Shown here in pieces: positions 1-64,000 of a stretch of 64,000 nt of DNA. Location of the stretch: IMG/VR virus record IMGVR_UViG_3300005529_000034, positions 392 to 64,391 of that record, one strand, 5' to 3'. The stretch comes from a virus. The translations under genes and the position numbers were made by a program. The first letter of the stretch is position 1, and the number at the start of each line of letters is the position of its first letter. The notes under the pieces are model-generated. The model ran no database searches, had not been told where the DNA came from, and worked only from the letters and a program-made list of their open reading frames with translations.

Positions 1-27
1 GCCGGCCTACAGCGAGGAGGACGACGA

Positions 28-261
28 ATGAAAGTGTTTCTGTTGATTCTATTCCTGAGCCAGCAAGACGGCTCTATCACTGGCGCCGTGAAGGGCGGCC
101 CTGCTCCGAGCGTAATCATCTGCCAGGAGAATGCCGCGCAGATGCTGGAGCAGCACAAGAGCGAGATTCCCGCGGGTGTGCGGCCGATGCCGGTATGCAT
201 CGACACGACACGCGTCGGTGAGCTGCACGTTCCTAACCTCAAAAATCAAACGGTGCTCTAA
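28..261 (+). CDS. hypothetical protein with N-terminal hydrophobic segment
   Basis: 77 aa ORF, GAGGAGG RBS upstream, packed against next gene. Confidence 0.7.
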   Translation: MKVFLLILFLSQQDGSITGAVKGGPAPSVIICQENAAQMLEQHKSEIPAGVRPMPVCIDTTRVGELHVPNLKNQTVL

Positions 262-263
262 GC

Positions 264-1328
264 ATGACGAAGCAATATATTGGCATTGTCCGCGATCACT
301 CGGCCTCAATGGCCAATTCTGGTCTTACGGAGGCCGCGCGCAAGGACTATAACCAGCAGATTAACGCCATCCGCGAGGCGGCGATCCGCGAGGGCGTCGA
401 CACCATTATCAATGTGGTGGAATGCGGCGTCGATGCCTCTCAATTCGGCGTTCCGAGCGGCCTGCGGCGTGCCGTGGTGAACTCCAGCATTGTCGCGGTG
501 AGGACGCTCGATCAGTACATGGCCCGCGGCGGCAGCACGCCCCTCTACGATGCCATTGGGCTCCTCATCGATGACCTGCGGAAAGTGCCCGACGCCAACG
601 AGAATCATGTCTCGTTCCTGATCGTCGTGCTCACCGATGGCGGCGAGAACGCCTCGCAAACTTACAGATATACGATCAAGCAGATGATCGCGAACGCGCA
701 GGCTACGGGGCGCTGGACATTTGCATTGCGCATGCCGCGTAATTACGGTCGAAGCATCGCCAATACACTCGGCATTCCGGTCGAGAATATCAACGAGTGG
801 GAGCAGACGGAGCGCGATCTGGAGCGGTCGACGCATGAGACGCAGACGGCCTATAACGGCTATTTCCAGGCGAAGGCGTTGGCGGGCGTGCAGCCAATGA
901 ACTCCCGCAGCTTCTTCACTGCGAATCTCGCGGGCCTCGATAAGACGGCCATCAAGAAGGCCCTCGTCGATGTCACGAGTCAGGTGAAGTTCTTCGACGT
1001 GGGCGCGCAAGACAACAAGCGCCAAATCAAGCAGTTTCTCGAAGAGAAGGCCGGCCACGCGCCGCTCGGCGCCGGCTTCTATCAGCTCGCGAAGAAGGAA
1101 GAGGTGCAGGACCATAAGCTGATCGCGGTCCGTGACAAGCGCACGGGCAAGGTCTACAGCGGTGTGGAAGCGCGCAACATCCTGGGCCTGCCCAGCATCG
1201 GCAGCATCAAGCTCTCACCGGGCGATCACGGCGAGTTCGACATCTTCGTACAGTCGAAGTCCGTCAATCGCAATCTCGTCGGCGGAACGCAGGTCATGTT
1301 CTGGAACAACGTCGGAGCGCCCCGGTGA
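264..1328 (+). CDS. von Willebrand factor A (vWA) domain protein
   Basis: MIDAS DxSxS motif (RDHSASM), GGSTPLYDAIG, LIVVLTDGGEN. Confidence 0.85.
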   Translation: MTKQYIGIVRDHSASMANSGLTEAARKDYNQQINAIREAAIREGVDTIINVVECGVDASQFGVPSGLRRAVVNSSIVAVRTLDQYMARGGSTPLYDAIGLLIDDLRKVPDANENHVSFLIVVLTDGGENASQTYRYTIKQMIANAQATGRWTFALRMPRNYGRSIANTLGIPVENINEWEQTERDLERSTHETQTAYNGYFQAKALAGVQPMNSRSFFTANLAGLDKTAIKKALVDVTSQVKFFDVGAQDNKRQIKQFLEEKAGHAPLGAGFYQLAKKEEVQDHKLIAVRDKRTGKVYSGVEARNILGLPSIGSIKLSPGDHGEFDIFVQSKSVNRNLVGGTQVMFWNNVGAPR

Positions 1329-2092
1329 GGAGATATATGTGGATTCCCGACACTCAACTCCGTCGGGGCGTGCCGGTGATCCACATCCGCGCGGCGGCGA
1401 ATGCCATCGTGGAATACCTGCCGGATGTGATCTTCGTTGCCGGCGATTGGTGGGATATGCCCTCTCTCAACAAGCACAATGAGGCGGGCTCTATCCACAC
1501 CGAGGGAACACGGATCAAGGATGACATCGACTTCGGCAACGAGCAATTCGACATTCTCGTGGCGCCGATGAACAAGGAAATCGCCCGGCGGGAGGCCCTG
1601 CACAAACGCCGCTGGAATCCGGAAAGGGAATTCCTCTTCGGGAATCATGAGCACCGGCTGACGCGAGCGATTGCAGCGGTACCTCAATTCGAGGGCGTGC
1701 TGTCGCTCGATATGATGAAGACACCGGGATTCACGCGCCATCCGTTCCTTGAGATTGTCGAGAAGGATGGAATCTGGTTCTCGCATTATTTCAGCAACAC
1801 GCTTTCCGGGCGTGCCATCGGCGGGAGCATCGACAATCGGCTCAATAAGATTGGGCATTCGTTCGTGCAGGGACACCAGCAGGGCCGGCTGTACGGTTCG
1901 CGGCAGTTTCCCGGGAAAGTGGAGCGACATGGCCTCGTGGCGGGGAGCTTCTACCTGCATGACGAGGATTATAGGGATGTACAGAGCAACGGCGAGTGGC
2001 GCGGCATCGTGATCATGAACGAAGTCGCAAACGGCAAATACGACATCATGCCCCTGAGCATGGACTATCTACTGAGGAAATTCGGCGAATGA
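1325..2092 (+). CDS. calcineurin-like metallophosphoesterase
   Basis: IPDTQ, AGDWWD, GNHE, SHY and GHQQ metal-binding motifs in the canonical order. Confidence 0.85.
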   Translation: MRRYMWIPDTQLRRGVPVIHIRAAANAIVEYLPDVIFVAGDWWDMPSLNKHNEAGSIHTEGTRIKDDIDFGNEQFDILVAPMNKEIARREALHKRRWNPEREFLFGNHEHRLTRAIAAVPQFEGVLSLDMMKTPGFTRHPFLEIVEKDGIWFSHYFSNTLSGRAIGGSIDNRLNKIGHSFVQGHQQGRLYGSRQFPGKVERHGLVAGSFYLHDEDYRDVQSNGEWRGIVIMNEVANGKYDIMPLSMDYLLRKFGE

Positions 2093-2346
2093 ACAAGATC
2101 ACGACTCAACGCATTCAGATTCTCAATCACCTGAAGACGGGCGCGGCCATCTCGCCCATCGAGGCGCTGTCGTTGTACGGCTCTTTGCGCCTCGCGGATC
2201 ACATCCATCGGCTGCGCGGTCAGGGCTGGAAAATCGACACCATCGACAAGGTGTCGACGCGCGGCAGCCACTACGCGGAGTACAAGCTCACCGCGGGCGC
2301 TGAGCAGCCCGGCGCGTTTACCGCCCCGACCCAGGCGGCGGCCTGA
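2089..2346 (+). CDS. winged helix-turn-helix protein
   Basis: QILNHLKTG..ISPIEAL..YG.LRLA..IHRLRGQGWKI pattern; ATG at 2089 overlaps upstream TGA. Confidence 0.7.
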   Translation: MNKITTQRIQILNHLKTGAAISPIEALSLYGSLRLADHIHRLRGQGWKIDTIDKVSTRGSHYAEYKLTAGAEQPGAFTAPTQAAA

Positions 2347-2787
2347 ATGGGCAAGGGCTACAACCCACCGCCGCCGAGCGATTGGCGGCCGGGAGGCGTA
2401 CCAGCCGGGGAGGACATTACGCCGTTGGTCGTCGTTGGGGACCTGGAATCCGCTGCGCGCGGCTCGGGCGCCCGAATGAACGGCAACAAGCCCGAGCTGC
2501 ATCAGGTTCCGATGTGGGCACTCTACGGCGTCGCGCGCGTGTTGATGTACGGCGCCAAGAAGTACAAGCCGGGCAACTGGGCCAAAGGAATGCCGTGGAC
2601 CGTCGTGTATGACTGCGCTCTGCGCCATCTCGCAGCATGGCAACGCGGTGAGGAGAACGACGAAGAGAGCGGGCTGCCGCATCTAGATCACGCGCTCTGC
2701 AATCTCATCTTTTTGTCGGCGTACCGCGATCTATACCCGGAAGGGGATGACCGCTGGCCGGAGTTCCGTAAGGGAGGTGTCAAGTGA
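2347..2787 (+). CDS. dATP/dGTP diphosphohydrolase domain protein (DUF5664-like)
   Basis: YGAKKY..GNW.KG, ALRHL..W..GE..DEESGLPHLDHA.CN signature. Confidence 0.85.
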   Translation: MGKGYNPPPPSDWRPGGVPAGEDITPLVVVGDLESAARGSGARMNGNKPELHQVPMWALYGVARVLMYGAKKYKPGNWAKGMPWTVVYDCALRHLAAWQRGEENDEESGLPHLDHALCNLIFLSAYRDLYPEGDDRWPEFRKGGVK

Positions 2788-3209
2788 GCGCCGAACCTGG
2801 AAGCGAGCGGGACCTCTTGGAGCGCAAGCGAGCCTTCGATTCCTTGATGTGGGACCTGAGCATGCTCGATTGCGCGGCGAATAGCTGCCATCGGCTCAAC
2901 GACCACTTTTACCGGGATATCCATACCGGTGAGTGGCTGCAGATGAATCCGGCAGAGAAGATTGCCCTCATGCATAGCGAGCTGTCCGAGATGCTGGAGG
3001 GCGTGCGCAAGAATCTGCAGGACGATCATCTACCGGAGTTCAAATCCGAGGAAGTCGAGGCCGCGGACCTCTTCATTCGGCTTCTGGATTACTGCGGCTG
3101 GCGCAAGTTGCGGTTTGCGGAGGCTGTGAAAGCGAAGCTCCGCTACAACACGACGCGCAAGGATCATACCAACGAAGCCCGCCGCGAGGCGCACGGCAAA
3201 AAGTTCTAG
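2784..3209 (+). CDS. MazG-like NTP pyrophosphohydrolase
   Basis: IALMHSELSE.LE..RK and EEVEAADLFIRLLD acidic helices. Confidence 0.8.
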   Translation: MSAEPGSERDLLERKRAFDSLMWDLSMLDCAANSCHRLNDHFYRDIHTGEWLQMNPAEKIALMHSELSEMLEGVRKNLQDDHLPEFKSEEVEAADLFIRLLDYCGWRKLRFAEAVKAKLRYNTTRKDHTNEARREAHGKKF

Positions 3210-3219
3210 AGGAGAACCT

Positions 3220-3459
3220 GTGAAAGCATTGATCAAGTTGCTGCGGCGCCTGTTCCCCGGCCCGTCAGTTGATTCGATTGTGGGGGACATCGTGCTCAAG
3301 GCCGAGCAGTTGGAGAATCTCAGCGTTCGCCGGCAAGGCGAAATCGAAGAAATCCGGGTTGAGGTGAACAGCAAGCTCACGGAGATGAGCACCAAGGCCG
3401 CGGAAGCCGACCGGGCGCTCAACGTGTGCCGTCGCCTCATGGCGCTGGTGGAGGGCTGA
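3220..3459 (+). CDS. hypothetical coiled-coil protein
   Basis: GAGGAG RBS, GTG start, operon packing. Confidence 0.65.
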   Translation: MKALIKLLRRLFPGPSVDSIVGDIVLKAEQLENLSVRRQGEIEEIRVEVNSKLTEMSTKAAEADRALNVCRRLMALVEG

Positions 3460-3460
3460 T

Positions 3461-3976
3461 ATGCCAATCGAGAAAGACCTGACGCGCATTGCAGTCGCGC
3501 TCGAAGCGATTGCAAAGGTGCTCGTACCGGTGGAGGTGACCAAGGGGACCTCGGTCAAGGGAAAAGCGAAGGCCGCCCCGGTGAGCAAGGAGGAGCAGGA
3601 GACGGCGACCGAGGCGGAAGTCGAAGCGAATGCGGACTCCACGGAGACGGCTGCGCCGGAGCAGACTCCGGGGCCGGCTGTTACCGCCGGGTCATCGACT
3701 TCGGAGACCCCTCCTTCGCAAATGGCGCCTGCGACTACTGCGACGGCTCCGGCTTCTTCTACTCCGAGCCAGACCTCGGCCCCTGCGCCTGTGCCAACCG
3801 AAGATCAGGTGAAGGCGCTGCTGCAAGCGTACCGGACGCATAAATTCGGCTCGGCGCAGGACGCTACGAGCAAGGTGCAAGACGAGCTGGAGAAGCTGGT
3901 TGGCGTGCGCCTCGTGAAGCTCATCAAACCGGAGGATCGCCAGAAGGTGCTTGATGCCTTCAAGGTGGCCGCATGA
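3461..3976 (+). CDS. hypothetical protein with Ala/Thr/Pro-rich linker
   Basis: N- and C-terminal helices joined by low-complexity linker; operon packing. Confidence 0.7.
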   Translation: MPIEKDLTRIAVALEAIAKVLVPVEVTKGTSVKGKAKAAPVSKEEQETATEAEVEANADSTETAAPEQTPGPAVTAGSSTSETPPSQMAPATTATAPASSTPSQTSAPAPVPTEDQVKALLQAYRTHKFGSAQDATSKVQDELEKLVGVRLVKLIKPEDRQKVLDAFKVAA

Positions 3977-4080
3977 ACGAGACCGTTCGCCACGTTCTGC
4001 TCGCCCTCGGGGCAGGCGTGGCTTTCGGCATCGCGCTCAATCAACTAATGCGCGTTTTCTGCAAGCGCTGGAGGTGGTGA
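3973..4080 (+). CDS. small membrane protein (35 aa; absent from ORF track)
   Basis: MNETVRHVLLALGAGVAFGIALNQLMRVFCKRWRW; ATGA overlap upstream, abuts next ATG. Confidence 0.55.
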   Translation: MNETVRHVLLALGAGVAFGIALNQLMRVFCKRWRW

Positions 4081-4545
4081 ATGAAGCGCGGAGATAGCCC
4101 GCATTTCTTGAAGTTCCGGGCGAAGCTGTGGAACTGGTTCGGCCAGAGCTATGGGGTGGAGTACAGCGTGATTCGCGGCCAGAACGGACAGCCGTACATG
4201 TCTCGCTGGATTCTGTACGTGCACGGTCGGACTTTGCGGCTTCACAAGTTCTGGCAGGGCGATGACGACCGCGCGCCGCACGACCATCCTTGGAATTTCT
4301 GGACATTCCCTCTCACGTCATATACGGAGCAAGTCTTCGCCCGGCCGCTGACCAATCTGACGCGCTATCGAGTCGTTGAGGCTTTCCGATGGCATGCGCG
4401 TCCCGCGAGCTATCAACACATTGTCATCGGTCGCACAGACGATAAATGGAGGCCGTTCTGGACAATTGTGGTAACCGGGCCGCTGCAACATGGCTGGGGC
4501 TTCTGGTCTCGGGACCGATTCATACCGTGGAGGGATTGGCGATGA
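4081..4545 (+). CDS. cupin-like (double-stranded beta-helix) protein
   Basis: LRLH.F..GD....PHDHPW, distal H (YQHIV), WTIVVTGP..WGFW. Confidence 0.65.
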   Translation: MKRGDSPHFLKFRAKLWNWFGQSYGVEYSVIRGQNGQPYMSRWILYVHGRTLRLHKFWQGDDDRAPHDHPWNFWTFPLTSYTEQVFARPLTNLTRYRVVEAFRWHARPASYQHIVIGRTDDKWRPFWTIVVTGPLQHGWGFWSRDRFIPWRDWR

Positions 4546-5408
4546 AGCCTATGCTCGCGGCGGATATCAGTGAGGACCTCGATAAGCTGCGGTTCCCGCT
4601 ATTCGTCACGCCGAAGCTCGACGGCGTGAGGGCTTTGATCACACCGACGGAGGTCCTATCCCGAAGTCTGAAGCCTATTCCGAATAAGCATGTCCAGAAG
4701 GTCTTCTGCGATACGGACTTGGTCGGATTAGACGGTGAGTTGATTGCGGGGAGCCCGACGGCAGAGGACGTGTTTCGTGTGACGAGCAAGGCCACGGCGA
4801 GCATCGAAGGCGAGCCGCAAGTCACGTTCTACGCATTCGATGAGTACACGCTCAAGGATTACGGCTACCGGGATCGCCTGCACCAATTGCAGCGGGCCGT
4901 CAATTTCGCTTTCAGCGATGTACGTGCCGTGCCGAGTCAGCTCGTGCTCGATATGGACGAGCTGGAGCGCATCGAGACGAAGTACCTGGAGGAGGGCTAC
5001 GAGGGCGTGATTCTGCGCTCCCCGGAGGGGAAGTATAAGCACGGGCGCAGCACGGTCAAAGAGCAGGGGATGTTGAAGCTGAAGCGATTCAAGGATTCCG
5101 AGGCGCTGGTCATCGGCATCGAAGAGGAGATGGAGAACCGGAACGAGGCCAAAGTGAATGCGCTCGGACATGTGGAGCGCAGCACCCATAAGGCGAATCT
5201 CGTCGGCAAAGGAACTATGGGGGCGCTGGTGGTGCGCGACATTCATACCGGCGTGGAGTTCAAGCTCGGCACGGGATTCACTGCGGAGGATCGACGACGC
5301 ACGGACTGGGTCGGCAAGCACGTCAAGTACAAGTATTTCCCGATTGGCATCAAAGACAAACCGCGCATCCCGAGTTATCTCGGCATTCGCGAGGAGCATG
5401 ACCTATGA
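4542..5408 (+). CDS. ATP-dependent DNA ligase
   Basis: motif I PKLDG, LDGEL, FYAFD, GYEGVILR, LKLK, OB-fold end; start at ATG 4542. Confidence 0.95.
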   Translation: MKPMLAADISEDLDKLRFPLFVTPKLDGVRALITPTEVLSRSLKPIPNKHVQKVFCDTDLVGLDGELIAGSPTAEDVFRVTSKATASIEGEPQVTFYAFDEYTLKDYGYRDRLHQLQRAVNFAFSDVRAVPSQLVLDMDELERIETKYLEEGYEGVILRSPEGKYKHGRSTVKEQGMLKLKRFKDSEALVIGIEEEMENRNEAKVNALGHVERSTHKANLVGKGTMGALVVRDIHTGVEFKLGTGFTAEDRRRTDWVGKHVKYKYFPIGIKDKPRIPSYLGIREEHDL

Positions 5409-5908
5409 GGATTTGGATTCCGTTCTATTCGAAGTGGAGGGCGCGCAAGGACGAGGCTAAGCGTCAACGCATTCTGCGAGAGGAGCGCGAATTGACGCGG
5501 CCCATTAGCTCATCAGGGGAGATATATTCGTACTCCCGACTGGCGCGATTCTCGGCCGAGCCCTTCGTCGCGCGCCCTGCTACGGCTACGCGGGTTGTCG
5601 GGAAGAATCCAGCGCTGGGCACAGGCTATGGTGACGACGAGGCTGTGGATATGGCGCTCACCGCGGCAATGCTCTCCAATGTTCAGCCGCCTCCCGCCGC
5701 AGTTCCGAACCCGGACATTGTCCAGTCGTTTGGAGGCGGCGGGGGCGACACTGGCGGTGCGGGCGCTGGCGGCTCGTGGGACCCGGGTCCGAGCAGCTAC
5801 GACTATGGTTCGTCAAGCTGCGGCAGCTCGTCGAGCTTCGACACTTCGAGCTGCGATAGCAGCTTCAGCAGTTGCGACTCCGGCGGGAGTTGTGGGAGTT
5901 CGGACTGA
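5405..5908 (+). CDS. hypothetical protein with Gly/Ser/Asp/Cys low-complexity tail
   Basis: GGGGGDTGGAGAGGSWD and SSSSFD..SCDSG tail; ATGA overlap. Confidence 0.65.
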   Translation: MRIWIPFYSKWRARKDEAKRQRILREERELTRPISSSGEIYSYSRLARFSAEPFVARPATATRVVGKNPALGTGYGDDEAVDMALTAAMLSNVQPPPAAVPNPDIVQSFGGGGGDTGGAGAGGSWDPGPSSYDYGSSSCGSSSSFDTSSCDSSFSSCDSGGSCGSSD

Positions 5909-6087
5909 TGGCCAAAGACGGCCAGCAGTGGATTGTCCAAATCGATGAGGATGTAAAGCTCACCCGCGTTCTCGTCATCAAGCAATACCGCAAGTGTGTC
6001 GAGGTGCAGGAGGTACTCGACGGGCAGGCCAAAGGCCCGAAGCGCATCTACAAGGATACGGATATTGAATTTGTGGAGCAGTGCTAA
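5908..6087 (+). CDS. hypothetical protein
   Basis: TGATG overlap at 5908 and TAATG overlap at 6087. Confidence 0.55.
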   Translation: MAKDGQQWIVQIDEDVKLTRVLVIKQYRKCVEVQEVLDGQAKGPKRIYKDTDIEFVEQC

Positions 6088-7262
6088 TGGGCGCGCATTC
6101 AATCCTCGGACCCTCATCCTCTGACCGCTGGCTCACATGCACCGCCTCGGTGAAAGCGACTAAGGAGCTGGCGGATGTTGAAACGCTGTACTCCCGGCAG
6201 GGCTCGTGTGCGCACCATGTAGCGGAAGTCTGTCGGCGCGATGGATTGAAGCCGGCCATGCTTCTCGGTGCCGAGTTCTACGGCGTCAAGGTCGATCAGC
6301 AAATGATCGATGGCGTTCAAGGCTTTATTGACTACGTCGCCGACTTTCCCGGCGATGAATATAACGAGCAGAAAGTCTACTTCACGAATTGGGTCCCGGG
6401 CGGCTTCGGGACTATGGACGCGGCGAAGGTTTCCCGGGAAAGGGCGCATATCATCGACCTGAAATATGGCGAGGGCGTGCAGGTGTTCGCAAAGGAGAAC
6501 ACGCAGCTCATGCTGTACGCCCTGGGCATGTACCAGATGAACGGCTGGCTCTACGACATTCAGACGTTCGACCTGCATGTCTACCAACCGCGCCTCGATC
6601 ACGTCGATGTTTGGCAAATATCGCTCAAGGACCTCCTGCAGTGGGCGGATGAAATTGTCCGACCCAAGGCGGAAGAGGCTCTCGCCGGCACGGGCAAGTA
6701 TCTCGCCGGAGAGCATTGTCAGTTCTGCAAGATCAGGAAGGTATGTAAGGCGCGTGCTCAGCACATGTTCAACGCGATTACCGGCGAGCTGGAAGACCTT
6801 GACGAGCAAATGACCGCGCCGCTGCCAAAGGTGCCGACGCTCACCGCGGAGCAGGTGGCGAAAGCATTGAGCCTGAAGGGACAAGTAACGAAATGGTTCT
6901 CCGACGTTGCCGATTATGCGGAGGAACAGCTACGCCACGGTAAGCAGGTAGGCGGTTGGAAGCTCGTCGAGGGCCGCAGCAACCGCGTATGGAAGCTCGA
7001 TATTGACGATGTGAGTGATGCTATCTCGAATGCTGGGCTCGACGACAGGAAACTCTGGAAACCCCGCGAGTTCATCTCGCCGGCACAAGCAGATGAGATT
7101 TATGGCAAGAAGTTATTCGCTGCCGCAACCGAGAAAAAGGCAGCAGGGCCGCTCGCGTATCTCGTAGATAAGCCCCGCGGCTCCCCCGTGTTGGCATCGC
7201 CGGACGACAAGCGACCGGCGCTGACAGCGAATCCAGACGAGGAATTGGACTCGTTGGACTAA
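6087..7262 (+). CDS. DUF2800 PD-(D/E)XK (Cas4-like) exonuclease
   Basis: HSILGPSS..RW..C, GT.D, IIDLKYG, QL.LYALG, HCQFC; linked to SSB and PolA. Confidence 0.88.
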   Translation: MGAHSILGPSSSDRWLTCTASVKATKELADVETLYSRQGSCAHHVAEVCRRDGLKPAMLLGAEFYGVKVDQQMIDGVQGFIDYVADFPGDEYNEQKVYFTNWVPGGFGTMDAAKVSRERAHIIDLKYGEGVQVFAKENTQLMLYALGMYQMNGWLYDIQTFDLHVYQPRLDHVDVWQISLKDLLQWADEIVRPKAEEALAGTGKYLAGEHCQFCKIRKVCKARAQHMFNAITGELEDLDEQMTAPLPKVPTLTAEQVAKALSLKGQVTKWFSDVADYAEEQLRHGKQVGGWKLVEGRSNRVWKLDIDDVSDAISNAGLDDRKLWKPREFISPAQADEIYGKKLFAAATEKKAAGPLAYLVDKPRGSPVLASPDDKRPALTANPDEELDSLD

Positions 7263-7292
7263 TCCCGTAGTGACATAAAGGTAAAGTGTAAA

Positions 7293-7907
7293 GTGGCAAA
7301 GAAGACCGTTACCAGCGACAAGATTAAGCTCAAAGAAGTGCGCCTCTCCTTCGCGCGTCTGTTCAAAGCGAAGGCATACGAAGAGGGTCAGGAACCGCGG
7401 TACGAGGCGACGTTCCTCCTCGATCCCACCTTGGAAGCGCATAAGGCATCCATCGCCGAAATCGACGCCGCTGGCCGCAAGATCGCAAAGGCGAAATGGG
7501 GCGATGACGAGGACTATGAAGACCTCGTGCATGGCTACGGCTATTCGAACAACAACAAGGTCAAGAAGAAGTATGACGGCTACAAGGATATGTTTTACGT
7601 CGTCTGCGCCAACACCGAGAAGCCGCAGGTTTTCCCGCGCAACAAGCGCGTTAACGACAAGGGCGAGTTGGTGTGGCAGACCGTGTTGGAGGGCGACAAG
7701 GAAGCGCCGTACAGCGGGTGTTACGTCAACACGACCATCACTCTCTGGACCCAAGATAACAAGTTCGGCAAGGGCATCCGCGCCAACTTGCGTATCGTGC
7801 AATTCGCGAAGCCCGGCACGCCGTTCTCTGGCGCAGCCCCGGCGAATCCGGACGACGAAATCGAAGCCTACGGCGACGGTGTTGCGTCGGATTCCGACCT
7901 CGATTGA
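7293..7907 (+). CDS. DUF2815 single-stranded DNA-binding protein
   Basis: VRLSF..LF, YSGCYVN, N..GKGI...L..VQF, acidic C-terminus. Confidence 0.85.
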   Translation: MAKKTVTSDKIKLKEVRLSFARLFKAKAYEEGQEPRYEATFLLDPTLEAHKASIAEIDAAGRKIAKAKWGDDEDYEDLVHGYGYSNNNKVKKKYDGYKDMFYVVCANTEKPQVFPRNKRVNDKGELVWQTVLEGDKEAPYSGCYVNTTITLWTQDNKFGKGIRANLRIVQFAKPGTPFSGAAPANPDDEIEAYGDGVASDSDLD

Positions 7908-7921
7908 GCGTGAAGTATGGA

Positions 7922-7947
7922 GGCGGCCCGCAAGGGCCGTCTCTTTC
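7922..7947 (+). terminator. probable intrinsic terminator
   Basis: GGCGGCCC-GCAA-GGGCCGTC hairpin followed by TCTTTC. Confidence 0.5.
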
Positions 7948-7997
7948 GCTCTTTCCTCCCACGCTGGTCACATTTGTCACCCCGCCGGGTGGCAGCA

Positions 7998-8354
7998 ATG
8001 AGGATTTTCCGGATGCGCATTTATCAAGTAGCCCGCCCCGCATTCCAATGGGCACGCCCGAAAGGCGTCCTCAAATACGGTTCCAAGGAGCCGCGATATC
8101 TGCACGTCGCGAAAGCGATTCGCCTCGTGCCGACGGATCACGGGACGATCCTTGTGCAGGTACAGAACAAGGGAGCGACGTACAAGAGCGGTGAGCCGCG
8201 CTTTACCAAAGCCGCACGCCGCCAGCAGCGGCAAGCGCGCATTGAGCGGCTGCATAGCGATTACGTCGCCTATTGGGCAGAAGCTCGCATGCTCGATATC
8301 GATCCCATGCCGTACAGCCAATGGCTACATAGCGAGGCGCGTCGCAATGCCTAA
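7998..8354 (+). CDS. hypothetical protein
   Basis: basic ORF; start uncertain; stop overlaps next gene. Confidence 0.55.
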   Translation: MRIFRMRIYQVARPAFQWARPKGVLKYGSKEPRYLHVAKAIRLVPTDHGTILVQVQNKGATYKSGEPRFTKAARRQQRQARIERLHSDYVAYWAEARMLDIDPMPYSQWLHSEARRNA

Positions 8355-8592
8355 CTACGTCGTGACCTACATTGAAAAGTTCGAGCAGGAGATTTGGGCT
8401 GCGGACCTGCGGGCGGCCGAGGTCGCGGCCAGCAATATTCGCCTGGAGCGCATGTCACGCCAGCTCGTGAGCGTGATCGAAACGCCGAGCCCATTCCCCG
8501 AGGGCCACAAATGCGCGGCATGTGAAGAACGCCAGCGCTCACCGCTGGAAAAGCAGCTCGACGAAGCCAAGGCGAAGAAAGAGGCGCAATGA
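8347..8592 (+). CDS. hypothetical protein with CxxC
   Basis: GAGG RBS, MPNYVVTY start, KCAACE. Confidence 0.55.
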   Translation: MPNYVVTYIEKFEQEIWAADLRAAEVAASNIRLERMSRQLVSVIETPSPFPEGHKCAACEERQRSPLEKQLDEAKAKKEAQ

Positions 8593-8810
8593 AGACGCGC
8601 GTTATCCGCATCTACAACGAGAAGTTTCGGGAGCGCTTCTATATCGCGCAGAAGTGGGACACGCCTCCCGGCGAGCAGCATCCCTGCTGGTGCTTCATCG
8701 AGGAGGACACGGACTTCATGCGCATTCGAGCGACCGCTGACCGAGTTGCCCGCGGCGGTACGGAAGAGGAGGTCGTGTACGAAACCGGCGTCGATGGTGT
8801 GCTCCAATGA
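8589..8810 (+). CDS. hypothetical protein
   Basis: ATGA overlaps at both ends. Confidence 0.6.
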   Translation: MKTRVIRIYNEKFRERFYIAQKWDTPPGEQHPCWCFIEEDTDFMRIRATADRVARGGTEEEVVYETGVDGVLQ

Positions 8811-11041
8811 GCCGCCTACATCTGGATATCGAGACATACAGCGAATGCGAGCTGAAGCGGGCCGGCGTATACGCCTATGCAGAGCACCCCACTACGGAGG
8901 CGCTCTGTCTTTGCTTTGCGCTGGATGACGGGCCGGCGGAGTTATGGGTCCCGCCCAATCCCGTCATTCTGGATGATCCCGAGGCCCTCACGAAGTGCCT
9001 GGATGAGGTCCGCAGGCGCCACCCCACGGCGGTCATTCATCTCGGCTCTATTCCTAAACGCTTATTGGAGCATAACGACCAAGTCGCGGCCCATAACGCG
9101 CAATTCGAGCGCGTTGTGCTGAATGGCGAAGCGGGGGACAAGATCAACTTCCCGGCGCTCGACATCTCCCAAATGATATGCACAGCGGCGAAGACGCGCA
9201 TGCATGGCCTCCCCGGTGCGTTGAAGGACGCAGCGGAGGCGCTGGATACACATCGCAAGGACGATACAGCGCGCGGTACCATGCTGAGTCTCTCGAAACC
9301 TCGCACCGGCAAGGTGAAGCGCTTTCCGATGTCCGAGGCCTGGGAGAAGTATGCCCATCTCTTCGCCTACTGCTTGGATGACGTGCTCGCCGAACGGGCG
9401 ATAGATAGCAAGCTATCCGACTTGCCGCCGGATGAGATGGATGTCTGGCGTTTGGATCAAACAATTAACGACCGCGGCGTCCTGGTCGATGTGCCGATGA
9501 TCAAGATTATCCAGGCGCTGATTGAGGAGTATCAGCGCGAGCTGTTGGCGATTTGCCGCAAGCTTACCGGCGGAGTCTATGACGAATGGGATGACGACTG
9601 GCAGGGCGGTCTGAATCCGAGCCAGCGGGAGAAGATTGCGGAATGGGTCCGGACTCATGGCTATCCGCAGCTCCTCGACATGACCGCAGATACCGTGCGG
9701 TCGGTCCTGAAGGATGAGGCCTGCCCGGATGACGTGAAGATCATCTTGCGGGTGTATTCGACGTACGGCATGAAAGCCGTCAGCAAGTATCAGACGATGC
9801 TCGACGCCATGTGCGCGGATCACCGTATCCGCGGCATGTTTCTGTATTACGGCGCCGGCACCGGGCGCTGGTCTTCCCTGATCGTGCAATTGCAGAATCT
9901 CTTCCGCCCCGTGATCAAGAATTGCGACACGGCGATTGAGACCATGCGCGCGGGTCTGAATGCCCTGCGGGAGTTGCACCCGCAGGTCGATCCTATGAAG
10001 GTCATCGCCTCTTGCGTTCGCGGCATGCTGGTTCCCAAGCCCGGCTACACGCTGCAGGCGATGGACTTCTCCGGAGTGGAATCGCGCATCCTGGCATGGC
10101 TCTTTGACGAGGAATGGAAACTCGACCTCTTTAAGCGGGTGGACGCCGATGAGACGCAGCCGGACAACTACGAAGCGGCGTACGCCATGTGTTTCGGCAT
10201 GCGCCCGGAGGATGTGGAGAAGGATCAGCGCCAAATCGGTAAACCCATCGACCTCGCGTTGGGCTATGAGGGCGGTGTGGGCGCATTCGTTACGATGGCG
10301 CCCAATTACGGCGTAGACCTCAACGACCTCGTCCGCGCCCGTTCTGCGATGCCGCCCGCGGCCCTCGATTACGCGCAATGGATGTGGGACAACTGGGAAA
10401 GCAAGCGCGGCAACCCGAGCGGCCTCAAATGGGATGTCTATACGACCATTGAGGCGATCAAGTTCCAATGGCGTGAGGGCCATCCGGCCGTCAAGCAGGG
10501 CTGGAAAGACCTGCTCGCCGCCGCGAAGCTCGCCGTGAAGAACCCCGGCGCGGTCTTCATGCTCGCGAACAAGAAAATCAAGTTCCAAGTGCAGGGCGAT
10601 TGGCTGCTCATGCGGCTCCCCTCGGGTCGGCGCTTGCGATACTACAAGCCGCGACTCGATTCGAAAGAACCAAAGAAGGTAATGGAGGCCCGGCTCGCCA
10701 AGGACAAGAACAGCCAGCCCGAGCTGCAGCATCTAGACCTCACATACCTCGGCATAGATACCGAGACCCGGCAGTGGCGGCGCACCGGCACCTACGGCGG
10801 CAAGCTCACGGAGAACGCCGTCCAAGCTATCGCGGGGGACCTCCTGCGCGGGGCCATGCTGCGGTTAGAGCGGGCTGGCTACTCCATCGTCATGACGATC
10901 CATGACGAGGTCGTGTCCGAAGTGCATGACGACTTCGGTTCGCTTGAGGAAGGCAAGCGGATCATGTTACAGCCCGAGCCCTGGGCTATCGGATTACCGT
11001 TAAACGCGGAAGGCTTCCGCGCCAAGAGGTTCAAGAAGTGA
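8807..11041 (+). CDS. polA: family A DNA polymerase with 3'-5' exonuclease
   Basis: exo motifs LDIET, AHNAQFE, YCLDDV; motif A DFSGVESR, motif B RQIGKPIDLALGY, motif C IHDEV. Confidence 0.97.
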   Translation: MSRLHLDIETYSECELKRAGVYAYAEHPTTEALCLCFALDDGPAELWVPPNPVILDDPEALTKCLDEVRRRHPTAVIHLGSIPKRLLEHNDQVAAHNAQFERVVLNGEAGDKINFPALDISQMICTAAKTRMHGLPGALKDAAEALDTHRKDDTARGTMLSLSKPRTGKVKRFPMSEAWEKYAHLFAYCLDDVLAERAIDSKLSDLPPDEMDVWRLDQTINDRGVLVDVPMIKIIQALIEEYQRELLAICRKLTGGVYDEWDDDWQGGLNPSQREKIAEWVRTHGYPQLLDMTADTVRSVLKDEACPDDVKIILRVYSTYGMKAVSKYQTMLDAMCADHRIRGMFLYYGAGTGRWSSLIVQLQNLFRPVIKNCDTAIETMRAGLNALRELHPQVDPMKVIASCVRGMLVPKPGYTLQAMDFSGVESRILAWLFDEEWKLDLFKRVDADETQPDNYEAAYAMCFGMRPEDVEKDQRQIGKPIDLALGYEGGVGAFVTMAPNYGVDLNDLVRARSAMPPAALDYAQWMWDNWESKRGNPSGLKWDVYTTIEAIKFQWREGHPAVKQGWKDLLAAAKLAVKNPGAVFMLANKKIKFQVQGDWLLMRLPSGRRLRYYKPRLDSKEPKKVMEARLAKDKNSQPELQHLDLTYLGIDTETRQWRRTGTYGGKLTENAVQAIAGDLLRGAMLRLERAGYSIVMTIHDEVVSEVHDDFGSLEEGKRIMLQPEPWAIGLPLNAEGFRAKRFKK

Positions 11042-11355
11042 CGACGAGCAAGCGGGTATTCCGCGAGTACCAGATTGAATCTTACTGCAAGCAGGTCGCC
11101 AAAAAGCGCGGCTGGTGGGTCAGCAAATTCGTCAGCCCGTCGAGGAGGTCGATGCCTGATGATATTTTTATCAAGCAGGGGCGCGTCTTCTTCGTCGAGT
11201 TCAAAGCGACGGACGGCGTAGTCACTGCAAATCAGGCAGCCTTACATAAGGAGCTACGGGATCACGGGGCTACGGTCTACGTCATCAGCGACCGCGAGGA
11301 GTTCATGAAGGTACTGGACACGGAGGACTTTGCCCTGGAGATGGCCGGAGGATGA
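11038..11355 (+). CDS. VRR-NUC domain nuclease
   Basis: E..IE, MPDDIF, FFVEFKA, Q..LH.EL. Confidence 0.9.
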   Translation: MTTSKRVFREYQIESYCKQVAKKRGWWVSKFVSPSRRSMPDDIFIKQGRVFFVEFKATDGVVTANQAALHKELRDHGATVYVISDREEFMKVLDTEDFALEMAGG

Positions 11356-12752
11356 GAGAACGGGGAGACTTATACCCGTATCAAAATCGAGTCGTAGAGT
11401 TCATCAAGTCCCACGAGAACTGCGCCATCTGGGTAGACCCCGGACTCGGCAAGACAGTTTCGACCCTCACCGCCTTTGCTGATTTGCGCGACGCGTTCGA
11501 CGCGGAGCGGATGCTCGTCGTAGCACCGCTTCGCGTCGCGCGTCGTGTTTGGCATGCAGAGGTGCAGGACTGGGCGCACTTGCAAGGGCTCACGGTCTCG
11601 CGCATCGTCGGTACGGAGAAGCAGCGGCTTGCGGCTATGGCGCAGCCCGCCCACATTCACACGATCAACCGGGAAAACGTTCAATGGCTGGAAAACTACA
11701 TCGCCCCCAATCGCAAGCAAGTGCGGCCCTGGCCGTGGGACCTCGTGACGCTCGACGAATCACAAAGCTTCAAGAGTCAATCATCTCAAAGATGGAAGAG
11801 TTTACGGCGATTGCGGAAATTGTTTCCCAGGTGCGTAGAACTCACGGGTACAGCCGCGCCCAATGGGTATGGCGATCTATGGTCGCAGATGTTTTTGCTA
11901 GATCGTGGCGCGAGGCTGGGGCAAACGGAGACCGCCTATAGGGACCGCTGGTTTAATCCGCCCGAGTTCGGCGGCTTCACCTGGACTATCAAGGAGCATG
12001 CCAAGGCCGAGATTCAGCAGGCCGTGGCGGATATCACACTCGTCATGCGAGCCGAGGATTACCTCGACCTCCCGCCGGTTCAATACAACCGCATCAGCGT
12101 GCCGCTCTCGCCGGCCATCATGAAGAAGTACCGCGCACTTTCCCGGGAATATATTCTTGAATTGGGCAGCGGTAAGCTGGTGACGGCCGTCAATGCGGGC
12201 GTCTGCCGCAGCAAGCTCCTGCAGCTCGCGAACGGCGCGATTTATGTCGATGAACGCAAATACGAGGTCCTGCACGATGAAAAGCTCGAAGCCCTCGCCG
12301 AAGTGCTCGAAGGGTTGCCCCGACCTGCACTTATCGCCTACGCGTTCCGCCATGATCGCGAGCGCCTTGCGCGCTTCATGGGAAAATTCTGCGGGTCCCA
12401 CGCTCGATTTGCGTTCCTTGATAACGACCGGGCGTTTGATCTATTTGCTGCGGGGCAGCTCGATTACGGAATTGCCCATCCAGGCAGTATGGGTCACGGA
12501 CTAAATGACCTGTACCGTAGCGGCGCAGAACACGCGGTATGGTTTGGCCTTACGGATAATTTGGAGTACTACTTACAATTTAATGCCCGCCTGACGGGCG
12601 GACACAGAAGACGGGGCAAAGCTATTGTAATCCATCACATATTGTGTGATGATACGCAGGACGAAGAGACGTACAGCCTGATCACGCGCAAGGGCGCGAC
12701 TCAGGACGACCTAACGAGCAGTCTTGTTCGTTTGGCGCGGGAGACAACGTGA
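11352..12752 (+). CDS. SNF2-family helicase
   Basis: Walker A PGLGKT, LDESQ, LTGT, C-terminal helicase motifs (GHGLN, QFNARL). Confidence 0.92.
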   Translation: MRERGDLYPYQNRVVEFIKSHENCAIWVDPGLGKTVSTLTAFADLRDAFDAERMLVVAPLRVARRVWHAEVQDWAHLQGLTVSRIVGTEKQRLAAMAQPAHIHTINRENVQWLENYIAPNRKQVRPWPWDLVTLDESQSFKSQSSQRWKSLRRLRKLFPRCVELTGTAAPNGYGDLWSQMFLLDRGARLGQTETAYRDRWFNPPEFGGFTWTIKEHAKAEIQQAVADITLVMRAEDYLDLPPVQYNRISVPLSPAIMKKYRALSREYILELGSGKLVTAVNAGVCRSKLLQLANGAIYVDERKYEVLHDEKLEALAEVLEGLPRPALIAYAFRHDRERLARFMGKFCGSHARFAFLDNDRAFDLFAAGQLDYGIAHPGSMGHGLNDLYRSGAEHAVWFGLTDNLEYYLQFNARLTGGHRRRGKAIVIHHILCDDTQDEETYSLITRKGATQDDLTSSLVRLARETT

Positions 12753-12952
12753 AGATTACAGTAGCCAGTTTGCTCCTGGCTTTGGTCTCGGCTTGCTCTA
12801 TGCAGGACCCTCCCGAGCGGCCTCCAAACCGCTCGGAAGAGTACCGTGTAGCGCGGAAGTGCGTCTATGTCGGGCTTGTGCCCGAGACGCGTAATGGCGA
12901 GACCGTCTGCCGTTTACCTCGCTCCGATGGACAAGGAACCCATCAACCATGA
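12749..12952 (+). CDS. small lipoprotein
   Basis: MKITVASLLLALVSA-C lipobox. Confidence 0.6.
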   Translation: MKITVASLLLALVSACSMQDPPERPPNRSEEYRVARKCVYVGLVPETRNGETVCRLPRSDGQGTHQP

Positions 12953-12965
12953 GAGCGAGGTATCT

Positions 12966-14321
12966 ATGCATCCCTATGAGGCCGTCATGCGGGCGGCCGA
13001 CCAGATTGAGGCCCATCCGGACCTCTATTCCCTACACGCGGCCTGCGTTCCCACGGACCCCCGCGGCGTTGCTTGTCTGCTCGGGCGCATTGGCGCCATC
13101 GCGGGTATCGGCCTAGGCCTGGACTCCGGCGTCCGCGGGCCTGCTATGGAGGCGGTCTGCGAATACCTGGGCATTGAGCCCGTGGCTTTTAAGCGGTACA
13201 AGCTCATTGTGGGCGAATTCGAGGGAGGCGGCTGGAGCCAGTTCATTACGGAAGTTGAGGATTTTTCCCGGGAAGTCGAGTTCTTCCGGCGCCTCTTCGG
13301 TGATTCGTCGCAGACTATGGTGTTGGCGGAGATGCCAACTGCCGCCGCGTCAATGTTGCGGACGTACGCCCGCAAATATCTCCGCGCCCCGGAAATCGAT
13401 TCGCTCGTCAAGAAGCTCGTTCGACGCGTCGCAGTACCGGCTGCAGTCGCGCTCGCCGCCATTCTCGTACCGCATCCTGCGCCTGCCCAGACCGCAAGCT
13501 CTGATGTCGTGCTCGCATGTCCCGGCTGGTGGGGCGTCTCGGGCGGCATCTCGACGAGCTGCACGGGCTGCAGCAAGCCCATCTGGACGAAGCCCGACGC
13601 CAATGACCCCGTCAAGACCGATGGCAATCAATACTGGAAAGCCCTCGGTCAGTTGAAGCCGACGGATCACGTTATAACGAATACCGGTAAAGCAGAGGGC
13701 AGCCTCGCCAACTGCGCCGATTCGACCAACGTCGTGAAGACCGTCTCGCAGATTTACGGCACGACTACAACGCCGCCCCCGCCTCCTCCACCGACGACCT
13801 CTGATCCACCCGGCACACTCATCTGGACAACGCCAACCACGCAATGTGCCGATGGAACACCAATCACGAATTGCGCCATATCGGGGTACCGAATTGAGTA
13901 CGGCCAGACCGACTTCTCCAAGGCCGTTCTAGTCGACGCGAATACACTGAAGTACACACTAACCGGGCTTGCCGTGGGAACATGGCAGGCCCGTGTTGTT
14001 TCTATCAGCACCGATTCAACCGGTAAGCAGTACTTCAGTCTGCCGAGCAACTCCGTCTCCTTCCAGATTACGACGCCGCCTCCCGCGCCTGTCTTCCTCA
14101 CGCTCGCAGGTCCCGTGTTCGAGGCCGTGTTGCCTCTTACCGGCACCGCGCTCGTAAAGGGAAATCAGGAGGGCACGATCATCGGAGGCAAAACCTGTGG
14201 CACCGAAATCTTCCTCGAAGGCACGACGAGCTACCGCAATATCCTTGAAGCAGATGCAGCCTTGGCTAGCCCAACGTACCGAGGACGCCAGCACGTTGCA
14301 GCGTGCGCAAGCGTTCCGTAG
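12966..14321 (+). CDS. membrane-anchored fibronectin type III domain protein
   Basis: GAGG RBS before ATG 12966; internal KKLVRR plus hydrophobic segment; Pro-rich linker; FN3 pattern LIWTTP..GYRIEYG..YTLTGL..GTW.ARV.S. Confidence 0.7.
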   Translation: MHPYEAVMRAADQIEAHPDLYSLHAACVPTDPRGVACLLGRIGAIAGIGLGLDSGVRGPAMEAVCEYLGIEPVAFKRYKLIVGEFEGGGWSQFITEVEDFSREVEFFRRLFGDSSQTMVLAEMPTAAASMLRTYARKYLRAPEIDSLVKKLVRRVAVPAAVALAAILVPHPAPAQTASSDVVLACPGWWGVSGGISTSCTGCSKPIWTKPDANDPVKTDGNQYWKALGQLKPTDHVITNTGKAEGSLANCADSTNVVKTVSQIYGTTTTPPPPPPPTTSDPPGTLIWTTPTTQCADGTPITNCAISGYRIEYGQTDFSKAVLVDANTLKYTLTGLAVGTWQARVVSISTDSTGKQYFSLPSNSVSFQITTPPPAPVFLTLAGPVFEAVLPLTGTALVKGNQEGTIIGGKTCGTEIFLEGTTSYRNILEADAALASPTYRGRQHVAACASVP

Positions 14322-14461
14322 TCCAGGCGTACGGGTGTGGCTTCGCGGTCGGGGCTCGAAGCGAAAGGAGGTTCAACCGACCTACCGGTCAACGATGTAT
14401 GTGATGACATCTTTCGGCATCTACAAGATTTAGAGAGTTCACATGGCGAGGAGGGAATCAG

Positions 14462-15316
14462 ATGATCGAGTACACGCATGGCGGTCGGACATATTACGCA
14501 AGCAGACTTGCACCGCCCCAAGCCATCACGATTTTGCAAGGCATAGTCGGTTCCACGGTTCACGGGACCAATCTAGCCGGCTCGGACGACACCGACGAAA
14601 TGGGTATTGTCATCGAGCCCCGCGAGTATGTCATTGGACTCAAGGACTGGGAGTCATCGACGATCCGCACACAGCCTGACGGAGTGTCCTCTGGACCGGG
14701 AGACGTAGACCTCTCGGTGCATTCGCTGCGCAAGTTCGCTCGGCTCGCGGCGGGCGGCAATCCGTCAATACTTATTCCACTGTTCATCCCGAAGGAGTTC
14801 ATCCGCATCGAGACGGATATCGGCACGGAGCTGCGCCAGCATCGCGAGATGTTCCTCTCGCAGGTCTGCGGGCAGGCGTTCCTTGGCTATCTGCATTCGC
14901 AGCGCAAGCGCATGTGCGGTGAGTCGGGTGGCCGGCACGGGCGACCCCGGCAGGAGCTGATCGATCAGCACGGCTTCGATACGAAGTACGGCGGCCACAT
15001 TATCCGCCTCGGGCTACAGGGGATCGAGCTGATGACGGAGGGCGTTCTGACCTTACCGATGCGGCGCCGTGATCGCGAAGAAGTGCTCGCGGTACGCATG
15101 GGTAAGACGCCCGCTGAGGAAGTCCTCCAGCGCGCCGAGGCGCTGGAGCAGCATCTCCACTCGCTAATGGAGCATAAGAAATCGCCGCTGCCTGAAAAGC
15201 CGCAATGGGATCGCATCAACGATTTCCTGTCGAAGATGTATACGCTGGCGTGGCATCGACAGGAGGCGGCCGACGCCATGCATGAGCGGCAGGCGCGAGC
15301 CGCGAACGAGGCGTGA
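14462..15316 (+). CDS. Pol-beta superfamily nucleotidyltransferase (RlaP-like)
   Basis: GS.VHG....SD.D..G, L.KF..LA..GNP, DTKYG.HIIRL..QG.ELM. Confidence 0.85.
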   Translation: MIEYTHGGRTYYASRLAPPQAITILQGIVGSTVHGTNLAGSDDTDEMGIVIEPREYVIGLKDWESSTIRTQPDGVSSGPGDVDLSVHSLRKFARLAAGGNPSILIPLFIPKEFIRIETDIGTELRQHREMFLSQVCGQAFLGYLHSQRKRMCGESGGRHGRPRQELIDQHGFDTKYGGHIIRLGLQGIELMTEGVLTLPMRRRDREEVLAVRMGKTPAEEVLQRAEALEQHLHSLMEHKKSPLPEKPQWDRINDFLSKMYTLAWHRQEAADAMHERQARAANEA

Positions 15317-15356
15317 GAGTCTGCACGGACTTCCGACCGACGAATGAAAGGGCACG

Positions 15357-15791
15357 GTGATGCTGTTCCGCAAGAAGATTTTCCTGACGCTCCAATCCAT
15401 ACTGGTGGAACTCCAGCAGATTAGGGCGCAGGTCCGACGGATCAATGAGTACCAATTCCGCACACTGAGAAGGGTAGAAGCAATGAACACAACTCTCACG
15501 GATCAACAGCAGGCCTTCGCCGCTCTGCAAGCCGAGGTCGCACGCGAGACGGACATCGTCTCGTCGATCAATCTCGCGTTCCAGGGGCTGCAGGATCAGA
15601 TTAGCGCCCTCCTGAGCACACATGGCGACTCAGTGCCGGCTAGCGCCATTCGGGACCTCCTGGCGCAGCAGAAGGGCTTTAACGACGCGCTGACGGCAGC
15701 CGCCGTCGCCAATACCCAGGCCGCTGCACCGCCCGCGGGAAATGGTACTGGGGGAGGCGCTGAGCCGGCCCCCGAGCCCGCTTCAGCTTGA
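15357..15791 (+). CDS. hypothetical coiled-coil protein
   Basis: long ORF followed by terminator; start could be 15483. Confidence 0.6.
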   Translation: MMLFRKKIFLTLQSILVELQQIRAQVRRINEYQFRTLRRVEAMNTTLTDQQQAFAALQAEVARETDIVSSINLAFQGLQDQISALLSTHGDSVPASAIRDLLAQQKGFNDALTAAAVANTQAAAPPAGNGTGGGAEPAPEPASA

Positions 15792-15803
15792 GCTAGACAA
15801 AAG

Positions 15804-15842
15804 AAAAAAAGCCGGTAGGGTTGCCCCTTACCGGCCTTTTCT
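15804..15842. terminator. intrinsic terminator, possibly bidirectional
   Basis: A7 tract, GCCGGTAGGG-TTGC-CCCTTACCGGC, then CTTTTCT. Confidence 0.7.
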
Positions 15843-15850
15843 GGTATCAT
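15821..15850 (+). promoter_or_regulatory. sigma70-like promoter with extended -10
   Basis: TTGCCC-N18-TATCAT with TG one base upstream of the -10. Confidence 0.45.
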
Positions 15851-15857
15851 AATGTCA

Positions 15858-15969
15858 AGGCGTCGATTGTCGTCCAAGAGCAAGCCGGACCCGTTTAGGC
15901 GGCCCGCAGGTCGGTCGTCTCTTCCTGTGTCATGCGGGCCTCTGAATCCGGGGACGATGGTCGACGCCT
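15858..15969 (+). ncRNA. 112-nt rod-shaped structured RNA / csrA leader
   Basis: 15858-15875 pairs with 15952-15969 (18 bp, 3 G-U); CCGGA/TCCGG; GGCCCGCA/TGCGGGCC. Confidence 0.55.
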
Positions 15970-15995
15970 CCCCACCTCATCGAGGAGCAAGGTAT

Positions 15996-16205
15996 ATGCT
16001 CATCCTCACGAGACGCGTCGGCGAGACGGTCATGATCGGGAACGAGGTCACGGTTACAGTTCTGGGCGTCAAGGGCAATCAGGTGCGCATCGGCATCGCA
16101 GCCCCGAAGAATGTCGCCGTTCATCGCGAAGAGATTTACGCCCGGATTCAGGCGGAGCAGGTAGCTCTCGCCGCTCATCAGCGTAAGGAGGCGCCGCCCG
16201 AATGA
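15996..16205 (+). CDS. csrA: carbon storage regulator CsrA/RsmA
   Basis: [48 protein letters not shown], nearly canonical; GAGGAG RBS. Confidence 0.97.
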
Positions 16206-17050
16206 GCGACCTACTAGAGCGAATTAGGGCCGCTCAAGTCGAGGCCGGCGAGCGCGCGGTCATGGAGGACCTGAGAGCCAAGGGGCTTGATACCGTGATA
16301 CAGGCAACTCCTGGGGCCGTCCGTGGAAGCGAGGCTTCGACTACGGGCGAGGCTTCGTGGCCCCGGGAGCTGCCCACCTCAAATGAGCGCGTCTCCGATG
16401 AACGGCTCAATGAACTGGCGACATTCTACGAATCGTCGCCGTGCGATGGCTCTGACGCCGAAGTTGCGTTGGCCCTGCGCGAGCTGGAGCAACGACGCGC
16501 TGCCGAGACGGCAGCGGAGCCTCGCGATGCCGAAATCAAGCGACTGAATGAGTTGGTAGCGAATCACGAGGAAGTGCATCGCGCTCTGCGCGAAATCCTC
16601 GCGCGATTCAACTCAGAAGACACTCGTGTCATGGCTCGACGTGCGATGGAGCGCATCGAAGACTTGGAGTCCGACTGCACACGGCTACACAAGCAGTTTA
16701 TGGAAGCGAAGTACGGGCCAGAGTCACCAGTGAAAACCGGGTGCATTTATTGCATGCGGCAGTCTGGCCACGATGACGGCTGCCCGTATTCATCTGAGAA
16801 AGCCGCAGAGCCTCAGTGCAAAGACCCGAGCGGATGTCCGTACGCGGCGGTTTGCACTCACAGCGGCGGCTGTCGATACGAAGCGCTTGGACTTGCTGAG
16901 AAAACAGCAGGTGATTGGGTGCCTCTAGGTGACGCCTATCCCGAGCAGAACGCTCCCATCATAATGCGCCGGACCGGTACGCCTCAAATCCCGCGGTGGG
17001 AGGTCTGGCGCTCAGCAACTTCTGCGAACCCGGCGCAGGAGCTGCCGTGA
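16202..17050 (+). CDS. hypothetical mosaic protein with Cys/His clusters
   Basis: coiled coil plus CIYC..GH...CP and C...GCP...C.H..GC segments. Confidence 0.6.
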
Positions 17051-17533
17051 AGTCTTCCCCGGATGGATGTACCTAATCCGATACATCTTGCAGACCGCCT
17101 CCATCGCGACGAGCGGTAGGAGGCGGGCTGTATCGAGGATCGAGAGATAGCAGGCCATGAACTGCGGGCCATGCTGCTCCTGATCTAAGTCGGCCGCGAT
17201 GACCCAGTGCAGGTGATGCGCTAGCTCGTGAGCCAGGACGATGAGGTCCAGGGAACCCCGTTTCGCCGGATTCAGGGTGATGATCGGGCGCTTTCCCGGG
17301 AAAGTGGGCGGAGCCCACTCGCCGGCCCAACGGCCGATATCTTTGAACACCAGCCGAGGCGGTCGTACCCCGTACTGCCGGCACACCATCCTTGCGAATC
17401 GCCGTAGCGTCCTCTGCGTGAGCGAGATATAGCCGCAAGAGCTAATCGCTTCGAACTCCATCCGGTAGACCCGATATTGCTGCGGGTCGGACTTCGGGCC
17501 GCGCTTAATCGGCCGTCGGTACTTCCTCCCCAT
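17012..17533 (-). CDS. zinc metallopeptidase-like protein (HExxH)
   Basis: LAHELAHH followed by QHGPQF, SprT-like arrangement. Confidence 0.65.
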   Translation of the reverse strand: MGRKYRRPIKRGPKSDPQQYRVYRMEFEAISSCGYISLTQRTLRRFARMVCRQYGVRPPRLVFKDIGRWAGEWAPPTFPGKRPIITLNPAKRGSLDLIVLAHELAHHLHWVIAADLDQEQHGPQFMACYLSILDTARLLPLVAMEAVCKMYRIRYIHPGKTSRQLLRRVRRSC

Positions 17534-17545
17534 AAGGCTCTCCCG

Positions 17546-17734
17546 TCATTCGTCGTTCTTCGACCGGTAGTACTGGACTGCGATCCACGCAATGCCGGCA
17601 ATACCCGACAGGATGCCGACGCATACTGAGATGAACTGCAGAACGGGAAGCGCGCTCGTCATAAAGCTAATCAATGTTCCGCCACCGCTAACCGCGGTAA
17701 GCCCTCCAGAAATCTTCACCGACGCCTCACTCAT
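17546..17734 (-). CDS. putative holin
   Basis: 62 aa, long hydrophobic segment, charged C-terminus, in lysis cassette. Confidence 0.55.
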   Translation of the reverse strand: MSEASVKISGGLTAVSGGGTLISFMTSALPVLQFISVCVGILSGIAGIAWIAVQYYRSKNDE

Positions 17735-17958
17735 GGAGCCGCCTCAAGGGCAGCGGCCCGGCACTGGTAATATTGCTGCGCGACTTCCAGCAGTTTCTGG
17801 GCCGTGGCGCCGAAAGAATTGTCACTCATTGGGGTGAGCATCGGGCACGCCGACATCACGAGCGGTGACGGGTTGGTTCGTAAGCGCGCCGTTGAGGGCG
17901 CGCATGCCGTCAGCAGAATTGACGCAACGGCTGTAATCAGGAACGGTGCGGACTTCAC
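17731..17958 (-). CDS. o-spanin (Rz1-like lipoprotein)
   Basis: LLTA-C lipobox, Pro/Cys pattern, overlaps i-spanin in another frame. Confidence 0.75.
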   Translation of the reverse strand: MKSAPFLITAVASILLTACAPSTARLRTNPSPLVMSACPMLTPMSDNSFGATAQKLLEVAQQYYQCRAAALEAAP

Positions 17959-18172
17959 GCTCTAGCACCTGTCGGGTAATTTGGTGAATGGGTTTCATCT
18001 TAGCGATGGCATCGGCTACTGCGCTCTGTGTGCGCTGCTCCACCGCTGCCATGAGCTGCTCGTCTCGGGCGTGTTTCGCGACCTCGTGCTCGGCGCCGAC
18101 TTTGATGCCGACAATGAACATGCCGGCGAGGGCCAGCAGTCCGGCGATAATTTTGACTGCGATGCTGTCCAT
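17822..18172 (-). CDS. i-spanin (Rz-like)
   Basis: N-terminal TM, coiled periplasmic part, C-terminal Cys. Confidence 0.75.
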   Translation of the reverse strand: MDSIAVKIIAGLLALAGMFIVGIKVGAEHEVAKHARDEQLMAAVEQRTQSAVADAIAKMKPIHQITRQVLEREVRTVPDYSRCVNSADGMRALNGALTNQPVTARDVGVPDAHPNE

Positions 18173-18175
18173 ACT

Positions 18176-18382
18176 TCACGATCCTTGCGGCGCCCGGATT
18201 GTCGCCACATGCTGGTAGGTCGCAGCGCCAATGAACACGCCGACGGTCCCGAGGATCAGGTCCCGGTAGACGTCTGGCGGGATCAGGTGTAAGGCGACGA
18301 GCGCCGTATTGGCGATCCCGCAGCCCATCGTCATGAGGAACCGTCGCCCGCCGCACGCCGTCATCATGTCGGATACGGTCAT
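18176..18382 (-). CDS. small two-TM lysis protein (holin/antiholin candidate)
   Basis: ATG 18382 overlaps endolysin TGA; GGRRF followed by two hydrophobic segments. Confidence 0.55.
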   Translation of the reverse strand: MTVSDMMTACGGRRFLMTMGCGIANTALVALHLIPPDVYRDLILGTVGVFIGAATYQHVATIRAPQGS

Positions 18383-18729
18383 GCACGCACTCCGTCCGGT
18401 GAGAGGCTGTAATGGTTGAAATCCCGGCGTTTGAAATCCCCGCCCCAACGGTACCGGGTTCCGAGACTCTTCCACCATATCGCGAGCTGCTCATGGCCCT
18501 CGCCGTCGGTGATGTACCGGCCGGCGTCGTACAGATTCAGGTCAATTGCGAGGCGGTCGCAGTGCAAGGAGTTTGCAACGCCTGTACCGTTATCCGCGTT
18601 CTGCTGCGCTTCCTCGGGCGTGCGATAGGTCTGCCCAAAGGTCACCTGATAGCCGAGCGCACGCGCTCGCTGGATGAGCGCAGCCGCGGACTGGGTGAAT
18701 TCGACCTGGAGGTCTAGAAGGGCGCTCAC
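18379..18729 (-). CDS. endolysin, peptidase M15 family
   Basis: YRT..Q, SLH...LAIDL, WGGDF...D.NHY. Confidence 0.88.
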   Translation of the reverse strand: MSALLDLQVEFTQSAAALIQRARALGYQVTFGQTYRTPEEAQQNADNGTGVANSLHCDRLAIDLNLYDAGRYITDGEGHEQLAIWWKSLGTRYRWGGDFKRRDFNHYSLSPDGVRA

Positions 18730-19088
18730 ATGCGCAGCGCGGCCGCGAGCATGCGCGGATCACGCTGGAGGCCCATTTGCGGGACGGGCGCAGGAGCGGT
18801 GGACGGATTCCCCATCATTGGCGGCGGAGCAGCGGGAGCTGGCATGGGCTGCGCCATTGGGGCCGGCGCGGCGGTCGGCTGCATGGGAGCCGCACCATGA
18901 GCTGCAATCGCCTGCGCCACGAGCTGTTGCCGGGTCTGTCCCGGCTGCAGAGTGGGCGCTTGATATTGCGGCTGATACGGCGTGAACGTGCCGGCATCGT
19001 AATGGGGCGGATTGTAGAGCCCCAATCGCTCCTGCTTGTACTGGCTGAAGGGGATCGACTCTTTGAAAATTTTCGTGAAGAAGTTCAT
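18726..19088 (-). CDS. hypothetical Pro/Gln-rich late protein
   Basis: ORF packed in late operon. Confidence 0.55.
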   Translation of the reverse strand: MNFFTKIFKESIPFSQYKQERLGLYNPPHYDAGTFTPYQPQYQAPTLQPGQTRQQLVAQAIAAHGAAPMQPTAAPAPMAQPMPAPAAPPPMMGNPSTAPAPVPQMGLQRDPRMLAAALRM

Positions 19089-19091
19089 AGC

Positions 19092-19592
19092 CTAGTTGTA
19101 GGTCAGGATAGCCGGGTAGGTGCTGAGATTGACAAAGCCGAAGTTGTTAAAGCCCCAATTGGCGATACCGTTCACTCCGCCAATCCATGTATAGGTGAAC
19201 GGGACTCGGGTAACCGAGTTGGCCGTAATATCCTTGATGTAATTAATCCCGGGATCGGACGGGAAACCCCAAAGCTGTAGAAGCCCAGTGCCCGCCGTAA
19301 CGTCGTAGAACTCCTTGATCGTGCGGCCGTTGGGATCAACCGCGTTAGTGATGGAGCCGATGACGAAGTTATTGGCGGAGTATCCCTTGTCGAAAGTCCC
19401 GTCCCCGTTATTGAACTGACCGGCGGTGATGCTGAAGCTATGCGCGGAGGTGTATACGAGTCGCGAGACGCCGCCCCCGTCCACGACCCAAACTTTCTTG
19501 ACTTGGCGCGAGACGTTACCGCCGTCGACCGCATAGATTTTCTTGACGAGCCGGGAGACGTTGCCCCCGTCGACTGTATAAATCTTCGACAT
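19092..19592 (-). CDS. tail-fibre-associated / receptor-binding protein
   Basis: three N-terminal K(I/V)(Y/W)xVDGGxVSR repeats, beta-rich C-terminus, follows fibre gene. Confidence 0.55.
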   Translation of the reverse strand: MSKIYTVDGGNVSRLVKKIYAVDGGNVSRQVKKVWVVDGGGVSRLVYTSAHSFSITAGQFNNGDGTFDKGYSANNFVIGSITNAVDPNGRTIKEFYDVTAGTGLLQLWGFPSDPGINYIKDITANSVTRVPFTYTWIGGVNGIANWGFNNFGFVNLSTYPAILTYN

Positions 19593-20674
19593 TAGTAATA
19601 GAAGAAAATCTGACCGGCACTGCCAGAGGGCGTGGTACCGGGGTCCGAGGCGATGGTTACGCCCTGCAGACTGCCAATGAGCGGCAAGCGGTTAGCCGAT
19701 ACTGTGCCGACCGTGATTTGGTTGCCGTTGAGAGCGAGCGCAGTTTGGTGCTGCGTGACATTCGATTGGCGGATTTGCGCGTCCGCAAACTGACCGGCAT
19801 TGATGATACCGGCGTTGCGGATACTCACGCCGCCATATGTCACGTCCACTCCCGCGAGCTGAATCACATTAGCCGAGGTCAGGGTGAGATTGCTCAACTC
19901 GGCATTAATGGCCAGGGCGCCCGATTCGAGCCCCTGCATGTAGCCAATTCGCGTCGAGCCATTGAGGCGATACCAAGAGATGTACGGATTGCCGCCGGAG
20001 TTGTCTCCCAGGCGAATCTGCTCGCCGTTGGCCTTCAGGAATTGCAGCGTCGTGAAGATGTTCCCAGCATTGATCAAGGCTGCATTGCTGAAAGTGCCAT
20101 TCTGCGTCGCCAGCGTTCCGAGGCCCGATACCTGACCGCTCGGAAGCTTCTGCGGATTTAGCAGCGTCCAGCGCCCGCCGCCAGCGACTGCATACACGAG
20201 GTACGCCGGTTCGCCGGTCACGAGGTCGCCCGGTGAGAGCGCCGTGCCATTGTACTTGACGATGCTCTTTGCGCTGAGGCCGTTCAACGCGAGGGTAGCT
20301 GCACCCGTGTTGTTCCCAATCGGAACAAGGGTAACGGTCATCCCAGCCGTGTAGGCCGAGATGGAGGGCGTCAGAGCGCCCGTGATCGTGTCGGTCCCGG
20401 CAATAGCTGAGATGACACTCGCCGCGTCATCCTGGGTCTGGCCCACCGAGGCGTAGTGATTGCGCGCGCTGCCATCCGCCACGCCCGTATGCTTGAATCC
20501 GCCCATAGGCAGATTCGCAGTCGGCGTCGTCTCGCCGTTGCGGGCAATGGAGGCGGTGAGCGCGGCCACAACATCCGAGACGAGGTTATTGAAAATCGTC
20601 GAAGAGATGGTCGTACCAGTCTGCACCGGCTGGCCGGCCGGTGCGCTGTAGTTACCCGAGCCGTCACGCGGCAT
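19592..20674 (-). CDS. tail fibre protein
   Basis: MPRDGSGNYS.PAG..V..GTTISS N-terminal anchor; Gly/Thr-rich beta body. Confidence 0.7.
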   Translation of the reverse strand: MPRDGSGNYSAPAGQPVQTGTTISSTIFNNLVSDVVAALTASIARNGETTPTANLPMGGFKHTGVADGSARNHYASVGQTQDDAASVISAIAGTDTITGALTPSISAYTAGMTVTLVPIGNNTGAATLALNGLSAKSIVKYNGTALSPGDLVTGEPAYLVYAVAGGGRWTLLNPQKLPSGQVSGLGTLATQNGTFSNAALINAGNIFTTLQFLKANGEQIRLGDNSGGNPYISWYRLNGSTRIGYMQGLESGALAINAELSNLTLTSANVIQLAGVDVTYGGVSIRNAGIINAGQFADAQIRQSNVTQHQTALALNGNQITVGTVSANRLPLIGSLQGVTIASDPGTTPSGSAGQIFFYY

Positions 20675-20689
20675 GGATGCTCCTAGTTA

Positions 20690-22441
20690 TTATTGAGGGC
20701 CGGTGGTCTCGGCGACGCCGACGGGCGTAGCGCCGTAACGGCGTAGGACATTGGCGAGCTGCGCGGCTTCCGGGCTTTGCGGGAGCATGCCCTCGCGGAG
20801 CAGGTTCGCAATCATCTGGCTTCGCAGACCGCGCGATACGAGCGGCGCGGTCAGGAGCGCACCCACGGTACCGAGGCCTGCGCCTTCCGCCCCGCCTTCG
20901 TGCGCCCCGACGGCAGCGCCCGCACCGCCGAGCAAGCCCTGATAGAGCAGAGTGTGCGCGGTCTTGCTGGTATTCGCCTGCTTCTGCTTCAAGACATCCT
21001 TGCCGAGCGACGCCAAGTCCTTCAGGTCCCCGCCGGCTCGCGCCATATTCTTGCGGCCGACCTGATTCTTGATGGCGTTCCAGAGCTGGACGCCCGAGAT
21101 ATCGCCCGTGTCACCGCTGCTGTTCGCCAGCGCCTGGGACACCGTCTTGAAATTCCCGTACTGGGCTTGCGCCTGCTTCCAGGCCTTCAGCTCATCCGGG
21201 CTCAGGCTCGCCTCGATGGACTCGTCCACCGCATCGCGGATATCGCGCATGGCGTCCGTTACGCGCTTCGGCTTTCCTTGCCGCGCGAGGTCGTTCTTCT
21301 GCTCGGTCAGCGCGGAGCGCAGTTGCTGTGCCTCCTCGCCGCTCATCTTCGCTTTACCGGCGAATTGCGAGCGGGCATCAGCCACCATCTGCTCAATCTC
21401 GGGCGAATAGGTAAGCCGATTCGCCGGATCGTTGCCGGCCTCAATCTGCCGCAGGACTTGCTGCATCTTCGGCGTGATGTCGACCGGCTTACCGGCGGCG
21501 ACCGTTTCGAAGCCCTGCCCGAGCCGCTTCGCCGCCTGATCCATGATCGCCTTGCTGAACTGACCGTCGGGCAGGTCCTGGCCGAAGGTGCTCGCCAGCG
21601 CCTTGTTGTAGGCGTCGCGCTGTGCCCGGTCGAACGCCTCGGCGCCCGAGCCCGGGAATGCGCTCGTGGCCTCCTTCAGGTGCTCCAACGCCCGCCGGCC
21701 CGTCGCCTGGGCGGCGTCCAACGGGATACCGTATTGCTTGGCGAGGTCGACGAGCTTATTCGCACCGGCCTTCATGGCGTTCTTGGCCGGGCCGAGCACA
21801 GCCCCTACCGCCTTACCGGCTACCGGCAAAGCGGCGCCTACGGCGCCCCCTACAAGGGTATTGAGGCCCTGGCTGTCATTGGTAGGATCGAATTGCGAAG
21901 CGCCCGCTAGGGCTCCCTGGACGGCCCCAGAGGCCACCCGCGCACCGAGCCCCGCGCCTGCCCCGCCAGGGACTAAGGCGAGCGGGGCCGTGGCCGCCAC
22001 ATTGCCGGTGAGCCGGCCGGCGTCGAAGCCCGCATTCGGGCCTCGGCCCTTCTCGTAGAGACCGATTTCATCGTTGACCTGCTTGGTATAATCGGCCGAC
22101 GGGTCAGTCTGAGCGTACTTTGCCTGGAGCTGCGCGTCCGTGAGACCTTGATCCTCCGGGCCGGCGTACGCGCGCAGCTCCTGAATCGAAGGCAATACCG
22201 GACCGCTCGGCTTACCCGGCAGAATGGCTTGCTTAATCCCCTGCGCGACATCCATCGCACCGCGGCCGACGCTCTCAAGGAAGGTCGGCTTCTCCTGCCG
22301 GACCGTGCTCGACGGATCGAGCGCCGCCTGCTTCTCCGCGGCGTATTGCTGCTGAAATGCAGCAAGGGCCTCTTCCTGAGTGCCCTCGCCCTCAACTAGA
22401 TACGTATGCCCATCGGGGGCGGTGATTCGATATTTAGCCAT
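20690..22441 (-). CDS. internal virion (DNA ejection) protein
   Basis: MAKYRITAPDG start, Gly/Ala hydrophobic stretches, position. Confidence 0.65.
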   Translation of the reverse strand: MAKYRITAPDGHTYLVEGEGTQEEALAAFQQQYAAEKQAALDPSSTVRQEKPTFLESVGRGAMDVAQGIKQAILPGKPSGPVLPSIQELRAYAGPEDQGLTDAQLQAKYAQTDPSADYTKQVNDEIGLYEKGRGPNAGFDAGRLTGNVAATAPLALVPGGAGAGLGARVASGAVQGALAGASQFDPTNDSQGLNTLVGGAVGAALPVAGKAVGAVLGPAKNAMKAGANKLVDLAKQYGIPLDAAQATGRRALEHLKEATSAFPGSGAEAFDRAQRDAYNKALASTFGQDLPDGQFSKAIMDQAAKRLGQGFETVAAGKPVDITPKMQQVLRQIEAGNDPANRLTYSPEIEQMVADARSQFAGKAKMSGEEAQQLRSALTEQKNDLARQGKPKRVTDAMRDIRDAVDESIEASLSPDELKAWKQAQAQYGNFKTVSQALANSSGDTGDISGVQLWNAIKNQVGRKNMARAGGDLKDLASLGKDVLKQKQANTSKTAHTLLYQGLLGGAGAAVGAHEGGAEGAGLGTVGALLTAPLVSRGLRSQMIANLLREGMLPQSPEAAQLANVLRRYGATPVGVAETTGPQ

Positions 22442-23917
22442 TTAATCAGCCCGACTGATGGACCAATTGCCTTTGACGACCGGCGCACCGGGCGTCGGTG
22501 GCGTGAGTCCCTGATCCGCCTGGGAGCTTTCAAAACCCTTGAGGCGCATCGCTGCCGGCGAGAGCCGCTTATTGAACTCGTCTTCGGACAACCCTGTCTG
22601 CGTAATCCATTCCCGCCGCTTGCCTTCGAGCTGGCCGCCGATAAGGGTTCGCAATCCCTGCAAAACGGAGGCCAACTGTTCGGGACTTGAGGCCTTGCTC
22701 AACTTCGCCAGCGCTTCCTGGCGGTCCGACTCCGCACCGGGGCCGCCAGTAATGCCTTTGACAATCTCGCCCCGAATATTGTCCTTCAGCGCCTCAAACG
22801 TGCTCGGCGGTGCCTTACCAAATTGCTCTTTGAAGAAGTTGGTGAGTCGGTTCAAAGCCTGCGTGTCATGGTTCTTCAACGCCTCGCCGGCAGCTTCCAG
22901 CGTTTCGAGGTGATCCGAGAGCACCGAGAAGCTCGTCACTGTCTTGCCGGCCGGCTTATCCGGGCCGAACGCGCGCAGCGCTGCCGCACGTGCCGGGTAC
23001 TTCGCTGCGTCGTAATCGGGGTGATTCTCTAGCAGCTTATTCCAGACGAGCACGTTGTACGGATTCCGGTTGTTCGTGCTCGGCGGTGCCTTCTGCAGAT
23101 TGGCAATAGCCTCCGCATCGCGCGCCGCCATTGCATCCATAGTCGGGCTAACACCGTTCTGGAGCTGTGCGAAAGCATCGTTCGGCGGCTTCTCATACAG
23201 CTTCGGTCGGCCCTGGGCTTCCCATTCCGAGCGCGGAATGGTCTTGTAACCGCCCTTACCGTCATCGACATTGACCAGCGCACGGTCTGCCTCGGGCGGT
23301 TTGTACTGCTTCGGCAGGCCCTGCGCGAGCTGCGCCCCGGTGCGCGGATTGACGAGGATATCGCCCTCGCCGAGCTTAACCGGGTCGGGCACTTTCATAT
23401 CGCGTTCGAGGCCCTGCTGGCTAATCGCCGCGGGCACGCCGCCGAGCTGCAAGCCCTTAAGGTATGCCGCCATTTGATGATTGCGCATATCCGTCTCGGT
23501 CTGCTGATTCGCATCCATCACGGATTGCTGCGTCGCCTGATGCTGGCGCAATTGCTGGGCCAGCGCAGTCGTATCGATCTGCGACGGATCGCTCGGCAGT
23601 TCATACTGCGCAGTCGGCGTAACCGGCGATAGCGCATCCGCCGGGGAGACGCTATTGAGGTCCTTGAACCATGCCTCCGCATCCGCCTGCTTCTGGTCCG
23701 CAAGCTTTTGGGCGGCCTTGTTGGCTCGATTCTCCTCGAACGCTCCGCCGACGATGTTTGCAATCTTGCCGAATTGCTGCCACGGCGAGATAGGAATGAC
23801 ATATCCGCCCGCGGTTTGCGTAATCTGGTCGTTCGGGATATTGCCGCTGTCGCGCAAAGCCGCCGCGATCATCTTCTGACGCTGGATTGCTTGTTCTTGT
23901 AGATCGTACTGGCTCAT
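22442..23917 (-). CDS. internal virion (DNA ejection) protein
   Basis: Gln/Ala-rich helical protein in ejection cluster. Confidence 0.6.
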   Translation of the reverse strand: MSQYDLQEQAIQRQKMIAAALRDSGNIPNDQITQTAGGYVIPISPWQQFGKIANIVGGAFEENRANKAAQKLADQKQADAEAWFKDLNSVSPADALSPVTPTAQYELPSDPSQIDTTALAQQLRQHQATQQSVMDANQQTETDMRNHQMAAYLKGLQLGGVPAAISQQGLERDMKVPDPVKLGEGDILVNPRTGAQLAQGLPKQYKPPEADRALVNVDDGKGGYKTIPRSEWEAQGRPKLYEKPPNDAFAQLQNGVSPTMDAMAARDAEAIANLQKAPPSTNNRNPYNVLVWNKLLENHPDYDAAKYPARAAALRAFGPDKPAGKTVTSFSVLSDHLETLEAAGEALKNHDTQALNRLTNFFKEQFGKAPPSTFEALKDNIRGEIVKGITGGPGAESDRQEALAKLSKASSPEQLASVLQGLRTLIGGQLEGKRREWITQTGLSEDEFNKRLSPAAMRLKGFESSQADQGLTPPTPGAPVVKGNWSISRAD

Positions 23918-24633
23918 GGCATTCCGATGGCGGTATGGAGGGGCGCGGACTCGCGGTCAATCACGACCGCAATCTCACGCAAGCGTTTCTGGACTTCAGC
24001 ATATGGGCCGGGCGGGAGATTCCGAATCCGGTTCACGTTGCGAGCGAGATAGCCCGTGCAATGCATGCAGTCATGGCTCTCCAGCTCCGACGCGTAGTGC
24101 TCAGGAATCTTGATATGGTTCTCGCGCAGATATGTCTCGACTTGCGCCTCCGACCATGTTTCGAGGGGCAGCACATATTCGATTCCATCGATCACGATCC
24201 CATCGCGACAATGCGGATTGGTATGCTCCTCATCATTGCGCTGACCGCGAATGATCTTTTTGATACCGAGGAGCTTCATTGCCTGATAGAGCGGCTGCCA
24301 AATAGAGCGGCTGCAACAGTCGTAGGTGCTCTGGATGAGCGGACCGGCGGTCTTCACGAATTGGCGGCCGAAGATGGTTGCGTTGATCGGCACCACGTCC
24401 GACGGGTATCCGTGTTGCTCAATTTCCCGGGAAACTTGTCCCCGGAGGATGAGGAAGTGCGGAATCTGCGCCGCAAGCCGATGCATATCCCGCACTACTT
24501 CCGGGTAGCTGTCCCCGGCGTCGAACCAGACGACGATGATCTTATCTAGCTGATCCCGGTACATGTGTAAAATGGCCCGAGAATCCCGGCCGCCGCTGTA
24601 TTGCAATGCCGTCGTGATGCCAAAGTCGCTCAT
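23914..24633 (-). CDS. PAPS reductase / PP-loop family protein
   Basis: YSGGRDS PP-loop, DCC, IRGQR.DE, PL..WS, HDC.HC; ATG 24633 overlaps upstream stop. Confidence 0.8.
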   Translation of the reverse strand: MSDFGITTALQYSGGRDSRAILHMYRDQLDKIIVVWFDAGDSYPEVVRDMHRLAAQIPHFLILRGQVSREIEQHGYPSDVVPINATIFGRQFVKTAGPLIQSTYDCCSRSIWQPLYQAMKLLGIKKIIRGQRNDEEHTNPHCRDGIVIDGIEYVLPLETWSEAQVETYLRENHIKIPEHYASELESHDCMHCTGYLARNVNRIRNLPPGPYAEVQKRLREIAVVIDRESAPLHTAIGMP

Positions 24634-24863
24634 TTGCGCATCCACTTCGAAGCCGGCTCTACCATATAACGGCCATCCTTCGGCGCGCGCCAAGGATCAC
24701 CGTATACCTTCGAATGAAAACGGCGGTCATAGTCCGGAAAACCGCTAGCCAACAAAGTTCGCACGGAACGGCGCTCGCGGCGATGCTCGTCGACCTTGAA
24801 GGGCTTATCGCTGCGGGCCGTCGTGACGCCAATAAATGGCGACTTCTTGCGGCTGCGACTCAT
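24630..24863 (-). CDS. small basic protein (MSRSRKK start)
   Basis: 77 aa, Arg/Lys-rich, overlaps neighbours at both ends. Confidence 0.6.
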   Translation of the reverse strand: MSRSRKKSPFIGVTTARSDKPFKVDEHRRERRSVRTLLASGFPDYDRRFHSKVYGDPWRAPKDGRYMVEPASKWMRK

Positions 24864-25984
24864 CAGAAAATAGCCGCGATCCCCGCGGCCAAGCTCACTG
24901 CCGTTTGAGAGTTCTGATTGTTCTGGGCAATCTGCTGATTGTAGAGGTCGAGCGCATTGTTGGCTTGCGCCTGACCGGCAGCGAATACCGGCGCAGGCGC
25001 GGGGGACGCGACACTCGGCGTATTGGCGAATGACGGCGAGGTAACCTGCGTGCCCTTGAGGAGCGCATTGTACTCATTCAACGGCAGGCTCCGCAGGTAC
25101 GCGGCCTCGTCCAGCCCCGCAGCGCGGCTGCTATTCTGGAAGTTCCCTGCTGCAATGCTATCCGCGAGGCCCTGCGATTCTGTCGCATTGTTAAAGCCCA
25201 TCGCCTTGAGCGCGCTGTCGAGGTCCTGCTGGCTCGTGGCATTGGCGAAAGTCCCCTGTGCACCAATCTCGCTCACGCCCTCACCGCGGGCCTTCAACGC
25301 ATCGGCGAGGAGCCGCGATTGCTCGGCGCCGCCGCCCGTGATAGCACGGTCTCGCGCATCGCCATAGTCGGCTTGTTTCTGCCGATAGAAGTCGTTCATC
25401 GCATTGGTGAACGCCTCGGAGCCCTGCGTGATGCCGGAATTGACGAGCTGATTCCGCAGTTGCTCCTCTTGCTGTGCATACTGCGGATCGAGCCGCGCCG
25501 TCGACTGCCGATAAAGCGCGTCCTCTACTTCCTGCTTCTGGGCGCCGTACTCGTCGCCAGTCGGGAGCTTGCCGAGGCCGGAGAAATCCAGCGTCTTGAC
25601 CGGTGCGCTCGTATTGCCGGTGTAGATGTCATAGTTCGGCGTATTGACGCTATTGACACGAGCCGGGGCGCCGCTCGTATCGAAGTTGCTCCCCATGCTG
25701 CTCTGAATCCGGCCGAGCGCGGAGTTGGCAGTGTCTGCCAGGGAGAGCTGGCCAGTCGTATTCTTGTCGAGCAGCGCTTGCTGATCCGGTGAGAGCGTGA
25801 CTGTGCTATCCCACTGATCCGGGTTGCTCGTCGGCGTGTAGACCAAGCTGCCATAGGGCGTATATTGATTGACGCGATTAAGCTGCGCACCGACGCGGGC
25901 CGCGTCGATGTTCGCTTGACCTTGGGCCGAGGCCTGCTGGCCGTAATCGACCGGAGGCGGGGAGGCCGGAGCACTTTTTCCCAT
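24863..25984 (-). CDS. internal virion / pilot-like protein
   Basis: MGKSAP..PP start overlapping GNAT stop; Gln/Asn/Ala-rich. Confidence 0.65.
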   Translation of the reverse strand: MGKSAPASPPPVDYGQQASAQGQANIDAARVGAQLNRVNQYTPYGSLVYTPTSNPDQWDSTVTLSPDQQALLDKNTTGQLSLADTANSALGRIQSSMGSNFDTSGAPARVNSVNTPNYDIYTGNTSAPVKTLDFSGLGKLPTGDEYGAQKQEVEDALYRQSTARLDPQYAQQEEQLRNQLVNSGITQGSEAFTNAMNDFYRQKQADYGDARDRAITGGGAEQSRLLADALKARGEGVSEIGAQGTFANATSQQDLDSALKAMGFNNATESQGLADSIAAGNFQNSSRAAGLDEAAYLRSLPLNEYNALLKGTQVTSPSFANTPSVASPAPAPVFAAGQAQANNALDLYNQQIAQNNQNSQTAVSLAAGIAAIF

Positions 25985-26439
25985 TATGGAGCCTTGATGA
26001 TGTTCGGGAGGATCGACGGCTTCGGGTACCGTTCTTCGAATTTCTGTTTCGTCATGACCCACACGCAAATGTCGCCGCCACCCGGTGCGGCGTCGTCCAT
26101 CCAAGATTCGACCGTAAAGCCGACCTTGGGAACGAATTCCATGCTGCGCTCATTCTTCTCATCGACGAGCGCCGTAACTCGCTTGCAGCCCAGAACGTTG
26201 AAGGGATGCGCGAGGAGCGCCCATCGGAAGGTGCGCGTGCACCATCGATGTCCGGGCTCGGCGGCTACGTCCATGAGCACGTTCGGGCCATTCCAAAGTT
26301 GGTACGTGCATCCGGCAATGATACGATTGTCTCGCACAACGCCAATGGCTTGACCTCGTGCCGGGGTCCAGCGCGAGTTGAGCCGCGTATGGACCCATGT
26401 GCCGACGATGTCGTCGTAGCCGACGAGAAGAGAATACAA
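25984..26439 (-). CDS. GNAT-family acetyltransferase-like virion morphogenesis protein
   Basis: Y.F..LGC.R.TALV...N..S..F..K.GF..E pattern; typical position after nozzle gene. Confidence 0.75.
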   Translation of the reverse strand: MYSLLVGYDDIVGTWVHTRLNSRWTPARGQAIGVVRDNRIIAGCTYQLWNGPNVLMDVAAEPGHRWCTRTFRWALLAHPFNVLGCKRVTALVDEKNERSMEFVPKVGFTVESWMDDAAPGGGDICVWVMTKQKFEERYPKPSILPNIIKAP

Positions 26440-26482
26440 GCTATACCCTGTATTTCGCGCGTCATTTACCGTCTAAAGACGG

Positions 26483-28045
26483 TTAGAGCACGCCGCCCGG
26501 TTGATAGAGGTAGTCAAACGCACTGACGCGAATCTGCGCGTTGTTCGTAGCGACCTTGAGGCGCGGAGCAATGGCATAGCCCACGCCGGTTGCACCGTAC
26601 CAGTCCTTATTGATCGTGGTACCGCCACCCCAGACTGCGCTGTCCCAGAGACCGGAGTCCCAGAGTGATCCGCCGCCGGTGGGGAATGCGACGACGCCTA
26701 GTGGCGTAGTGATCGCAAAGTCTGTGTCCACGCCCACGAGCATTTGACCGGGATTCGTGTCCCACGCGATCACGGGCCGCAGCATCATGATTTGCTTCAG
26801 GCCGTCGCGGTTACCAAAGTAGTCGAACGCCCCGGCCATGTCACCGACAATCTGCGCGCCGTTGTCGGAGAGACCGTTCCACGCGTGACGAACCTCACCG
26901 GCAGTGCCGTAATACAGCCCACCGTTGAACACTTCGAAGCAGTTGGCGTACCAGCCTGTAAAGTTAGCCCATGCGCCGGTCGTCGTGTTCATCACGAATT
27001 GCTGCTGCTGACCGACGGCGTTCGGCACATTGAGCAACAGCATGCCCGCTTCGCTAAACTGCGTGAGCTGCCAACCGAAATTCGCACCGTAGGACGACGC
27101 AGCCGCGGTGACTGCACCGCTGATGCGATCACTAATCGCAATGGCCGAGTTGGTGCGGCCCGACATGAAGGCTTTGGACGCCGGAATCACGCCGTCGACC
27201 GTAATGATCAGAAGATCAGGGCCGTATTTAAGCGTGCAGCGGCGGCCAATCGGTGCGGCGATGTTGTAGATACCGACGAGGGCGAAGGTCGATGCGCTCG
27301 TGGGGTCCGTGCCTTGATAGACTGCGACCTCGCCTTGCGAGCTAATGAAAACGGCGAGGTCATCGAGGCCGTCGCCACCATCGACGGTCCAATTGGCCAT
27401 CGCCATTAGGTAGCCGCCCTTTTTGAACACGCCGGACATGTCGAACTTCGTCAATGCCCCGGTCATTGCGCCTGCGGCGCTGTACCACGCGTTAAAGCTC
27501 GCCGTTTCAACGTACCAGCATCGCTGTTTGAATACGTTGACGTTGGTGAGAAGCGTCGAGGTGACCCCGGTGATAGCCGGCGTGCTCGCACCGTCAACGG
27601 CTGTCCAAGTCGTGCCATTGTAGAGCAGCGGCTTGTCTGCGCCGTTGACGCAGATAATGAAGTTGCCGCCTACCGTCGTGAAATTGGTCGTTTGCCAGCG
27701 GCCATTCGTCAATGACGAGACAACTGCAGCGCCCGCGGCGCCCGCCGTGCTCACATCGAATAGCTTAGTCGGCGTGAATGCAAAGAGCTTGTTGCTGCCG
27801 GTGGTCGGTCGATAGGAGACGAGTGTCTCCACCTGCGCGCCGGAGTCGATGCCCGTGACATGCTGCGTCACGCCTTGCCGCAGGATCACATCCGAGGTCA
27901 GCGGAAAGAAGTTCGTCAGCAGCGCGGCATCGCCCTTGCGCATGGCGGCCACGGAATCGCGCGCATTCCAGCCCCGAGTGGGAGCCGGAACGCTATAGGT
28001 GCGCGAGACTTGCCCGCGATTGAGGCGATAGGCGGGGCGGCGCAT
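26483..28045 (-). CDS. tail nozzle / DNA stabilisation protein (P22 gp10 / tubular B-like)
   Basis: 520 aa beta-propeller-like sequence directly after adaptor. Confidence 0.7.
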   Translation of the reverse strand: MRRPAYRLNRGQVSRTYSVPAPTRGWNARDSVAAMRKGDAALLTNFFPLTSDVILRQGVTQHVTGIDSGAQVETLVSYRPTTGSNKLFAFTPTKLFDVSTAGAAGAAVVSSLTNGRWQTTNFTTVGGNFIICVNGADKPLLYNGTTWTAVDGASTPAITGVTSTLLTNVNVFKQRCWYVETASFNAWYSAAGAMTGALTKFDMSGVFKKGGYLMAMANWTVDGGDGLDDLAVFISSQGEVAVYQGTDPTSASTFALVGIYNIAAPIGRRCTLKYGPDLLIITVDGVIPASKAFMSGRTNSAIAISDRISGAVTAAASSYGANFGWQLTQFSEAGMLLLNVPNAVGQQQQFVMNTTTGAWANFTGWYANCFEVFNGGLYYGTAGEVRHAWNGLSDNGAQIVGDMAGAFDYFGNRDGLKQIMMLRPVIAWDTNPGQMLVGVDTDFAITTPLGVVAFPTGGGSLWDSGLWDSAVWGGGTTINKDWYGATGVGYAIAPRLKVATNNAQIRVSAFDYLYQPGGVL

Positions 28046-28806
28046 CAGAGGGGCCAGTTACCTTTCGAGACGATCACGACCGGCGAGAAATCACTGCGCG
28101 GGCCGTTCATGTTTACGGTGCGAGCCGTCTTATTGTGCGCCATAGCATCGAGAACCATGTTCTCATAGCTCGCGAAATCCTCGGCATAAGCGAGCCCCTT
28201 AGCCTTCTTCCATCGCCAGCTCAGGCCCGTCATGAAAATGTCGGAATCGAGTAGCGGAAAGTCATCATCCGCGCTGAAGAGTCGCCGGAAGAGGTCGCCA
28301 TTGGCGTTGCTGACCCAGTTCTCGGTCTTATACTCGAACGCCACGAGCTGACCGACGGCCGGCGCCGGCCAGAAAAGGAGATTGCCGCCACGAATTCGAT
28401 ACTGTGCCCACCAACCGGTGCCAGCGGTGGTCGCCTTTAGGCCCTGCCAGCCGCTCGGGGTGAGCGGGCCGGGAGTCGACACGAGGGTGGTGCGATTCCA
28501 CATCGTGTCATTGATAATATGCTTCAGGCCATCGGCGGTCGCCGTGATTGTACCGGCAGCCGGCGTCGCCGGAATCCGATTCCCAATGATCTTACCCTGA
28601 TCCTCGGTGGCGAACGTCGTGAAGGTAGCCTCGCGAATGAGTTCCTGCCAGTCGGTGCGCGCACTCAGCTCCTTGCCTTCCTCATTCGCGAGTGAGACAA
28701 GCTGCTGGACTTGAACGTCCGTGGAGCCCGTGGCCGTGCTGGGCTTATTCAGCCCAATCCGGCCGCAGACCTCGCGAACGATAGTGAGGATCGTGTCAGA
28801 TGCCAT
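28045..28806 (-). CDS. head-tail adaptor (tubular A-like)
   Basis: ILTIV..VC.RIGL..P, L..LANE, W..L, LSWRWKKAKGL.YAE. Confidence 0.7.
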   Translation of the reverse strand: MASDTILTIVREVCGRIGLNKPSTATGSTDVQVQQLVSLANEEGKELSARTDWQELIREATFTTFATEDQGKIIGNRIPATPAAGTITATADGLKHIINDTMWNRTTLVSTPGPLTPSGWQGLKATTAGTGWWAQYRIRGGNLLFWPAPAVGQLVAFEYKTENWVSNANGDLFRRLFSADDDFPLLDSDIFMTGLSWRWKKAKGLAYAEDFASYENMVLDAMAHNKTARTVNMNGPRSDFSPVVIVSKGNWPL

Positions 28807-29426
28807 TAGGAGAAATCATCCTCGGGGGTGACGGTCTTCGGCTTGTTGACGATGCCCGCCGCCATCGCCGAGAGCCGCGCCTCCAGCGCCTTGATGCGCT
28901 CAGAATCGGCCTCGGCCTTGGCCCGCAGGACTAGGACTTCTTCAGCGACCTTGCCGGTGTTCTGCGCAGCTTCCAGCCATGCCCGTGCCTTCTGTTGCAG
29001 CTCGCGTGCACCAATGCCGACGCGGCCAATCGTCTCCTCGTTTGCCGAGGCGAGGTCTTCGACGGTGCGGCATTGCGCATTGAGCAGCGCGTCCGCCATT
29101 GGCTTCGAGATGGCCGGCCAGAGGCGCACATGGGTGCCCTGCACGACAGTGTCAACGCTGCGGTCTTCCTTCCATGTCTTGTACGCTTTGCGATATGCGT
29201 CGACCCATTCGGGCCGCATATTCGGATTGCGCGGCAACGTTTCCAGCCACTCCTCCGCGAGCTTTTCGACCGAATCCTTGGAGCCGGCTTGACGGATGAT
29301 CACGAGATGCACCGGGCGGGAAACGTAGCGGCCCTGTTTCAATGTTTCCTCGCGGTCCTCCGCGTAGTCTTCACGAAACTGAATGTAAGGCGGGCGGCCG
29401 GGTGCGTCATTGAAAGCGACTGTCAT
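28806..29426 (-). CDS. hypothetical head-associated protein
   Basis: ORF downstream of capsid genes; HhH-like TVEDLA..G.IG.G. Confidence 0.55.
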   Translation of the reverse strand: MTVAFNDAPGRPPYIQFREDYAEDREETLKQGRYVSRPVHLVIIRQAGSKDSVEKLAEEWLETLPRNPNMRPEWVDAYRKAYKTWKEDRSVDTVVQGTHVRLWPAISKPMADALLNAQCRTVEDLASANEETIGRVGIGARELQQKARAWLEAAQNTGKVAEEVLVLRAKAEADSERIKALEARLSAMAAGIVNKPKTVTPEDDFS

Positions 29427-29499
29427 GGGAAGTTATTCCTATGGGGTTGAATGGAGCTTTTCGCGAAGCCCACTTTCCCGGGAAAGGGCGTGGACTTTG

Positions 29500-29537
29500 A
29501 GAAAAGCCCGCCCGGCGTGGCCACACCGGGCAGGCTT
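29500..29537 (-). terminator. intrinsic terminator after capsid genes
   Basis: minus strand AAGCCTGCCCGG-loop-CCGGGCGGGCTT followed by TTCT. Confidence 0.7.
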
Positions 29538-29579
29538 GAGGGTGCTGGTTTGGAAGCCAGTCTTGTTGTCGAACGAGGG

Positions 29580-30071
29580 TTAGTCGTTGGTCGCGATGCC
29601 GTCCGTGTACGGCCGGTGAATCTCGCACTCTGCCAGACCGGCAGACGGGGTACCGTCAGCCGAAGCGAACTTCGCGAGATGGACCATATAACCGTCGTTG
29701 GTGGCATCGTCCACCTGACCGCCGGTTGCGGTTGCCCACACTGCCGCGTTGTCCACGACAGTTGCCGCCTTCACGATGGCCTTACCGCTGATTTGATACC
29801 AGCCGTACTGATTGGCCACGTTCGCCGACATTGCAACGGCGCAGGGGCCGATGCCGTTGGTTGCGAGTAGAGCAGTCGTCCAGTCGTCCGCGTTGTAGTT
29901 GACGACCGAGCCGAGCACGGTCGACGCTACGCCCTTGAGATAGATGAACTCACCGGCCCCGTAGACCGGATCGTACGCCTCCACGATGGTGCCGAGCGCC
30001 ACTTTCTGCACGGTGTCCGTGTCAGTGATGACCGGGTAGCCGATGCGGGTGTTTTGGATTGTGTAAGCCAT
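29580..30071 (-). CDS. capsid decoration / cement-like protein
   Basis: GGAGG RBS; G.F.YLK..A, G..GW.QI.G pattern; directly after MCP. Confidence 0.7.
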   Translation of the reverse strand: MAYTIQNTRIGYPVITDTDTVQKVALGTIVEAYDPVYGAGEFIYLKGVASTVLGSVVNYNADDWTTALLATNGIGPCAVAMSANVANQYGWYQISGKAIVKAATVVDNAAVWATATGGQVDDATNDGYMVHLAKFASADGTPSAGLAECEIHRPYTDGIATND

Positions 30072-30081
30072 GTTTCCTCCT

Positions 30082-31080
30082 TTAGGCCTTGGCCACACCC
30101 ATCAGCGAGCGATTGCTGATGGTCATGTTGCCCTGGAAAAGGATCGGGATGACAATGGCGTCCTGATTGACGGACTTCATCTCGGGCATGATTTCCATGT
30201 TCGCGTCCTGATGGACGACCATTTCCATATAGTCCGTGTTCAAGAAGTAGGCGTGATTCGACGGAATGCCGCTCGTCGCGGTGTCGAAAACCACATCCGC
30301 ATTCTTGTACTTCAGCGAGACGAATCCGCCGGTTGCGCCCTTCGCGGAGTTGTCGTCCGAGGTGTAGCGCTTCAGCGAGGTCTGGCTGGTTTCGTAGAAC
30401 GTGAAGTAACCGAGGTCCGCCACGATCAGGTCGACTTGATCCGTGCCGCGGGTGAGCTGGTTGTACAACTGACCGAAGAACAGTTCAATCGTGGTTGCCG
30501 ACGGCGTGATCGCGGAGCCGATGAGCGGAGCCGCTGCCGACTGCACCACACTCTTCCAGAACGTGTATACAGACGAGTCGATGCCGCCGACCGTGCCGGT
30601 ACCGGTGTCCGAAATCAACGCCTGAATGCCGTTGATCTGGTTGGTTGCCGAACCGTCGCTGTAGAGGTCCAGCGAGAGGCCGTTGGCGAAGGTGCGCTGC
30701 GCGTTCTTCACGCGAGCTTTCACCAGATTGACAATGCGGTTCTCACCGCTGTTGGTGCGGATGTCGAGACCCGAGGCTGCCACATTGACGGCGACTTGCC
30801 GCCACGGGAATTCCACCGCGGTCAGCACATCGCTGGCCGAAATGTTGAGGGGATCGAAACCGCTGTACCGCTGATACGTGCTGTTCTGCGCGTAATCGAG
30901 CGGCGTGACAATGGACAAGCCGCCGTCTTCGAGACGAGTCTTGCCCTTCGCCGCAATGCGCCGATAGAGCGCGTTGTGGCGAGAGACGTTGTCTACCACT
31001 TCCTTTTGATGCAGACGATAAGTCGTCGACACCAATTCGGTGAACGTGGTAAACAGCGCGCTTTGGCCGGGAGAGGTCAT
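30082..31080 (-). CDS. major capsid protein
   Basis: 332 aa after scaffold; DNV..HNAL, W.Q.AV...SG.D, NG...DLYSDG, ..GN.T..NR. Confidence 0.88.
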   Translation of the reverse strand: MTSPGQSALFTTFTELVSTTYRLHQKEVVDNVSRHNALYRRIAAKGKTRLEDGGLSIVTPLDYAQNSTYQRYSGFDPLNISASDVLTAVEFPWRQVAVNVAASGLDIRTNSGENRIVNLVKARVKNAQRTFANGLSLDLYSDGSATNQINGIQALISDTGTGTVGGIDSSVYTFWKSVVQSAAAPLIGSAITPSATTIELFFGQLYNQLTRGTDQVDLIVADLGYFTFYETSQTSLKRYTSDDNSAKGATGGFVSLKYKNADVVFDTATSGIPSNHAYFLNTDYMEMVVHQDANMEIMPEMKSVNQDAIVIPILFQGNMTISNRSLMGVAKA

Positions 31081-31118
31081 AAGCTAGATGTTACCTTTGT
31101 GTTGTTGTTTGGAACTTG

Positions 31119-32336
31119 TTAGGACGCGCCCTGACGCGCCTTGATTGCTTTGAGGGTGTTGCGAATGGTCGCGTCCATGTCAGTGCCCTTCAACACAGGC
31201 TGGCTCGGGAGTGATCCGCGAGTCTGCACGTTCGTTGCAGCGGCTTTCTTGGCGGCGGCTGCTTTATCAGCCGCACGTTTGCGTTGCGCTTCCTGCTGTT
31301 GTGCAAGGAGCTTGGCGCGCACTGTCGGGTTCGCATAGCAGGCGTTGTCGTACGCCTCCTGTAACGTTTTGGCCCGGCCACTTTCGAGCAACGCAGCCAT
31401 ATCTGCGCTCACTTCGTCGAAATTCTCATGGCCCGGCGCGCCTTTGAACGCGTCGATTTCTGCCTTGAGTCCGGCTTGTTGAGCTTCAGTAAGCTGCTTG
31501 ATTTGATCCTGAGTCTTCGCCAGCGCTTCGCGAAGCGCGGGAACCTCGGGATCGTGTTGCGGTCGGGCAGCCATTGCTGCTGCCTCTTCTTCCGTGGGGA
31601 CGACCGCATTCAAATCGATGTTGTATTGATTCGCCACCTCGCGAATCAGTTGGATTTTCTGCGCCTGCGTACCGCCGCGAAGAACGCTGGCAGTTTGCAT
31701 CAGGTCTTTGATGAGGTTTTGCGGGGTAACCTTCGCCTCGCGCAACATTGCCGCGTAGGGCTCGATTTCCGCGTGTAGAAGCTTGCCAATATTGGCGAGC
31801 TGCTTGTACTCACCGAGGCCCTTATGGAAATCCGCCTCGCGGCGGTGAATCTCGGCCTTCACCTCGGGATCGAGCGCAGCGAATTTCGCCTGCGCGCCGG
31901 CCTTCCATGAGGTCGGTGCCTTGTCAGCCTCGCTGACAGGCTTCGCGGGCTCGGCCGGCTTCTCCTCGGCAGCCTCTTCTGCTACAGCGCCCTCTGCCGC
32001 CGGGTCGTCTGCAGGTGTAGCATTTTCGGGCGCAGCAGCCTCGGGCTTCTTCTCCGGCTCTTTTTGCTCTTGTGCCGGGGTCTCTTTGGCTGCTGCGGCC
32101 TTGAACTTACCGTCCGTGCCGCGCTCGGGTGCCTTTACGGGCTCCGCAGCGGGGCGGTGAACGGGCTCACGCCCTTCGTTGCCGGGTTTCCCCATCCGGC
32201 GGTACAGCTCCCGAACGGTGTCGCCCATATCGTCGTGGGCTTTGACCTCCGCGACGCTGTTCGTTTCCGGGGCGGGGGTGTTTGTCTCGGGTGCAGTGTT
32301 CTGTACCGGTTCTGCGCCGGCATTCTCTACGGACAT
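31119..32336 (-). CDS. capsid scaffolding protein
   Basis: acidic Ala/Glu/Pro-rich helical protein, RGTDGKF, AP.SW, upstream of MCP. Confidence 0.8.
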   Translation of the reverse strand: MSVENAGAEPVQNTAPETNTPAPETNSVAEVKAHDDMGDTVRELYRRMGKPGNEGREPVHRPAAEPVKAPERGTDGKFKAAAAKETPAQEQKEPEKKPEAAAPENATPADDPAAEGAVAEEAAEEKPAEPAKPVSEADKAPTSWKAGAQAKFAALDPEVKAEIHRREADFHKGLGEYKQLANIGKLLHAEIEPYAAMLREAKVTPQNLIKDLMQTASVLRGGTQAQKIQLIREVANQYNIDLNAVVPTEEEAAAMAARPQHDPEVPALREALAKTQDQIKQLTEAQQAGLKAEIDAFKGAPGHENFDEVSADMAALLESGRAKTLQEAYDNACYANPTVRAKLLAQQQEAQRKRAADKAAAAKKAAATNVQTRGSLPSQPVLKGTDMDATIRNTLKAIKARQGAS

Positions 32337-32361
32337 GAGGACTCCAAAAGTTGTCTTGGAT

Positions 32362-32760
32362 TTATGCGGCGTCTAGCACGCGCCGCTTGGATGGAGAAAG
32401 CTGGTAGTAAGCCCGGCGCGCCGCTTCCTCTAATTTCGCGTCGGATTCTTGTTCTTCGTAGGCCCGCTTGCGGTCGGCTTCTTTCTTTTCCTGCTCGAAG
32501 CCTTCGTACTGGCGACAACCGGAGCGCTTTAGGTCATCTCGCCGAGCGCGCTCAGTGGTGATGTATTTACCCGTTGTCGTGCTGACGTATTCGTGGCCGC
32601 CGGCTGCTGGGAATTTGACCACGCCGGCACATGCGCTAATACGCAGCTTCATTCGAGCCTTGCAGTCGGGGCAGGCTGGCGCATTATGGCGCTCGTCCAT
32701 CGCACGAAAGGCGTCGCCCCAGACGCCGCAGGCTTCACACTCGTAGTCGTAGATTGGCAT
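32362..32760 (-). CDS. FmdB-like zinc-ribbon protein
   Basis: MPIYDYECEACG...CPDC. Confidence 0.75.
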   Translation of the reverse strand: MPIYDYECEACGVWGDAFRAMDERHNAPACPDCKARMKLRISACAGVVKFPAAGGHEYVSTTTGKYITTERARRDDLKRSGCRQYEGFEQEKKEADRKRAYEEQESDAKLEEAARRAYYQLSPSKRRVLDAA

Positions 32761-35000
32761 TACATGCCTCGGAATTTGCCCAACATCTTGTCAAAGATGC
32801 TCATTGCAACGTCGAAATTCGGCAGCTTGCGCGATACCATGTTCTGCGCGCCGGTCTTGAGGATCGCTGCAGTTCCCGGGGTTGCGACCTTGGGTGCGGG
32901 AGCGGCAGGCGCTGGTGCCGGCGCTTCGTCTTCCACTGCAGCCGGTTCCTCGTCGGCCTCTGTCGGCTGCGGGTAGAGCCGCTGATACATCTCGCGCAGT
33001 GTCGCTTCGAGAGCCTTTTCCTGCGCGCGGCGGACAGCACGATCCGTGTCGTCATACCCCGCGTGTCCGCCGCCACCGCCCACGGGGTCCGGCGGGAAGG
33101 TCGTCCCGGGAACTTCCGGCGGCGGTTCCTCCGGCGGAGGAATAGGCGCCTCCACCGTCAGAAGCGCCGTATCGCTGACCGAGCCGGCAGAGTTGGTCCA
33201 ATGCACGGTAAGGGCGACGACGCCCGGGAAAAGCGCGGTGCCCTTCAGCAATGCGCCGTCGAACGTGAGCCCGAGGAGCGATGTGCCGTTGACGGTGATC
33301 GAGGTCCAGCCTGCGGCGTAGTTGCCGAAGTTAATCTGGACTTCATCGCCGTACAGGAAATCGTAGTCCGGCAATGCCGTAGTGATCGAGGGCGGCAGCA
33401 CAGGCGACTGCAATGTCTCGGTGGCGCTGGCGCTCCAGCCGGTTCCGTCATTGACGGAAACAGTGAAGCTGCTCACCGAGGCGAGTGCGCGAAACGCGCC
33501 ATTGCTGAAAATGTTGACGTTGGGATCAGTCCAACGAATCTGCTCGCTGCCGTCGAGGTCCGCAGACGCCGTGAGACGCAGCGTCGAATCCAGCAGCCCT
33601 GGCGCAAGGTCGGTGTAGAGCGTGCCGGCAGCCGGCGACATTGGCACGTCGGTGGTCAACTGCACGCCGCTCGGGTCCACGACGACGAGCGGATACGACG
33701 TTCCGTATTTCTTCGTGCCGAGGCTCGCCGTGCAAGTAATCGTCGTGCTGTTGTTCGCAGTGACGGTGACCGCTTCGCCCTTATGCGTGACGGTCGGCGT
33801 ACCCGGGCTGAAAGCACCAGTGATCGTGAAGCTCTGCCCATCCTGCACAAGGCTAACGCCGTCGATACGCGGCGAGACGACGGACGAGAAATCTAAGACC
33901 TGGACCGTGTACTCGCTGTTTCCGTGGCTAGTGCTTTTCTTAGCGAGCACATTCGCAAGGTTCGGCAGCGAGAACTGCGTCATGATCGCCGGAACGGCCG
34001 TGGAGTCCGCCGCTTCCGAACCCATATAGCCGATAATGGCTGTGCTCGTCGCGTCTACTGGCTGCGGCAAACCATCAATAGGAATCGTTTTAGAATCCGC
34101 ATTGTTATCGCCCACTGCCGTAAAATCGGCCACGCCATCCACTACACCAAAGCGCGTCACGCGCAATTGCGGATTGCTAATGACCCACGAGAGGGTTTGC
34201 AATGGAACCGATGCGTTGCGCGTCTTCAGCCGATGCCGCAATGTCGTTGCGTTCGGCTGCCAAATGTAGAACGTATTCAGGTCGTTGTTTGCCGAGTTGA
34301 TCGGATGCATCGACGACGTGACGACGAAGCTATTATTCGGCGAAACCGAGCTAATCGTCGCATCTTCATTGGTCGAGCTGGCCGCGAAGGTGTGCGCGAC
34401 TTTCTGAATCGTCCAGTTGCTGCCCGTGAACTCCATGACGCGATACGCGACAACCGTATCCGAGGCGCTCGAAGTCGCGCGCTTCGCGCGCACCACAATT
34501 GCGGTACCCGTATCCACGAGGTCGGCGTGGACCGAATAGAGGCCCATGACGTTCGAGTTATGCGTGCCGTAGCCGTAAGCAAAGACGACGCACTTAGTAA
34601 TATCGCTAATGCCGGTGATGGCGTTCGAATCAACGGTAGATGCACCATTGGCGATATTCATCTTGCCCGCGCCGCGCAGCACGACGGCGTTCGGGCCGTT
34701 CGAAGGACCGCGGTACTCTACGAGCCACGTCGCTTGCTGATTGTTGCGCGCGACGCCAGACGTGGCGCCGTCATCCTCGAACCGGACAGTATCGTTGTCA
34801 ATGAGGGTCGGCAGACCGAAAGTCTTGCTGAGACCGTCGTTCATTGAACCGGTCGTGCGGCCAATGCCCGTCGTCGTGTGCGGGTAGCACGCCGGCAGGA
34901 AGAATGCCCGGCTGACATCGTTCACGGCGCACGTCTGATCGTTCGTGCTCTGGCCGGAGGGGATGACGCCGGAAACAAAGCTGACGTTGAAATCGCTCAC
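32760..35000 (-). CDS. large beta-rich virion protein with Ig-like domains
   Basis: Ser/Thr-rich; IPT-like FTITG...GTPTVT and Ig-like segments; Pro/Glu/Gly tail. Confidence 0.55.
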   Translation of the reverse strand: MSDFNVSFVSGVIPSGQSTNDQTCAVNDVSRAFFLPACYPHTTTGIGRTTGSMNDGLSKTFGLPTLIDNDTVRFEDDGATSGVARNNQQATWLVEYRGPSNGPNAVVLRGAGKMNIANGASTVDSNAITGISDITKCVVFAYGYGTHNSNVMGLYSVHADLVDTGTAIVVRAKRATSSASDTVVAYRVMEFTGSNWTIQKVAHTFAASSTNEDATISSVSPNNSFVVTSSMHPINSANNDLNTFYIWQPNATTLRHRLKTRNASVPLQTLSWVISNPQLRVTRFGVVDGVADFTAVGDNNADSKTIPIDGLPQPVDATSTAIIGYMGSEAADSTAVPAIMTQFSLPNLANVLAKKSTSHGNSEYTVQVLDFSSVVSPRIDGVSLVQDGQSFTITGAFSPGTPTVTHKGEAVTVTANNSTTITCTASLGTKKYGTSYPLVVVDPSGVQLTTDVPMSPAAGTLYTDLAPGLLDSTLRLTASADLDGSEQIRWTDPNVNIFSNGAFRALASVSSFTVSVNDGTGWSASATETLQSPVLPPSITTALPDYDFLYGDEVQINFGNYAAGWTSITVNGTSLLGLTFDGALLKGTALFPGVVALTVHWTNSAGSVSDTALLTVEAPIPPPEEPPPEVPGTTFPPDPVGGGGGHAGYDDTDRAVRRAQEKALEATLREMYQRLYPQPTEADEEPAAVEDEAPAPAPAAPAPKVATPGTAAILKTGAQNMVSRKLPNFDVAMSIFDKMLGKFRGM

Positions 35001-36955
35001 GCCGGCACCTCCAGCACGATAGCCGCATGGAAGGGCTTGAGCGCCAGAGAGCCCGCCGTGTAATCACGACCGCTATTGAGCGTCGGCGTCTGACCGCGCG
35101 TCTTGCGCCCGGTCTTCGGATTCACATAGTTAACGCAGTCGAAGTACTGCCATTTCTTGCCCGCGCGCGGCGCCGGCAATTGCACGGTCACCGCCGCATC
35201 TGCGGTCGGCCATACGCCGGCAGTCGGCTGATCCATACGCGCCACAACGATGCCGTTTTGGAACTTCGTCCAATAGAACTGCGCGGCTCCATTCGTATAA
35301 TCGGGGCTGCGCAAGCTGAAAGTGGCCGTCGTCTCATTCAACGAGCCCATGCTGCGCGTCGCGAGCGGCGGTCCGAGATAGACATCCAGCTCGTCGACAT
35401 AGAGCGGCTTCTCATGCGACACATTCAAGCAGACCGAGACGCGCTCCACGAGTAAACATGCAACAGTCATGAACCGACCGAAGGTGTAGTCGTCCTGTGT
35501 CCACGCAATCGTCGAGCTGCGATCCGGCGCGTCGCCGTTGCCCATGATGAAGGTGCGACCCCACACCGAGTCGCTATCCTTGCCCATCATCTTGTCGGTG
35601 ATAGCCATGCGGCGATACGCGGTCGTGCACGAGCCGCCGGAGCTAACCGTATAGTTCTTGTTCGCATCCGACGAATGGATACCAAACTGCCGGTCGAATC
35701 CCTCGAACAGCACGCCGGACCATTGGCCATAGAAAGGATGTTGATTCAGCGGCTTCGGCGGCGCCCCGAGGAAGGTCGTGTCCTCGTAGTCGAATGCCCA
35801 ACGCGCCGCATTCGGGATCATGTCCCAATTTGCGCCGAAACGCGCCTTACCGCTCGCGCGGAAATTCAGGAGACCCTGCGCCCAAAAGCGACCGCCAGCC
35901 GTCGAAGCCGCACTGTAGTCATCCGGCGTATCGGTGACGCCGTTGCCATCCATATCAATGTCTTTGACACGCGTCGCGCCATTGTTGATATACACCGCTG
36001 GCAGACGTGCCTCGGCATTATCGACATAGAGGGCGTTCGGCGAATACGTGTCAAGGAAGTTCGCAGGCGTGCCGGCGTTAAACTGCGTATCAATGCTGCG
36101 CCAATAGGCTTGATCGTAGCGCTCGCCGAGATTATTCAGGCCTGAGACGCCCGTCGCCATGTTGCACGACCAATAATTGGTCGTGTCGAAGGCGTCCTCC
36201 GTCTGCTGTCCGCCGGTACGGCGCGTATACCAATACGGCTTGCCGTTCGCACCGTTGATCAGATTAGTAACAATCTCCATCGCATTGTTCTGCGGCGTGG
36301 TGATTGTTTTTAGGGCCGTACTCGGGATGGTATACATCACGAGATTGCAGCCCGGATAGTTGTTCTTGATGTAATCCAGGCCCGTCGCGCGCAAGCTAAG
36401 ACGCGCGTTGGTCGGGTAGAACCATTGGAAGACTACGAGGTCCGTCTCGCCGACATAGTCGCGCACAGAGGCATCCAGAATACCGGATGAGATATTCCCG
36501 ACCGCAACCGAACTACGCATGATCGGATAGTTCGGGAAAATGCTCGTGGTCGGCGACGCGTCGGGCGTCGAAGCCACAACGACGTTCGAAGCGGCAGAGA
36601 TGTTGACATTCGGCGAGTTGTCGCGCGCCTTCGCGGACACGGAGTAATTCGTGCTCGCGGCCAGACCGGTCAACGTGATGCCGGCGACGCTCGTCGCATC
36701 CTGCACTGAGAACGGCTGCGTCTGCTGAAGCGTGCCGCCCGAGGTCTGATAGAAGAAAATGTAATCTTTGACGCCTGTCTGCGCGTCAACGCTCGGGACC
36801 GAAACTCGAAAGGTCAGACTGCCCTCATTAGCGGACAGAAATAGGATGACGGGCGCGGTGGGCGGAGTCGTATCGGCCGGCGGCCCGCTGTACCGGTAGT
36901 TATCGGTCGGGTCCGGGGCGATGATCCAGGTCTTGCTATTGAGGGTCTTCGTCAT
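34997..36955 (-). CDS. FN3 domain plus putative glycoside hydrolase (TIM-barrel-like)
   Basis: DTTPPTAP..TLTGLAASTNYSVSAKARD FN3; ALYVDN, MIPN, GVLFEG strand-end acidic residues. Confidence 0.55.
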   Translation of the reverse strand: MTKTLNSKTWIIAPDPTDNYRYSGPPADTTPPTAPVILFLSANEGSLTFRVSVPSVDAQTGVKDYIFFYQTSGGTLQQTQPFSVQDATSVAGITLTGLAASTNYSVSAKARDNSPNVNISAASNVVVASTPDASPTTSIFPNYPIMRSSVAVGNISSGILDASVRDYVGETDLVVFQWFYPTNARLSLRATGLDYIKNNYPGCNLVMYTIPSTALKTITTPQNNAMEIVTNLINGANGKPYWYTRRTGGQQTEDAFDTTNYWSCNMATGVSGLNNLGERYDQAYWRSIDTQFNAGTPANFLDTYSPNALYVDNAEARLPAVYINNGATRVKDIDMDGNGVTDTPDDYSAASTAGGRFWAQGLLNFRASGKARFGANWDMIPNAARWAFDYEDTTFLGAPPKPLNQHPFYGQWSGVLFEGFDRQFGIHSSDANKNYTVSSGGSCTTAYRRMAITDKMMGKDSDSVWGRTFIMGNGDAPDRSSTIAWTQDDYTFGRFMTVACLLVERVSVCLNVSHEKPLYVDELDVYLGPPLATRSMGSLNETTATFSLRSPDYTNGAAQFYWTKFQNGIVVARMDQPTAGVWPTADAAVTVQLPAPRAGKKWQYFDCVNYVNPKTGRKTRGQTPTLNSGRDYTAGSLALKPFHAAIVLEVPA

Positions 36956-38775
36956 GACTGATTGGTGACGCAGACTTGCCCTGTCTGCAGCAGCGGGTAT
37001 CCGTTGTGATCGAGTTCGCGCGGGTTGAGCGTGGTGACAAGCTCGCCGCGATAGGTGAGGGCAAGGCCCTGGATTTTGCCGACGATGGCGCCGGCCGGAT
37101 CGATGATCATTGCGCCGTCATGGCGATGCGCGAAGCCGCCGAGGAAGACCACGCGATTGTCCGCCGGCCAGTACGCAACGTAGCGCTCGCCGGTCGCCGA
37201 GTTGAACGCCGCGCCACCAATGTAGCTCGCACCGGCTGGTACCGCCGTGGCGTCGTTGAGGAAGTACGTCGGGTAGTAGCCCGTCGGCAATCCGACGGTA
37301 CGGGATGCTGACTTCCCGGCGAGAACCAGCGTGCCCGGCCCCGGCGTCAGCGTGAGAGGCGTGACAACTTCGATCTTGAGCGATGGCGCATAGCCCGTGA
37401 GGACCACGGCGCCCGCCGAGGTCGCCGGCTGGCCGGCGATGATGATCGTGACGCCCGGCTGCTTGCCCGAGAGAGCCAGCGCGCCGGCTTGGCCCTGGAC
37501 GAACCACGCCTGAAATACGCCCGGCTGCTTGCCGGACAAGGCCAACGCGCCCGCAGAGGGCGTCGCGGCCTGATTCGAGTTGCCTTGCGAGACAGTCGGC
37601 TGATACCCGAGGAACGCCAAATTTCCCGGGAAAGGAGGCGGGACGTCGAGCTGCTGCGACGGCTGGAACCCCGCGCCCGTCAATGCGCCTGCCCCGGGCG
37701 TAACAATCGTCGGGGTGATCGCAGAAACGCCCGGCTGATAGCCTACGAGGCTCAGGACGCCCGGCGGCGGGGTCGGGGTGCCTAGGGATAGGGACGGCTG
37801 CAAGCCCGCCAGAGCCAGCGCGGCGGCGGCCGGCGTAATGCTCGGGCTGTTCGTGCTGCTGACGCTCGCCTGCTTACCGGCGAGCGCCACGGCCGCTGCG
37901 GCCGGCGTAATGATGACCGGAACGAGAACCGTCGGCTGCTTGCCGGAGAACGCCAGCGAGCCCTGCGTCGGCGTGATCGAGGTGCCGTTAGTCGGCCAGC
38001 CCGTGATGTTCGAGTTGGGCGAGCTATTGACGTTGCCGAGCGCCGTGTCGTCCCACGGCGTGATCGAGGGGCCGCGCTGGTACGCGAAATAGCCAATGTA
38101 GCCATCGAGCCCGAAGTAGTAAGTGAAGTCCTGCCGGCGCAATAGCAGCGGCCAGCCGTCTTCAAACTTGAAGCTCGTATAGTTGCAGGTCGTCGGGTCC
38201 GTCGTGCTGTTCTTCGTCACGACAGCGTTCGAACCGAGTTTAACCTTCAATACCGCCGTCGCCGGGGTACTGACATCGATGGACGCGGCGACCTGATACC
38301 ACGTGCTGGTGCTCAGTCCCGTGATTGTGGCACTGAGACCGCTGCCGCCATTATGGTTCGCCTTGACGACGAGGTCGAACGTCGAGCCGCTGTGATTCGT
38401 CGTGTAGATCGAGAAGCCGCCATCTTCATTGGCGGTCGAGCAGCTAACGAGTCGCGCGGCACCGTTGTCAACGCTGCGAATGTAGAACGCAACGGCAACG
38501 TTGATGTTATCGAGTGACTGCCCGGGAGTCGTGGCGGTTGTAGCCAGCCACGGCATCGCATGGGTATTCTTCGTCTTCGATTCGAGATAGCCCGAACCGC
38601 TCCAGTTCCCCGCATTCGGATGCCAAACGTAGTCCGTCGTCTCCGCCATAGCAGGCGCGGTGGCGTCGTCCTGCAGCGTGTACGTGCCGGTCGTAGTGCC
38701 GTAGTTCGTGACCGACGTGTCGGACGAACCGCTCGGCTCATTAAAGACTAACAGCCAGTTGGGTTGGGCAACCAT
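36952..38775 (-). CDS. LamG/ConA-like domain plus about 10 G(A/S)LALxGxQP repeats (fibre-like)
   Basis: STWYQVAASID and LDGYI LamG-like motifs; repeats read directly. Confidence 0.6.
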   Translation of the reverse strand: MVAQPNWLLVFNEPSGSSDTSVTNYGTTTGTYTLQDDATAPAMAETTDYVWHPNAGNWSGSGYLESKTKNTHAMPWLATTATTPGQSLDNINVAVAFYIRSVDNGAARLVSCSTANEDGGFSIYTTNHSGSTFDLVVKANHNGGSGLSATITGLSTSTWYQVAASIDVSTPATAVLKVKLGSNAVVTKNSTTDPTTCNYTSFKFEDGWPLLLRRQDFTYYFGLDGYIGYFAYQRGPSITPWDDTALGNVNSSPNSNITGWPTNGTSITPTQGSLAFSGKQPTVLVPVIITPAAAAVALAGKQASVSSTNSPSITPAAAALALAGLQPSLSLGTPTPPPGVLSLVGYQPGVSAITPTIVTPGAGALTGAGFQPSQQLDVPPPFPGNLAFLGYQPTVSQGNSNQAATPSAGALALSGKQPGVFQAWFVQGQAGALALSGKQPGVTIIIAGQPATSAGAVVLTGYAPSLKIEVVTPLTLTPGPGTLVLAGKSASRTVGLPTGYYPTYFLNDATAVPAGASYIGGAAFNSATGERYVAYWPADNRVVFLGGFAHRHDGAMIIDPAGAIVGKIQGLALTYRGELVTTLNPRELDHNGYPLLQTGQVCVTNQS

Positions 38776-39107
38776 CTACGACCTAACTCCAGTACGCTCG
38801 GGCGGCATGTTTCATAAAGCTCGTCCCAGCAGGCGATTTGCGCCGCGAGGAGCGAGAGGTCTTTTCCGCGACGCCGCCATGACGCACGGATATCTTCAAT
38901 CGGCCGGTCAGTTGTCACTACCGGAATGGTCTTCGCTGCTTCGAGAATCGAAGGCATCGCATGCGGCCATAGATGCATGTGAAGAATGCTATCCGGCGTG
39001 GCCCGCTGGCGCTCACTAAGGGTCACGGTGTGACGCTTGGGCCAGCCCAGCAGCTCCAGCAGCGCATGCGTGCCGCTGTGCTCGATGGTCGCAACAAGGA
39101 CCTGCAT
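38748..39107 (-). CDS. sulfotransferase-like P-loop protein (tentative)
   Basis: ATIEHSGTHAL resembles 5'-PSB loop; DRPIEDIRASW resembles 3'-PB motif. Confidence 0.45.
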   Translation of the reverse strand: MQVLVATIEHSGTHALLELLGWPKRHTVTLSERQRATPDSILHMHLWPHAMPSILEAAKTIPVVTTDRPIEDIRASWRRRGKDLSLLAAQIACWDELYETCRPSVLELGRRWLPNPTGC

Positions 39108-40402
39108 TACAGGCCCGCCGCGGGCACCTTATAGACGTATAGCGATCCCGAGATGCTCGGCAGATACACCAGCGCGGCCTGCCCGTTGCCCATGTCGCGG
39201 ATAATTTGAAAGCGCGACGAGGTGAAATTGTTGTTCGAAGGCCGCGCGAAGTCCGATGACGACGGGCCGCCGCTCGGGCTCAATGTCGTCCAAACCGCGG
39301 TGCCGCCCGTGTTGATCGCTCCGCTCGTCGTCGGCAGCGCCAGCTTGTAAATCGTGCCGCTGTTGACACGCGGATCACACACGGCGATAGAGTTATTGGC
39401 TGCAATGAACTGCGAACCCGTGTCCGCACCGCCGGTCGTCGCGGAACCATAGTAGCCTGTGCCACTCGTCGCGAGCTGCGTGAAGCTGTCGTCCGAGAGC
39501 TTCCAGACCCAGATTTTCTGGTCCCAATTCGAGCCAATGACGACGCAGTCCAGCTCTTTGCAGTAGCAGCCCCAATTGGGGAAAATCGTCGGCGAGCCCG
39601 GGTTACTGCTCGACGGCACAAAGCTGCTGTTCGAGCTGAATTTCCACCACGCATAACCGGCGGACCCGGAGCCGTTACCCGTGCTGATGATCTTGTGGCG
39701 ACTCTCGTCCCACCATCCGAGGCCGAAGCCGTGGAAATTATCGTTGCCGCCCGGTCCGCCCAGACGCGTCCACGGATTCGTGCTCGCGTACGGCCAGGGC
39801 GTTGACGAGCCCACAAGATCACGGTCGAAAGACCATACCTGCGAAACATTCCCACCCTGCCCCGAGACTGCGGCCGTCATGAACGGCAGCCAGACCTTAC
39901 CGTCGCCGAATGTGACGATGGAGTTGTGGGTCGCCGTCGGGCGCCCGTCGCCGTAATCGCCATTGGTAGGCGGATTGCTGCCGATAGTCGGCATGCTCGC
40001 ATTTGGCGTCGGGTCGGAGATGCGATACGCCTGCTGCGAACTCGACTTTACGAGGATTCCGTAAACCTCGTTGCCCGGATAGTCAGCGTGACCGCCGCAG
40101 GCGGGGAAGATCAACTCGCCATTGCGTTGATCGACGCACGCGCCGGTCCATGCATCGTTGACCGAATTGATGTTCTCGCCGCCGAGATTCGTCGCGGGCT
40201 GCGGCGAGGGCGTCGGCCATGTGCCGACACTGCGCGTGGTCCATGTGCCGTCGCTCTGCGATGTGAACCAGGACGGCGCGCCGCTGCCGCTCGAATTGGA
40301 GACACCGACCGCTTTGCCTGCCAGCGCGAGGGCGCCTGCAAGCGGCTGCCGCCCGACAGGCGCAGGCGGCAATGTGCGGTCATAATTGATGTTCCAACCC
40401 AT
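39107..40402 (-). CDS. beta-propeller virion appendage protein
   Basis: Kelch-like blades (GGHADY.GNEVY, WTRL, VW.W); one AGALALAGK repeat at N-terminus. Confidence 0.5.
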   Translation of the reverse strand: MGWNINYDRTLPPAPVGRQPLAGALALAGKAVGVSNSSGSGAPSWFTSQSDGTWTTRSVGTWPTPSPQPATNLGGENINSVNDAWTGACVDQRNGELIFPACGGHADYPGNEVYGILVKSSSQQAYRISDPTPNASMPTIGSNPPTNGDYGDGRPTATHNSIVTFGDGKVWLPFMTAAVSGQGGNVSQVWSFDRDLVGSSTPWPYASTNPWTRLGGPGGNDNFHGFGLGWWDESRHKIISTGNGSGSAGYAWWKFSSNSSFVPSSSNPGSPTIFPNWGCYCKELDCVVIGSNWDQKIWVWKLSDDSFTQLATSGTGYYGSATTGGADTGSQFIAANNSIAVCDPRVNSGTIYKLALPTTSGAINTGGTAVWTTLSPSGGPSSSDFARPSNNNFTSSRFQIIRDMGNGQAALVYLPSISGSLYVYKVPAAGL

Positions 40403-40403
40403 A

Positions 40404-41336
40404 CTAGAGGTATACCTGCGGGCAAGAAATGAAGTTGCGACTCGCGATGATTTGCGTGTACTTATGCCAAGTGCTTACAGAGGAATCGACGCGCCCCGTG
40501 TCGTACGGAGTCATCCAGAGCGAATTCGGACCGTTCGGATATTTCGGGTCCGGCGATCCGATTGCGAAATCGCGCGAGGCAAAGAGTTGCGTGTACGACG
40601 TCTGTCCGTATCGCGCGACGTACAGGTCCATCTGATTGCCAGTCGTACCGCCCGGATTCGCGTATCGAACGCGATACATGACGGTGAACCATTCGCCGAC
40701 CGGCCATTGCCAGCAATGCGGCAGTCCGGCGCCCAACTCGCTATATAAGCAGAGCTGATTGCCCGCGGGCTGCAAAAACAAGTCCCCACCGCCGCCATTC
40801 GGCTCCCATAACGGCGGTGTCCCATTGCCCGTCTCGAAATAGGGGCTCGGAATCTGCCAATTGTAGGTCGAGATGACGAATTCATCATTTGTATGCGAGT
40901 TAGAATTCGCGATACCGCCTGTGATATCCAGGCCGCCCATGATGAAAATCTTGAAGCCGCCGCCGCCATTGGACGGTACGAGCCGATTCGGGCCTAGCTT
41001 GATCCGAAATTGAACATACAAGTCAGAGCTGCCGATGCCGCTCGTGTTTGTCGCGTTCCATGTCGAGTCGAGCTTGAAAATCCAAGCCGGCGTGCCGCTG
41101 GAGGCGGCCGGCACGTCGGTCTTGAGGCAGGCAGTGCCGGTCAGGAACTCGGTCGTGTCTCGCGACACGTCACCCTGACTACTGTTCGGGAAGATGCCCG
41201 CATTGAAAGTGGCCGCGTTACGGAAGTCCTCCGCATTCATGACCCCCGTTGCCGTGGACCGGTTGAGCCAGTCCTGCTCCAGAGAGGCGGCCCCGCCCGG
41301 TGAAAGAGCGGGGTTCATGCGAATGTTCCAGGCCAC
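40404..41336 (-). CDS. polysaccharide lyase-like / ConA jelly-roll protein
   Basis: LYVQFRIK, GGFKI, WPVGEWFTVMYRV, MDLYV. Confidence 0.5.
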   Translation of the reverse strand: MAWNIRMNPALSPGGAASLEQDWLNRSTATGVMNAEDFRNAATFNAGIFPNSSQGDVSRDTTEFLTGTACLKTDVPAASSGTPAWIFKLDSTWNATNTSGIGSSDLYVQFRIKLGPNRLVPSNGGGGFKIFIMGGLDITGGIANSNSHTNDEFVISTYNWQIPSPYFETGNGTPPLWEPNGGGGDLFLQPAGNQLCLYSELGAGLPHCWQWPVGEWFTVMYRVRYANPGGTTGNQMDLYVARYGQTSYTQLFASRDFAIGSPDPKYPNGPNSLWMTPYDTGRVDSSVSTWHKYTQIIASRNFISCPQVYL

Positions 41337-41340
41337 GCGC

Positions 41341-41808
41341 TTAGGTCAGCGTGAAGACGCCGGAGGCGTTCGGCGTGATCGTCAGCGTATTGCCATTGGC
41401 AATCGTGAACGCCGCCGTGGACAGCGTGACGTAACAGAGCAGCTTACCCGCGCCGGCACCCGTCGAGTTCCGAATCAGCGCGTATTTGATGTTGTTGAGC
41501 GCCGAACCGGAAGCCGTGAAGACGAGGCCAATGGTCGAGTAAGTGAACTGATACGACTTCGCCGAAGCGCCTACTGTCCATTTCGCCGTCGCCGGCACGA
41601 GATTGCGGCCGTTGGCAGCGTAGCCGCCGCGCGCCGAAATCTCACCGGGGATGGACGCAGCGGTCGAGCGCGTCGAGAGAACGAGAATTGCAGCCGACGC
41701 CGAAGCGCGGTGCAATTGCATTTTGAACACGCCAGCGCCGAGAGTAATCGTGCCGTTGCCGATATACTTCTTCGCCTTCGCGTAGATTTTCCACGTGCCT
41801 GCAGCCAT
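41341..41808 (-). CDS. small virion structural protein
   Basis: beta-rich; FK..L, GGYA..G, FTA.G..I.YA..Y, ends GVFTLT. Confidence 0.55.
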   Translation of the reverse strand: MAAGTWKIYAKAKKYIGNGTITLGAGVFKMQLHRASASAAILVLSTRSTAASIPGEISARGGYAANGRNLVPATAKWTVGASAKSYQFTYSTIGLVFTASGSALNNIKYALIRNSTGAGAGKLLCYVTLSTAAFTIANGNTLTITPNASGVFTLT

Positions 41809-41841
41809 TTTCTAGTTATTCTCCGAAAGGAAGGGATGCGC

Positions 41842-43461
41842 TCACTTTAAGAACGAATCCTGTTCGTCCGCGAGCGCTGCGCCGGTCGTCAGGATGTGGG
41901 AAATGAGGCCATCACCATAGACCTCCAACTCAATCTCGCTGCCGAGGAATTTGACGAGGTCCTGAAATTCTTGGGCCTGGGAAATCATCCAGGGATGGCA
42001 CATGAATTGCCGTCCACTGACGTTCACAGGAATCACCGCTTGATTGTCATTCTCGGGCTGTGCGTACGCGTGATGGTGGCGCACTTCTTCGCCCGCATCG
42101 GGCTCACTCAGGCAGGAATCGAAGCCGAAAAGGTGGAATTTCTTGAAGCCCAGCATGCGCAGGAGTGGGATCGCACGCAGCATGACGGTTGAGCCGCCCG
42201 GCACTTGATACCACACGGAGCGTTCCGCATTCACAATCTCGCGGATCGACTCCATGCCGGTGTGCCATAGGAAAGTGCGATCCTTCGGCAGGTCGCGCAG
42301 CAATTCCGGGTGGCACTGGGAGCTGATCAGGTATTTGCAGTCGGGTACAACCGGCTGCACAAATCGCTTGTTGAATTCGCGCGAGTCCACGACGACGGTC
42401 GCGGAGGGCGTGAGACCGTGCTCCAGCGCCCAGTTATACGTGCCGTTTAGCGTGACGAGCTTTTTCCCTTCCGCTCGCATCTGCATGATGGTCGCCTCGC
42501 AGATTGCGAGACTTGGGCCGCCACCGAGGATCATGACCTCCATATCATTCGTCTCGTACGGGCGGACTTCTTGCCAGTTTGCCCGCAGATTCTTGACGAC
42601 GTTCTGCACGAGCTGCTTCTCGTCGTTGTTCAATACGCCGTGCTTGACAACTTCGGTGCCCGCTTGCCACGCCGTGACGTAGAACAGCGCCGAGTGCGTC
42701 AGGTCCTTAGACCAGTGAACCACGCAGCCGAGGTCTTGGAATTTCTTCAGCCACCAATCATGGGGCTTGACGGTCAGATGCAGCGGCGCGCCGATAAGTT
42801 TGCCGCAAACATCATCGACGCAGCTAATCTGAAAGAAGACATGCTGCGCGGCACGCAGCACATTCATCAGCACCGTATCGACATCGTCCGGCGGAATGTG
42901 CTCCATCACGTCGGTGCAATAGCCGTATTCCGCCGAGAAGGGCACTTCCTTCATGAGGTCGTGCTGCACGAAGCTCATGCGCTCAGGCTGGCTCTGCGTG
43001 GCATTGCGGACATCTTCGTCGAGGCAATTTGCCGCAAAATCCAGCATCTTGACGCGCAGCCCGCCAAAGAATGCGAGGCTCAGTGCGCCACGACCCGTAC
43101 CGGCACCGAAATCAATGACCTCAGCGTCGTGGCGCGGCTTGGCGATTTGCAAAAAGAGCTGCGCAACGTCCTCGCCGGGTGCAACCTGCCGGTACTGCGG
43201 GAATTCCCACATTTTCTGGTACTTCTCCTGCTCGGAGAGTACTGGCTTGTGCAGCGTACACGGCTTCATCGGATCGCAACTACACGTCACGCCCGGCTGA
43301 CTGCACATCTTCGCCGCTGCCTCTTCGGCCTTGCGCGCGGCCTTCGCCGCCACATGCGCGTCCCACCGACCCGCGGCGCGCAACTCGGCCTCGCTTTCGG
43401 CAGCCGACTGCACTTTCACGCCGGGCTGAAAGCCTTCATAGCCCACGACATCATCTTGCAC
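41842..43461 (-). CDS. class I SAM methyltransferase fused to DUF115/Maf-type glycosyltransferase-like domain
   Basis: VIDFGAGTG, YCTDVMEH; C-terminal MILGGGPSL, LNG..W, GGSTV..A..L...LGFKK.HLFGFDS. Confidence 0.75.
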   Translation of the reverse strand: MQDDVVGYEGFQPGVKVQSAAESEAELRAAGRWDAHVAAKAARKAEEAAAKMCSQPGVTCSCDPMKPCTLHKPVLSEQEKYQKMWEFPQYRQVAPGEDVAQLFLQIAKPRHDAEVIDFGAGTGRGALSLAFFGGLRVKMLDFAANCLDEDVRNATQSQPERMSFVQHDLMKEVPFSAEYGYCTDVMEHIPPDDVDTVLMNVLRAAQHVFFQISCVDDVCGKLIGAPLHLTVKPHDWWLKKFQDLGCVVHWSKDLTHSALFYVTAWQAGTEVVKHGVLNNDEKQLVQNVVKNLRANWQEVRPYETNDMEVMILGGGPSLAICEATIMQMRAEGKKLVTLNGTYNWALEHGLTPSATVVVDSREFNKRFVQPVVPDCKYLISSQCHPELLRDLPKDRTFLWHTGMESIREIVNAERSVWYQVPGGSTVMLRAIPLLRMLGFKKFHLFGFDSCLSEPDAGEEVRHHHAYAQPENDNQAVIPVNVSGRQFMCHPWMISQAQEFQDLVKFLGSEIELEVYGDGLISHILTTGAALADEQDSFLK

Positions 43462-43473
43462 TAGGAGTTTTCC

Positions 43474-45915
43474 TTAGCGTTTCTTGGGTACAGCAGGCTT
43501 CGCGGTGGCTAGTTTTTCTTTGCTCTTATTGGTCGCGGCGCTTACGCGCTCTGCCGATTTGATTTTCGCGTTGGTCTGCGACTCAGTGGACGCAGCCTTA
43601 ACCGCGGTCTGGTGATCAGCCGCCTCGATATTCGCGGCGGTCTGGCGGTCGCTCGATTCGATCTTGGCTGCGGTCTGCAAGTTGGCAGCCTGAGTTTTCT
43701 GCGTCGCGAGACGTTCCGTCGAGTCGCGATCCGCAGCAGCATTAGCATTGTCGTTCAGCATTTGCTGCTGACCCATGCGCTCCTCGGTTTGCAGGCCGGC
43801 GATATCGGTCTGCTGCTGCATTTCACCGAGCCGCATCTTGATCGCAGCGTCGAAGCGAGCCTCCATGTCGGCGATAGCCAGCTCATGCTGCCGCTGCCGT
43901 TCGGCCTCGGCTGCTTCGAATTGGCGCTGCCGTTCGGCGTCCTGCGCTTCGTACTGCGCCTTCATGGCGTCGAGCTGCTGGCCCTTCTCGTCGGCTTGAG
44001 CCTTCGCCTGCGCCAGCATGAGTTTCGTCTGATTCGTCTCGGTCGTGCGCTTCGCGGCGCCCTCTTCCTTGATTTGTGCGACCTGCACGGAATTGTCTTG
44101 CGGCGCTGCCTGCGGTTGCGGAGGCGGCTGCTTAATTTCGTCAATCGCGTCCTCAACGGCTTCGCCCATGCGCATACCGCGCGCTACGCGCGTTGCGATG
44201 GTCTTGAAGACATCGACCGACAGCAGGCCCATCTGAATGGCCGGCGCAAATGTGGATGCCAGCGTTGCAATCGCCTGCACGGATTGCATCATAGCTTCCG
44301 TGTCGCGATTGATCGTCTCGGCAATCGTGCTATCTGTCTCGATATCAATGCGATATTGACGCATCTCATCGGACTGCAGAAGCTGCATGACATCTTTCCA
44401 TGTCGGGAGCTTCAAAATGTCCTGTGCCTTGGACATCTCAGCCGGATCAGGCGGCTGTTGCGTCTGCTGTGCCTCTGCCTGCATCTCCGCAAGCATCTGC
44501 TGCACTTTGGCCTTGTCCTCGTCCGTCGGAAGCTGCACACCGGTCATCGATGCGAGCGTCTCGGCGTCGAAATGTTCGGCGAAAATCTCGGCTTTGAGCC
44601 GCAGGATATCTCGCACGAACCGTTGCACGTCGCGCTGTACGCGCTGGAGCCGCAACGAGCCAAATTGTGTCTTGCGATCCGTGGCGGTGGCGGTTTCGTG
44701 CGGATTCGCCACGCCGCGCTGAATGTCGGAAATGCCCGTCAGCTCGTAGATCGACTGAATGATGCGGTCGCGAGCTTCAATCAGGCCCTGAAGAACCTGA
44801 ATGAGCTTGTCAATCGGCATGATCCAGATAGCCTTGTCCAAACCGCCGAGGTTCTGCACCTGCGAAGCGTTTTGAATCGGGATCATGTCCTGATCCTCGG
44901 CCTGCAGAATCTGCGGGACTTCCGACAAGCTCGCATCGTACGCGCCGCGCACTTTCAGCGCGTTGACGATCTTGTTGATGCGATAGGTGACGCGATTCAG
45001 CTCATGCGCTTGCTGCTCGTACTTCCGATACGGAATATGAGGAACGAGCGTCGTCGTGTCTTCAATTGCGTACAGCGGCGGCGGCATCGGGAAGAACCCG
45101 ACGAGCTTCAGCGGGTCCTCTTTCGTGTCCAGCGGACCGGCATCAAAGCCGTGCGAGACGAAAAGGACCTGTCGCTTGCTGCGATCCCAGATTTCCCAGA
45201 CTTCGCAGACCTGCCAGAGCGTCTTGATGTCATCCTTGAAGGTCTTCGCGACGGTGCTCGTGGGCTCCGTCAGCGTGCAGGCGTCGGCCTTTTCCTTGCC
45301 GAACATCTCAACGAGTTCATCATAGTGAAATTCGTGCCGGAATGCGACCCAGGGTACATCACGCCATTCCTTTGCGGCGCCATGACGAAAGTCATCCCAT
45401 TGGACGTGCGCGCAGGGCGCCTTCTCGTCGGCGACTTGCTCGTAGTCGTCTGCGTCGCTCTCGGCGTCCTCACTTTTTTCGGAAACAACGGTCGGCAGGT
45501 ATTTCACCCGCACTAGACCGCGGCCGACAATCTCGGTATCGAGCACAACCGCACGCATTTCTGCGTCGAAGTCGTAATCGTCGATGGAGAACGCCAGTGC
45601 GCGCTCAATGACCTTCGAGCCGACCTTACCGACCGGATCGGCATCGCGGAAGCGCCGACGCACATCGGGGCGCGGCGTCGAATTGTAAATGGCCGGCCGC
45701 AGCGTCTCGACGTTGCTCCAGAAAATGTTGAAGGTGTTGTCAGCCGCTTTCTTCGACTGATACAGCTCCCAGCACTTCTGCGCATCCTCGCGCCACGGTT
45801 GCTCAATCTCATCCGCAAGCTGCAATTCCGAAAGCCAACGCCGCAAGATGCCGGTCGCCGATTGCTCGACTTCCGAAATCGTCTTGAACGTATTGGTTGC
45901 GTCGGCTTCTGCCAA
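43474..45915 (-). CDS. portal protein with long C-terminal coiled coil
   Basis: TTG start; FNIFWSNV..L.P.IY, DDF..G, ELTGISDI.RG..ETATA; Gln/Ala tail. Confidence 0.88.
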   Translation of the reverse strand: MAEADATNTFKTISEVEQSATGILRRWLSELQLADEIEQPWREDAQKCWELYQSKKAADNTFNIFWSNVETLRPAIYNSTPRPDVRRRFRDADPVGKVGSKVIERALAFSIDDYDFDAEMRAVVLDTEIVGRGLVRVKYLPTVVSEKSEDAESDADDYEQVADEKAPCAHVQWDDFRHGAAKEWRDVPWVAFRHEFHYDELVEMFGKEKADACTLTEPTSTVAKTFKDDIKTLWQVCEVWEIWDRSKRQVLFVSHGFDAGPLDTKEDPLKLVGFFPMPPPLYAIEDTTTLVPHIPYRKYEQQAHELNRVTYRINKIVNALKVRGAYDASLSEVPQILQAEDQDMIPIQNASQVQNLGGLDKAIWIMPIDKLIQVLQGLIEARDRIIQSIYELTGISDIQRGVANPHETATATDRKTQFGSLRLQRVQRDVQRFVRDILRLKAEIFAEHFDAETLASMTGVQLPTDEDKAKVQQMLAEMQAEAQQTQQPPDPAEMSKAQDILKLPTWKDVMQLLQSDEMRQYRIDIETDSTIAETINRDTEAMMQSVQAIATLASTFAPAIQMGLLSVDVFKTIATRVARGMRMGEAVEDAIDEIKQPPPQPQAAPQDNSVQVAQIKEEGAAKRTTETNQTKLMLAQAKAQADEKGQQLDAMKAQYEAQDAERQRQFEAAEAERQRQHELAIADMEARFDAAIKMRLGEMQQQTDIAGLQTEERMGQQQMLNDNANAAADRDSTERLATQKTQAANLQTAAKIESSDRQTAANIEAADHQTAVKAASTESQTNAKIKSAERVSAATNKSKEKLATAKPAVPKKR

Positions 45916-45934
45916 GGAATTTGCTCTTATTGTT

Positions 45935-46011
45935 TGGCTGACACGGGAGGGCTCGAACCTCCGACCATTCCGTTAACAGCGGAGCGCTCTACCGGACTGA
46001 GCTACGCGTCA
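45935..46011 (-). tRNA. tRNA-Asn (GTT)
   Basis: TGACGCG/CGTGTCA acceptor, GCTC/GAGC D stem, CTGTTAA loop, TTCGAGC T loop, encoded CCA. Confidence 0.92.
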
Positions 46012-46015
46012 AAAG

Positions 46016-46090
46016 TGGCGACCCCGGCGGGAATTCAACCCGCGACCCTCCGCTAGACAGGCGGATGCTCTACCATTGAGCTACGGAGCC
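46016..46090 (-). tRNA. tRNA-Asp (GTC), atypical T loop and U37
   Basis: GGCTCCG/CGGGGTC, TCCGC/GCGGA, CTGTCTA loop, TTGAATT T loop, CCA. Confidence 0.85.
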
Positions 46091-46100
46091 GTGAAAATGA

Positions 46101-46162
46101 GCGGATTGTCTCGGTCTGGACATGCCCAGCGAGACTGAGGGCTAACCCGCGAATACCCCTCA
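46101..46162 (-). ncRNA. candidate pseudoknotted RNA upstream of tRNA-Asp
   Basis: TGAGGG/CCCTCA with loop GCGGGTT pairing AATCCGC; GTCTCG/CGAGAC plus CTGG/CCAG hairpin. Confidence 0.4.
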
Positions 46163-46245
46163 CCCTTACGATTTATCCGGCGTAGCGTGGCTGGCCATGT
46201 CACAGCCCTTTGGACTCACTCGCACCGGCCTTACGATTCGGGCGT

Positions 46246-47742
46246 TCAACGATTTTCTCTGGCGCGGCGGGCGCGCGTACGCTGCGATACGATGTCTGCG
46301 AAGGTCGGAGCACCCTGAAACGTTGTTCCCTTGTTCCAAGTCGGGGCCGGCGGAGTCGCCTGCCCAGGACGCGCCCAGGGGCGCGACATACACGCGTACC
46401 GCGTTTCGTCGCCGGCATGATCTTCACCGGTCGTATCGACATCCTCGACAGCATTGGCGGCCTTCCCGCGATCATGCTGCAGCATTGGTAGCGTACGAAT
46501 CGTGTCTCCGCAGAGCCGGCTGAAGTAGAGCATCGGGTCTCCCTCGATGTCGCCCTTCAGGCGCTGCCGCAGTTGATCCCAGCCGGCCTTGCGATTGTTA
46601 TCGCCACGCTGGAAATATACTTTCCGCTTCGCCATGCGCTCGGCGATGCTCGGGCCGCCGTCAATCTTGAACGCGCTCGGGTCGATGACGGACATATCCA
46701 TCTTCTCGCCCTTATCCTCGCGCGCCAGAATGCCGTCTGCCACCTCTTCGGCGGTGAGCTTCAGTCCGACGTTGGCCTCATCCTCGCGCATGCCGTACCA
46801 TTCTCGGTACTTGACGAGCGCGCCGCGCGGAAACCATTTCTCACCGGCTGCATTCGGGTACTCCACGATGCTGCCATCCGCAACGGCGTACCAGCCGACA
46901 CTGAAGGGAGCCGACGAGCCCCAGTCCATCGACCGGAAGCGCGTCCAGCCCTTTGGAATCGGGAACGGCTCAATGATGTGCCGTTGGGCGTCGAACTCGG
47001 GATAAAAGGCGCCTGCGATGACGTTCCAGTCGCCCGCGAGGTACATCTTGACCAACGCCTCGCTGCCGAGGCCACGCAGGCGCGCGATATACTCGGGATC
47101 GTTCGCAAGGAGAATCTTGTTGTCGGTGACACTCGAACGGATGAACATCCGCTGACCGCCAGCGCTATCCGAGGGCAGGAGCACATCGCCAAGCGGGAAC
47201 TTGTCGATGGCAAAGTACTTCTTGATCCAGCCGTGGCCGACGCCACCCGGGTTGCCTGTGCCGCGAATGCGCTTGTTCGGGATAGCCTGCGCACCGTTGC
47301 GCAAGCGCGTCTTCATCTGCCGGTAGAGATTGGGAGTCGGCCATTGCGGCATCTCGTCCCAGCCAATCCATTGATATTGGTGACCCTGATACTCCATCCA
47401 GGCGTCTTCGTCATCGGCGTGTCGAAACTTTAGTGTAGCACCGTTGGGCCACTTCCAGAGATGGTTGCCGATGGTGAACTCCGCACCGTTGAACCAAGCG
47501 GGGTAAATCTGCTTGGAGCGGGCGACGAGTTCTTCCAACTGCGGATAGCTGCGCCGAAATAGAATCCCAGTCCAATTAGCGCCATACCGCGCCACATCCT
47601 GCGCATAATCGCCGAGTAAGAAATCTGACTTACCTCCGCCGACGGCGCCGCCGAAGAAAAGCTCGGGCACCATGTGGCACTGAATGGCCTTCAACTGCGG
47701 GCCGGGTTGCGCGCGCCACGGCACGCTCTCGAATTCGCTCAC
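46246..47742 (-). CDS. terminase large subunit
   Basis: Walker A FFGGAVGGGKS, Walker B GWDE, TGNPGG, nuclease SMDWG and DHAGDETRY. Confidence 0.95.
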   Translation of the reverse strand: MSEFESVPWRAQPGPQLKAIQCHMVPELFFGGAVGGGKSDFLLGDYAQDVARYGANWTGILFRRSYPQLEELVARSKQIYPAWFNGAEFTIGNHLWKWPNGATLKFRHADDEDAWMEYQGHQYQWIGWDEMPQWPTPNLYRQMKTRLRNGAQAIPNKRIRGTGNPGGVGHGWIKKYFAIDKFPLGDVLLPSDSAGGQRMFIRSSVTDNKILLANDPEYIARLRGLGSEALVKMYLAGDWNVIAGAFYPEFDAQRHIIEPFPIPKGWTRFRSMDWGSSAPFSVGWYAVADGSIVEYPNAAGEKWFPRGALVKYREWYGMREDEANVGLKLTAEEVADGILAREDKGEKMDMSVIDPSAFKIDGGPSIAERMAKRKVYFQRGDNNRKAGWDQLRQRLKGDIEGDPMLYFSRLCGDTIRTLPMLQHDRGKAANAVEDVDTTGEDHAGDETRYACMSRPWARPGQATPPAPTWNKGTTFQGAPTFADIVSQRTRARRARENR

Positions 47743-48257
47743 GCGGCCTCGCGGACGATTTTGTCGGCGAGATGCCAGAGGTCCGGATGTCCATCGCCCA
47801 AGGCATCATCGAGCAGCCGGCGCTTCTCGGCAAGATACGTCACCGCGAAATCGGGATCATACTTGCGGATGCTCTTGGAATTATCGATGAGGTCGGCGAG
47901 CTTGATCGTCTTGATTTCACGCGGCTGGGCGGCGAGGCGCATGCGCTCGCGCTCTTTGCGCTCAAGGCGATTCAGCCGAGGATACGCGTGCGGTGTATAG
48001 AGGTCGGTCAGGCCGACGACGTAGCTCGCCACGGTGATGCCGAAGTCCCGGCGAACGTCATCGGCGTTGGCCATTGTGTCTTCGATGACATCGTGTAGCC
48101 ATGCCGCTGCGATCATCTCATCCGTGCCGCCGTGCAAAGTCACGAGGTGCGCAACAGCCTCCGGATGCCGCCAATACGGCTCGGAGGTATACTTGCGCAC
48201 TTGATCGCCGTGCCACTTGATCGCGGCAAGGCGTGCTCGCTTGATGAGGTTACTCAC
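47739..48257 (-). CDS. HD-domain hydrolase, RelA/SpoT (Mesh1/SAH) type
   Basis: EPY..HP..VA, AAWLHDVIEDT, IKLAD.IDN. Confidence 0.85.
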   Translation of the reverse strand: MSNLIKRARLAAIKWHGDQVRKYTSEPYWRHPEAVAHLVTLHGGTDEMIAAAWLHDVIEDTMANADDVRRDFGITVASYVVGLTDLYTPHAYPRLNRLERKERERMRLAAQPREIKTIKLADLIDNSKSIRKYDPDFAVTYLAEKRRLLDDALGDGHPDLWHLADKIVREAA

Positions 48258-48466
48258 CGGGACGGATAGATTGCGTGGCCGTGAAAGAGAACGTTCGGAA
48301 TGCCCTTATCGAGCAGCTTGCGATTTGTCCACCGCCTTTCTGGCGGCAGATAGTTCACGACCTCGGCATACTGCTGAATCGTGACCGCTGTCCCGGTTTC
48401 CTGATTTGGTAGCGTCGAACGCAGCCGCAAAGCGAGCCGGCGCACACTCTTCGGCGGCAATTTCAT
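48254..48466 (-). CDS. hypothetical protein
   Basis: ATGA overlaps at both ends. Confidence 0.55.
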   Translation of the reverse strand: MKLPPKSVRRLALRLRSTLPNQETGTAVTIQQYAEVVNYLPPERRWTNRKLLDKGIPNVLFHGHAIYPSR

Positions 48467-48585
48467 CGGCCCCAGCCGAAGAATCGCAGCAGGAGCCAAA
48501 ACCACAAGCCGAGAATCGCGACGATGACGATGTACGCTGCAGCCATCCAGGCAAGCAGCTCGCCGAAGAACTTCAGCAGGATCAT
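48463..48585 (-). CDS. small membrane protein (40 aa)
   Basis: MILLKFFGELLAWMAAAYIVIVAILGLWFWLLLRFFGWGR. Confidence 0.5.
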   Translation of the reverse strand: MILLKFFGELLAWMAAAYIVIVAILGLWFWLLLRFFGWGR

Positions 48586-48737
48586 CGCAGCAGCGACACG
48601 GCAGCACTCACGACCGCGCCGCCAATGATCAGCACAATCGTGCACACGAGGCCGAGAATTAGGCAGGCGCCGAACACCGGCAAGAGCGTCTCGAACACGA
48701 ACGTGCAATACCGGTCGAGCAGGCCATTTTCCTTCAC
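48582..48737 (-). CDS. small membrane protein (51 aa; absent from ORF track)
   Basis: GTG start; long hydrophobic stretch; stop overlaps next ATG. Confidence 0.45.
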   Translation of the reverse strand: MKENGLLDRYCTFVFETLLPVFGACLILGLVCTIVLIIGGAVVSAAVSLLR

Positions 48738-48814
48738 GGGAACCTTACCGGAGGATCAGGGATCGCGAGCATAAGCAAACCGAGGGCGATCACCACGAGG
48801 CAGAGAGCGCTCAT
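48734..48814 (-). CDS. small membrane peptide (26 aa; absent from ORF track)
   Basis: MSALCLVVIALGLLMLAIPDPPVRFP; overlaps both neighbours by 4 nt. Confidence 0.4.
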   Translation of the reverse strand: MSALCLVVIALGLLMLAIPDPPVRFP

Positions 48815-49032
48815 CGGGTGATGTGCTTCACGGCCCACATGACCGCTTGCTCCATGTTGGTCGCCGCGAGCGACAGCTCACGACTCGCGCCGAGTTGCTT
48901 CAGGTACTCGACGAAGTCGAGGCCCTTATCCTTGATCGCCTTCATGGCGAGCTTGTCGGTCTCCGACAGCACGCGGTACTCGTGGCGCATCACGTTGTTG
49001 ACGGTGCGCTCGTCTGAAGTCGAATCGATCAT
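48811..49032 (-). CDS. Acb2/Tad1-like helical-hairpin protein (putative signal sponge)
   Basis: HEYRVLS..K..M..IK and SRELSLA.T..EQAVMWA pattern. Confidence 0.7.
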   Translation of the reverse strand: MIDSTSDERTVNNVMRHEYRVLSETDKLAMKAIKDKGLDFVEYLKQLGASRELSLAATNMEQAVMWAVKHITR

Positions 49033-49065
49033 GGATGCTCCAGCCGGTTGCGGCGTGAGGTGAAA

Positions 49066-49142
49066 TGGTTGCGGGGGCAGGAGTTGCACCTGCGATATCC
49101 GGCTTATGAGGCCGGAGCCTTAACTGCCTTGGCGACCCCGCC
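49066..49142 (-). tRNA. tRNA-Met/Ile2 (CAT), G1:A72 mismatch
   Basis: GCGGGG/CCCCGC acceptor, CCGGC/GCCGG, CTCATAA loop, TGCAACT T loop, ACCA. Confidence 0.85.
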
Positions 49143-49225
49143 AGAATGCAGCCCGTCTTCCCCGACGGGCAGGGCCTGCAGCGGTGGCCGGAATGACCGG
49201 GCGGCACGGATGCCGCAGGATTTCT

Positions 49226-49297
49226 TGGTGGACCCGTCGGGAGTCGAACCCGCAGAACCTCCTTGCAAGGGAGGCGCGTCGCCCGCGACACAAGCCC
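49226..49297 (-). tRNA. tRNA-Ala (TGC) with shortened D arm
   Basis: G3-U70 pair, CCTCC/GGAGG, CTTGCAA loop, TTCGACT T loop, ACCA; 72 nt. Confidence 0.8.
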
Positions 49298-49302
49298 GAA
49301 TG

Positions 49303-49385
49303 AGACACGGCCGTTATCCTTGCCATCTAGACGACGCCGAGTGCTACCACGGCGGTGGGCTTCGATCCCACGTCTCCGGCCTCTT
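49303..49385 (-). ncRNA. circularly permuted tRNA-like element 4
   Basis: GCCGG AGAC GTGGG-ATCGAAG-CCCAC CGCCGTG-GTAGCA-CTCGGCG TC GTCT-AGATGGCAA-GGAT A ACGGC. Confidence 0.7.
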
Positions 49386-49475
49386 AGGAATGCGCCCGCC
49401 AGTGTCTGCACTCACCGGGAGGTCTCGCCTTGTCGGGAGCCCGAGACCCGAGGGCCATGCCTCGGGGCGCGTATC
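49386..49475 (-). ncRNA. divergent permuted cloverleaf element 3
   Basis: GCGCC/GGCGC closing CCGAG/CTCGG, GTCTCG/CGAGAC and CCGGTG/CACTGG arms in T-acceptor-D order; tRNA consensus bases mostly lost. Confidence 0.4.
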
Positions 49476-49555
49476 AAACGAGCTGCGTCCTACCGCTAGA
49501 CGACCGGAACGGCGGAGGTCCCGGGCGGGATTCGAACCCGCGTTTCAGCTCTCTT
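49476..49555 (-). ncRNA. circularly permuted tRNA-like element 2
   Basis: AGCTG AAAC GCGGG-TTCGAAT-CCCGC CCGGGAC-CTCCGCC-GTTCCGG TC GTCT-AGCGGTA-GGAC G CAGCT. Confidence 0.8.
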
Positions 49556-49638
49556 CCGAATGGGTGCGTCCTCATACCTTAGACGACGGCCGGCTAAGCC
49601 GACCGGCGGGCGTTGACCCCGCATTTCACCCTGTACGG
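49556..49638 (-). ncRNA. circularly permuted tRNA-like element 1
   Basis: GGGTG AAAT GCGGG-GTCAACG-CCCGC CGGTCGG-CTTAG-CCGGCCG TC GTCT-AAGGTATGA-GGAC G CACCC. Confidence 0.75.
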
Positions 49639-49914
49639 TGGCCGCTCCCGCCTTCGGGGCAAGGAGGGCCGAATTCAGCCACGGCTTTATTTCCCACCCT
49701 GCGGTGAGACCGGCCCGAAGGCACGGCGGGCGCCGCGAACCGCGGTCCTGATTGTTGACGGGGTCAGGCGAGCCCCGATGCACTCAGGGCGTTTCGAGGT
49801 GCGTTGAACACCGCGGGCACGTCGCAGCCCAATCCGTGTCGCCGGAACAACTCGTCGCCCCGGATCAGGGCGGCTCGCTGTAACGCCGCGTGGCTTGCGG
49901 GGCCTTTTACGTTT

Positions 49915-50048
49915 ATCGGTGAAGCCCAAACGCACGGTACCCGGTTTCCCGGGAAAATGGGTCGGCCTCTCACCGACTGGGACGCGTCACATCTCTGGGC
50001 CTTTTGATCGGTTAAGCCCAAACGCACGGTACCCGGTTTCCCGGGAAA
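49915..50048. repeat. 42-bp direct repeat, two copies, 92-bp period
   Basis: 49915-49956 and 50007-50048 are 41/42 identical; each ends in TTTCCCGGGAAA. Confidence 0.9.
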
Positions 50049-50174
50049 GCGAGCAGGGAGGCTACCGGGCGGACCCGCCAAGGAACGCCCGACGCAGGTC
50101 GGGGACGTTGGCGCGGCGCCCGACCTACCCGCGCAATCAGCGCAGGTGCCTATTCGAAAAAGCTCTGGAATTTC

Positions 50175-50366
50175 AAAATTTTACAGGGGATTCGGTCTCC
50201 CGAGCAGCGTCTCTTGCACCGACGCCCGGTAGGGCTCGTGAGACCGGATTCCGTGTAAAAATTTTCCAGGGATCACGGGTCCCCTGACCGCGCGCACTTC
50301 GAAGCTCTCGGACTGCCATCAGCCGTCGGCCGGGGAGACGTGATCCCTGGAAAATTGTAAAATTTT
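50175..50366. repeat. chained inverted repeats with AAAATTTT tracts
   Basis: perfect 18-bp IR 50260-50277/50339-50356; imperfect IR 50175-50199/50240-50265. Confidence 0.8.
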
Positions 50367-50566
50367 CAGAACTCGGCTGCTTGCGTATACGTACGCGCGC
50401 CGCGTTCCACCGGCCACCCGGATTCGGGATCGAGGGGGCGTGGCCGTCCGCGTTAACGAGGGGACCCATCGGGCGTTAACGGATGACCGTCTAGCGGTCG
50501 CGCGTGACCATTGCGTGGTCGTTCGGGCTAGTGCGCATAATCCCCATTATGTTACCTGCCCTTGCA

Positions 50567-50579
50567 AATCAACGACTTA
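50567..50579 (+). promoter_or_regulatory. IHF consensus site
   Basis: AATCAACGACTTA matches WATCAANNNNTTR. Confidence 0.5.
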
Positions 50580-50610
50580 GGACCGTATTCCCGGCTGTGG
50601 CGAGCGCGCG

Positions 50611-51009
50611 TCAGAAGTCCGCATCGGTTTCTGACGGGACTGGCACGGTTTTCGCCGGCCTCGCGGGCTGGGTCTCGACCCCCACCGGGAAGGCCTCTAA
50701 AACCGCCGGAGAAGCTCCTAGCGCCGGGATCGCGTCTGGCCGGTCCTCGACTACCACCCTCATGGGCATCGCCTCATAAGCCGCCAGAATCGTCGTACGC
50801 GTCTCCGCCGGGATGATCTTCCCGAGCAGGCCCAGGAACACGTCTGGCCGCTTCCGGGCGACCCGGAGCAGGTAATCCTGGCCTCCGGCGGCGCGGAAAG
50901 CGCCCTCGATGGCGTCCTTGATCGACTGGCTGAGCCGATTCGGGCCTCGGGGCTTACGGTTACCCGCTTTGTCGGACCCCGGTAATTTCGCCTTAGCCGG
51001 AGCTGACAA
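50611..51009 (-). CDS. terminase small subunit
   Basis: RKPRGPNRL...IKDAIE.AF...GG..YL..VA...P.VFL.LLGKIIP; first gene of late arm. Confidence 0.75.
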   Translation of the reverse strand: MSAPAKAKLPGSDKAGNRKPRGPNRLSQSIKDAIEGAFRAAGGQDYLLRVARKRPDVFLGLLGKIIPAETRTTILAAYEAMPMRVVVEDRPDAIPALGASPAVLEAFPVGVETQPARPAKTVPVPSETDADF

Positions 51010-51360
51010 AGCGCTTTTCTTTCAAAATCATGGGCTTACGATATCAGGTAACCTGAGACTGGGTCGTCCGCGGCCCCTGACAGGCGCCCTAACCGCCTGA
51101 TTCGTAAGCCATTTCCCGGGAATATCGGCCGCCCGGATCACCGGGCAGCCTCACGCCGCCGTTGCGTCGTGCGCGGTCGGGCGAAAATCATCGGGGCTCA
51201 CACAGGTATCGCCGGATTTTCCCAACCGTCTCACCCAATTTTGCTGGGTTCACCCCTCACGCGGTGGCCAATCGGGTATAAATCCCTACGGGATTTATAT
51301 ACCCCCGACTGGCCAAGCCGACGCGAGATAGGGGCGCCCGACCGGCAATGGCCGATGAAG

Positions 51361-51785
51361 TGGCCAGTCACCGGCCAGCGCTAACTCCATGATTCTCATC
51401 AGGAAATCGACAAATGGCCGGTGAAGTGGCCAGTCACCGGCCACAATTTTGTCGGCTATATCCAGCGCGCACAAGTGCTTGATTTCCTTAGAGAGGCCTC
51501 GGCGAGCGGTTGCCCAGTCACTTGCCCTTGATTTCATTGACATTTTTCCTTGCGATCCCGCGCTCACAATCGTATGCGATGACCACTAGGTGGACAACAC
51601 ACGTAAGCTCTTGATTCTCTTACGTGGGCGGTGTGGCCGGTCGACTGGCCAGTCACCGGCCACCGACCGGCCAAATGAGGCGCGGCGAGCGCGTCACGGA
51701 TAGCCAAAATGCCACTTTAATGAAGCGGATCAACCATTTGTGCGCGCTGGATATAGCCTACAGAAAACTGGCCGGTCACCGGCCA
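51361..51785. repeat. divergent control region: four 17-mers and an approximately 58-bp imperfect inverted repeat
   Basis: TGGCCAGTCACCGGCCA at 51361, 51427, 51646, variant at 51769; IR about 51426-51483 / 51729-51786. Confidence 0.85.
51472..51616 (-). promoter_or_regulatory. two IHF consensus sites
   Basis: CAAGTGCTTGATT (51472-51484) and TAAGCTCTTGATT (51604-51616) match YAANNNNTTGATW. Confidence 0.5.
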
Positions 51786-51856
51786 CCCGACCGTTTTTGG
51801 CCGTCGCGCCACATTGCAGCATTTGTCCACGGTGTGGTCGCCTTGCGCGATTGCAG

Positions 51857-51886
51857 TTGCACCCTTGCAGGCGACAGGGATACCGT
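51857..51886 (+). promoter_or_regulatory. candidate early sigma70 promoter
   Basis: TTGCAC-N18-TACCGT upstream of first early gene. Confidence 0.35.
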
Positions 51887-51934
51887 CCGCCCCCGTACCG
51901 ACGCGGTCGGACAACCATACCGGAGGGTCTCCAA

Positions 51935-52033
51935 ATGAACAAAGACGACTTCATCGACTACGTGCTCCTCGCCATCGGCCTCCTCGGGATCGTCGCCATT
52001 TTCGCGGTGACCCTCTACGCGCTGGCGCACTAA
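51935..52033 (+). CDS. small membrane protein (32 aa)
   Basis: GGAGGG RBS; MNKDDFIDYVLLAIGLLGIVAIFAVTLYALAH. Confidence 0.6.
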   Translation: MNKDDFIDYVLLAIGLLGIVAIFAVTLYALAH

Positions 52034-52047
52034 AAGAGGGCACGATC

Positions 52048-52371
52048 ATGCGTAACCGTTACATGATCCGGGTGTTCCAAGGCCCAAAGAAGCTCGCGGA
52101 ATTCGAGCAGACAATGGACCCGGAGCACGTCGAGCGCCGCACCCGAGAGCTGCAGGGCCGCTTCGGGACAACCGACGTGAGCTTCGAGCTGCTCGATTCC
52201 GATGCGGTTGAAGGGATCAAGGTCGGGCCGTACGAGGTCTGTAAGGTGGGCTTCGGCTCGAAGGCCTGGATGATCCGCGGCGCGGATTTGCGGGGCGGGA
52301 TCATGCAGCCCTCCAAAGCAGCGGCCATCGAGGAGGCCAAGCGCCTCCACACGGGAGGGCGCCGTGGTTAG
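52048..52371 (+). CDS. hypothetical early protein
   Basis: GAGGG RBS, ATG 52048. Confidence 0.6.
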   Translation: MRNRYMIRVFQGPKKLAEFEQTMDPEHVERRTRELQGRFGTTDVSFELLDSDAVEGIKVGPYEVCKVGFGSKAWMIRGADLRGGIMQPSKAAAIEEAKRLHTGGRRG

Positions 52372-52726
52372 ATCGATCTACGATTCCATTGTCGAGCTGA
52401 CCGGGCCTGACCTCATGATTCGGTGCGCGCGTATCGGCAATCCGCAAGCCGCGGACGCCTATGCGACGGCCGATTTGGCCGCCGGAGAGGCCGTTATAGC
52501 GGCACTGCGGGCCGGGAGCTGCCGTGACACGGTTCGGGCGGACATTGCCGCCGCACGGGCCTCTGCGCGCCTGCGCTGGTTCGTCTCCGACGGCAGCACT
52601 GACCTTGAGATTGAGACCGTCGGGGAGCCGGACTGGGATTCCCGTTTCGAGGCCCTGGACCTTGAGAGCGGCGAGCGCATCTGGGTCAATGGCTGGCTGA
52701 TGACCGACCGCGAGGAGCTGCCATGA
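52364..52726 (+). CDS. hypothetical early protein
   Basis: GGAGGG RBS, overlapping chain. Confidence 0.6.
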   Translation: MVRSIYDSIVELTGPDLMIRCARIGNPQAADAYATADLAAGEAVIAALRAGSCRDTVRADIAAARASARLRWFVSDGSTDLEIETVGEPDWDSRFEALDLESGERIWVNGWLMTDREELP

Positions 52727-52917
52727 TGGCCAAGCAACTGCAATATCGAATCCGGCCTGCTATCGGTGAACCGCAAACCGCGTGGCAGATTGACGACACA
52801 GCGCGCGTGATACGCAAAGAGTGGCAGGAGCGGTTGAACGCTCGCAAGTATGCCGGCGAGGTGGAGTATCGCGTCGTCGAGGTGTCAGCCGCTGCACTCA
52901 AGAAAGTGCGTGCCTAG
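52723..52917 (+). CDS. hypothetical early protein
   Basis: GAGGAG RBS, ATGA overlap. Confidence 0.6.
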   Translation: MMAKQLQYRIRPAIGEPQTAWQIDDTARVIRKEWQERLNARKYAGEVEYRVVEVSAAALKKVRA

Positions 52918-52931
52918 CACGGGAGGGCAAC

Positions 52932-53414
52932 ATGGGGAGACCGCGGGAATCGGGAATCTACACGGCGCGCGAGCCGCGGTGCCTGCCTAAGAGGCGGCAC
53001 CGTTGGAAGAGTCCGCGCGTCGTGTTCGGCGATGGAGACCTCTGGAACGAAGCAGGGCACGTGCTGCAACGGGAATGTTGCGCCAATTGCGGCTGGTACA
53101 AGTTCACGGAGTCCGACGACTCAGTCCTCTATCACGAGCCAGACAAGCGCTCTCTTGCCTGGATCAAATCGCAACCGAACACGAGGAAAGACGACATGGA
53201 ACAGACACTGCAAGAAATCGCGCTGAATTTTATCAAGCGCGTCGAATATTCCACGCCCGGTGAGCTGGAGCACCTCTATATCATGCTGCGCACCTACGAG
53301 CATGACGTCGGACGGAAGTCCTCAATGCGGCATTTTGCGGCGAAGCTGAAGGGCATCCTGCCCTTCCAGACAGAGGCCGTCTTGCTGGGTCTGAATCATT
53401 ACAAACCGACGTGA
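52932..53414 (+). CDS. hypothetical early protein with CCxxC
   Basis: GGAGGG RBS before ATG 52932; RECCANCG. Confidence 0.55.
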   Translation: MGRPRESGIYTAREPRCLPKRRHRWKSPRVVFGDGDLWNEAGHVLQRECCANCGWYKFTESDDSVLYHEPDKRSLAWIKSQPNTRKDDMEQTLQEIALNFIKRVEYSTPGELEHLYIMLRTYEHDVGRKSSMRHFAAKLKGILPFQTEAVLLGLNHYKPT

Positions 53415-53707
53415 GGGGCACTGTCGTGAAACAGAAATCCGGTATCCAGGGCTCAGGGATCACGGTCTCAACTCGCCTGAGCTTCCAGCAACAGTGCGAT
53501 GTGCGCGCGGGCCTGCTCTGCCTCGCTCAGTCCATTCACAAGGTCGCGAAGCATTGGCCAGCCGCGGAATGGGTAGTGCGCATGATGCAGTTGCGCGATT
53601 TGGAGCGGCAACTCTTCGGCGCGGCTCCCACAATGCATGCATTCATGGAACTGGAACAGCGGCGGAACTTTCCCGGGAAAGCCAAATCCACTACGCGGTC
53701 ATCCTGA
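53411..53707 (+). CDS. hypothetical early protein
   Basis: GTGA overlap; start uncertain. Confidence 0.45.
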   Translation: MRGTVVKQKSGIQGSGITVSTRLSFQQQCDVRAGLLCLAQSIHKVAKHWPAAEWVVRMMQLRDLERQLFGAAPTMHAFMELEQRRNFPGKAKSTTRSS

Positions 53708-53717
53708 TAATTGACAG

Positions 53718-53746
53718 TTGCAAGCTGATACGCGGGACCTTAGAGT
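53718..53746 (+). promoter_or_regulatory. sigma70-like promoter
   Basis: TTGCAA-N17-TAGAGT upstream of DUF932 gene. Confidence 0.55.
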
Positions 53747-53812
53747 CACGCCACACCGCAAACGCGGTAAGGGTCGCCGGCCCCGAGTCCGGCAACGATG
53801 GAGATACTGATC

Positions 53813-54955
53813 ATGGCAACTCTGATGAAAGCTTCGCACCAGTGGGCCACGCGCCCGGCCGACGAGCGTTTCACTTCGCTGATTGCGCTCAATGACCACG
53901 TTCAACACGAGCATCAATTCAGCCGGGCGAAGTGCGTCAGCTCGCGCGCCGTCAAAGCCTGTCCGGCCATCCTGAACGAGACCGGCACGCCCTACGACAC
54001 CGCAGGGCTTCAGGTCCTGGGACCGAACGGCGACGCGGTCAATCTCACGCACTGGAGCTTCTCGCAGCTCGCCCAGCGGGCCGGTGCCCCGGCGGGCTAT
54101 CTGCGGGACCTGCCCTCCCCGCTCGCCGCGGACTGCGTGAACTTCGGCTTGCAGACGCGCAACGTGGAAGACCTCGGGGTCCTCCTCTACAAGAATGGCG
54201 GTGACCCGTTCCTGCGCGCGGTGACCGGCCCGAATTACGGGCGCGTGTGGAACTCGACGATCACGCAGGCGCTCGTCAATCGCTTCGGCGATGGCATTAC
54301 GGGCGACTTCCGGGTGCCCGGTGAGTTTGGCAAGCAGGTGGCGGTCACCAAGGCCAACACGACGCTCTACGCGAGCGACAGAGACATGTTCGTGTTCCTG
54401 GCGGATGAAACCCACCGCATCGAGATTCCGAACCGCCGCAACGGCAAGAAGGGCTCACTCGCACGCGGCTTTTTCATCTGGAATTCCGAGGTCGGCAGCA
54501 CCTCACTCGGTATTGCCATGTTCCTGTTCGATTACGTGTGCGGCAACCGCATCGTCTGGGGTGCGGAACAGATTGCGGAGCTGCGCGTGCGCCACACGGT
54601 CTCCGCTCCGGCCCGCTGGATCGCGCAGTGCATCCCGGCCATCGAGCGCGTATCGCAGTCGGCAACCGAGGGTGTGGTCAAGACGATCACGCAGGCGCAG
54701 CTTACGAAGATTGCGAGCGGCACGGATGAGCTGGAGCGCGAGAAAGCGGTCAGTAAGTTCCTGGCTGAGCGCTTCAGCAATTCTCAGGTGTCTTTCATCA
54801 AGGCCGCGCACATGGCCGAGGAGGAGCGTCCTATCGAGTCCATCTGGGACGCGGTGACAGGGATCACGGCTTATGCGAAGACGGTTGAGTATCAGGACGA
54901 GCGCGTGAAGCTGGAGCGCGAAGCGGGCAAGCTCCTGCAGAAGGTCGGCAAGTAA
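53813..54955 (+). CDS. DUF932 family protein
   Basis: QWA.RP.DERF.SL, WSF.QLA..GAP..YL, LYASDRDMFVF, RGFF.WNSEVG, DYVCGNRIVWG. Confidence 0.75.
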   Translation: MATLMKASHQWATRPADERFTSLIALNDHVQHEHQFSRAKCVSSRAVKACPAILNETGTPYDTAGLQVLGPNGDAVNLTHWSFSQLAQRAGAPAGYLRDLPSPLAADCVNFGLQTRNVEDLGVLLYKNGGDPFLRAVTGPNYGRVWNSTITQALVNRFGDGITGDFRVPGEFGKQVAVTKANTTLYASDRDMFVFLADETHRIEIPNRRNGKKGSLARGFFIWNSEVGSTSLGIAMFLFDYVCGNRIVWGAEQIAELRVRHTVSAPARWIAQCIPAIERVSQSATEGVVKTITQAQLTKIASGTDELEREKAVSKFLAERFSNSQVSFIKAAHMAEEERPIESIWDAVTGITAYAKTVEYQDERVKLEREAGKLLQKVGK

Positions 54956-55008
54956 CAACGGAGGGCGAGGCGTATCGATTGCGGTACGCCTCGCCTGGGA
55001 GACCTGCG

Positions 55009-55272
55009 ATGAAAGTCGAAGTCCTATTGAGCGCTGAAGAAGATGTCATCGTGGAATTAGAAGTCACGCGGGAGGAATGCGCCGCATTGCTGCGGCTAGC
55101 GGAGGGTTTGCGGCAGAAACGCAGTTGTTACGCGCCGACCATGTCGGTAACGCCTGCCGTCATGGAGCGTGGCAATTGCCCCCTCTGCGGCCAGAAGCGC
55201 AATCCGCGGTTTGAGGTCTGTTCGTGCATCGAGCCGAACGCGTTGCCCTTTTTCCCGGGAAACGGAGTCTGA
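55009..55272 (+). CDS. hypothetical protein with zinc-finger-like CPLC..CSC
   Basis: GGGAG RBS; Cys cluster. Confidence 0.55.
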   Translation: MKVEVLLSAEEDVIVELEVTREECAALLRLAEGLRQKRSCYAPTMSVTPAVMERGNCPLCGQKRNPRFEVCSCIEPNALPFFPGNGV

Positions 55273-55275
55273 GCC

Positions 55276-55524
55276 ATGACAGATGACTTTGCGGATCATG
55301 CGCCCCCGGGCGTGCCCGTCGACAATGCTAAGCTCATTACGAGCGCGTTACGCGAGGCCTCGATTGGGCGGTACCAGTTGGCAAGATTTCTCTTGGCGAC
55401 GGGCAAGCAAGGGCCAGTTGGCCAAACCGGTTACGCCGTCTTGCGCGAAGCAACCGCAATGACTGCACTGTGCGATGCCATCGAATCGGCTGGGCTCAAT
55501 GAAGCCCTGCGCCGCACCTACTGA
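55276..55524 (+). CDS. hypothetical early protein
   Basis: GGAG RBS, operon packing. Confidence 0.55.
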   Translation: MTDDFADHAPPGVPVDNAKLITSALREASIGRYQLARFLLATGKQGPVGQTGYAVLREATAMTALCDAIESAGLNEALRRTY

Positions 55525-55536
55525 AGGAGAGATGAC

Positions 55537-55992
55537 ATGTCGAAGGCAATCTTGACGCGTTACTTTCCGGCCACCGCTTTGCGCGGTGCCCGCATCAGGG
55601 CTATCGAGCCCGATGGCAAGCACTATAGCGAGCCCTACGATGCGGGCTTGACGGATATGGAGGCGCACTTTCGCGTGGCGCGGGAGTTCCATAGGCGCCT
55701 GGGCTGGCCCGGGCGCATCGTCGGATGTGGCTGGATCAAAGGCGGCGCGGTCTTTACCTTCGAAGCTCCGCCCGTGCTCGTCGACTATATCGGCTACGAC
55801 GGTCAGCCGATTAGAGACGGCCAACGCGTGCAGGTGCATGCCACGGCGGACTTGAAATCGAGCGTGCGCACGGGCTTTGTCATGCGCCTGTCGATGCGGG
55901 CCGGCGGTCAGGTCGTTCATGTCATGATGGACGATTCCAAGCTCGGCGCATGCCGCTTCAAGCCCAACTTACTCAAGGCTCTACAGCAATAG
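55537..55992 (+). CDS. hypothetical early protein
   Basis: AAGGAG RBS; ILTRY.PAT..RG.RI.A. Confidence 0.65.
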   Translation: MSKAILTRYFPATALRGARIRAIEPDGKHYSEPYDAGLTDMEAHFRVAREFHRRLGWPGRIVGCGWIKGGAVFTFEAPPVLVDYIGYDGQPIRDGQRVQVHATADLKSSVRTGFVMRLSMRAGGQVVHVMMDDSKLGACRFKPNLLKALQQ

Positions 55993-56056
55993 GGAGGCAA
56001 TTCGCGCGCCACCGCTGCGACGACTCCAGCGCGCGAAACCTCCCGGGAGGGATTTC

Positions 56057-56434
56057 ATGCTCACTCGACAAGATAAAGAATGGCACGCCGCATATGAGGG
56101 CGGCTCGATCCGCGCCCGCGCGATCATCGATCAGGCCTTTGCCGAGGTCCTAGCCGCGTTCCGCGTGGCCGGCGTCACGGCAGGCACTGCCGATACTGCC
56201 GAGGCGCTCGTGGCGCAGCTCACGCGGTATTACGTCGATTCTGGCAACGACCTGCAGGCTTTCAAAACGGCCGAGGAAATCCGCGCCGAGTTCACGACGG
56301 ATCACAAGGGCGAGGCCGCCGGCCGCCCCGGCTGGACGCGCGTCTTGCGGCGCGGAATACCTATTTTCTACGGATCGCAAGAGGAGGCCGAGACATACAT
56401 CGCCCGCCGGGTGCGACGCGAGGCGCCGTTATGA
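56057..56434 (+). CDS. hypothetical early protein
   Basis: GGAGGG RBS. Confidence 0.6.
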   Translation: MLTRQDKEWHAAYEGGSIRARAIIDQAFAEVLAAFRVAGVTAGTADTAEALVAQLTRYYVDSGNDLQAFKTAEEIRAEFTTDHKGEAAGRPGWTRVLRRGIPIFYGSQEEAETYIARRVRREAPL

Positions 56435-56661
56435 CCTCTCTGCGAATTCCGCATTTCCGTACCAAGCCCGGTGAGAGTTACGACTCCGCCCGCGCTCGCT
56501 GGCAGACGCGCATGAATGAATATCAGGACGCCGTGGTCATGAATGATTGCGCCGCGCACAGCACAGGCTTTTGCAAGCGGCGCCATCACATCTATTGGGC
56601 CTTTCATGGCATGACAGCAATGGAAGCCGCGCAGGTGCTCGCGGAGGACGAACATGAGTGA
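56431..56661 (+). CDS. hypothetical early protein
   Basis: GAGG RBS, ATGA overlap. Confidence 0.55.
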   Translation: MTSLRIPHFRTKPGESYDSARARWQTRMNEYQDAVVMNDCAAHSTGFCKRRHHIYWAFHGMTAMEAAQVLAEDEHE

Positions 56662-57007
56662 GACGCTAATCGCCAATATCAGCGCCTGTCCGTACCTCAG
56701 TGCCGAGCTGCATGTGGGGACGGTCGTAAGCCTCCTCCAATCTCGGGAGCGCTATACGGCCACGGAATGGCGTCAGAAGGCCCGCGTGATCCTGGGCGAA
56801 GTCTTGCACGCCACCCGTGCATTGAAGCGGGCGCACAACCCACCGCTGCTGCGCACGGTCACCCGCGTGAGTCCCGCGGTGTGGGTTCCCGGTTGGCCGA
56901 ACATCGACACGGTCATGTGCAATGTCGTGGCCGCACGCTTCCAGCGGTTAGAGCGCGAGCTTCGAAGCCTGCGCCGCCGTGCCCCACTCTACGGAGTCAG
57001 ACTATGA
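56654..57007 (+). CDS. hypothetical early protein
   Basis: GGAGG RBS. Confidence 0.55.
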   Translation: MSETLIANISACPYLSAELHVGTVVSLLQSRERYTATEWRQKARVILGEVLHATRALKRAHNPPLLRTVTRVSPAVWVPGWPNIDTVMCNVVAARFQRLERELRSLRRRAPLYGVRL

Positions 57008-57291
57008 AACCCGAGCACGATTCCTTGACTGTCATCCTGTCCGCCCTAGGGGCCGTCCTCATTGCCATTCTCATGGGCGTCTTGCTCGCCTTGATGGCAG
57101 GACCGGCGTGCGCAAGCGGCGCACCGACCGCAGACGAGAAGCTGCAGCGCATTTTTTGCGAAGCGGATGCAGGGCTCGCCGCAACCAACGCTCAAGTCGA
57201 AGCCGCCGGCCAATGGGCAGCGGCGCAGTCGACGCGCACGCAGGTTTACGTTTGCCCGAATGTGATCATTGCGGAATCAAATTCCCGCTAG
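57004..57291 (+). CDS. putative exported/membrane protein
   Basis: long hydrophobic N-terminus ending PACA; GGAG RBS. Confidence 0.55.
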   Translation: MKPEHDSLTVILSALGAVLIAILMGVLLALMAGPACASGAPTADEKLQRIFCEADAGLAATNAQVEAAGQWAAAQSTRTQVYVCPNVIIAESNSR

Positions 57292-57346
57292 GTCGCGAGA
57301 AGATTTTCCGGCGGGGTACCCGTCATACTTCGAAAGAGAGAGACAT

Positions 57347-57640
57347 ATGGCTGAGAATGTGCAACCGACAGTGATCTTTTGTCGTTTCCGCTGCGGGCGA
57401 GTAGTCACGCCTCCCAAACGCAAGACGAAGCGCAACGGCAAGCGCCCGCGAATGAAAACTGTCTGCGACATTTGTCGCGACAATATGAGTGGCTGGGCGC
57501 GCAAGGGCACGCAACGCGCTGCGCGCTACGGTGCACAGCTCCTCGTACGCTCCAACCGCATGAGTCACGTGGTGGATGAGGAGACCATAAACCGCTACAT
57601 CGAACGCGAGGAAAAGCGCGCCCAGAAGGGGGCCACATGA
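57347..57640 (+). CDS. basic protein with two Cys pairs (zinc-finger-like)
   Basis: CRFRCG and VCDIC, Lys/Arg-rich. Confidence 0.55.
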   Translation: MAENVQPTVIFCRFRCGRVVTPPKRKTKRNGKRPRMKTVCDICRDNMSGWARKGTQRAARYGAQLLVRSNRMSHVVDEETINRYIEREEKRAQKGAT

Positions 57641-57960
57641 AACGCACAGTGCTCGATCTACAGAAGGACGCGTACCCCGAGGAGAACGCGCCCGGGTTGC
57701 GGCAGTATCAACGCGACGCTTTAACAATGCTCCGCGCGAGGCTCGATCCCACGGCTATTGGCTTTGATGCATCCGAACCGGTGCGGGCGGCTTTACAGCA
57801 TGAGGCGGTCGCAACTTATTTCCGCGCATGGGTCCTGCCTCTGGTCGATCTAGCGGCTGGGAGCGGCTATCGTGGCCAGCGGAATGATGTTGCCTACGAT
57901 GCGAATGTGGTGCGCGGCAAGCGGCATGAGGCGCTGCGGGCGAAGGAGCTGAAGCCATGA
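57637..57960 (+). CDS. hypothetical early protein
   Basis: ATGA overlaps. Confidence 0.55.
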   Translation: MKRTVLDLQKDAYPEENAPGLRQYQRDALTMLRARLDPTAIGFDASEPVRAALQHEAVATYFRAWVLPLVDLAAGSGYRGQRNDVAYDANVVRGKRHEALRAKELKP

Positions 57961-58202
57961 AGCGCAGCGCTGAATCGATCCGCAAACAGAAAGCCACCCT
58001 CGCGGCCAAGCGGAAACAGAAGAAAGCGAGTAAGGCGGATACGGGCTTGCGCATGTGGGATGTCAAGATTGCGATCATCGCGCTACGCCGCATTCGCGCC
58101 CGCATGGTGAAGCGTCTCAATACGGGCGCTCTGGCGTGGCCGAATGACGACCACATCGATGCACTCGATGCGTTGCGCCATCTCACCGGGGAGGAGAGCT
58201 GA
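57957..58202 (+). CDS. basic hypothetical protein
   Basis: AAGGAG RBS, ATGA overlap. Confidence 0.55.
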   Translation: MKRSAESIRKQKATLAAKRKQKKASKADTGLRMWDVKIAIIALRRIRARMVKRLNTGALAWPNDDHIDALDALRHLTGEES

Positions 58203-58203
58203 T

Positions 58204-58614
58204 ATGTGCTTCACTATTGGCGCTCCTCCCAAGGGTGGGCTACGACGACGCATTGCTTGGAAAGTCTTGCATGTCGAGCCATCTGGGCGATTGCGGAGTT
58301 ATTTCGTGGACGATTGTAAGTGGATTCCAGGCAAGGCCAAGCGCGCGAACAAGGGGCCAATACGGGCTGATGATAAAGCCAGTCACGGTATCTATGTCTT
58401 TCTCAGCCGCTCTGAGGCGGTCAAGTTTGCTGACGACCTCCGAGCTGTCGTCGTTACCGTGCGCGTCGATCCCGCAGATTTCCTGTTTCGCAGTTCCTGC
58501 CACCGGTATGCAACTTACCGCAGAGTTATTCTCGACCCAAGTGCTGAGCAAGCGCGAGTGAAAGCCTATGAACGAGCCAAACGTCTCTACTACACATATG
58601 CCGCGTACGGTTGA
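58204..58614 (+). CDS. hypothetical early protein
   Basis: GAGGAG RBS; AWKV, SHGIYVF pattern. Confidence 0.55.
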   Translation: MCFTIGAPPKGGLRRRIAWKVLHVEPSGRLRSYFVDDCKWIPGKAKRANKGPIRADDKASHGIYVFLSRSEAVKFADDLRAVVVTVRVDPADFLFRSSCHRYATYRRVILDPSAEQARVKAYERAKRLYYTYAAYG

Positions 58615-58888
58615 AGTGCGGCGCGAGTATGAATATGGCCGGGTGCGCATGTATCCGGTCAATAAAGCCGCGCAGGTCTTCGCGGACATTAATGGTAAGC
58701 AAACCTTATCACGCGAGACCCTTCAGAACGCCATTGAATTGGGCTTCGATGTGTCCGTGCTGAATGCGGAATCGAGTGATGAGGCAGTGCACGCCTTTCT
58801 GAATCCTCCGGCCCGCCGGGGCCGGAAAACAAAAACTGCGCAAGGCGCGGGATCGAAATTGGCGAGGAGTACCCCTAAGCAAAATTAA
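58568..58888 (+). CDS. hypothetical early protein
   Basis: YG...YPVN..A..FA.I.G.QTL motif; start may be 58598. Confidence 0.55.
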   Translation: MNEPNVSTTHMPRTVEVRREYEYGRVRMYPVNKAAQVFADINGKQTLSRETLQNAIELGFDVSVLNAESSDEAVHAFLNPPARRGRKTKTAQGAGSKLARSTPKQN

Positions 58889-58911
58889 GGTAACCTGTCA
58901 AGATATCCAGC

Positions 58912-58940
58912 TTGCATTCGATAGGCGGAGCAGGTAAGGT
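58912..58940 (+). promoter_or_regulatory. sigma70-like promoter
   Basis: TTGCAT-N17-TAAGGT. Confidence 0.5.
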
Positions 58941-59040
58941 GGCGCTCGATGGCTGTGACGTAACCTGTGCGACCCTCGGAGGTACGAAACATGCTGGCGG
59001 AGGTCTTTACGTTTTAATCACAACTGAGGAGATGACTCAC

Positions 59041-59748
59041 ATGACGAAATTGGAAACGCGAAATTTCGTGGCAACGACGGCGGATATCAAGGCTCTGGGC
59101 AAAGACGCCATCGAGGGCGCAGCTCGCTCTGCCAAGGCCAAGGGGGACTTTCTCAAGTGCCTCGTGGCCACGACCCAGAACAAACTGGGATTCCCCATTC
59201 CGAGCCGCAGCGTGCATCGACCGAAGCTCACCGAGACGGAGCGGCAAGAGCAACTCATGGCGCTGCGGGAAGTCTACGCCGAGTTCTATGCCGTGCTCGT
59301 CGAGACGGCGAGTAGCCCCGGCAAGAAGAAAGAGGACGTACTATCGGAGGTCAACTTCGCGGCGACCTCGAAGTCCGAGCTAACGACGTGGCTGAAAGCG
59401 GGCCATGACTTGCGCACGCTGGTCCCGGCGAAGGTCTCGAAGGGATCGCTGCGCAAGGAGAAGAAGGCCCGGCGTGTGTCCGTCGCGGATCGCGTGGTAA
59501 GTCTTGCCGCGAGCCTTGCAGAAGAGGCCGTGAAGCTGTCCAACTCGGACAAGGACAAGGCGCGCGACGCAGTGCAACGGGCGATGGCGCAGTTGGCTGC
59601 GATCATGGACGATATCGGCATCCGGACCACTAAGGATGTCGAGACGGCGGTACGCGAAGGCCGCCCGGTGAACATCGAGGGTAATAAGATGTTCCCGCTG
59701 GCCGCGCTGGTGCCGGCCACGGCGACTGCGAACCGCGTCGCTGCGTGA
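59041..59748 (+). CDS. Lys/Ala-rich hypothetical protein
   Basis: GAGGAG RBS before ATG 59041. Confidence 0.65.
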   Translation: MTKLETRNFVATTADIKALGKDAIEGAARSAKAKGDFLKCLVATTQNKLGFPIPSRSVHRPKLTETERQEQLMALREVYAEFYAVLVETASSPGKKKEDVLSEVNFAATSKSELTTWLKAGHDLRTLVPAKVSKGSLRKEKKARRVSVADRVVSLAASLAEEAVKLSNSDKDKARDAVQRAMAQLAAIMDDIGIRTTKDVETAVREGRPVNIEGNKMFPLAALVPATATANRVAA

Positions 59749-59927
59749 GACCAGACCTGAGAAGGTGTCTGCGGGCCGCGTTGGTGCTTTACCACGCGGC
59801 CTGTACGACAAACGAGACGTATCCGGCGGCCTTCGGACTTGCAGTCAGCTACTACCAACAACTTTCAGGCTGTACCCTTTTAGAAGCCTGCCGGATCGTG
59901 AAGCGCGCCCTTGACGCGCGCCAATAA
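59745..59927 (+). CDS. hypothetical protein
   Basis: GTGA overlap; followed by terminator. Confidence 0.4.
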   Translation: MRPDLRRCLRAALVLYHAACTTNETYPAAFGLAVSYYQQLSGCTLLEACRIVKRALDARQ

Positions 59928-59980
59928 TTGAACTAGCTCCCGCCATGCTTTCCCGGGAAAACTTCCCGGCTAGCATGTTA

Positions 59981-60019
59981 GCCCGCGACGTCGCAATACG
60001 TAGCGGGCCTTTTTATTTT
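59981..60019 (+). terminator. intrinsic terminator
   Basis: GCCCGC..ACGT/ACGT..GCGGGC stem followed by CTTTTTATTTT. Confidence 0.7.
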
Positions 60020-60031
60020 CGATAGCCCCTA

Positions 60032-60061
60032 TTGCAACATCTACTCACTGGAGAGTAGATT
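60032..60061 (+). promoter_or_regulatory. candidate sigma70 promoter
   Basis: TTGCAA-N18-TAGATT. Confidence 0.4.
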
Positions 60062-60104
60062 TTGCCTCGAACAAGTAACTTCCAAAGGCACAGGGGTTCT
60101 TAAT

Positions 60105-60605
60105 ATGCTCAATCGTCAAGCCTGCTTCGAGCAGGCGGTGTCCCATATTGCCCGACAAAATTGCCTCGCCCTGCGGTATGGCTTCGATGTGTTCGGCCAA
60201 GAAACCATGATGTGCGGCTACCGCTCCACGAGCGCGAGCGGGCGCGTTCTCAAATGCGCAGTCGGGGCGCTCATTCCAGATGATCGCTATCGAAAGGGTG
60301 TCGAGCGTTGCCGTGCATCAGCCATTATGGCCTTCCTCGATCCGGCACTCGGTAAGGCAGGCCCCGAGGATGCAGACTTCATTGATAGCCTGCAACGTCA
60401 GCTCCATGACTCTCAATGGCATGACGGACGCGGTTTTTCCCGGGAAAGGCTCATCATGCAGGCGCACGTCTTCGCCCGGGATTACGGCCTCGATCCTTCC
60501 ATTCTCGCGAACCTGCCGGAGCCTGATCCCGATACAAATCCGGTCCAGGTCGCGAGCGCAAATCCAGAATCAACCACCGTGGGAGACGAGCATGCGACCG
60601 CTTGA
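60105..60605 (+). CDS. hypothetical protein
   Basis: C.YRS..G..KCAVG.LIPD..Y, LQ.QLHD pattern common in small phage proteins. Confidence 0.65.
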   Translation: MLNRQACFEQAVSHIARQNCLALRYGFDVFGQETMMCGYRSTSASGRVLKCAVGALIPDDRYRKGVERCRASAIMAFLDPALGKAGPEDADFIDSLQRQLHDSQWHDGRGFSRERLIMQAHVFARDYGLDPSILANLPEPDPDTNPVQVASANPESTTVGDEHATA

Positions 60606-60759
60606 TTTAGAGTTGAGCCCGTCGGCTCAGGACTACGTCAATTACCTGGAGGAGAAAGAAGCCCGCCTGACTCGGATTGAGGACAGGTTAAACGTCCTGG
60701 CAAATACGGCCCCGTATAGCGCGCAACTTCTCGCCGACCTGAAGGAGTTCCTCGTATGA
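60592..60759 (+). CDS. hypothetical protein
   Basis: GGGAG RBS, short coiled coil. Confidence 0.5.
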   Translation: MRPLDLELSPSAQDYVNYLEEKEARLTRIEDRLNVLANTAPYSAQLLADLKEFLV

Positions 60760-61319
60760 TCCGCCGCTTCCTGACTCTGACTACTATTGCCCTGTGTATC
60801 GTTTGGAGCGCCGCACCCGCCCAGGAGAAGTGGGACATTCCTAAGCTCGAAGCTCAACCCCATAACGAGGAGACAGGCTCGTTCTCATCCCGCGGTTCGT
60901 TCTCCTCGCGCAGCTACTCCGCGCCATCTCGCAGCTTCAGCAGTCCGCGCTACTCACCCCCGGCTCGAAGTTTCAGCAGTCCGAGTTATTCCCGCCCGAA
61001 GACGTTCTCCACGCCAAGCTATCGGCCGCCCGTCTCGGAACCTTATCGGTACTCCTCCCCAAGTCGATACGCGCCGCCGATTGTGGAGCATCATTACTAC
61101 AATAGCGGGCCAGGACTCAGCGGCGGACATTTCTGGTTCTGGATGTGGGCCATGAATGCGGGCCAGCCGCGCACGGTGGTAGCGGGAGCACCCGTCGCGG
61201 CTGCGCCCGTTTACGCCAGTAGCGGTGAGAGCGCGCTTGTCGTGATCCTCAATATCCTGATCATCGCAACGCTCATCGGCGGGCTGATATGGCTGATTGT
61301 GTGGTGGCGGCGTGCATGA
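60756..61319 (+). CDS. membrane protein with signal peptide and SRSFSSP repeats
   Basis: signal peptide APA/Q, Ser/Arg/Pro repeats, C-terminal TM ending WWRRA. Confidence 0.65.
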   Translation: MIRRFLTLTTIALCIVWSAAPAQEKWDIPKLEAQPHNEETGSFSSRGSFSSRSYSAPSRSFSSPRYSPPARSFSSPSYSRPKTFSTPSYRPPVSEPYRYSSPSRYAPPIVEHHYYNSGPGLSGGHFWFWMWAMNAGQPRTVVAGAPVAAAPVYASSGESALVVILNILIIATLIGGLIWLIVWWRRA

Positions 61320-62137
61320 GCATCGAGACACGGCAAACACGCTGGAGCGCCCTACCTTGGGTCAGACGCCTACACCCGGTCTTGCGCAGCGAATGCTGGC
61401 GATGGCTCATGGGTATGGACGAGCCCATGCCAGAGCAGGTAAAGCGGCTCTCTTCCTCCGACGCGTCAGCCACACTGGCCTATTTGGAGGAGCGCAGCAG
61501 ATTTTCCGGGCGCAGCCCGCCCTCACCGGCGGCGGTAGCATGGCTCAAAGCGTTGAGCCCGTGCCGGCCACAACTTTCGGAAGAGACACACGTGGATAAC
61601 ACCAAACTACTCGACACGGTGCGAAGCATGGCCTTCAGCACGCTCCGCCATTACATCGTCCCCGGCTTGACGAGCCAGCTCATCGGAATCGGACCTCGCG
61701 GCAAGGTTCGACTCTTCGAGAGCGAGCGCAATCAACGCGATTTCATCTTGCCGCATTCGCATCGTTTCGCGTTCACTTGCCTCATATTGCAGGGTGCGGT
61801 CACCAATATTGTTTACCGACGAGACCCCGGCAATGGCGAGTTATATGCAGAAGGATGCTTGCGTATGCCGGAGGGTGGCGCGCCCGGTGATTGCGTGCTG
61901 ACACCCGGGGCGCATGCGGTAGCATATTCGGAACAGCGCACCCGTTATACGGCGGGAGCGACATACTCGATGCGGCCGAGTGAAGTTCACTCTGTTGCAT
62001 TCGAGGCTGGCGCTGCAGTCCTTTTCTTCGAGGGGCCGAAGGAGAGCGACACGTCTATCATCTTGGAGCCCTGGGCCAACGGTGCGCGCGTGCCGACTTA
62101 TGGCCGCACGTCATGGATGTTTCAGGAAGTAGAATGA
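61316..62137 (+). CDS. cupin-domain protein
   Basis: PHSHRFAF.C.IL.G.V.N and EVHSV; start uncertain. Confidence 0.55.
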   Translation: MSIETRQTRWSALPWVRRLHPVLRSECWRWLMGMDEPMPEQVKRLSSSDASATLAYLEERSRFSGRSPPSPAAVAWLKALSPCRPQLSEETHVDNTKLLDTVRSMAFSTLRHYIVPGLTSQLIGIGPRGKVRLFESERNQRDFILPHSHRFAFTCLILQGAVTNIVYRRDPGNGELYAEGCLRMPEGGAPGDCVLTPGAHAVAYSEQRTRYTAGATYSMRPSEVHSVAFEAGAAVLFFEGPKESDTSIILEPWANGARVPTYGRTSWMFQEVE

Positions 62138-62151
62138 AAGGTTAGAGAGAC

Positions 62152-62871
62152 ATGAACACAATCAATCTGAAAATGTTATTCGAGAACGGCGACAAAGAAA
62201 TCAGCACGCTCGATCACGTGCGCAGCGCCAAGCAGCTCATTGCGGAGGCGCTCGGCGCGAAGGACGCGGAGCACTTGGCACTCACCGCGGAGATATTGGC
62301 CGTGGGGCTCGACGCCGTGGCTTACCGATTTGCGGCGCAAGAGGCTCTGGCCAGCGCATCGAGCGCCTGCCAGGGAGCGCTGGAGGAACTGCAGGATCGC
62401 ACGCGCACTGTGCAGGTGCTCATGCAGGATAATGCGGAGCTGCGACAAACTCTGATCCAGCAAGCGGCGGACATTGCGATCCGCGAGGCGACACTGGCTC
62501 GCCGCGAGGCAGAGCTGCCGGTTCCAGCTCGAAACGGCAAGGAATGGAAGCAGAGTGAAGAGTACTACTTGCTGAAGTATTACCGCGAGGGCAAGAGTGA
62601 GAGCGAGATTGCACGCCGGCTCAAGCGATACGGCGATGCGGTCTGCGTCCACCTCGGCAAGCTGGAGAATGACGGTGTATATTGGGATCGCCCCGCGCAT
62701 ATGAGCGAGGAATTCTGGACGGGCTTGCATCGCGAGCACTTCTTCAAACATCGCTACCCCGGTCCGCTTCTGTGGGCTGCTTCACAGATATCGCCAAACA
62801 CGCCGCCGCATTTGCTGCAGGCATACGAGGCCGTGCCGCTCGCCGTGATGGATACGGCCAAGGCCGCATGA
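62152..62871 (+). CDS. coiled-coil protein with Myb/HTH-like module
   Basis: W...EE..LL..Y..G.S..EIA..LKR...AV..HL.KL. Confidence 0.6.
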   Translation: MNTINLKMLFENGDKEISTLDHVRSAKQLIAEALGAKDAEHLALTAEILAVGLDAVAYRFAAQEALASASSACQGALEELQDRTRTVQVLMQDNAELRQTLIQQAADIAIREATLARREAELPVPARNGKEWKQSEEYYLLKYYREGKSESEIARRLKRYGDAVCVHLGKLENDGVYWDRPAHMSEEFWTGLHREHFFKHRYPGPLLWAASQISPNTPPHLLQAYEAVPLAVMDTAKAA

Positions 62872-62897
62872 CGAATCGGAGCTGAGTGTACCCCCTT

Positions 62898-62927
62898 AGC
62901 CCGGCGCCTCTGGCCGGGCTTTCTTTT
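62898..62927 (+). terminator. intrinsic terminator
   Basis: AGCCCGGC-GCCTCTG-GCCGGGCT followed by TTCTTTT. Confidence 0.7.
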
Positions 62928-62943
62928 GTCCGAAGGAAACACA

Positions 62944-63612
62944 ATGCCCATTAGTCATGAGGATGCGGCAGCCCTCCACGCGCGCGGCGACTGGACCGCG
63001 TTATGGGAAGCATCCATTCCGCTCGTGAAACATGCGATCACAAAGCTCCTGCGCGCGGGCCAGCTCACTGCCGACCGGGTGTCAGATGATTTATTACAGG
63101 AGGGCTATCTGGCGGCGCGCCGCGCGCTGCCGAAGTGGGACCCGGAAGCAGGTAAGCTGTCGACCTGGATTGCATATGAGGTTCGTGGCGCCATGCTCGA
63201 TCATCTGCGGAGAGAGCGATCCATCGTGGGCGGGCGCCGCTCTACGAGGCTCTCTGTGCTCATACAGGACGACATTACGCCGGATGACCGGGACCCGGAT
63301 GCAGAGGCCAAGGAAGTCCAGCATGCGCGCGACCTGATCAATTTATCGGTGGCACTGGCGCAACTCACCGAGGAGGAGCGGAATCTCGTCGAACGCATTT
63401 ATGGAATTGGACGGCCGTCCGAGTCAATGGCGGACATTTGCCGTGACCTCGGGATGAGCCGCCCGACGGGCTGGCGCCGTTTGCAAGCGGTGCAAATAAA
63501 AATGAGACGGTTGGTAAAAAGCGGCGATACCTGTGTGAGCCTGGATAAAGGAGCACACAGTGACCGAACAAACAAAAGCCCTCTTCGCCGCCATCAAGGC
63601 GGAACTCGATGA
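62944..63612 (+). CDS. sigma70-family RNA polymerase sigma factor (regions 2 and 4)
   Basis: DDLLQEG.L..R...KWDP..GKLSTW...VRG...D.LRR; L..L.EEER.LV..Y, ...DLGMSR HTH. Confidence 0.88.
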   Translation: MPISHEDAAALHARGDWTALWEASIPLVKHAITKLLRAGQLTADRVSDDLLQEGYLAARRALPKWDPEAGKLSTWIAYEVRGAMLDHLRRERSIVGGRRSTRLSVLIQDDITPDDRDPDAEAKEVQHARDLINLSVALAQLTEEERNLVERIYGIGRPSESMADICRDLGMSRPTGWRRLQAVQIKMRRLVKSGDTCVSLDKGAHSDRTNKSPLRRHQGGTR

Positions 63613-64000
63613 CAAGAGCCCCGGCTGGCGCACGGCCTTCTCCTCGTGGGATGCCGCCGTTGCCGCCGCCGGGGCTCGGGCTCAGGAGCTAACCGATCAA
63701 TATCGCAAAGCGCAGGCCGCAGCCGCCCGCGCCCCCTCCACTCCCCAAATAGCTGATCACACCCTTTCCTTCCTGTGTGACTCCGAGGGCACGGATGCCC
63801 CTTCTTCTCGCGATGCCCTTTCGGTCTTCGATCATTCGCCCGCTGGGCGCGCGGTAAGCGCGGAGCGGTCGGACAGCATTGGCGCCGAGAACCCGAGTCA
63901 GGACGCGGCCTACGAGCCGGAGGATGTGAAGGCTCCGGCGACCCAGGGCCGCCTCGAAGACCCGCTTTGGCGCCCGGATCACATCTCTCATACCGGCGAG
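63560..64000 (+). CDS. hypothetical protein, truncated by window end
   Basis: AAGGAG RBS, GTG 63560, frame open to 64000. Confidence 0.5.
   Translation, partial: MTEQTKALFAAIKAELDDKSPGWRTAFSSWDAAVAAAGARAQELTDQYRKAQAAAARAPSTPQIADHTLSFLCDSEGTDAPSSRDALSVFDHSPAGRAVSAERSDSIGAENPSQDAAYEPEDVKAPATQGRLEDPLWRPDHISHTGE

Follow-up and report, generated by a model that had tools for sequence, protein, structure and literature searches.

The DNA studied here belongs to an uncultured soil phage whose 66,530-bp contig (C67) was binned with a soil metagenome-assembled genome (MAG); the window that was analysed is a 64,000-nt stretch of this contig, and coordinates refer to the window except where the contig is named. 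The phage is known from one soil metagenome alone, and a single strain is seen in the sole public run that holds its DNA. Scattered over the contig is the word TTTCCCGGGAAA, a perfect 12-bp dyad without a spacer, which is present in 13 exact copies and three near copies (11 of 12 positions), 16 sites in total. The 12 exact and three near copies that an earlier note had located in the window were all found again at the positions given below, the near copies ending in ..AAT (12139 and 51112) or ..AAG (13264), and the window has no further match at one mismatch or fewer; the 13th exact copy lies just past its end, at contig position 64459 (window-equivalent 64067). Site density is about one per 4 kb, and Chi in E. 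coli has a similar density.

Ten of the 16 sites lie within genes. From the left, exact copies are found at 1907–1918 in a metallophosphoesterase-like gene (1325–2092; read in frame 0 as FPGK), 170 bp upstream of the start of a winged-helix (wHTH) gene at 2089, and at 6430–6441 in a gene for a DUF2800 PD-(D/E)XK nuclease (6081–7262; VSRE). The near copy TTTCCCGGGAAT follows at 12139–12150 in an SNF2 helicase gene (11352–12752; LSRE), and TTTCCCGGGAAG at 13264–13275 in a 484-aa ORF (12867–14321; FSRE). Three minus-strand genes carry exact copies: a SprT-like gene (17012–17533; copy 17292–17303, FPGK), a PAPS-reductase-domain gene (23914–24693; copy 24423–24434, VSRE) and a 607-aa structural-arm gene (36952–38775; copy 37622–37633), in which the glycine of FPGN uses the rare GGA codon. 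The copy at 29474–29485 occupies a 153-bp gap between minus-strand genes 28806–29426 and 29580–30098. Two further copies (49945–49956 and 50037–50048) form the last 12 bp of the units of a 42-bp direct repeat (49915–49956 and 50007–50048; period 92 bp, one mismatch between units), the first unit of which lies in the non-coding control region that heads the minus-strand arm, and a second TTTCCCGGGAAT copy lies at 51112–51123, 103 bp upstream of the start (51009) of a DUF5681-like gene. Farther right, the copies at 53669–53680 and 55251–55262 fall in the final codons of ORFs 53411–53707 (FPGK) and 54979–55272 (FPGN), 118 bp upstream of a DUF932 gene (53798–54955) and 13 bp upstream of an ATG at 55276, respectively. 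The copy at 59949–59960 is in a 356-bp intergenic gap (59749–60104), with a partial half-site, CTTCCCGG, 1 bp downstream at 59962–59969, and that at 60436–60447 is in ORF 60105–60605 (phrog_17693; FSRE).

These copies greatly exceed expectation. Markov models of order 0 to 6, trained with the motif masked, predict 0.002–0.006 exact copies, so the enrichment is borne out by the k-mer comparison that the earlier note had called for; its figure of about 0.003 is correct for the order-0 model, while its GC estimate of about 62% is replaced by a measured 60.3%. In dinucleotide shuffles, matches with no more than one mismatch averaged 0.13 (maximum 2), compared with 15 observed, and TTTCCCGGGAAA is the most over-represented 12-mer on the contig; CTTTCCCGGGAA is counted 15 times there. 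The fall-off with mismatch is sharp (13 exact, three one-off and three two-off), and the mismatches of all three near copies are confined to the outermost base, as expected of a binding site whose edge contributes least. The flanks are unconserved, with a weak C/G signal at position 1 and no other position above 0.28 bit.

The intragenic copies show that the word is kept by selection on the DNA. All three reading frames are used, giving FPGK, V/L/F-SRE and FPGN/K as had been claimed, and synonymous-codon permutation yields 0.03 exact copies within genes where eight are observed. The frame-0 copies require four minor codons (joint probability 0.0017), and five of the 11 SRE tripeptides are encoded as TCCCGGGAA. 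The copies occupy variable parts of otherwise conserved proteins: the LSRE of the SNF2 copy (12139) aligns without a gap to LERT in orthologue L007, the SprT-like copy (17292) aligns gap-free to different residues in L007, and the DUF2800 copy (6430) lies in a variable loop flanked by conserved blocks, where L018 aligns gap-free and L017 and L019 each carry 2 additional aa. A 12-bp mobile insertion was rejected because orthologues have different residues opposite the copies, gap-free in these SNF2, SprT-like and DUF2800/L018 alignments. Frames, minor codons, permutation and orthologue alignments thus agree with the proposal that selection acts on the nucleic acid rather than on the protein.

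The metagenomic origin of the contig is all that could suggest an assembly or sequencing artefact, a reading that we regard as already effectively refuted and of negligible probability: each copy has unique flanks and leaves the reading frame of the gene that holds it intact, and an independent assembly has no differences in the region at about 11–13x, although it was made from the sole public run with this DNA, a run that is possibly the contig's own source.

Gap lengths between sites fit random placement, without significant regularity of spacing. The non-coding 10.4% of the contig holds six of the 16 sites (P = 0.004), and the late arm holds just four (P = 0.04). An association of some copies with promoters or terminators, suggested previously, proved weak, with no promoter-like element at a fixed distance and a hairpin at 29474 only. 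A promoter element for host sigma-70 or for the phage sigma factor was likewise rejected, there being no promoter-like match near the sites and no fixed-distance element. The 29474 copy does sit at the apex of an extended intergenic hairpin (z = −3.7), which would fit a function in the transcript, for example as a terminator or attenuator; however, folding is not significant at the remaining 15 sites (z from −2.3 to +1.4), the 12-mer by itself can form a 4-bp stem at most, no U-tract or T-run follows the sites, and they are found in genes, in every frame and on both coding strands. An RNA function for the set is therefore extremely improbable.

The word is unique to C67 as a multi-copy array. 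The remaining 5.27 Mb of the MAG assembly has no exact copy, and its near-matches are not in excess, being equal in number to those of control palindromes, so there is no host regulon. Among 200 genomes of the family and 400 of the class it occurs 0–2 and 0–3 times per genome, respectively, and unclustered; IMG/VR holds no multi-copy contig (the 14-mer CTTTCCCGGGAAAG matched 53 contigs, one copy apiece). No close relative was found by PolA scans of IMG/VR, GTDB genomes or JGI metagenomes. The nearest relatives found have only the replication module in common, at about 50% amino acid identity, and contain neither TTTCCCGGGAAA nor any other dispersed palindrome. Contigs of a Gammaproteobacteria MAG have that module in common with the phage.

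These counts bear on the possibility that the word is an iterated palindrome of the HIP1 type or is targeted for modification or restriction, through CCCGGG methylation or phosphorothioation; the earlier note had raised HIP1, methylation and recombination. The central CCCGGG is one of the classic type II sites, and the PAPS-reductase-domain (PP-loop) gene in the structural arm itself carries a copy. Nevertheless, the MAG lacks the word and the 600 genomes have few copies; C67 has no gene of a DNA methyltransferase family, its sole methyltransferase domain being fused to an MptE-like domain, a family whose members are not DNA methyltransferases; and outside the motif CCCGGG is neither over-represented nor avoided, at 541 per Mb versus 512 per Mb in the MAG. 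To our knowledge, a specificity of 12 bp far exceeds that of modification enzymes. We consider this explanation very unlikely, and the suggested ties to HIP1, methylation and recombination were not upheld. A Z-genome was also rejected: a MazZ-like gene is present, but C67 has no PurZ-like adenylosuccinate synthetase.

Could the sites be cis signals for a DNA transaction rather than for regulation? Packaging initiation by the DUF5681-like protein as a small-terminase-type factor, replication initiation or helicase loading, and site-specific nicking or recombination would each be options. At the head of the late arm, three sites fall in the 1.2 kb surrounding the DUF5681-like gene, and the 42-bp repeat contributes two of these; one exact copy adjoins the start of the primase-helicase gene; and a ligase, a VRR-NUC protein and a PD-(D/E)XK nuclease are among the phage gene products. 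The spread over 13–16 places is unlike known pac sites and origins, which are local, symmetric nicking of a perfect palindrome would break the genome, and DUF5681 has no demonstrated function. Such a role is unlikely.

Which protein might bind the sites? Among the proteins of the contig, recognisable DNA-binding domains are confined to the wHTH and the sigma factor. The wHTH protein (2089–2346, plus strand; 85 aa, Pfam HTH_39, E 2e-12) is one candidate binder; the other candidates are ORFans. The first of these is a 239-aa protein (62152–62871, plus strand) with an HTH-like C-terminal part and an N-terminal half that appears helical or coiled-coil by eye (feature scores of at most 0.81, a lead only), whose ORF lies directly upstream of the phage sigma-factor gene (62926–63612). 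The second is the 132-aa basic DUF5681-like protein (50611–51009, minus strand), the sole gene of a 2.6-kb control region. A binder search in Pfam, PHROGs, PDB (phmmer), the ESM Atlas and a separate set of 5.8 billion proteins gave no decisive result. Pfam and PHROG searches of the approximately 80 ORFs, in which most early ORFs are ORFans, detected no immunity repressor, integrase or partition (parABS) gene.

A phage ParB, Noc or KorB was rejected: searches of the whole assembly for ParB_N and HTH_ParB (PF02195 and PF17762; E ≤ 1) hit host contigs only (C65 strongly) and nothing on C67, and a motif scan for a GERRxRA-type arginine box was empty in every C67 coding frame. No ParA-type partner is present on the phage. 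The comparison of the array with parS or matS thus holds in form, but the phage has no recognisable ParB-family protein. That same lack counts in favour of sites that recruit a host protein, for example a CTP clamp of the ParB/Noc family or some other regulator from the true host, which is possibly not the binned MAG; the link to the MAG is by binning only, and C67 is its strongest tetranucleotide outlier. Moreover, the 12-mer is identical to positions 2–7 of each half of the B. subtilis Noc-binding site (NBS) as seen in the Noc co-crystal (PMC7383237), and TTTCCCGGGAAA differs from parS at one symmetric position pair, being otherwise the same. Against this, Noc is reported to be restricted to Firmicutes and ParB proteins to favour parS over NBS (PMC7383237), and the phage has a GC content of 60%, shares its replication module with Gammaproteobacteria MAG contigs and has a csrA 72–79% identical in nucleotide sequence to MAG loci. 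The base preceding TTTCCC in the 26 half-sites is C in 14, G in six, T in four and A in two, so that C prevails where NBS has A and parS has G. The MAG, with its lack of exact copies or excess near-copies, also has a single ParB, which is canonical, and a parS of canonical type (TGTTCCACGTGAAACA), both of which count against a host protein; mimicry of the host parS was rejected on these facts. Recruitment of a host protein is quite unlikely, and a host factor as binder is disfavoured.

The sites probably serve as a docking set for a dimeric DNA-binding protein that the phage encodes and that acts across its genome. That the word is bound by a protein, and that this protein is a dimer of phage origin with the role outlined here, we infer from the form and distribution of the sites; the earlier suggestion of a dimeric-protein site stands to the extent that a stand-alone dyad word fits one. 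TTTCCCGGGAAA would be a high-affinity double-stranded DNA site for a dimeric sequence-specific protein, most likely encoded by the phage, of which about 16 are retained round the 66.5-kb genome, denser in early and control regions and enriched between genes. The bound protein would then act on the whole genome rather than on a single promoter, and its likeliest role would be to control phage transcription globally, through silencing or as a roadblock in the manner of KorB, P1 C1 and stoperators; marking or organising phage DNA would be the second option. Simple control of initiation fits poorly, given that 10 of the 16 sites lie within genes and that none has a promoter-like element at a constant distance.

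A more specific proposal, doubtful in our estimation, is that the array is a self-marking barcode and that a phage protein unrelated to ParB has converged on the Noc-type half-site TTTCCC and loads at the sites. If true, the array might help to organise or protect phage DNA, or to have it selectively replicated or packaged, given a host chromosome without the site, and would represent a genome-wide function in an apparently virulent phage other than transcription control.

How does the array compare with known systems? A HIP1-like palindrome would be abundant in the host chromosome and accompanied by a cognate DNA methyltransferase, and here neither is found. Intrinsic terminators have a GC-rich stem-loop and a U-tract, and here a significant hairpin is seen at one of 16 sites. 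Cluster A stoperators are likewise short operators in many dispersed copies, some intragenic, and are bound by one phage protein that silences transcription (discussed in PMC4351075); they are, however, asymmetric, oriented with transcription and recognised by the immunity repressor of temperate phages, whereas TTTCCCGGGAAA is a perfect palindrome, and the proposed analogy fails on their asymmetry and probably also on temperate lifestyle.

All 12 positions of TTTCCCGGGAAA are identical to the core of the Noc co-crystal duplex, with TTTCCC equal to NBS positions 2–7, and NBS are also dispersed and often intragenic (PMC7383237), but a second, Noc-like ParB is missing from phage and MAG alike, and TTTCCCGGGAAA is absent from the MAG chromosome. 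The IncP plasmid RK2 has about a dozen operators (OB) for KorB, and their word also has TTT...AAA outer arms. These OB sites present one palindrome scattered over a replicon of about 60 kb, near to and far from promoters, and they serve global long-range silencing (PMC11790492). KorB, a CTP clamp of the ParB family, acts together with KorA, and the phage differs in having no ParB_N, HTH_ParB, GERRxRA or ParA-type sequence. Compared with the ParB/Noc/KorB networks as a whole, C67 has the half-site palindrome TTTC...GAAA but neither an element-encoded ParB nor the expected base at position 1. TTTCCCGGGAAA happens to equal the core of a well-studied ParB-family site, yet a gene of that family is missing from the phage.

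Of the published cases, the closest is a 17-bp dyad repeat in the Cluster O mycobacteriophages (in Corndog TGTTCGG-N3-CCGAACA, 34 copies), for which dimeric-protein binding was predicted and no function assigned (PMC4351075), nor has one been assigned since 2015. Both are invariant dyad words, at least 10 and partly intragenic, that run through a tailed-phage genome of about 70 kb without a recognisable integrase or partition system and without a tie to promoters; the Cluster O repeats are denser at one end, with about one third within genes. The present word differs in being 12 bp long without a spacer, in having 16 copies (13 exact and three near) rather than 34–37, 10 of them in genes, and in a host of proteobacterial type rather than Mycobacterium. 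Together, Cluster O (PMC4351075) and the KorB OB sites (PMC11790492) provide precedents for a single DNA-binding protein with sites spread over a replicon of about 60–70 kb. The array thus belongs to a known but unexplained kind, of which it is a clean case, with codon evidence that the word was forced into genes and a co-binned bacterial genome without it; it offers a test of whether dispersed arrays serve global gene silencing or self-marking and organisation, and of the convergence of unrelated proteins on the ParB/Noc half-site.

A search of the window at up to one mismatch found exact copies of the 12-bp palindrome TTTCCCGGGAAA starting at 1907, 6430, 17292, 24423, 29474, 37622, 49945, 50037, 53669, 55251, 59949 and 60436 (n = 12) and 11/12 copies at 12139, 13264 and 51112 (n = 3), precisely the 15 places listed in the earlier note; 100 dinucleotide-preserving shuffles of the window gave a mean of 0.13 such matches and a maximum of 2. 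A thirteenth exact copy lies just beyond the window at contig position 64459, within the 15-bp gap preceding the primase-helicase gene of C67, the 66,530-bp phage contig that holds the window at its positions 393–64392. With the copies masked during training, Markov models (orders 0–6) predict 0.002–0.006 exact copies against the 13 present on C67, which confirms the enrichment that the earlier note wished to see checked, and the word is the top over-represented 12-mer on the contig. The copy spectrum is steep (13 exact, 3 one-change and 3 two-change), and the altered base is the outermost one in all three one-change copies. That the copies are an artefact is scarcely credible.

Ten of the 16 sites (13 exact and three 11/12 copies) are intragenic, and their translation bears out the three-frame reading of the earlier note: they are read as FPGK, xSRE and xFPGN/K. 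The frame-0 copies use the codons TTT, CCC, GGG and AAA, whose relative usages of 0.21, 0.24, 0.14 and 0.25 give a joint probability of 0.0017; TCCCGGGAA spells five of the 11 SRE tripeptides, at an expectation of 0.013 each; and FPGN/K has the motif spelling in every case, the rare GGA codon included. When synonymous codons were permuted with all protein sequences kept, exact copies in genes fell from the observed 8 to 0.03 and copies of the 10-bp core from 10 to 0.31. Frames, codon usage and permutation together firmly show that selection acts on the DNA, as the earlier note had held in saying that it acts on the nucleic acid and not on the protein. The copies in the SNF2 helicase and in the SprT-like protein align without gaps to other residues in a relative, and in the DUF2800 nuclease the copy occupies a variable loop flanked by conserved blocks, with no gap against one relative's locus (L018), while two others (L017 and L019) are longer by 2 aa in that loop. 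Insertion of the copies as 12-bp units is thus rejected in these three genes, and the sites were therefore written by point substitution into tolerant parts of the proteins.

The flanks of the word are unconserved except for a weak C before and G after it (14 of 26 half-sites) and ≤0.28 bit at three other positions. The earlier note had placed some copies near promoters; no promoter-like element was found at a fixed distance from the sites, and no predicted sigma-70-type promoters lie near them, so the link to promoters is weak. Site 29474 alone lies at the tip of an extended hairpin (z = −3.7); folding at the remaining 15 sites is not significant and the 12-mer by itself forms a stem of 4 bp at most, which argues against an RNA element, a reading we consider highly improbable. 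A perfect, isolated dyad retained at such cost looks like a site at which a dimeric protein binds double-stranded DNA.

Non-coding DNA, 10.4% of C67, holds 6 of the 16 sites (P = 0.004) and the late arm holds 4 (P = 0.04), and the gap lengths between sites are compatible with random placement. The tightest cluster of sites is in the control region, 2.6 kb of non-coding DNA separating the arms; there a 42-bp direct repeat (49915–49956 and 50007–50048; one mismatch, 92-bp period) has an exact copy of the word terminating each unit; this repeat is also the break point of an independent assembly. That the sites are a signal for a DNA transaction is unlikely. The control region has a single gene, for a DUF5681-like protein (132 aa), and the 11/12 copy at 51112 is 103 bp upstream of it. 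Two further features were seen here: an AT-rich patch in mid control region (50150–50370), with AAAATTTT-CAGGG-type words repeated in inverted orientation, may be a structured RNA or origin-like element, and a 17-bp quasi-palindrome TGGCCAGTCACCGGCCA (TGGCC-N7-GGCCA) occurs at 51361–51785 in three exact and one one-change copies (0.16 expected), all of them in non-coding DNA that precedes the early arm. The latter resembles a local group of operators or iterons, separate from the genome-wide word.

C67 can be read as a tailed-phage genome made up of three arms: a replication arm from the contig start to about 17 kb (plus strand), a structural arm at 17–50 kb (minus) and an early arm that begins at about 52 kb and runs to the end of the contig (plus). 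Its genes include those for replication and DNA metabolism (primase-helicase, PD-(D/E)XK DUF2800 nuclease, Enc34-type SSB, family A polymerase, VRR-NUC, SNF2 helicase, ATP-dependent ligase and the MazZ-like and MazG-like nucleotide hydrolases), regulators (CsrA, a small wHTH protein and a sigma factor), virion proteins (portal, major head protein, large terminase and tail proteins) and four tRNAs, and the majority of early ORFs belong to no family. The MazZ-like dATP/dGTP diphosphohydrolase (2347–3209; PF18909, E 8e-29) is preceded by a metallophosphoesterase and followed by the MazG-like pyrophosphatase; C67 has no PurZ-like adenylosuccinate synthetase, so this is a nucleotide-pool module without the Z-genome synthase. 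Within the structural arm, a PAPS-reductase-domain gene (23914–24693) and a SAM-methyltransferase fused with an MptE-like domain (41842–43461) are enzymes out of the ordinary for a virion module. A pooled Pfam scan of 33 small ORFs, in which the matching ORF is not told apart, gave hits to the hairpin domain of Acb2/Tad1 (E 9e-18) and to an HD domain (E 2e-14), placed by the earlier note at 48811–49089 and 47739–48257, respectively; tRNA genes adjoin these ORFs (Met and Ala at 49066–49297, Asn and Asp at 45935–46090). Two assemblies of C67 begin at the identical base, which may be a physical genome end.

C67 was binned in a 5.33-Mb assembly of 107 contigs, from which it differs in GC content (60.3% versus 65.2% in the remainder) and in which it is the most extreme tetranucleotide outlier among contigs ≥30 kb. 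The sole public run containing C67 DNA is a soil metagenome from 2017, so the assembly is presumably a metagenome-assembled genome (MAG) and it is binning that ties the phage to this host. A single sequence link joins the two: the phage csrA (15852–16205) shares 72–79% nucleotide identity with three loci of the MAG (on C2, C69 and C40). The C67 replication module resembles contigs of a Gammaproteobacteria MAG, and both likenesses would be in keeping with a proteobacterial host akin to the binned MAG. The contig is a mosaic: only its replication module (primase-helicase, SSB, PolA, VRR-NUC, SNF2, DUF2800 and SprT-like) has relatives among the fetched loci, at 40–55% amino acid identity; the same loci hold none for the structural arm and for almost all early genes.

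The word is confined to this phage. No copy occurs in the remaining 5.27 Mb of the assembly, where the one-off (7) and two-off (165) near-copies match the medians (7.5 and 120) for 30 control palindromes of equal composition; there is therefore no MAG regulon based on the word. Per genome it occurs 0–2 times in the same family (200 genomes) and 0–3 times, never clustered, in the class (400 genomes), findings that do not support the HIP1-like iterated palindrome suggested earlier. Recruitment of a host factor by the sites is a doubtful alternative. The 14-mer CTTTCCCGGGAAAG is found in 53 IMG/VR contigs, in a single copy each. The closest relatives by polymerase (one whole IMG/VR provirus, one MAG contig and four metagenome contigs; about 50% identity) have only the replication module in common with C67, and have neither the word nor any other dispersed palindrome. 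Searches of the C67 genes found no integrase, repressor, ParA/ParB or DNA methyltransferase, and we think it very unlikely that the sites are a modification target.

The reading we judge best, and moderately probable, is that the sites would be docking sites for a dimeric DNA-binding protein; for these a genome-wide regulatory role is favoured over a self-marking or organising one. Candidate binders are the 85-aa wHTH protein (HTH_39), encoded at 2089–2346 by a gene that begins 170 bp downstream of site 1907; a 239-aa ORFan (62152–62871) with weak HTH-like language-model features and no match but itself among 5.8 billion proteins; the DUF5681-like protein encoded at 50611–51009, which three sites flank; and several small basic ORFans, at 53411–53707, 56654–57007, 57269–57640, 57957–58202 and 58144–58614. 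PDB sequence searches and IMG/VR relatives gave no clue to the binder, and no homologues of the candidates were found in relatives that lack the word, so that this comparison eliminates none of them.

Full-text literature searching with the word led to papers on ParB and Noc. The core of the NBS (Noc-binding site) duplex in the Bacillus subtilis Noc co-crystal is TTTCCCGGGAAA, and NBS and parS half-sites differ at positions 1 and 6 (PMC7383237); the phage word is identical to NBS at positions 2–7, whereas position 1 is mostly C in the phage, A in NBS and G in parS. ParB proteins are reported to favour parS, and Noc to be restricted to Firmicutes (PMC7383237). Pfam ParB_N and HTH_ParB match host contigs only and nothing on C67, the arginine-box motif is absent from all its coding frames, and the MAG has one canonical ParB and one canonical-type parS with no second, Noc-like paralogue; membership of the phage system in the ParB/Noc family thus fails. 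The resemblance is a lead toward convergence or a possible unrecognised HTH protein, not a classification.

Among other dispersed sites, stoperators are asymmetric and serve temperate immunity, whereas the phage word is a perfect palindrome. The KorB OB sites of RK2 are dispersed palindromes that can serve long-range silencing and require a ParB-family clamp (PMC11790492), whereas C67 has no recognisable ParB. The closest published case is that of the Cluster O mycobacteriophages, whose roughly 70-kb genomes have 34 copies of TGTTCGG-N3-CCGAACA and no integrase/partition system; about a third of these repeats are intragenic, and they have no tie to promoters and no assigned function (PMC4351075). 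The phage word joins a known, still unexplained class of dispersed phage palindromes.
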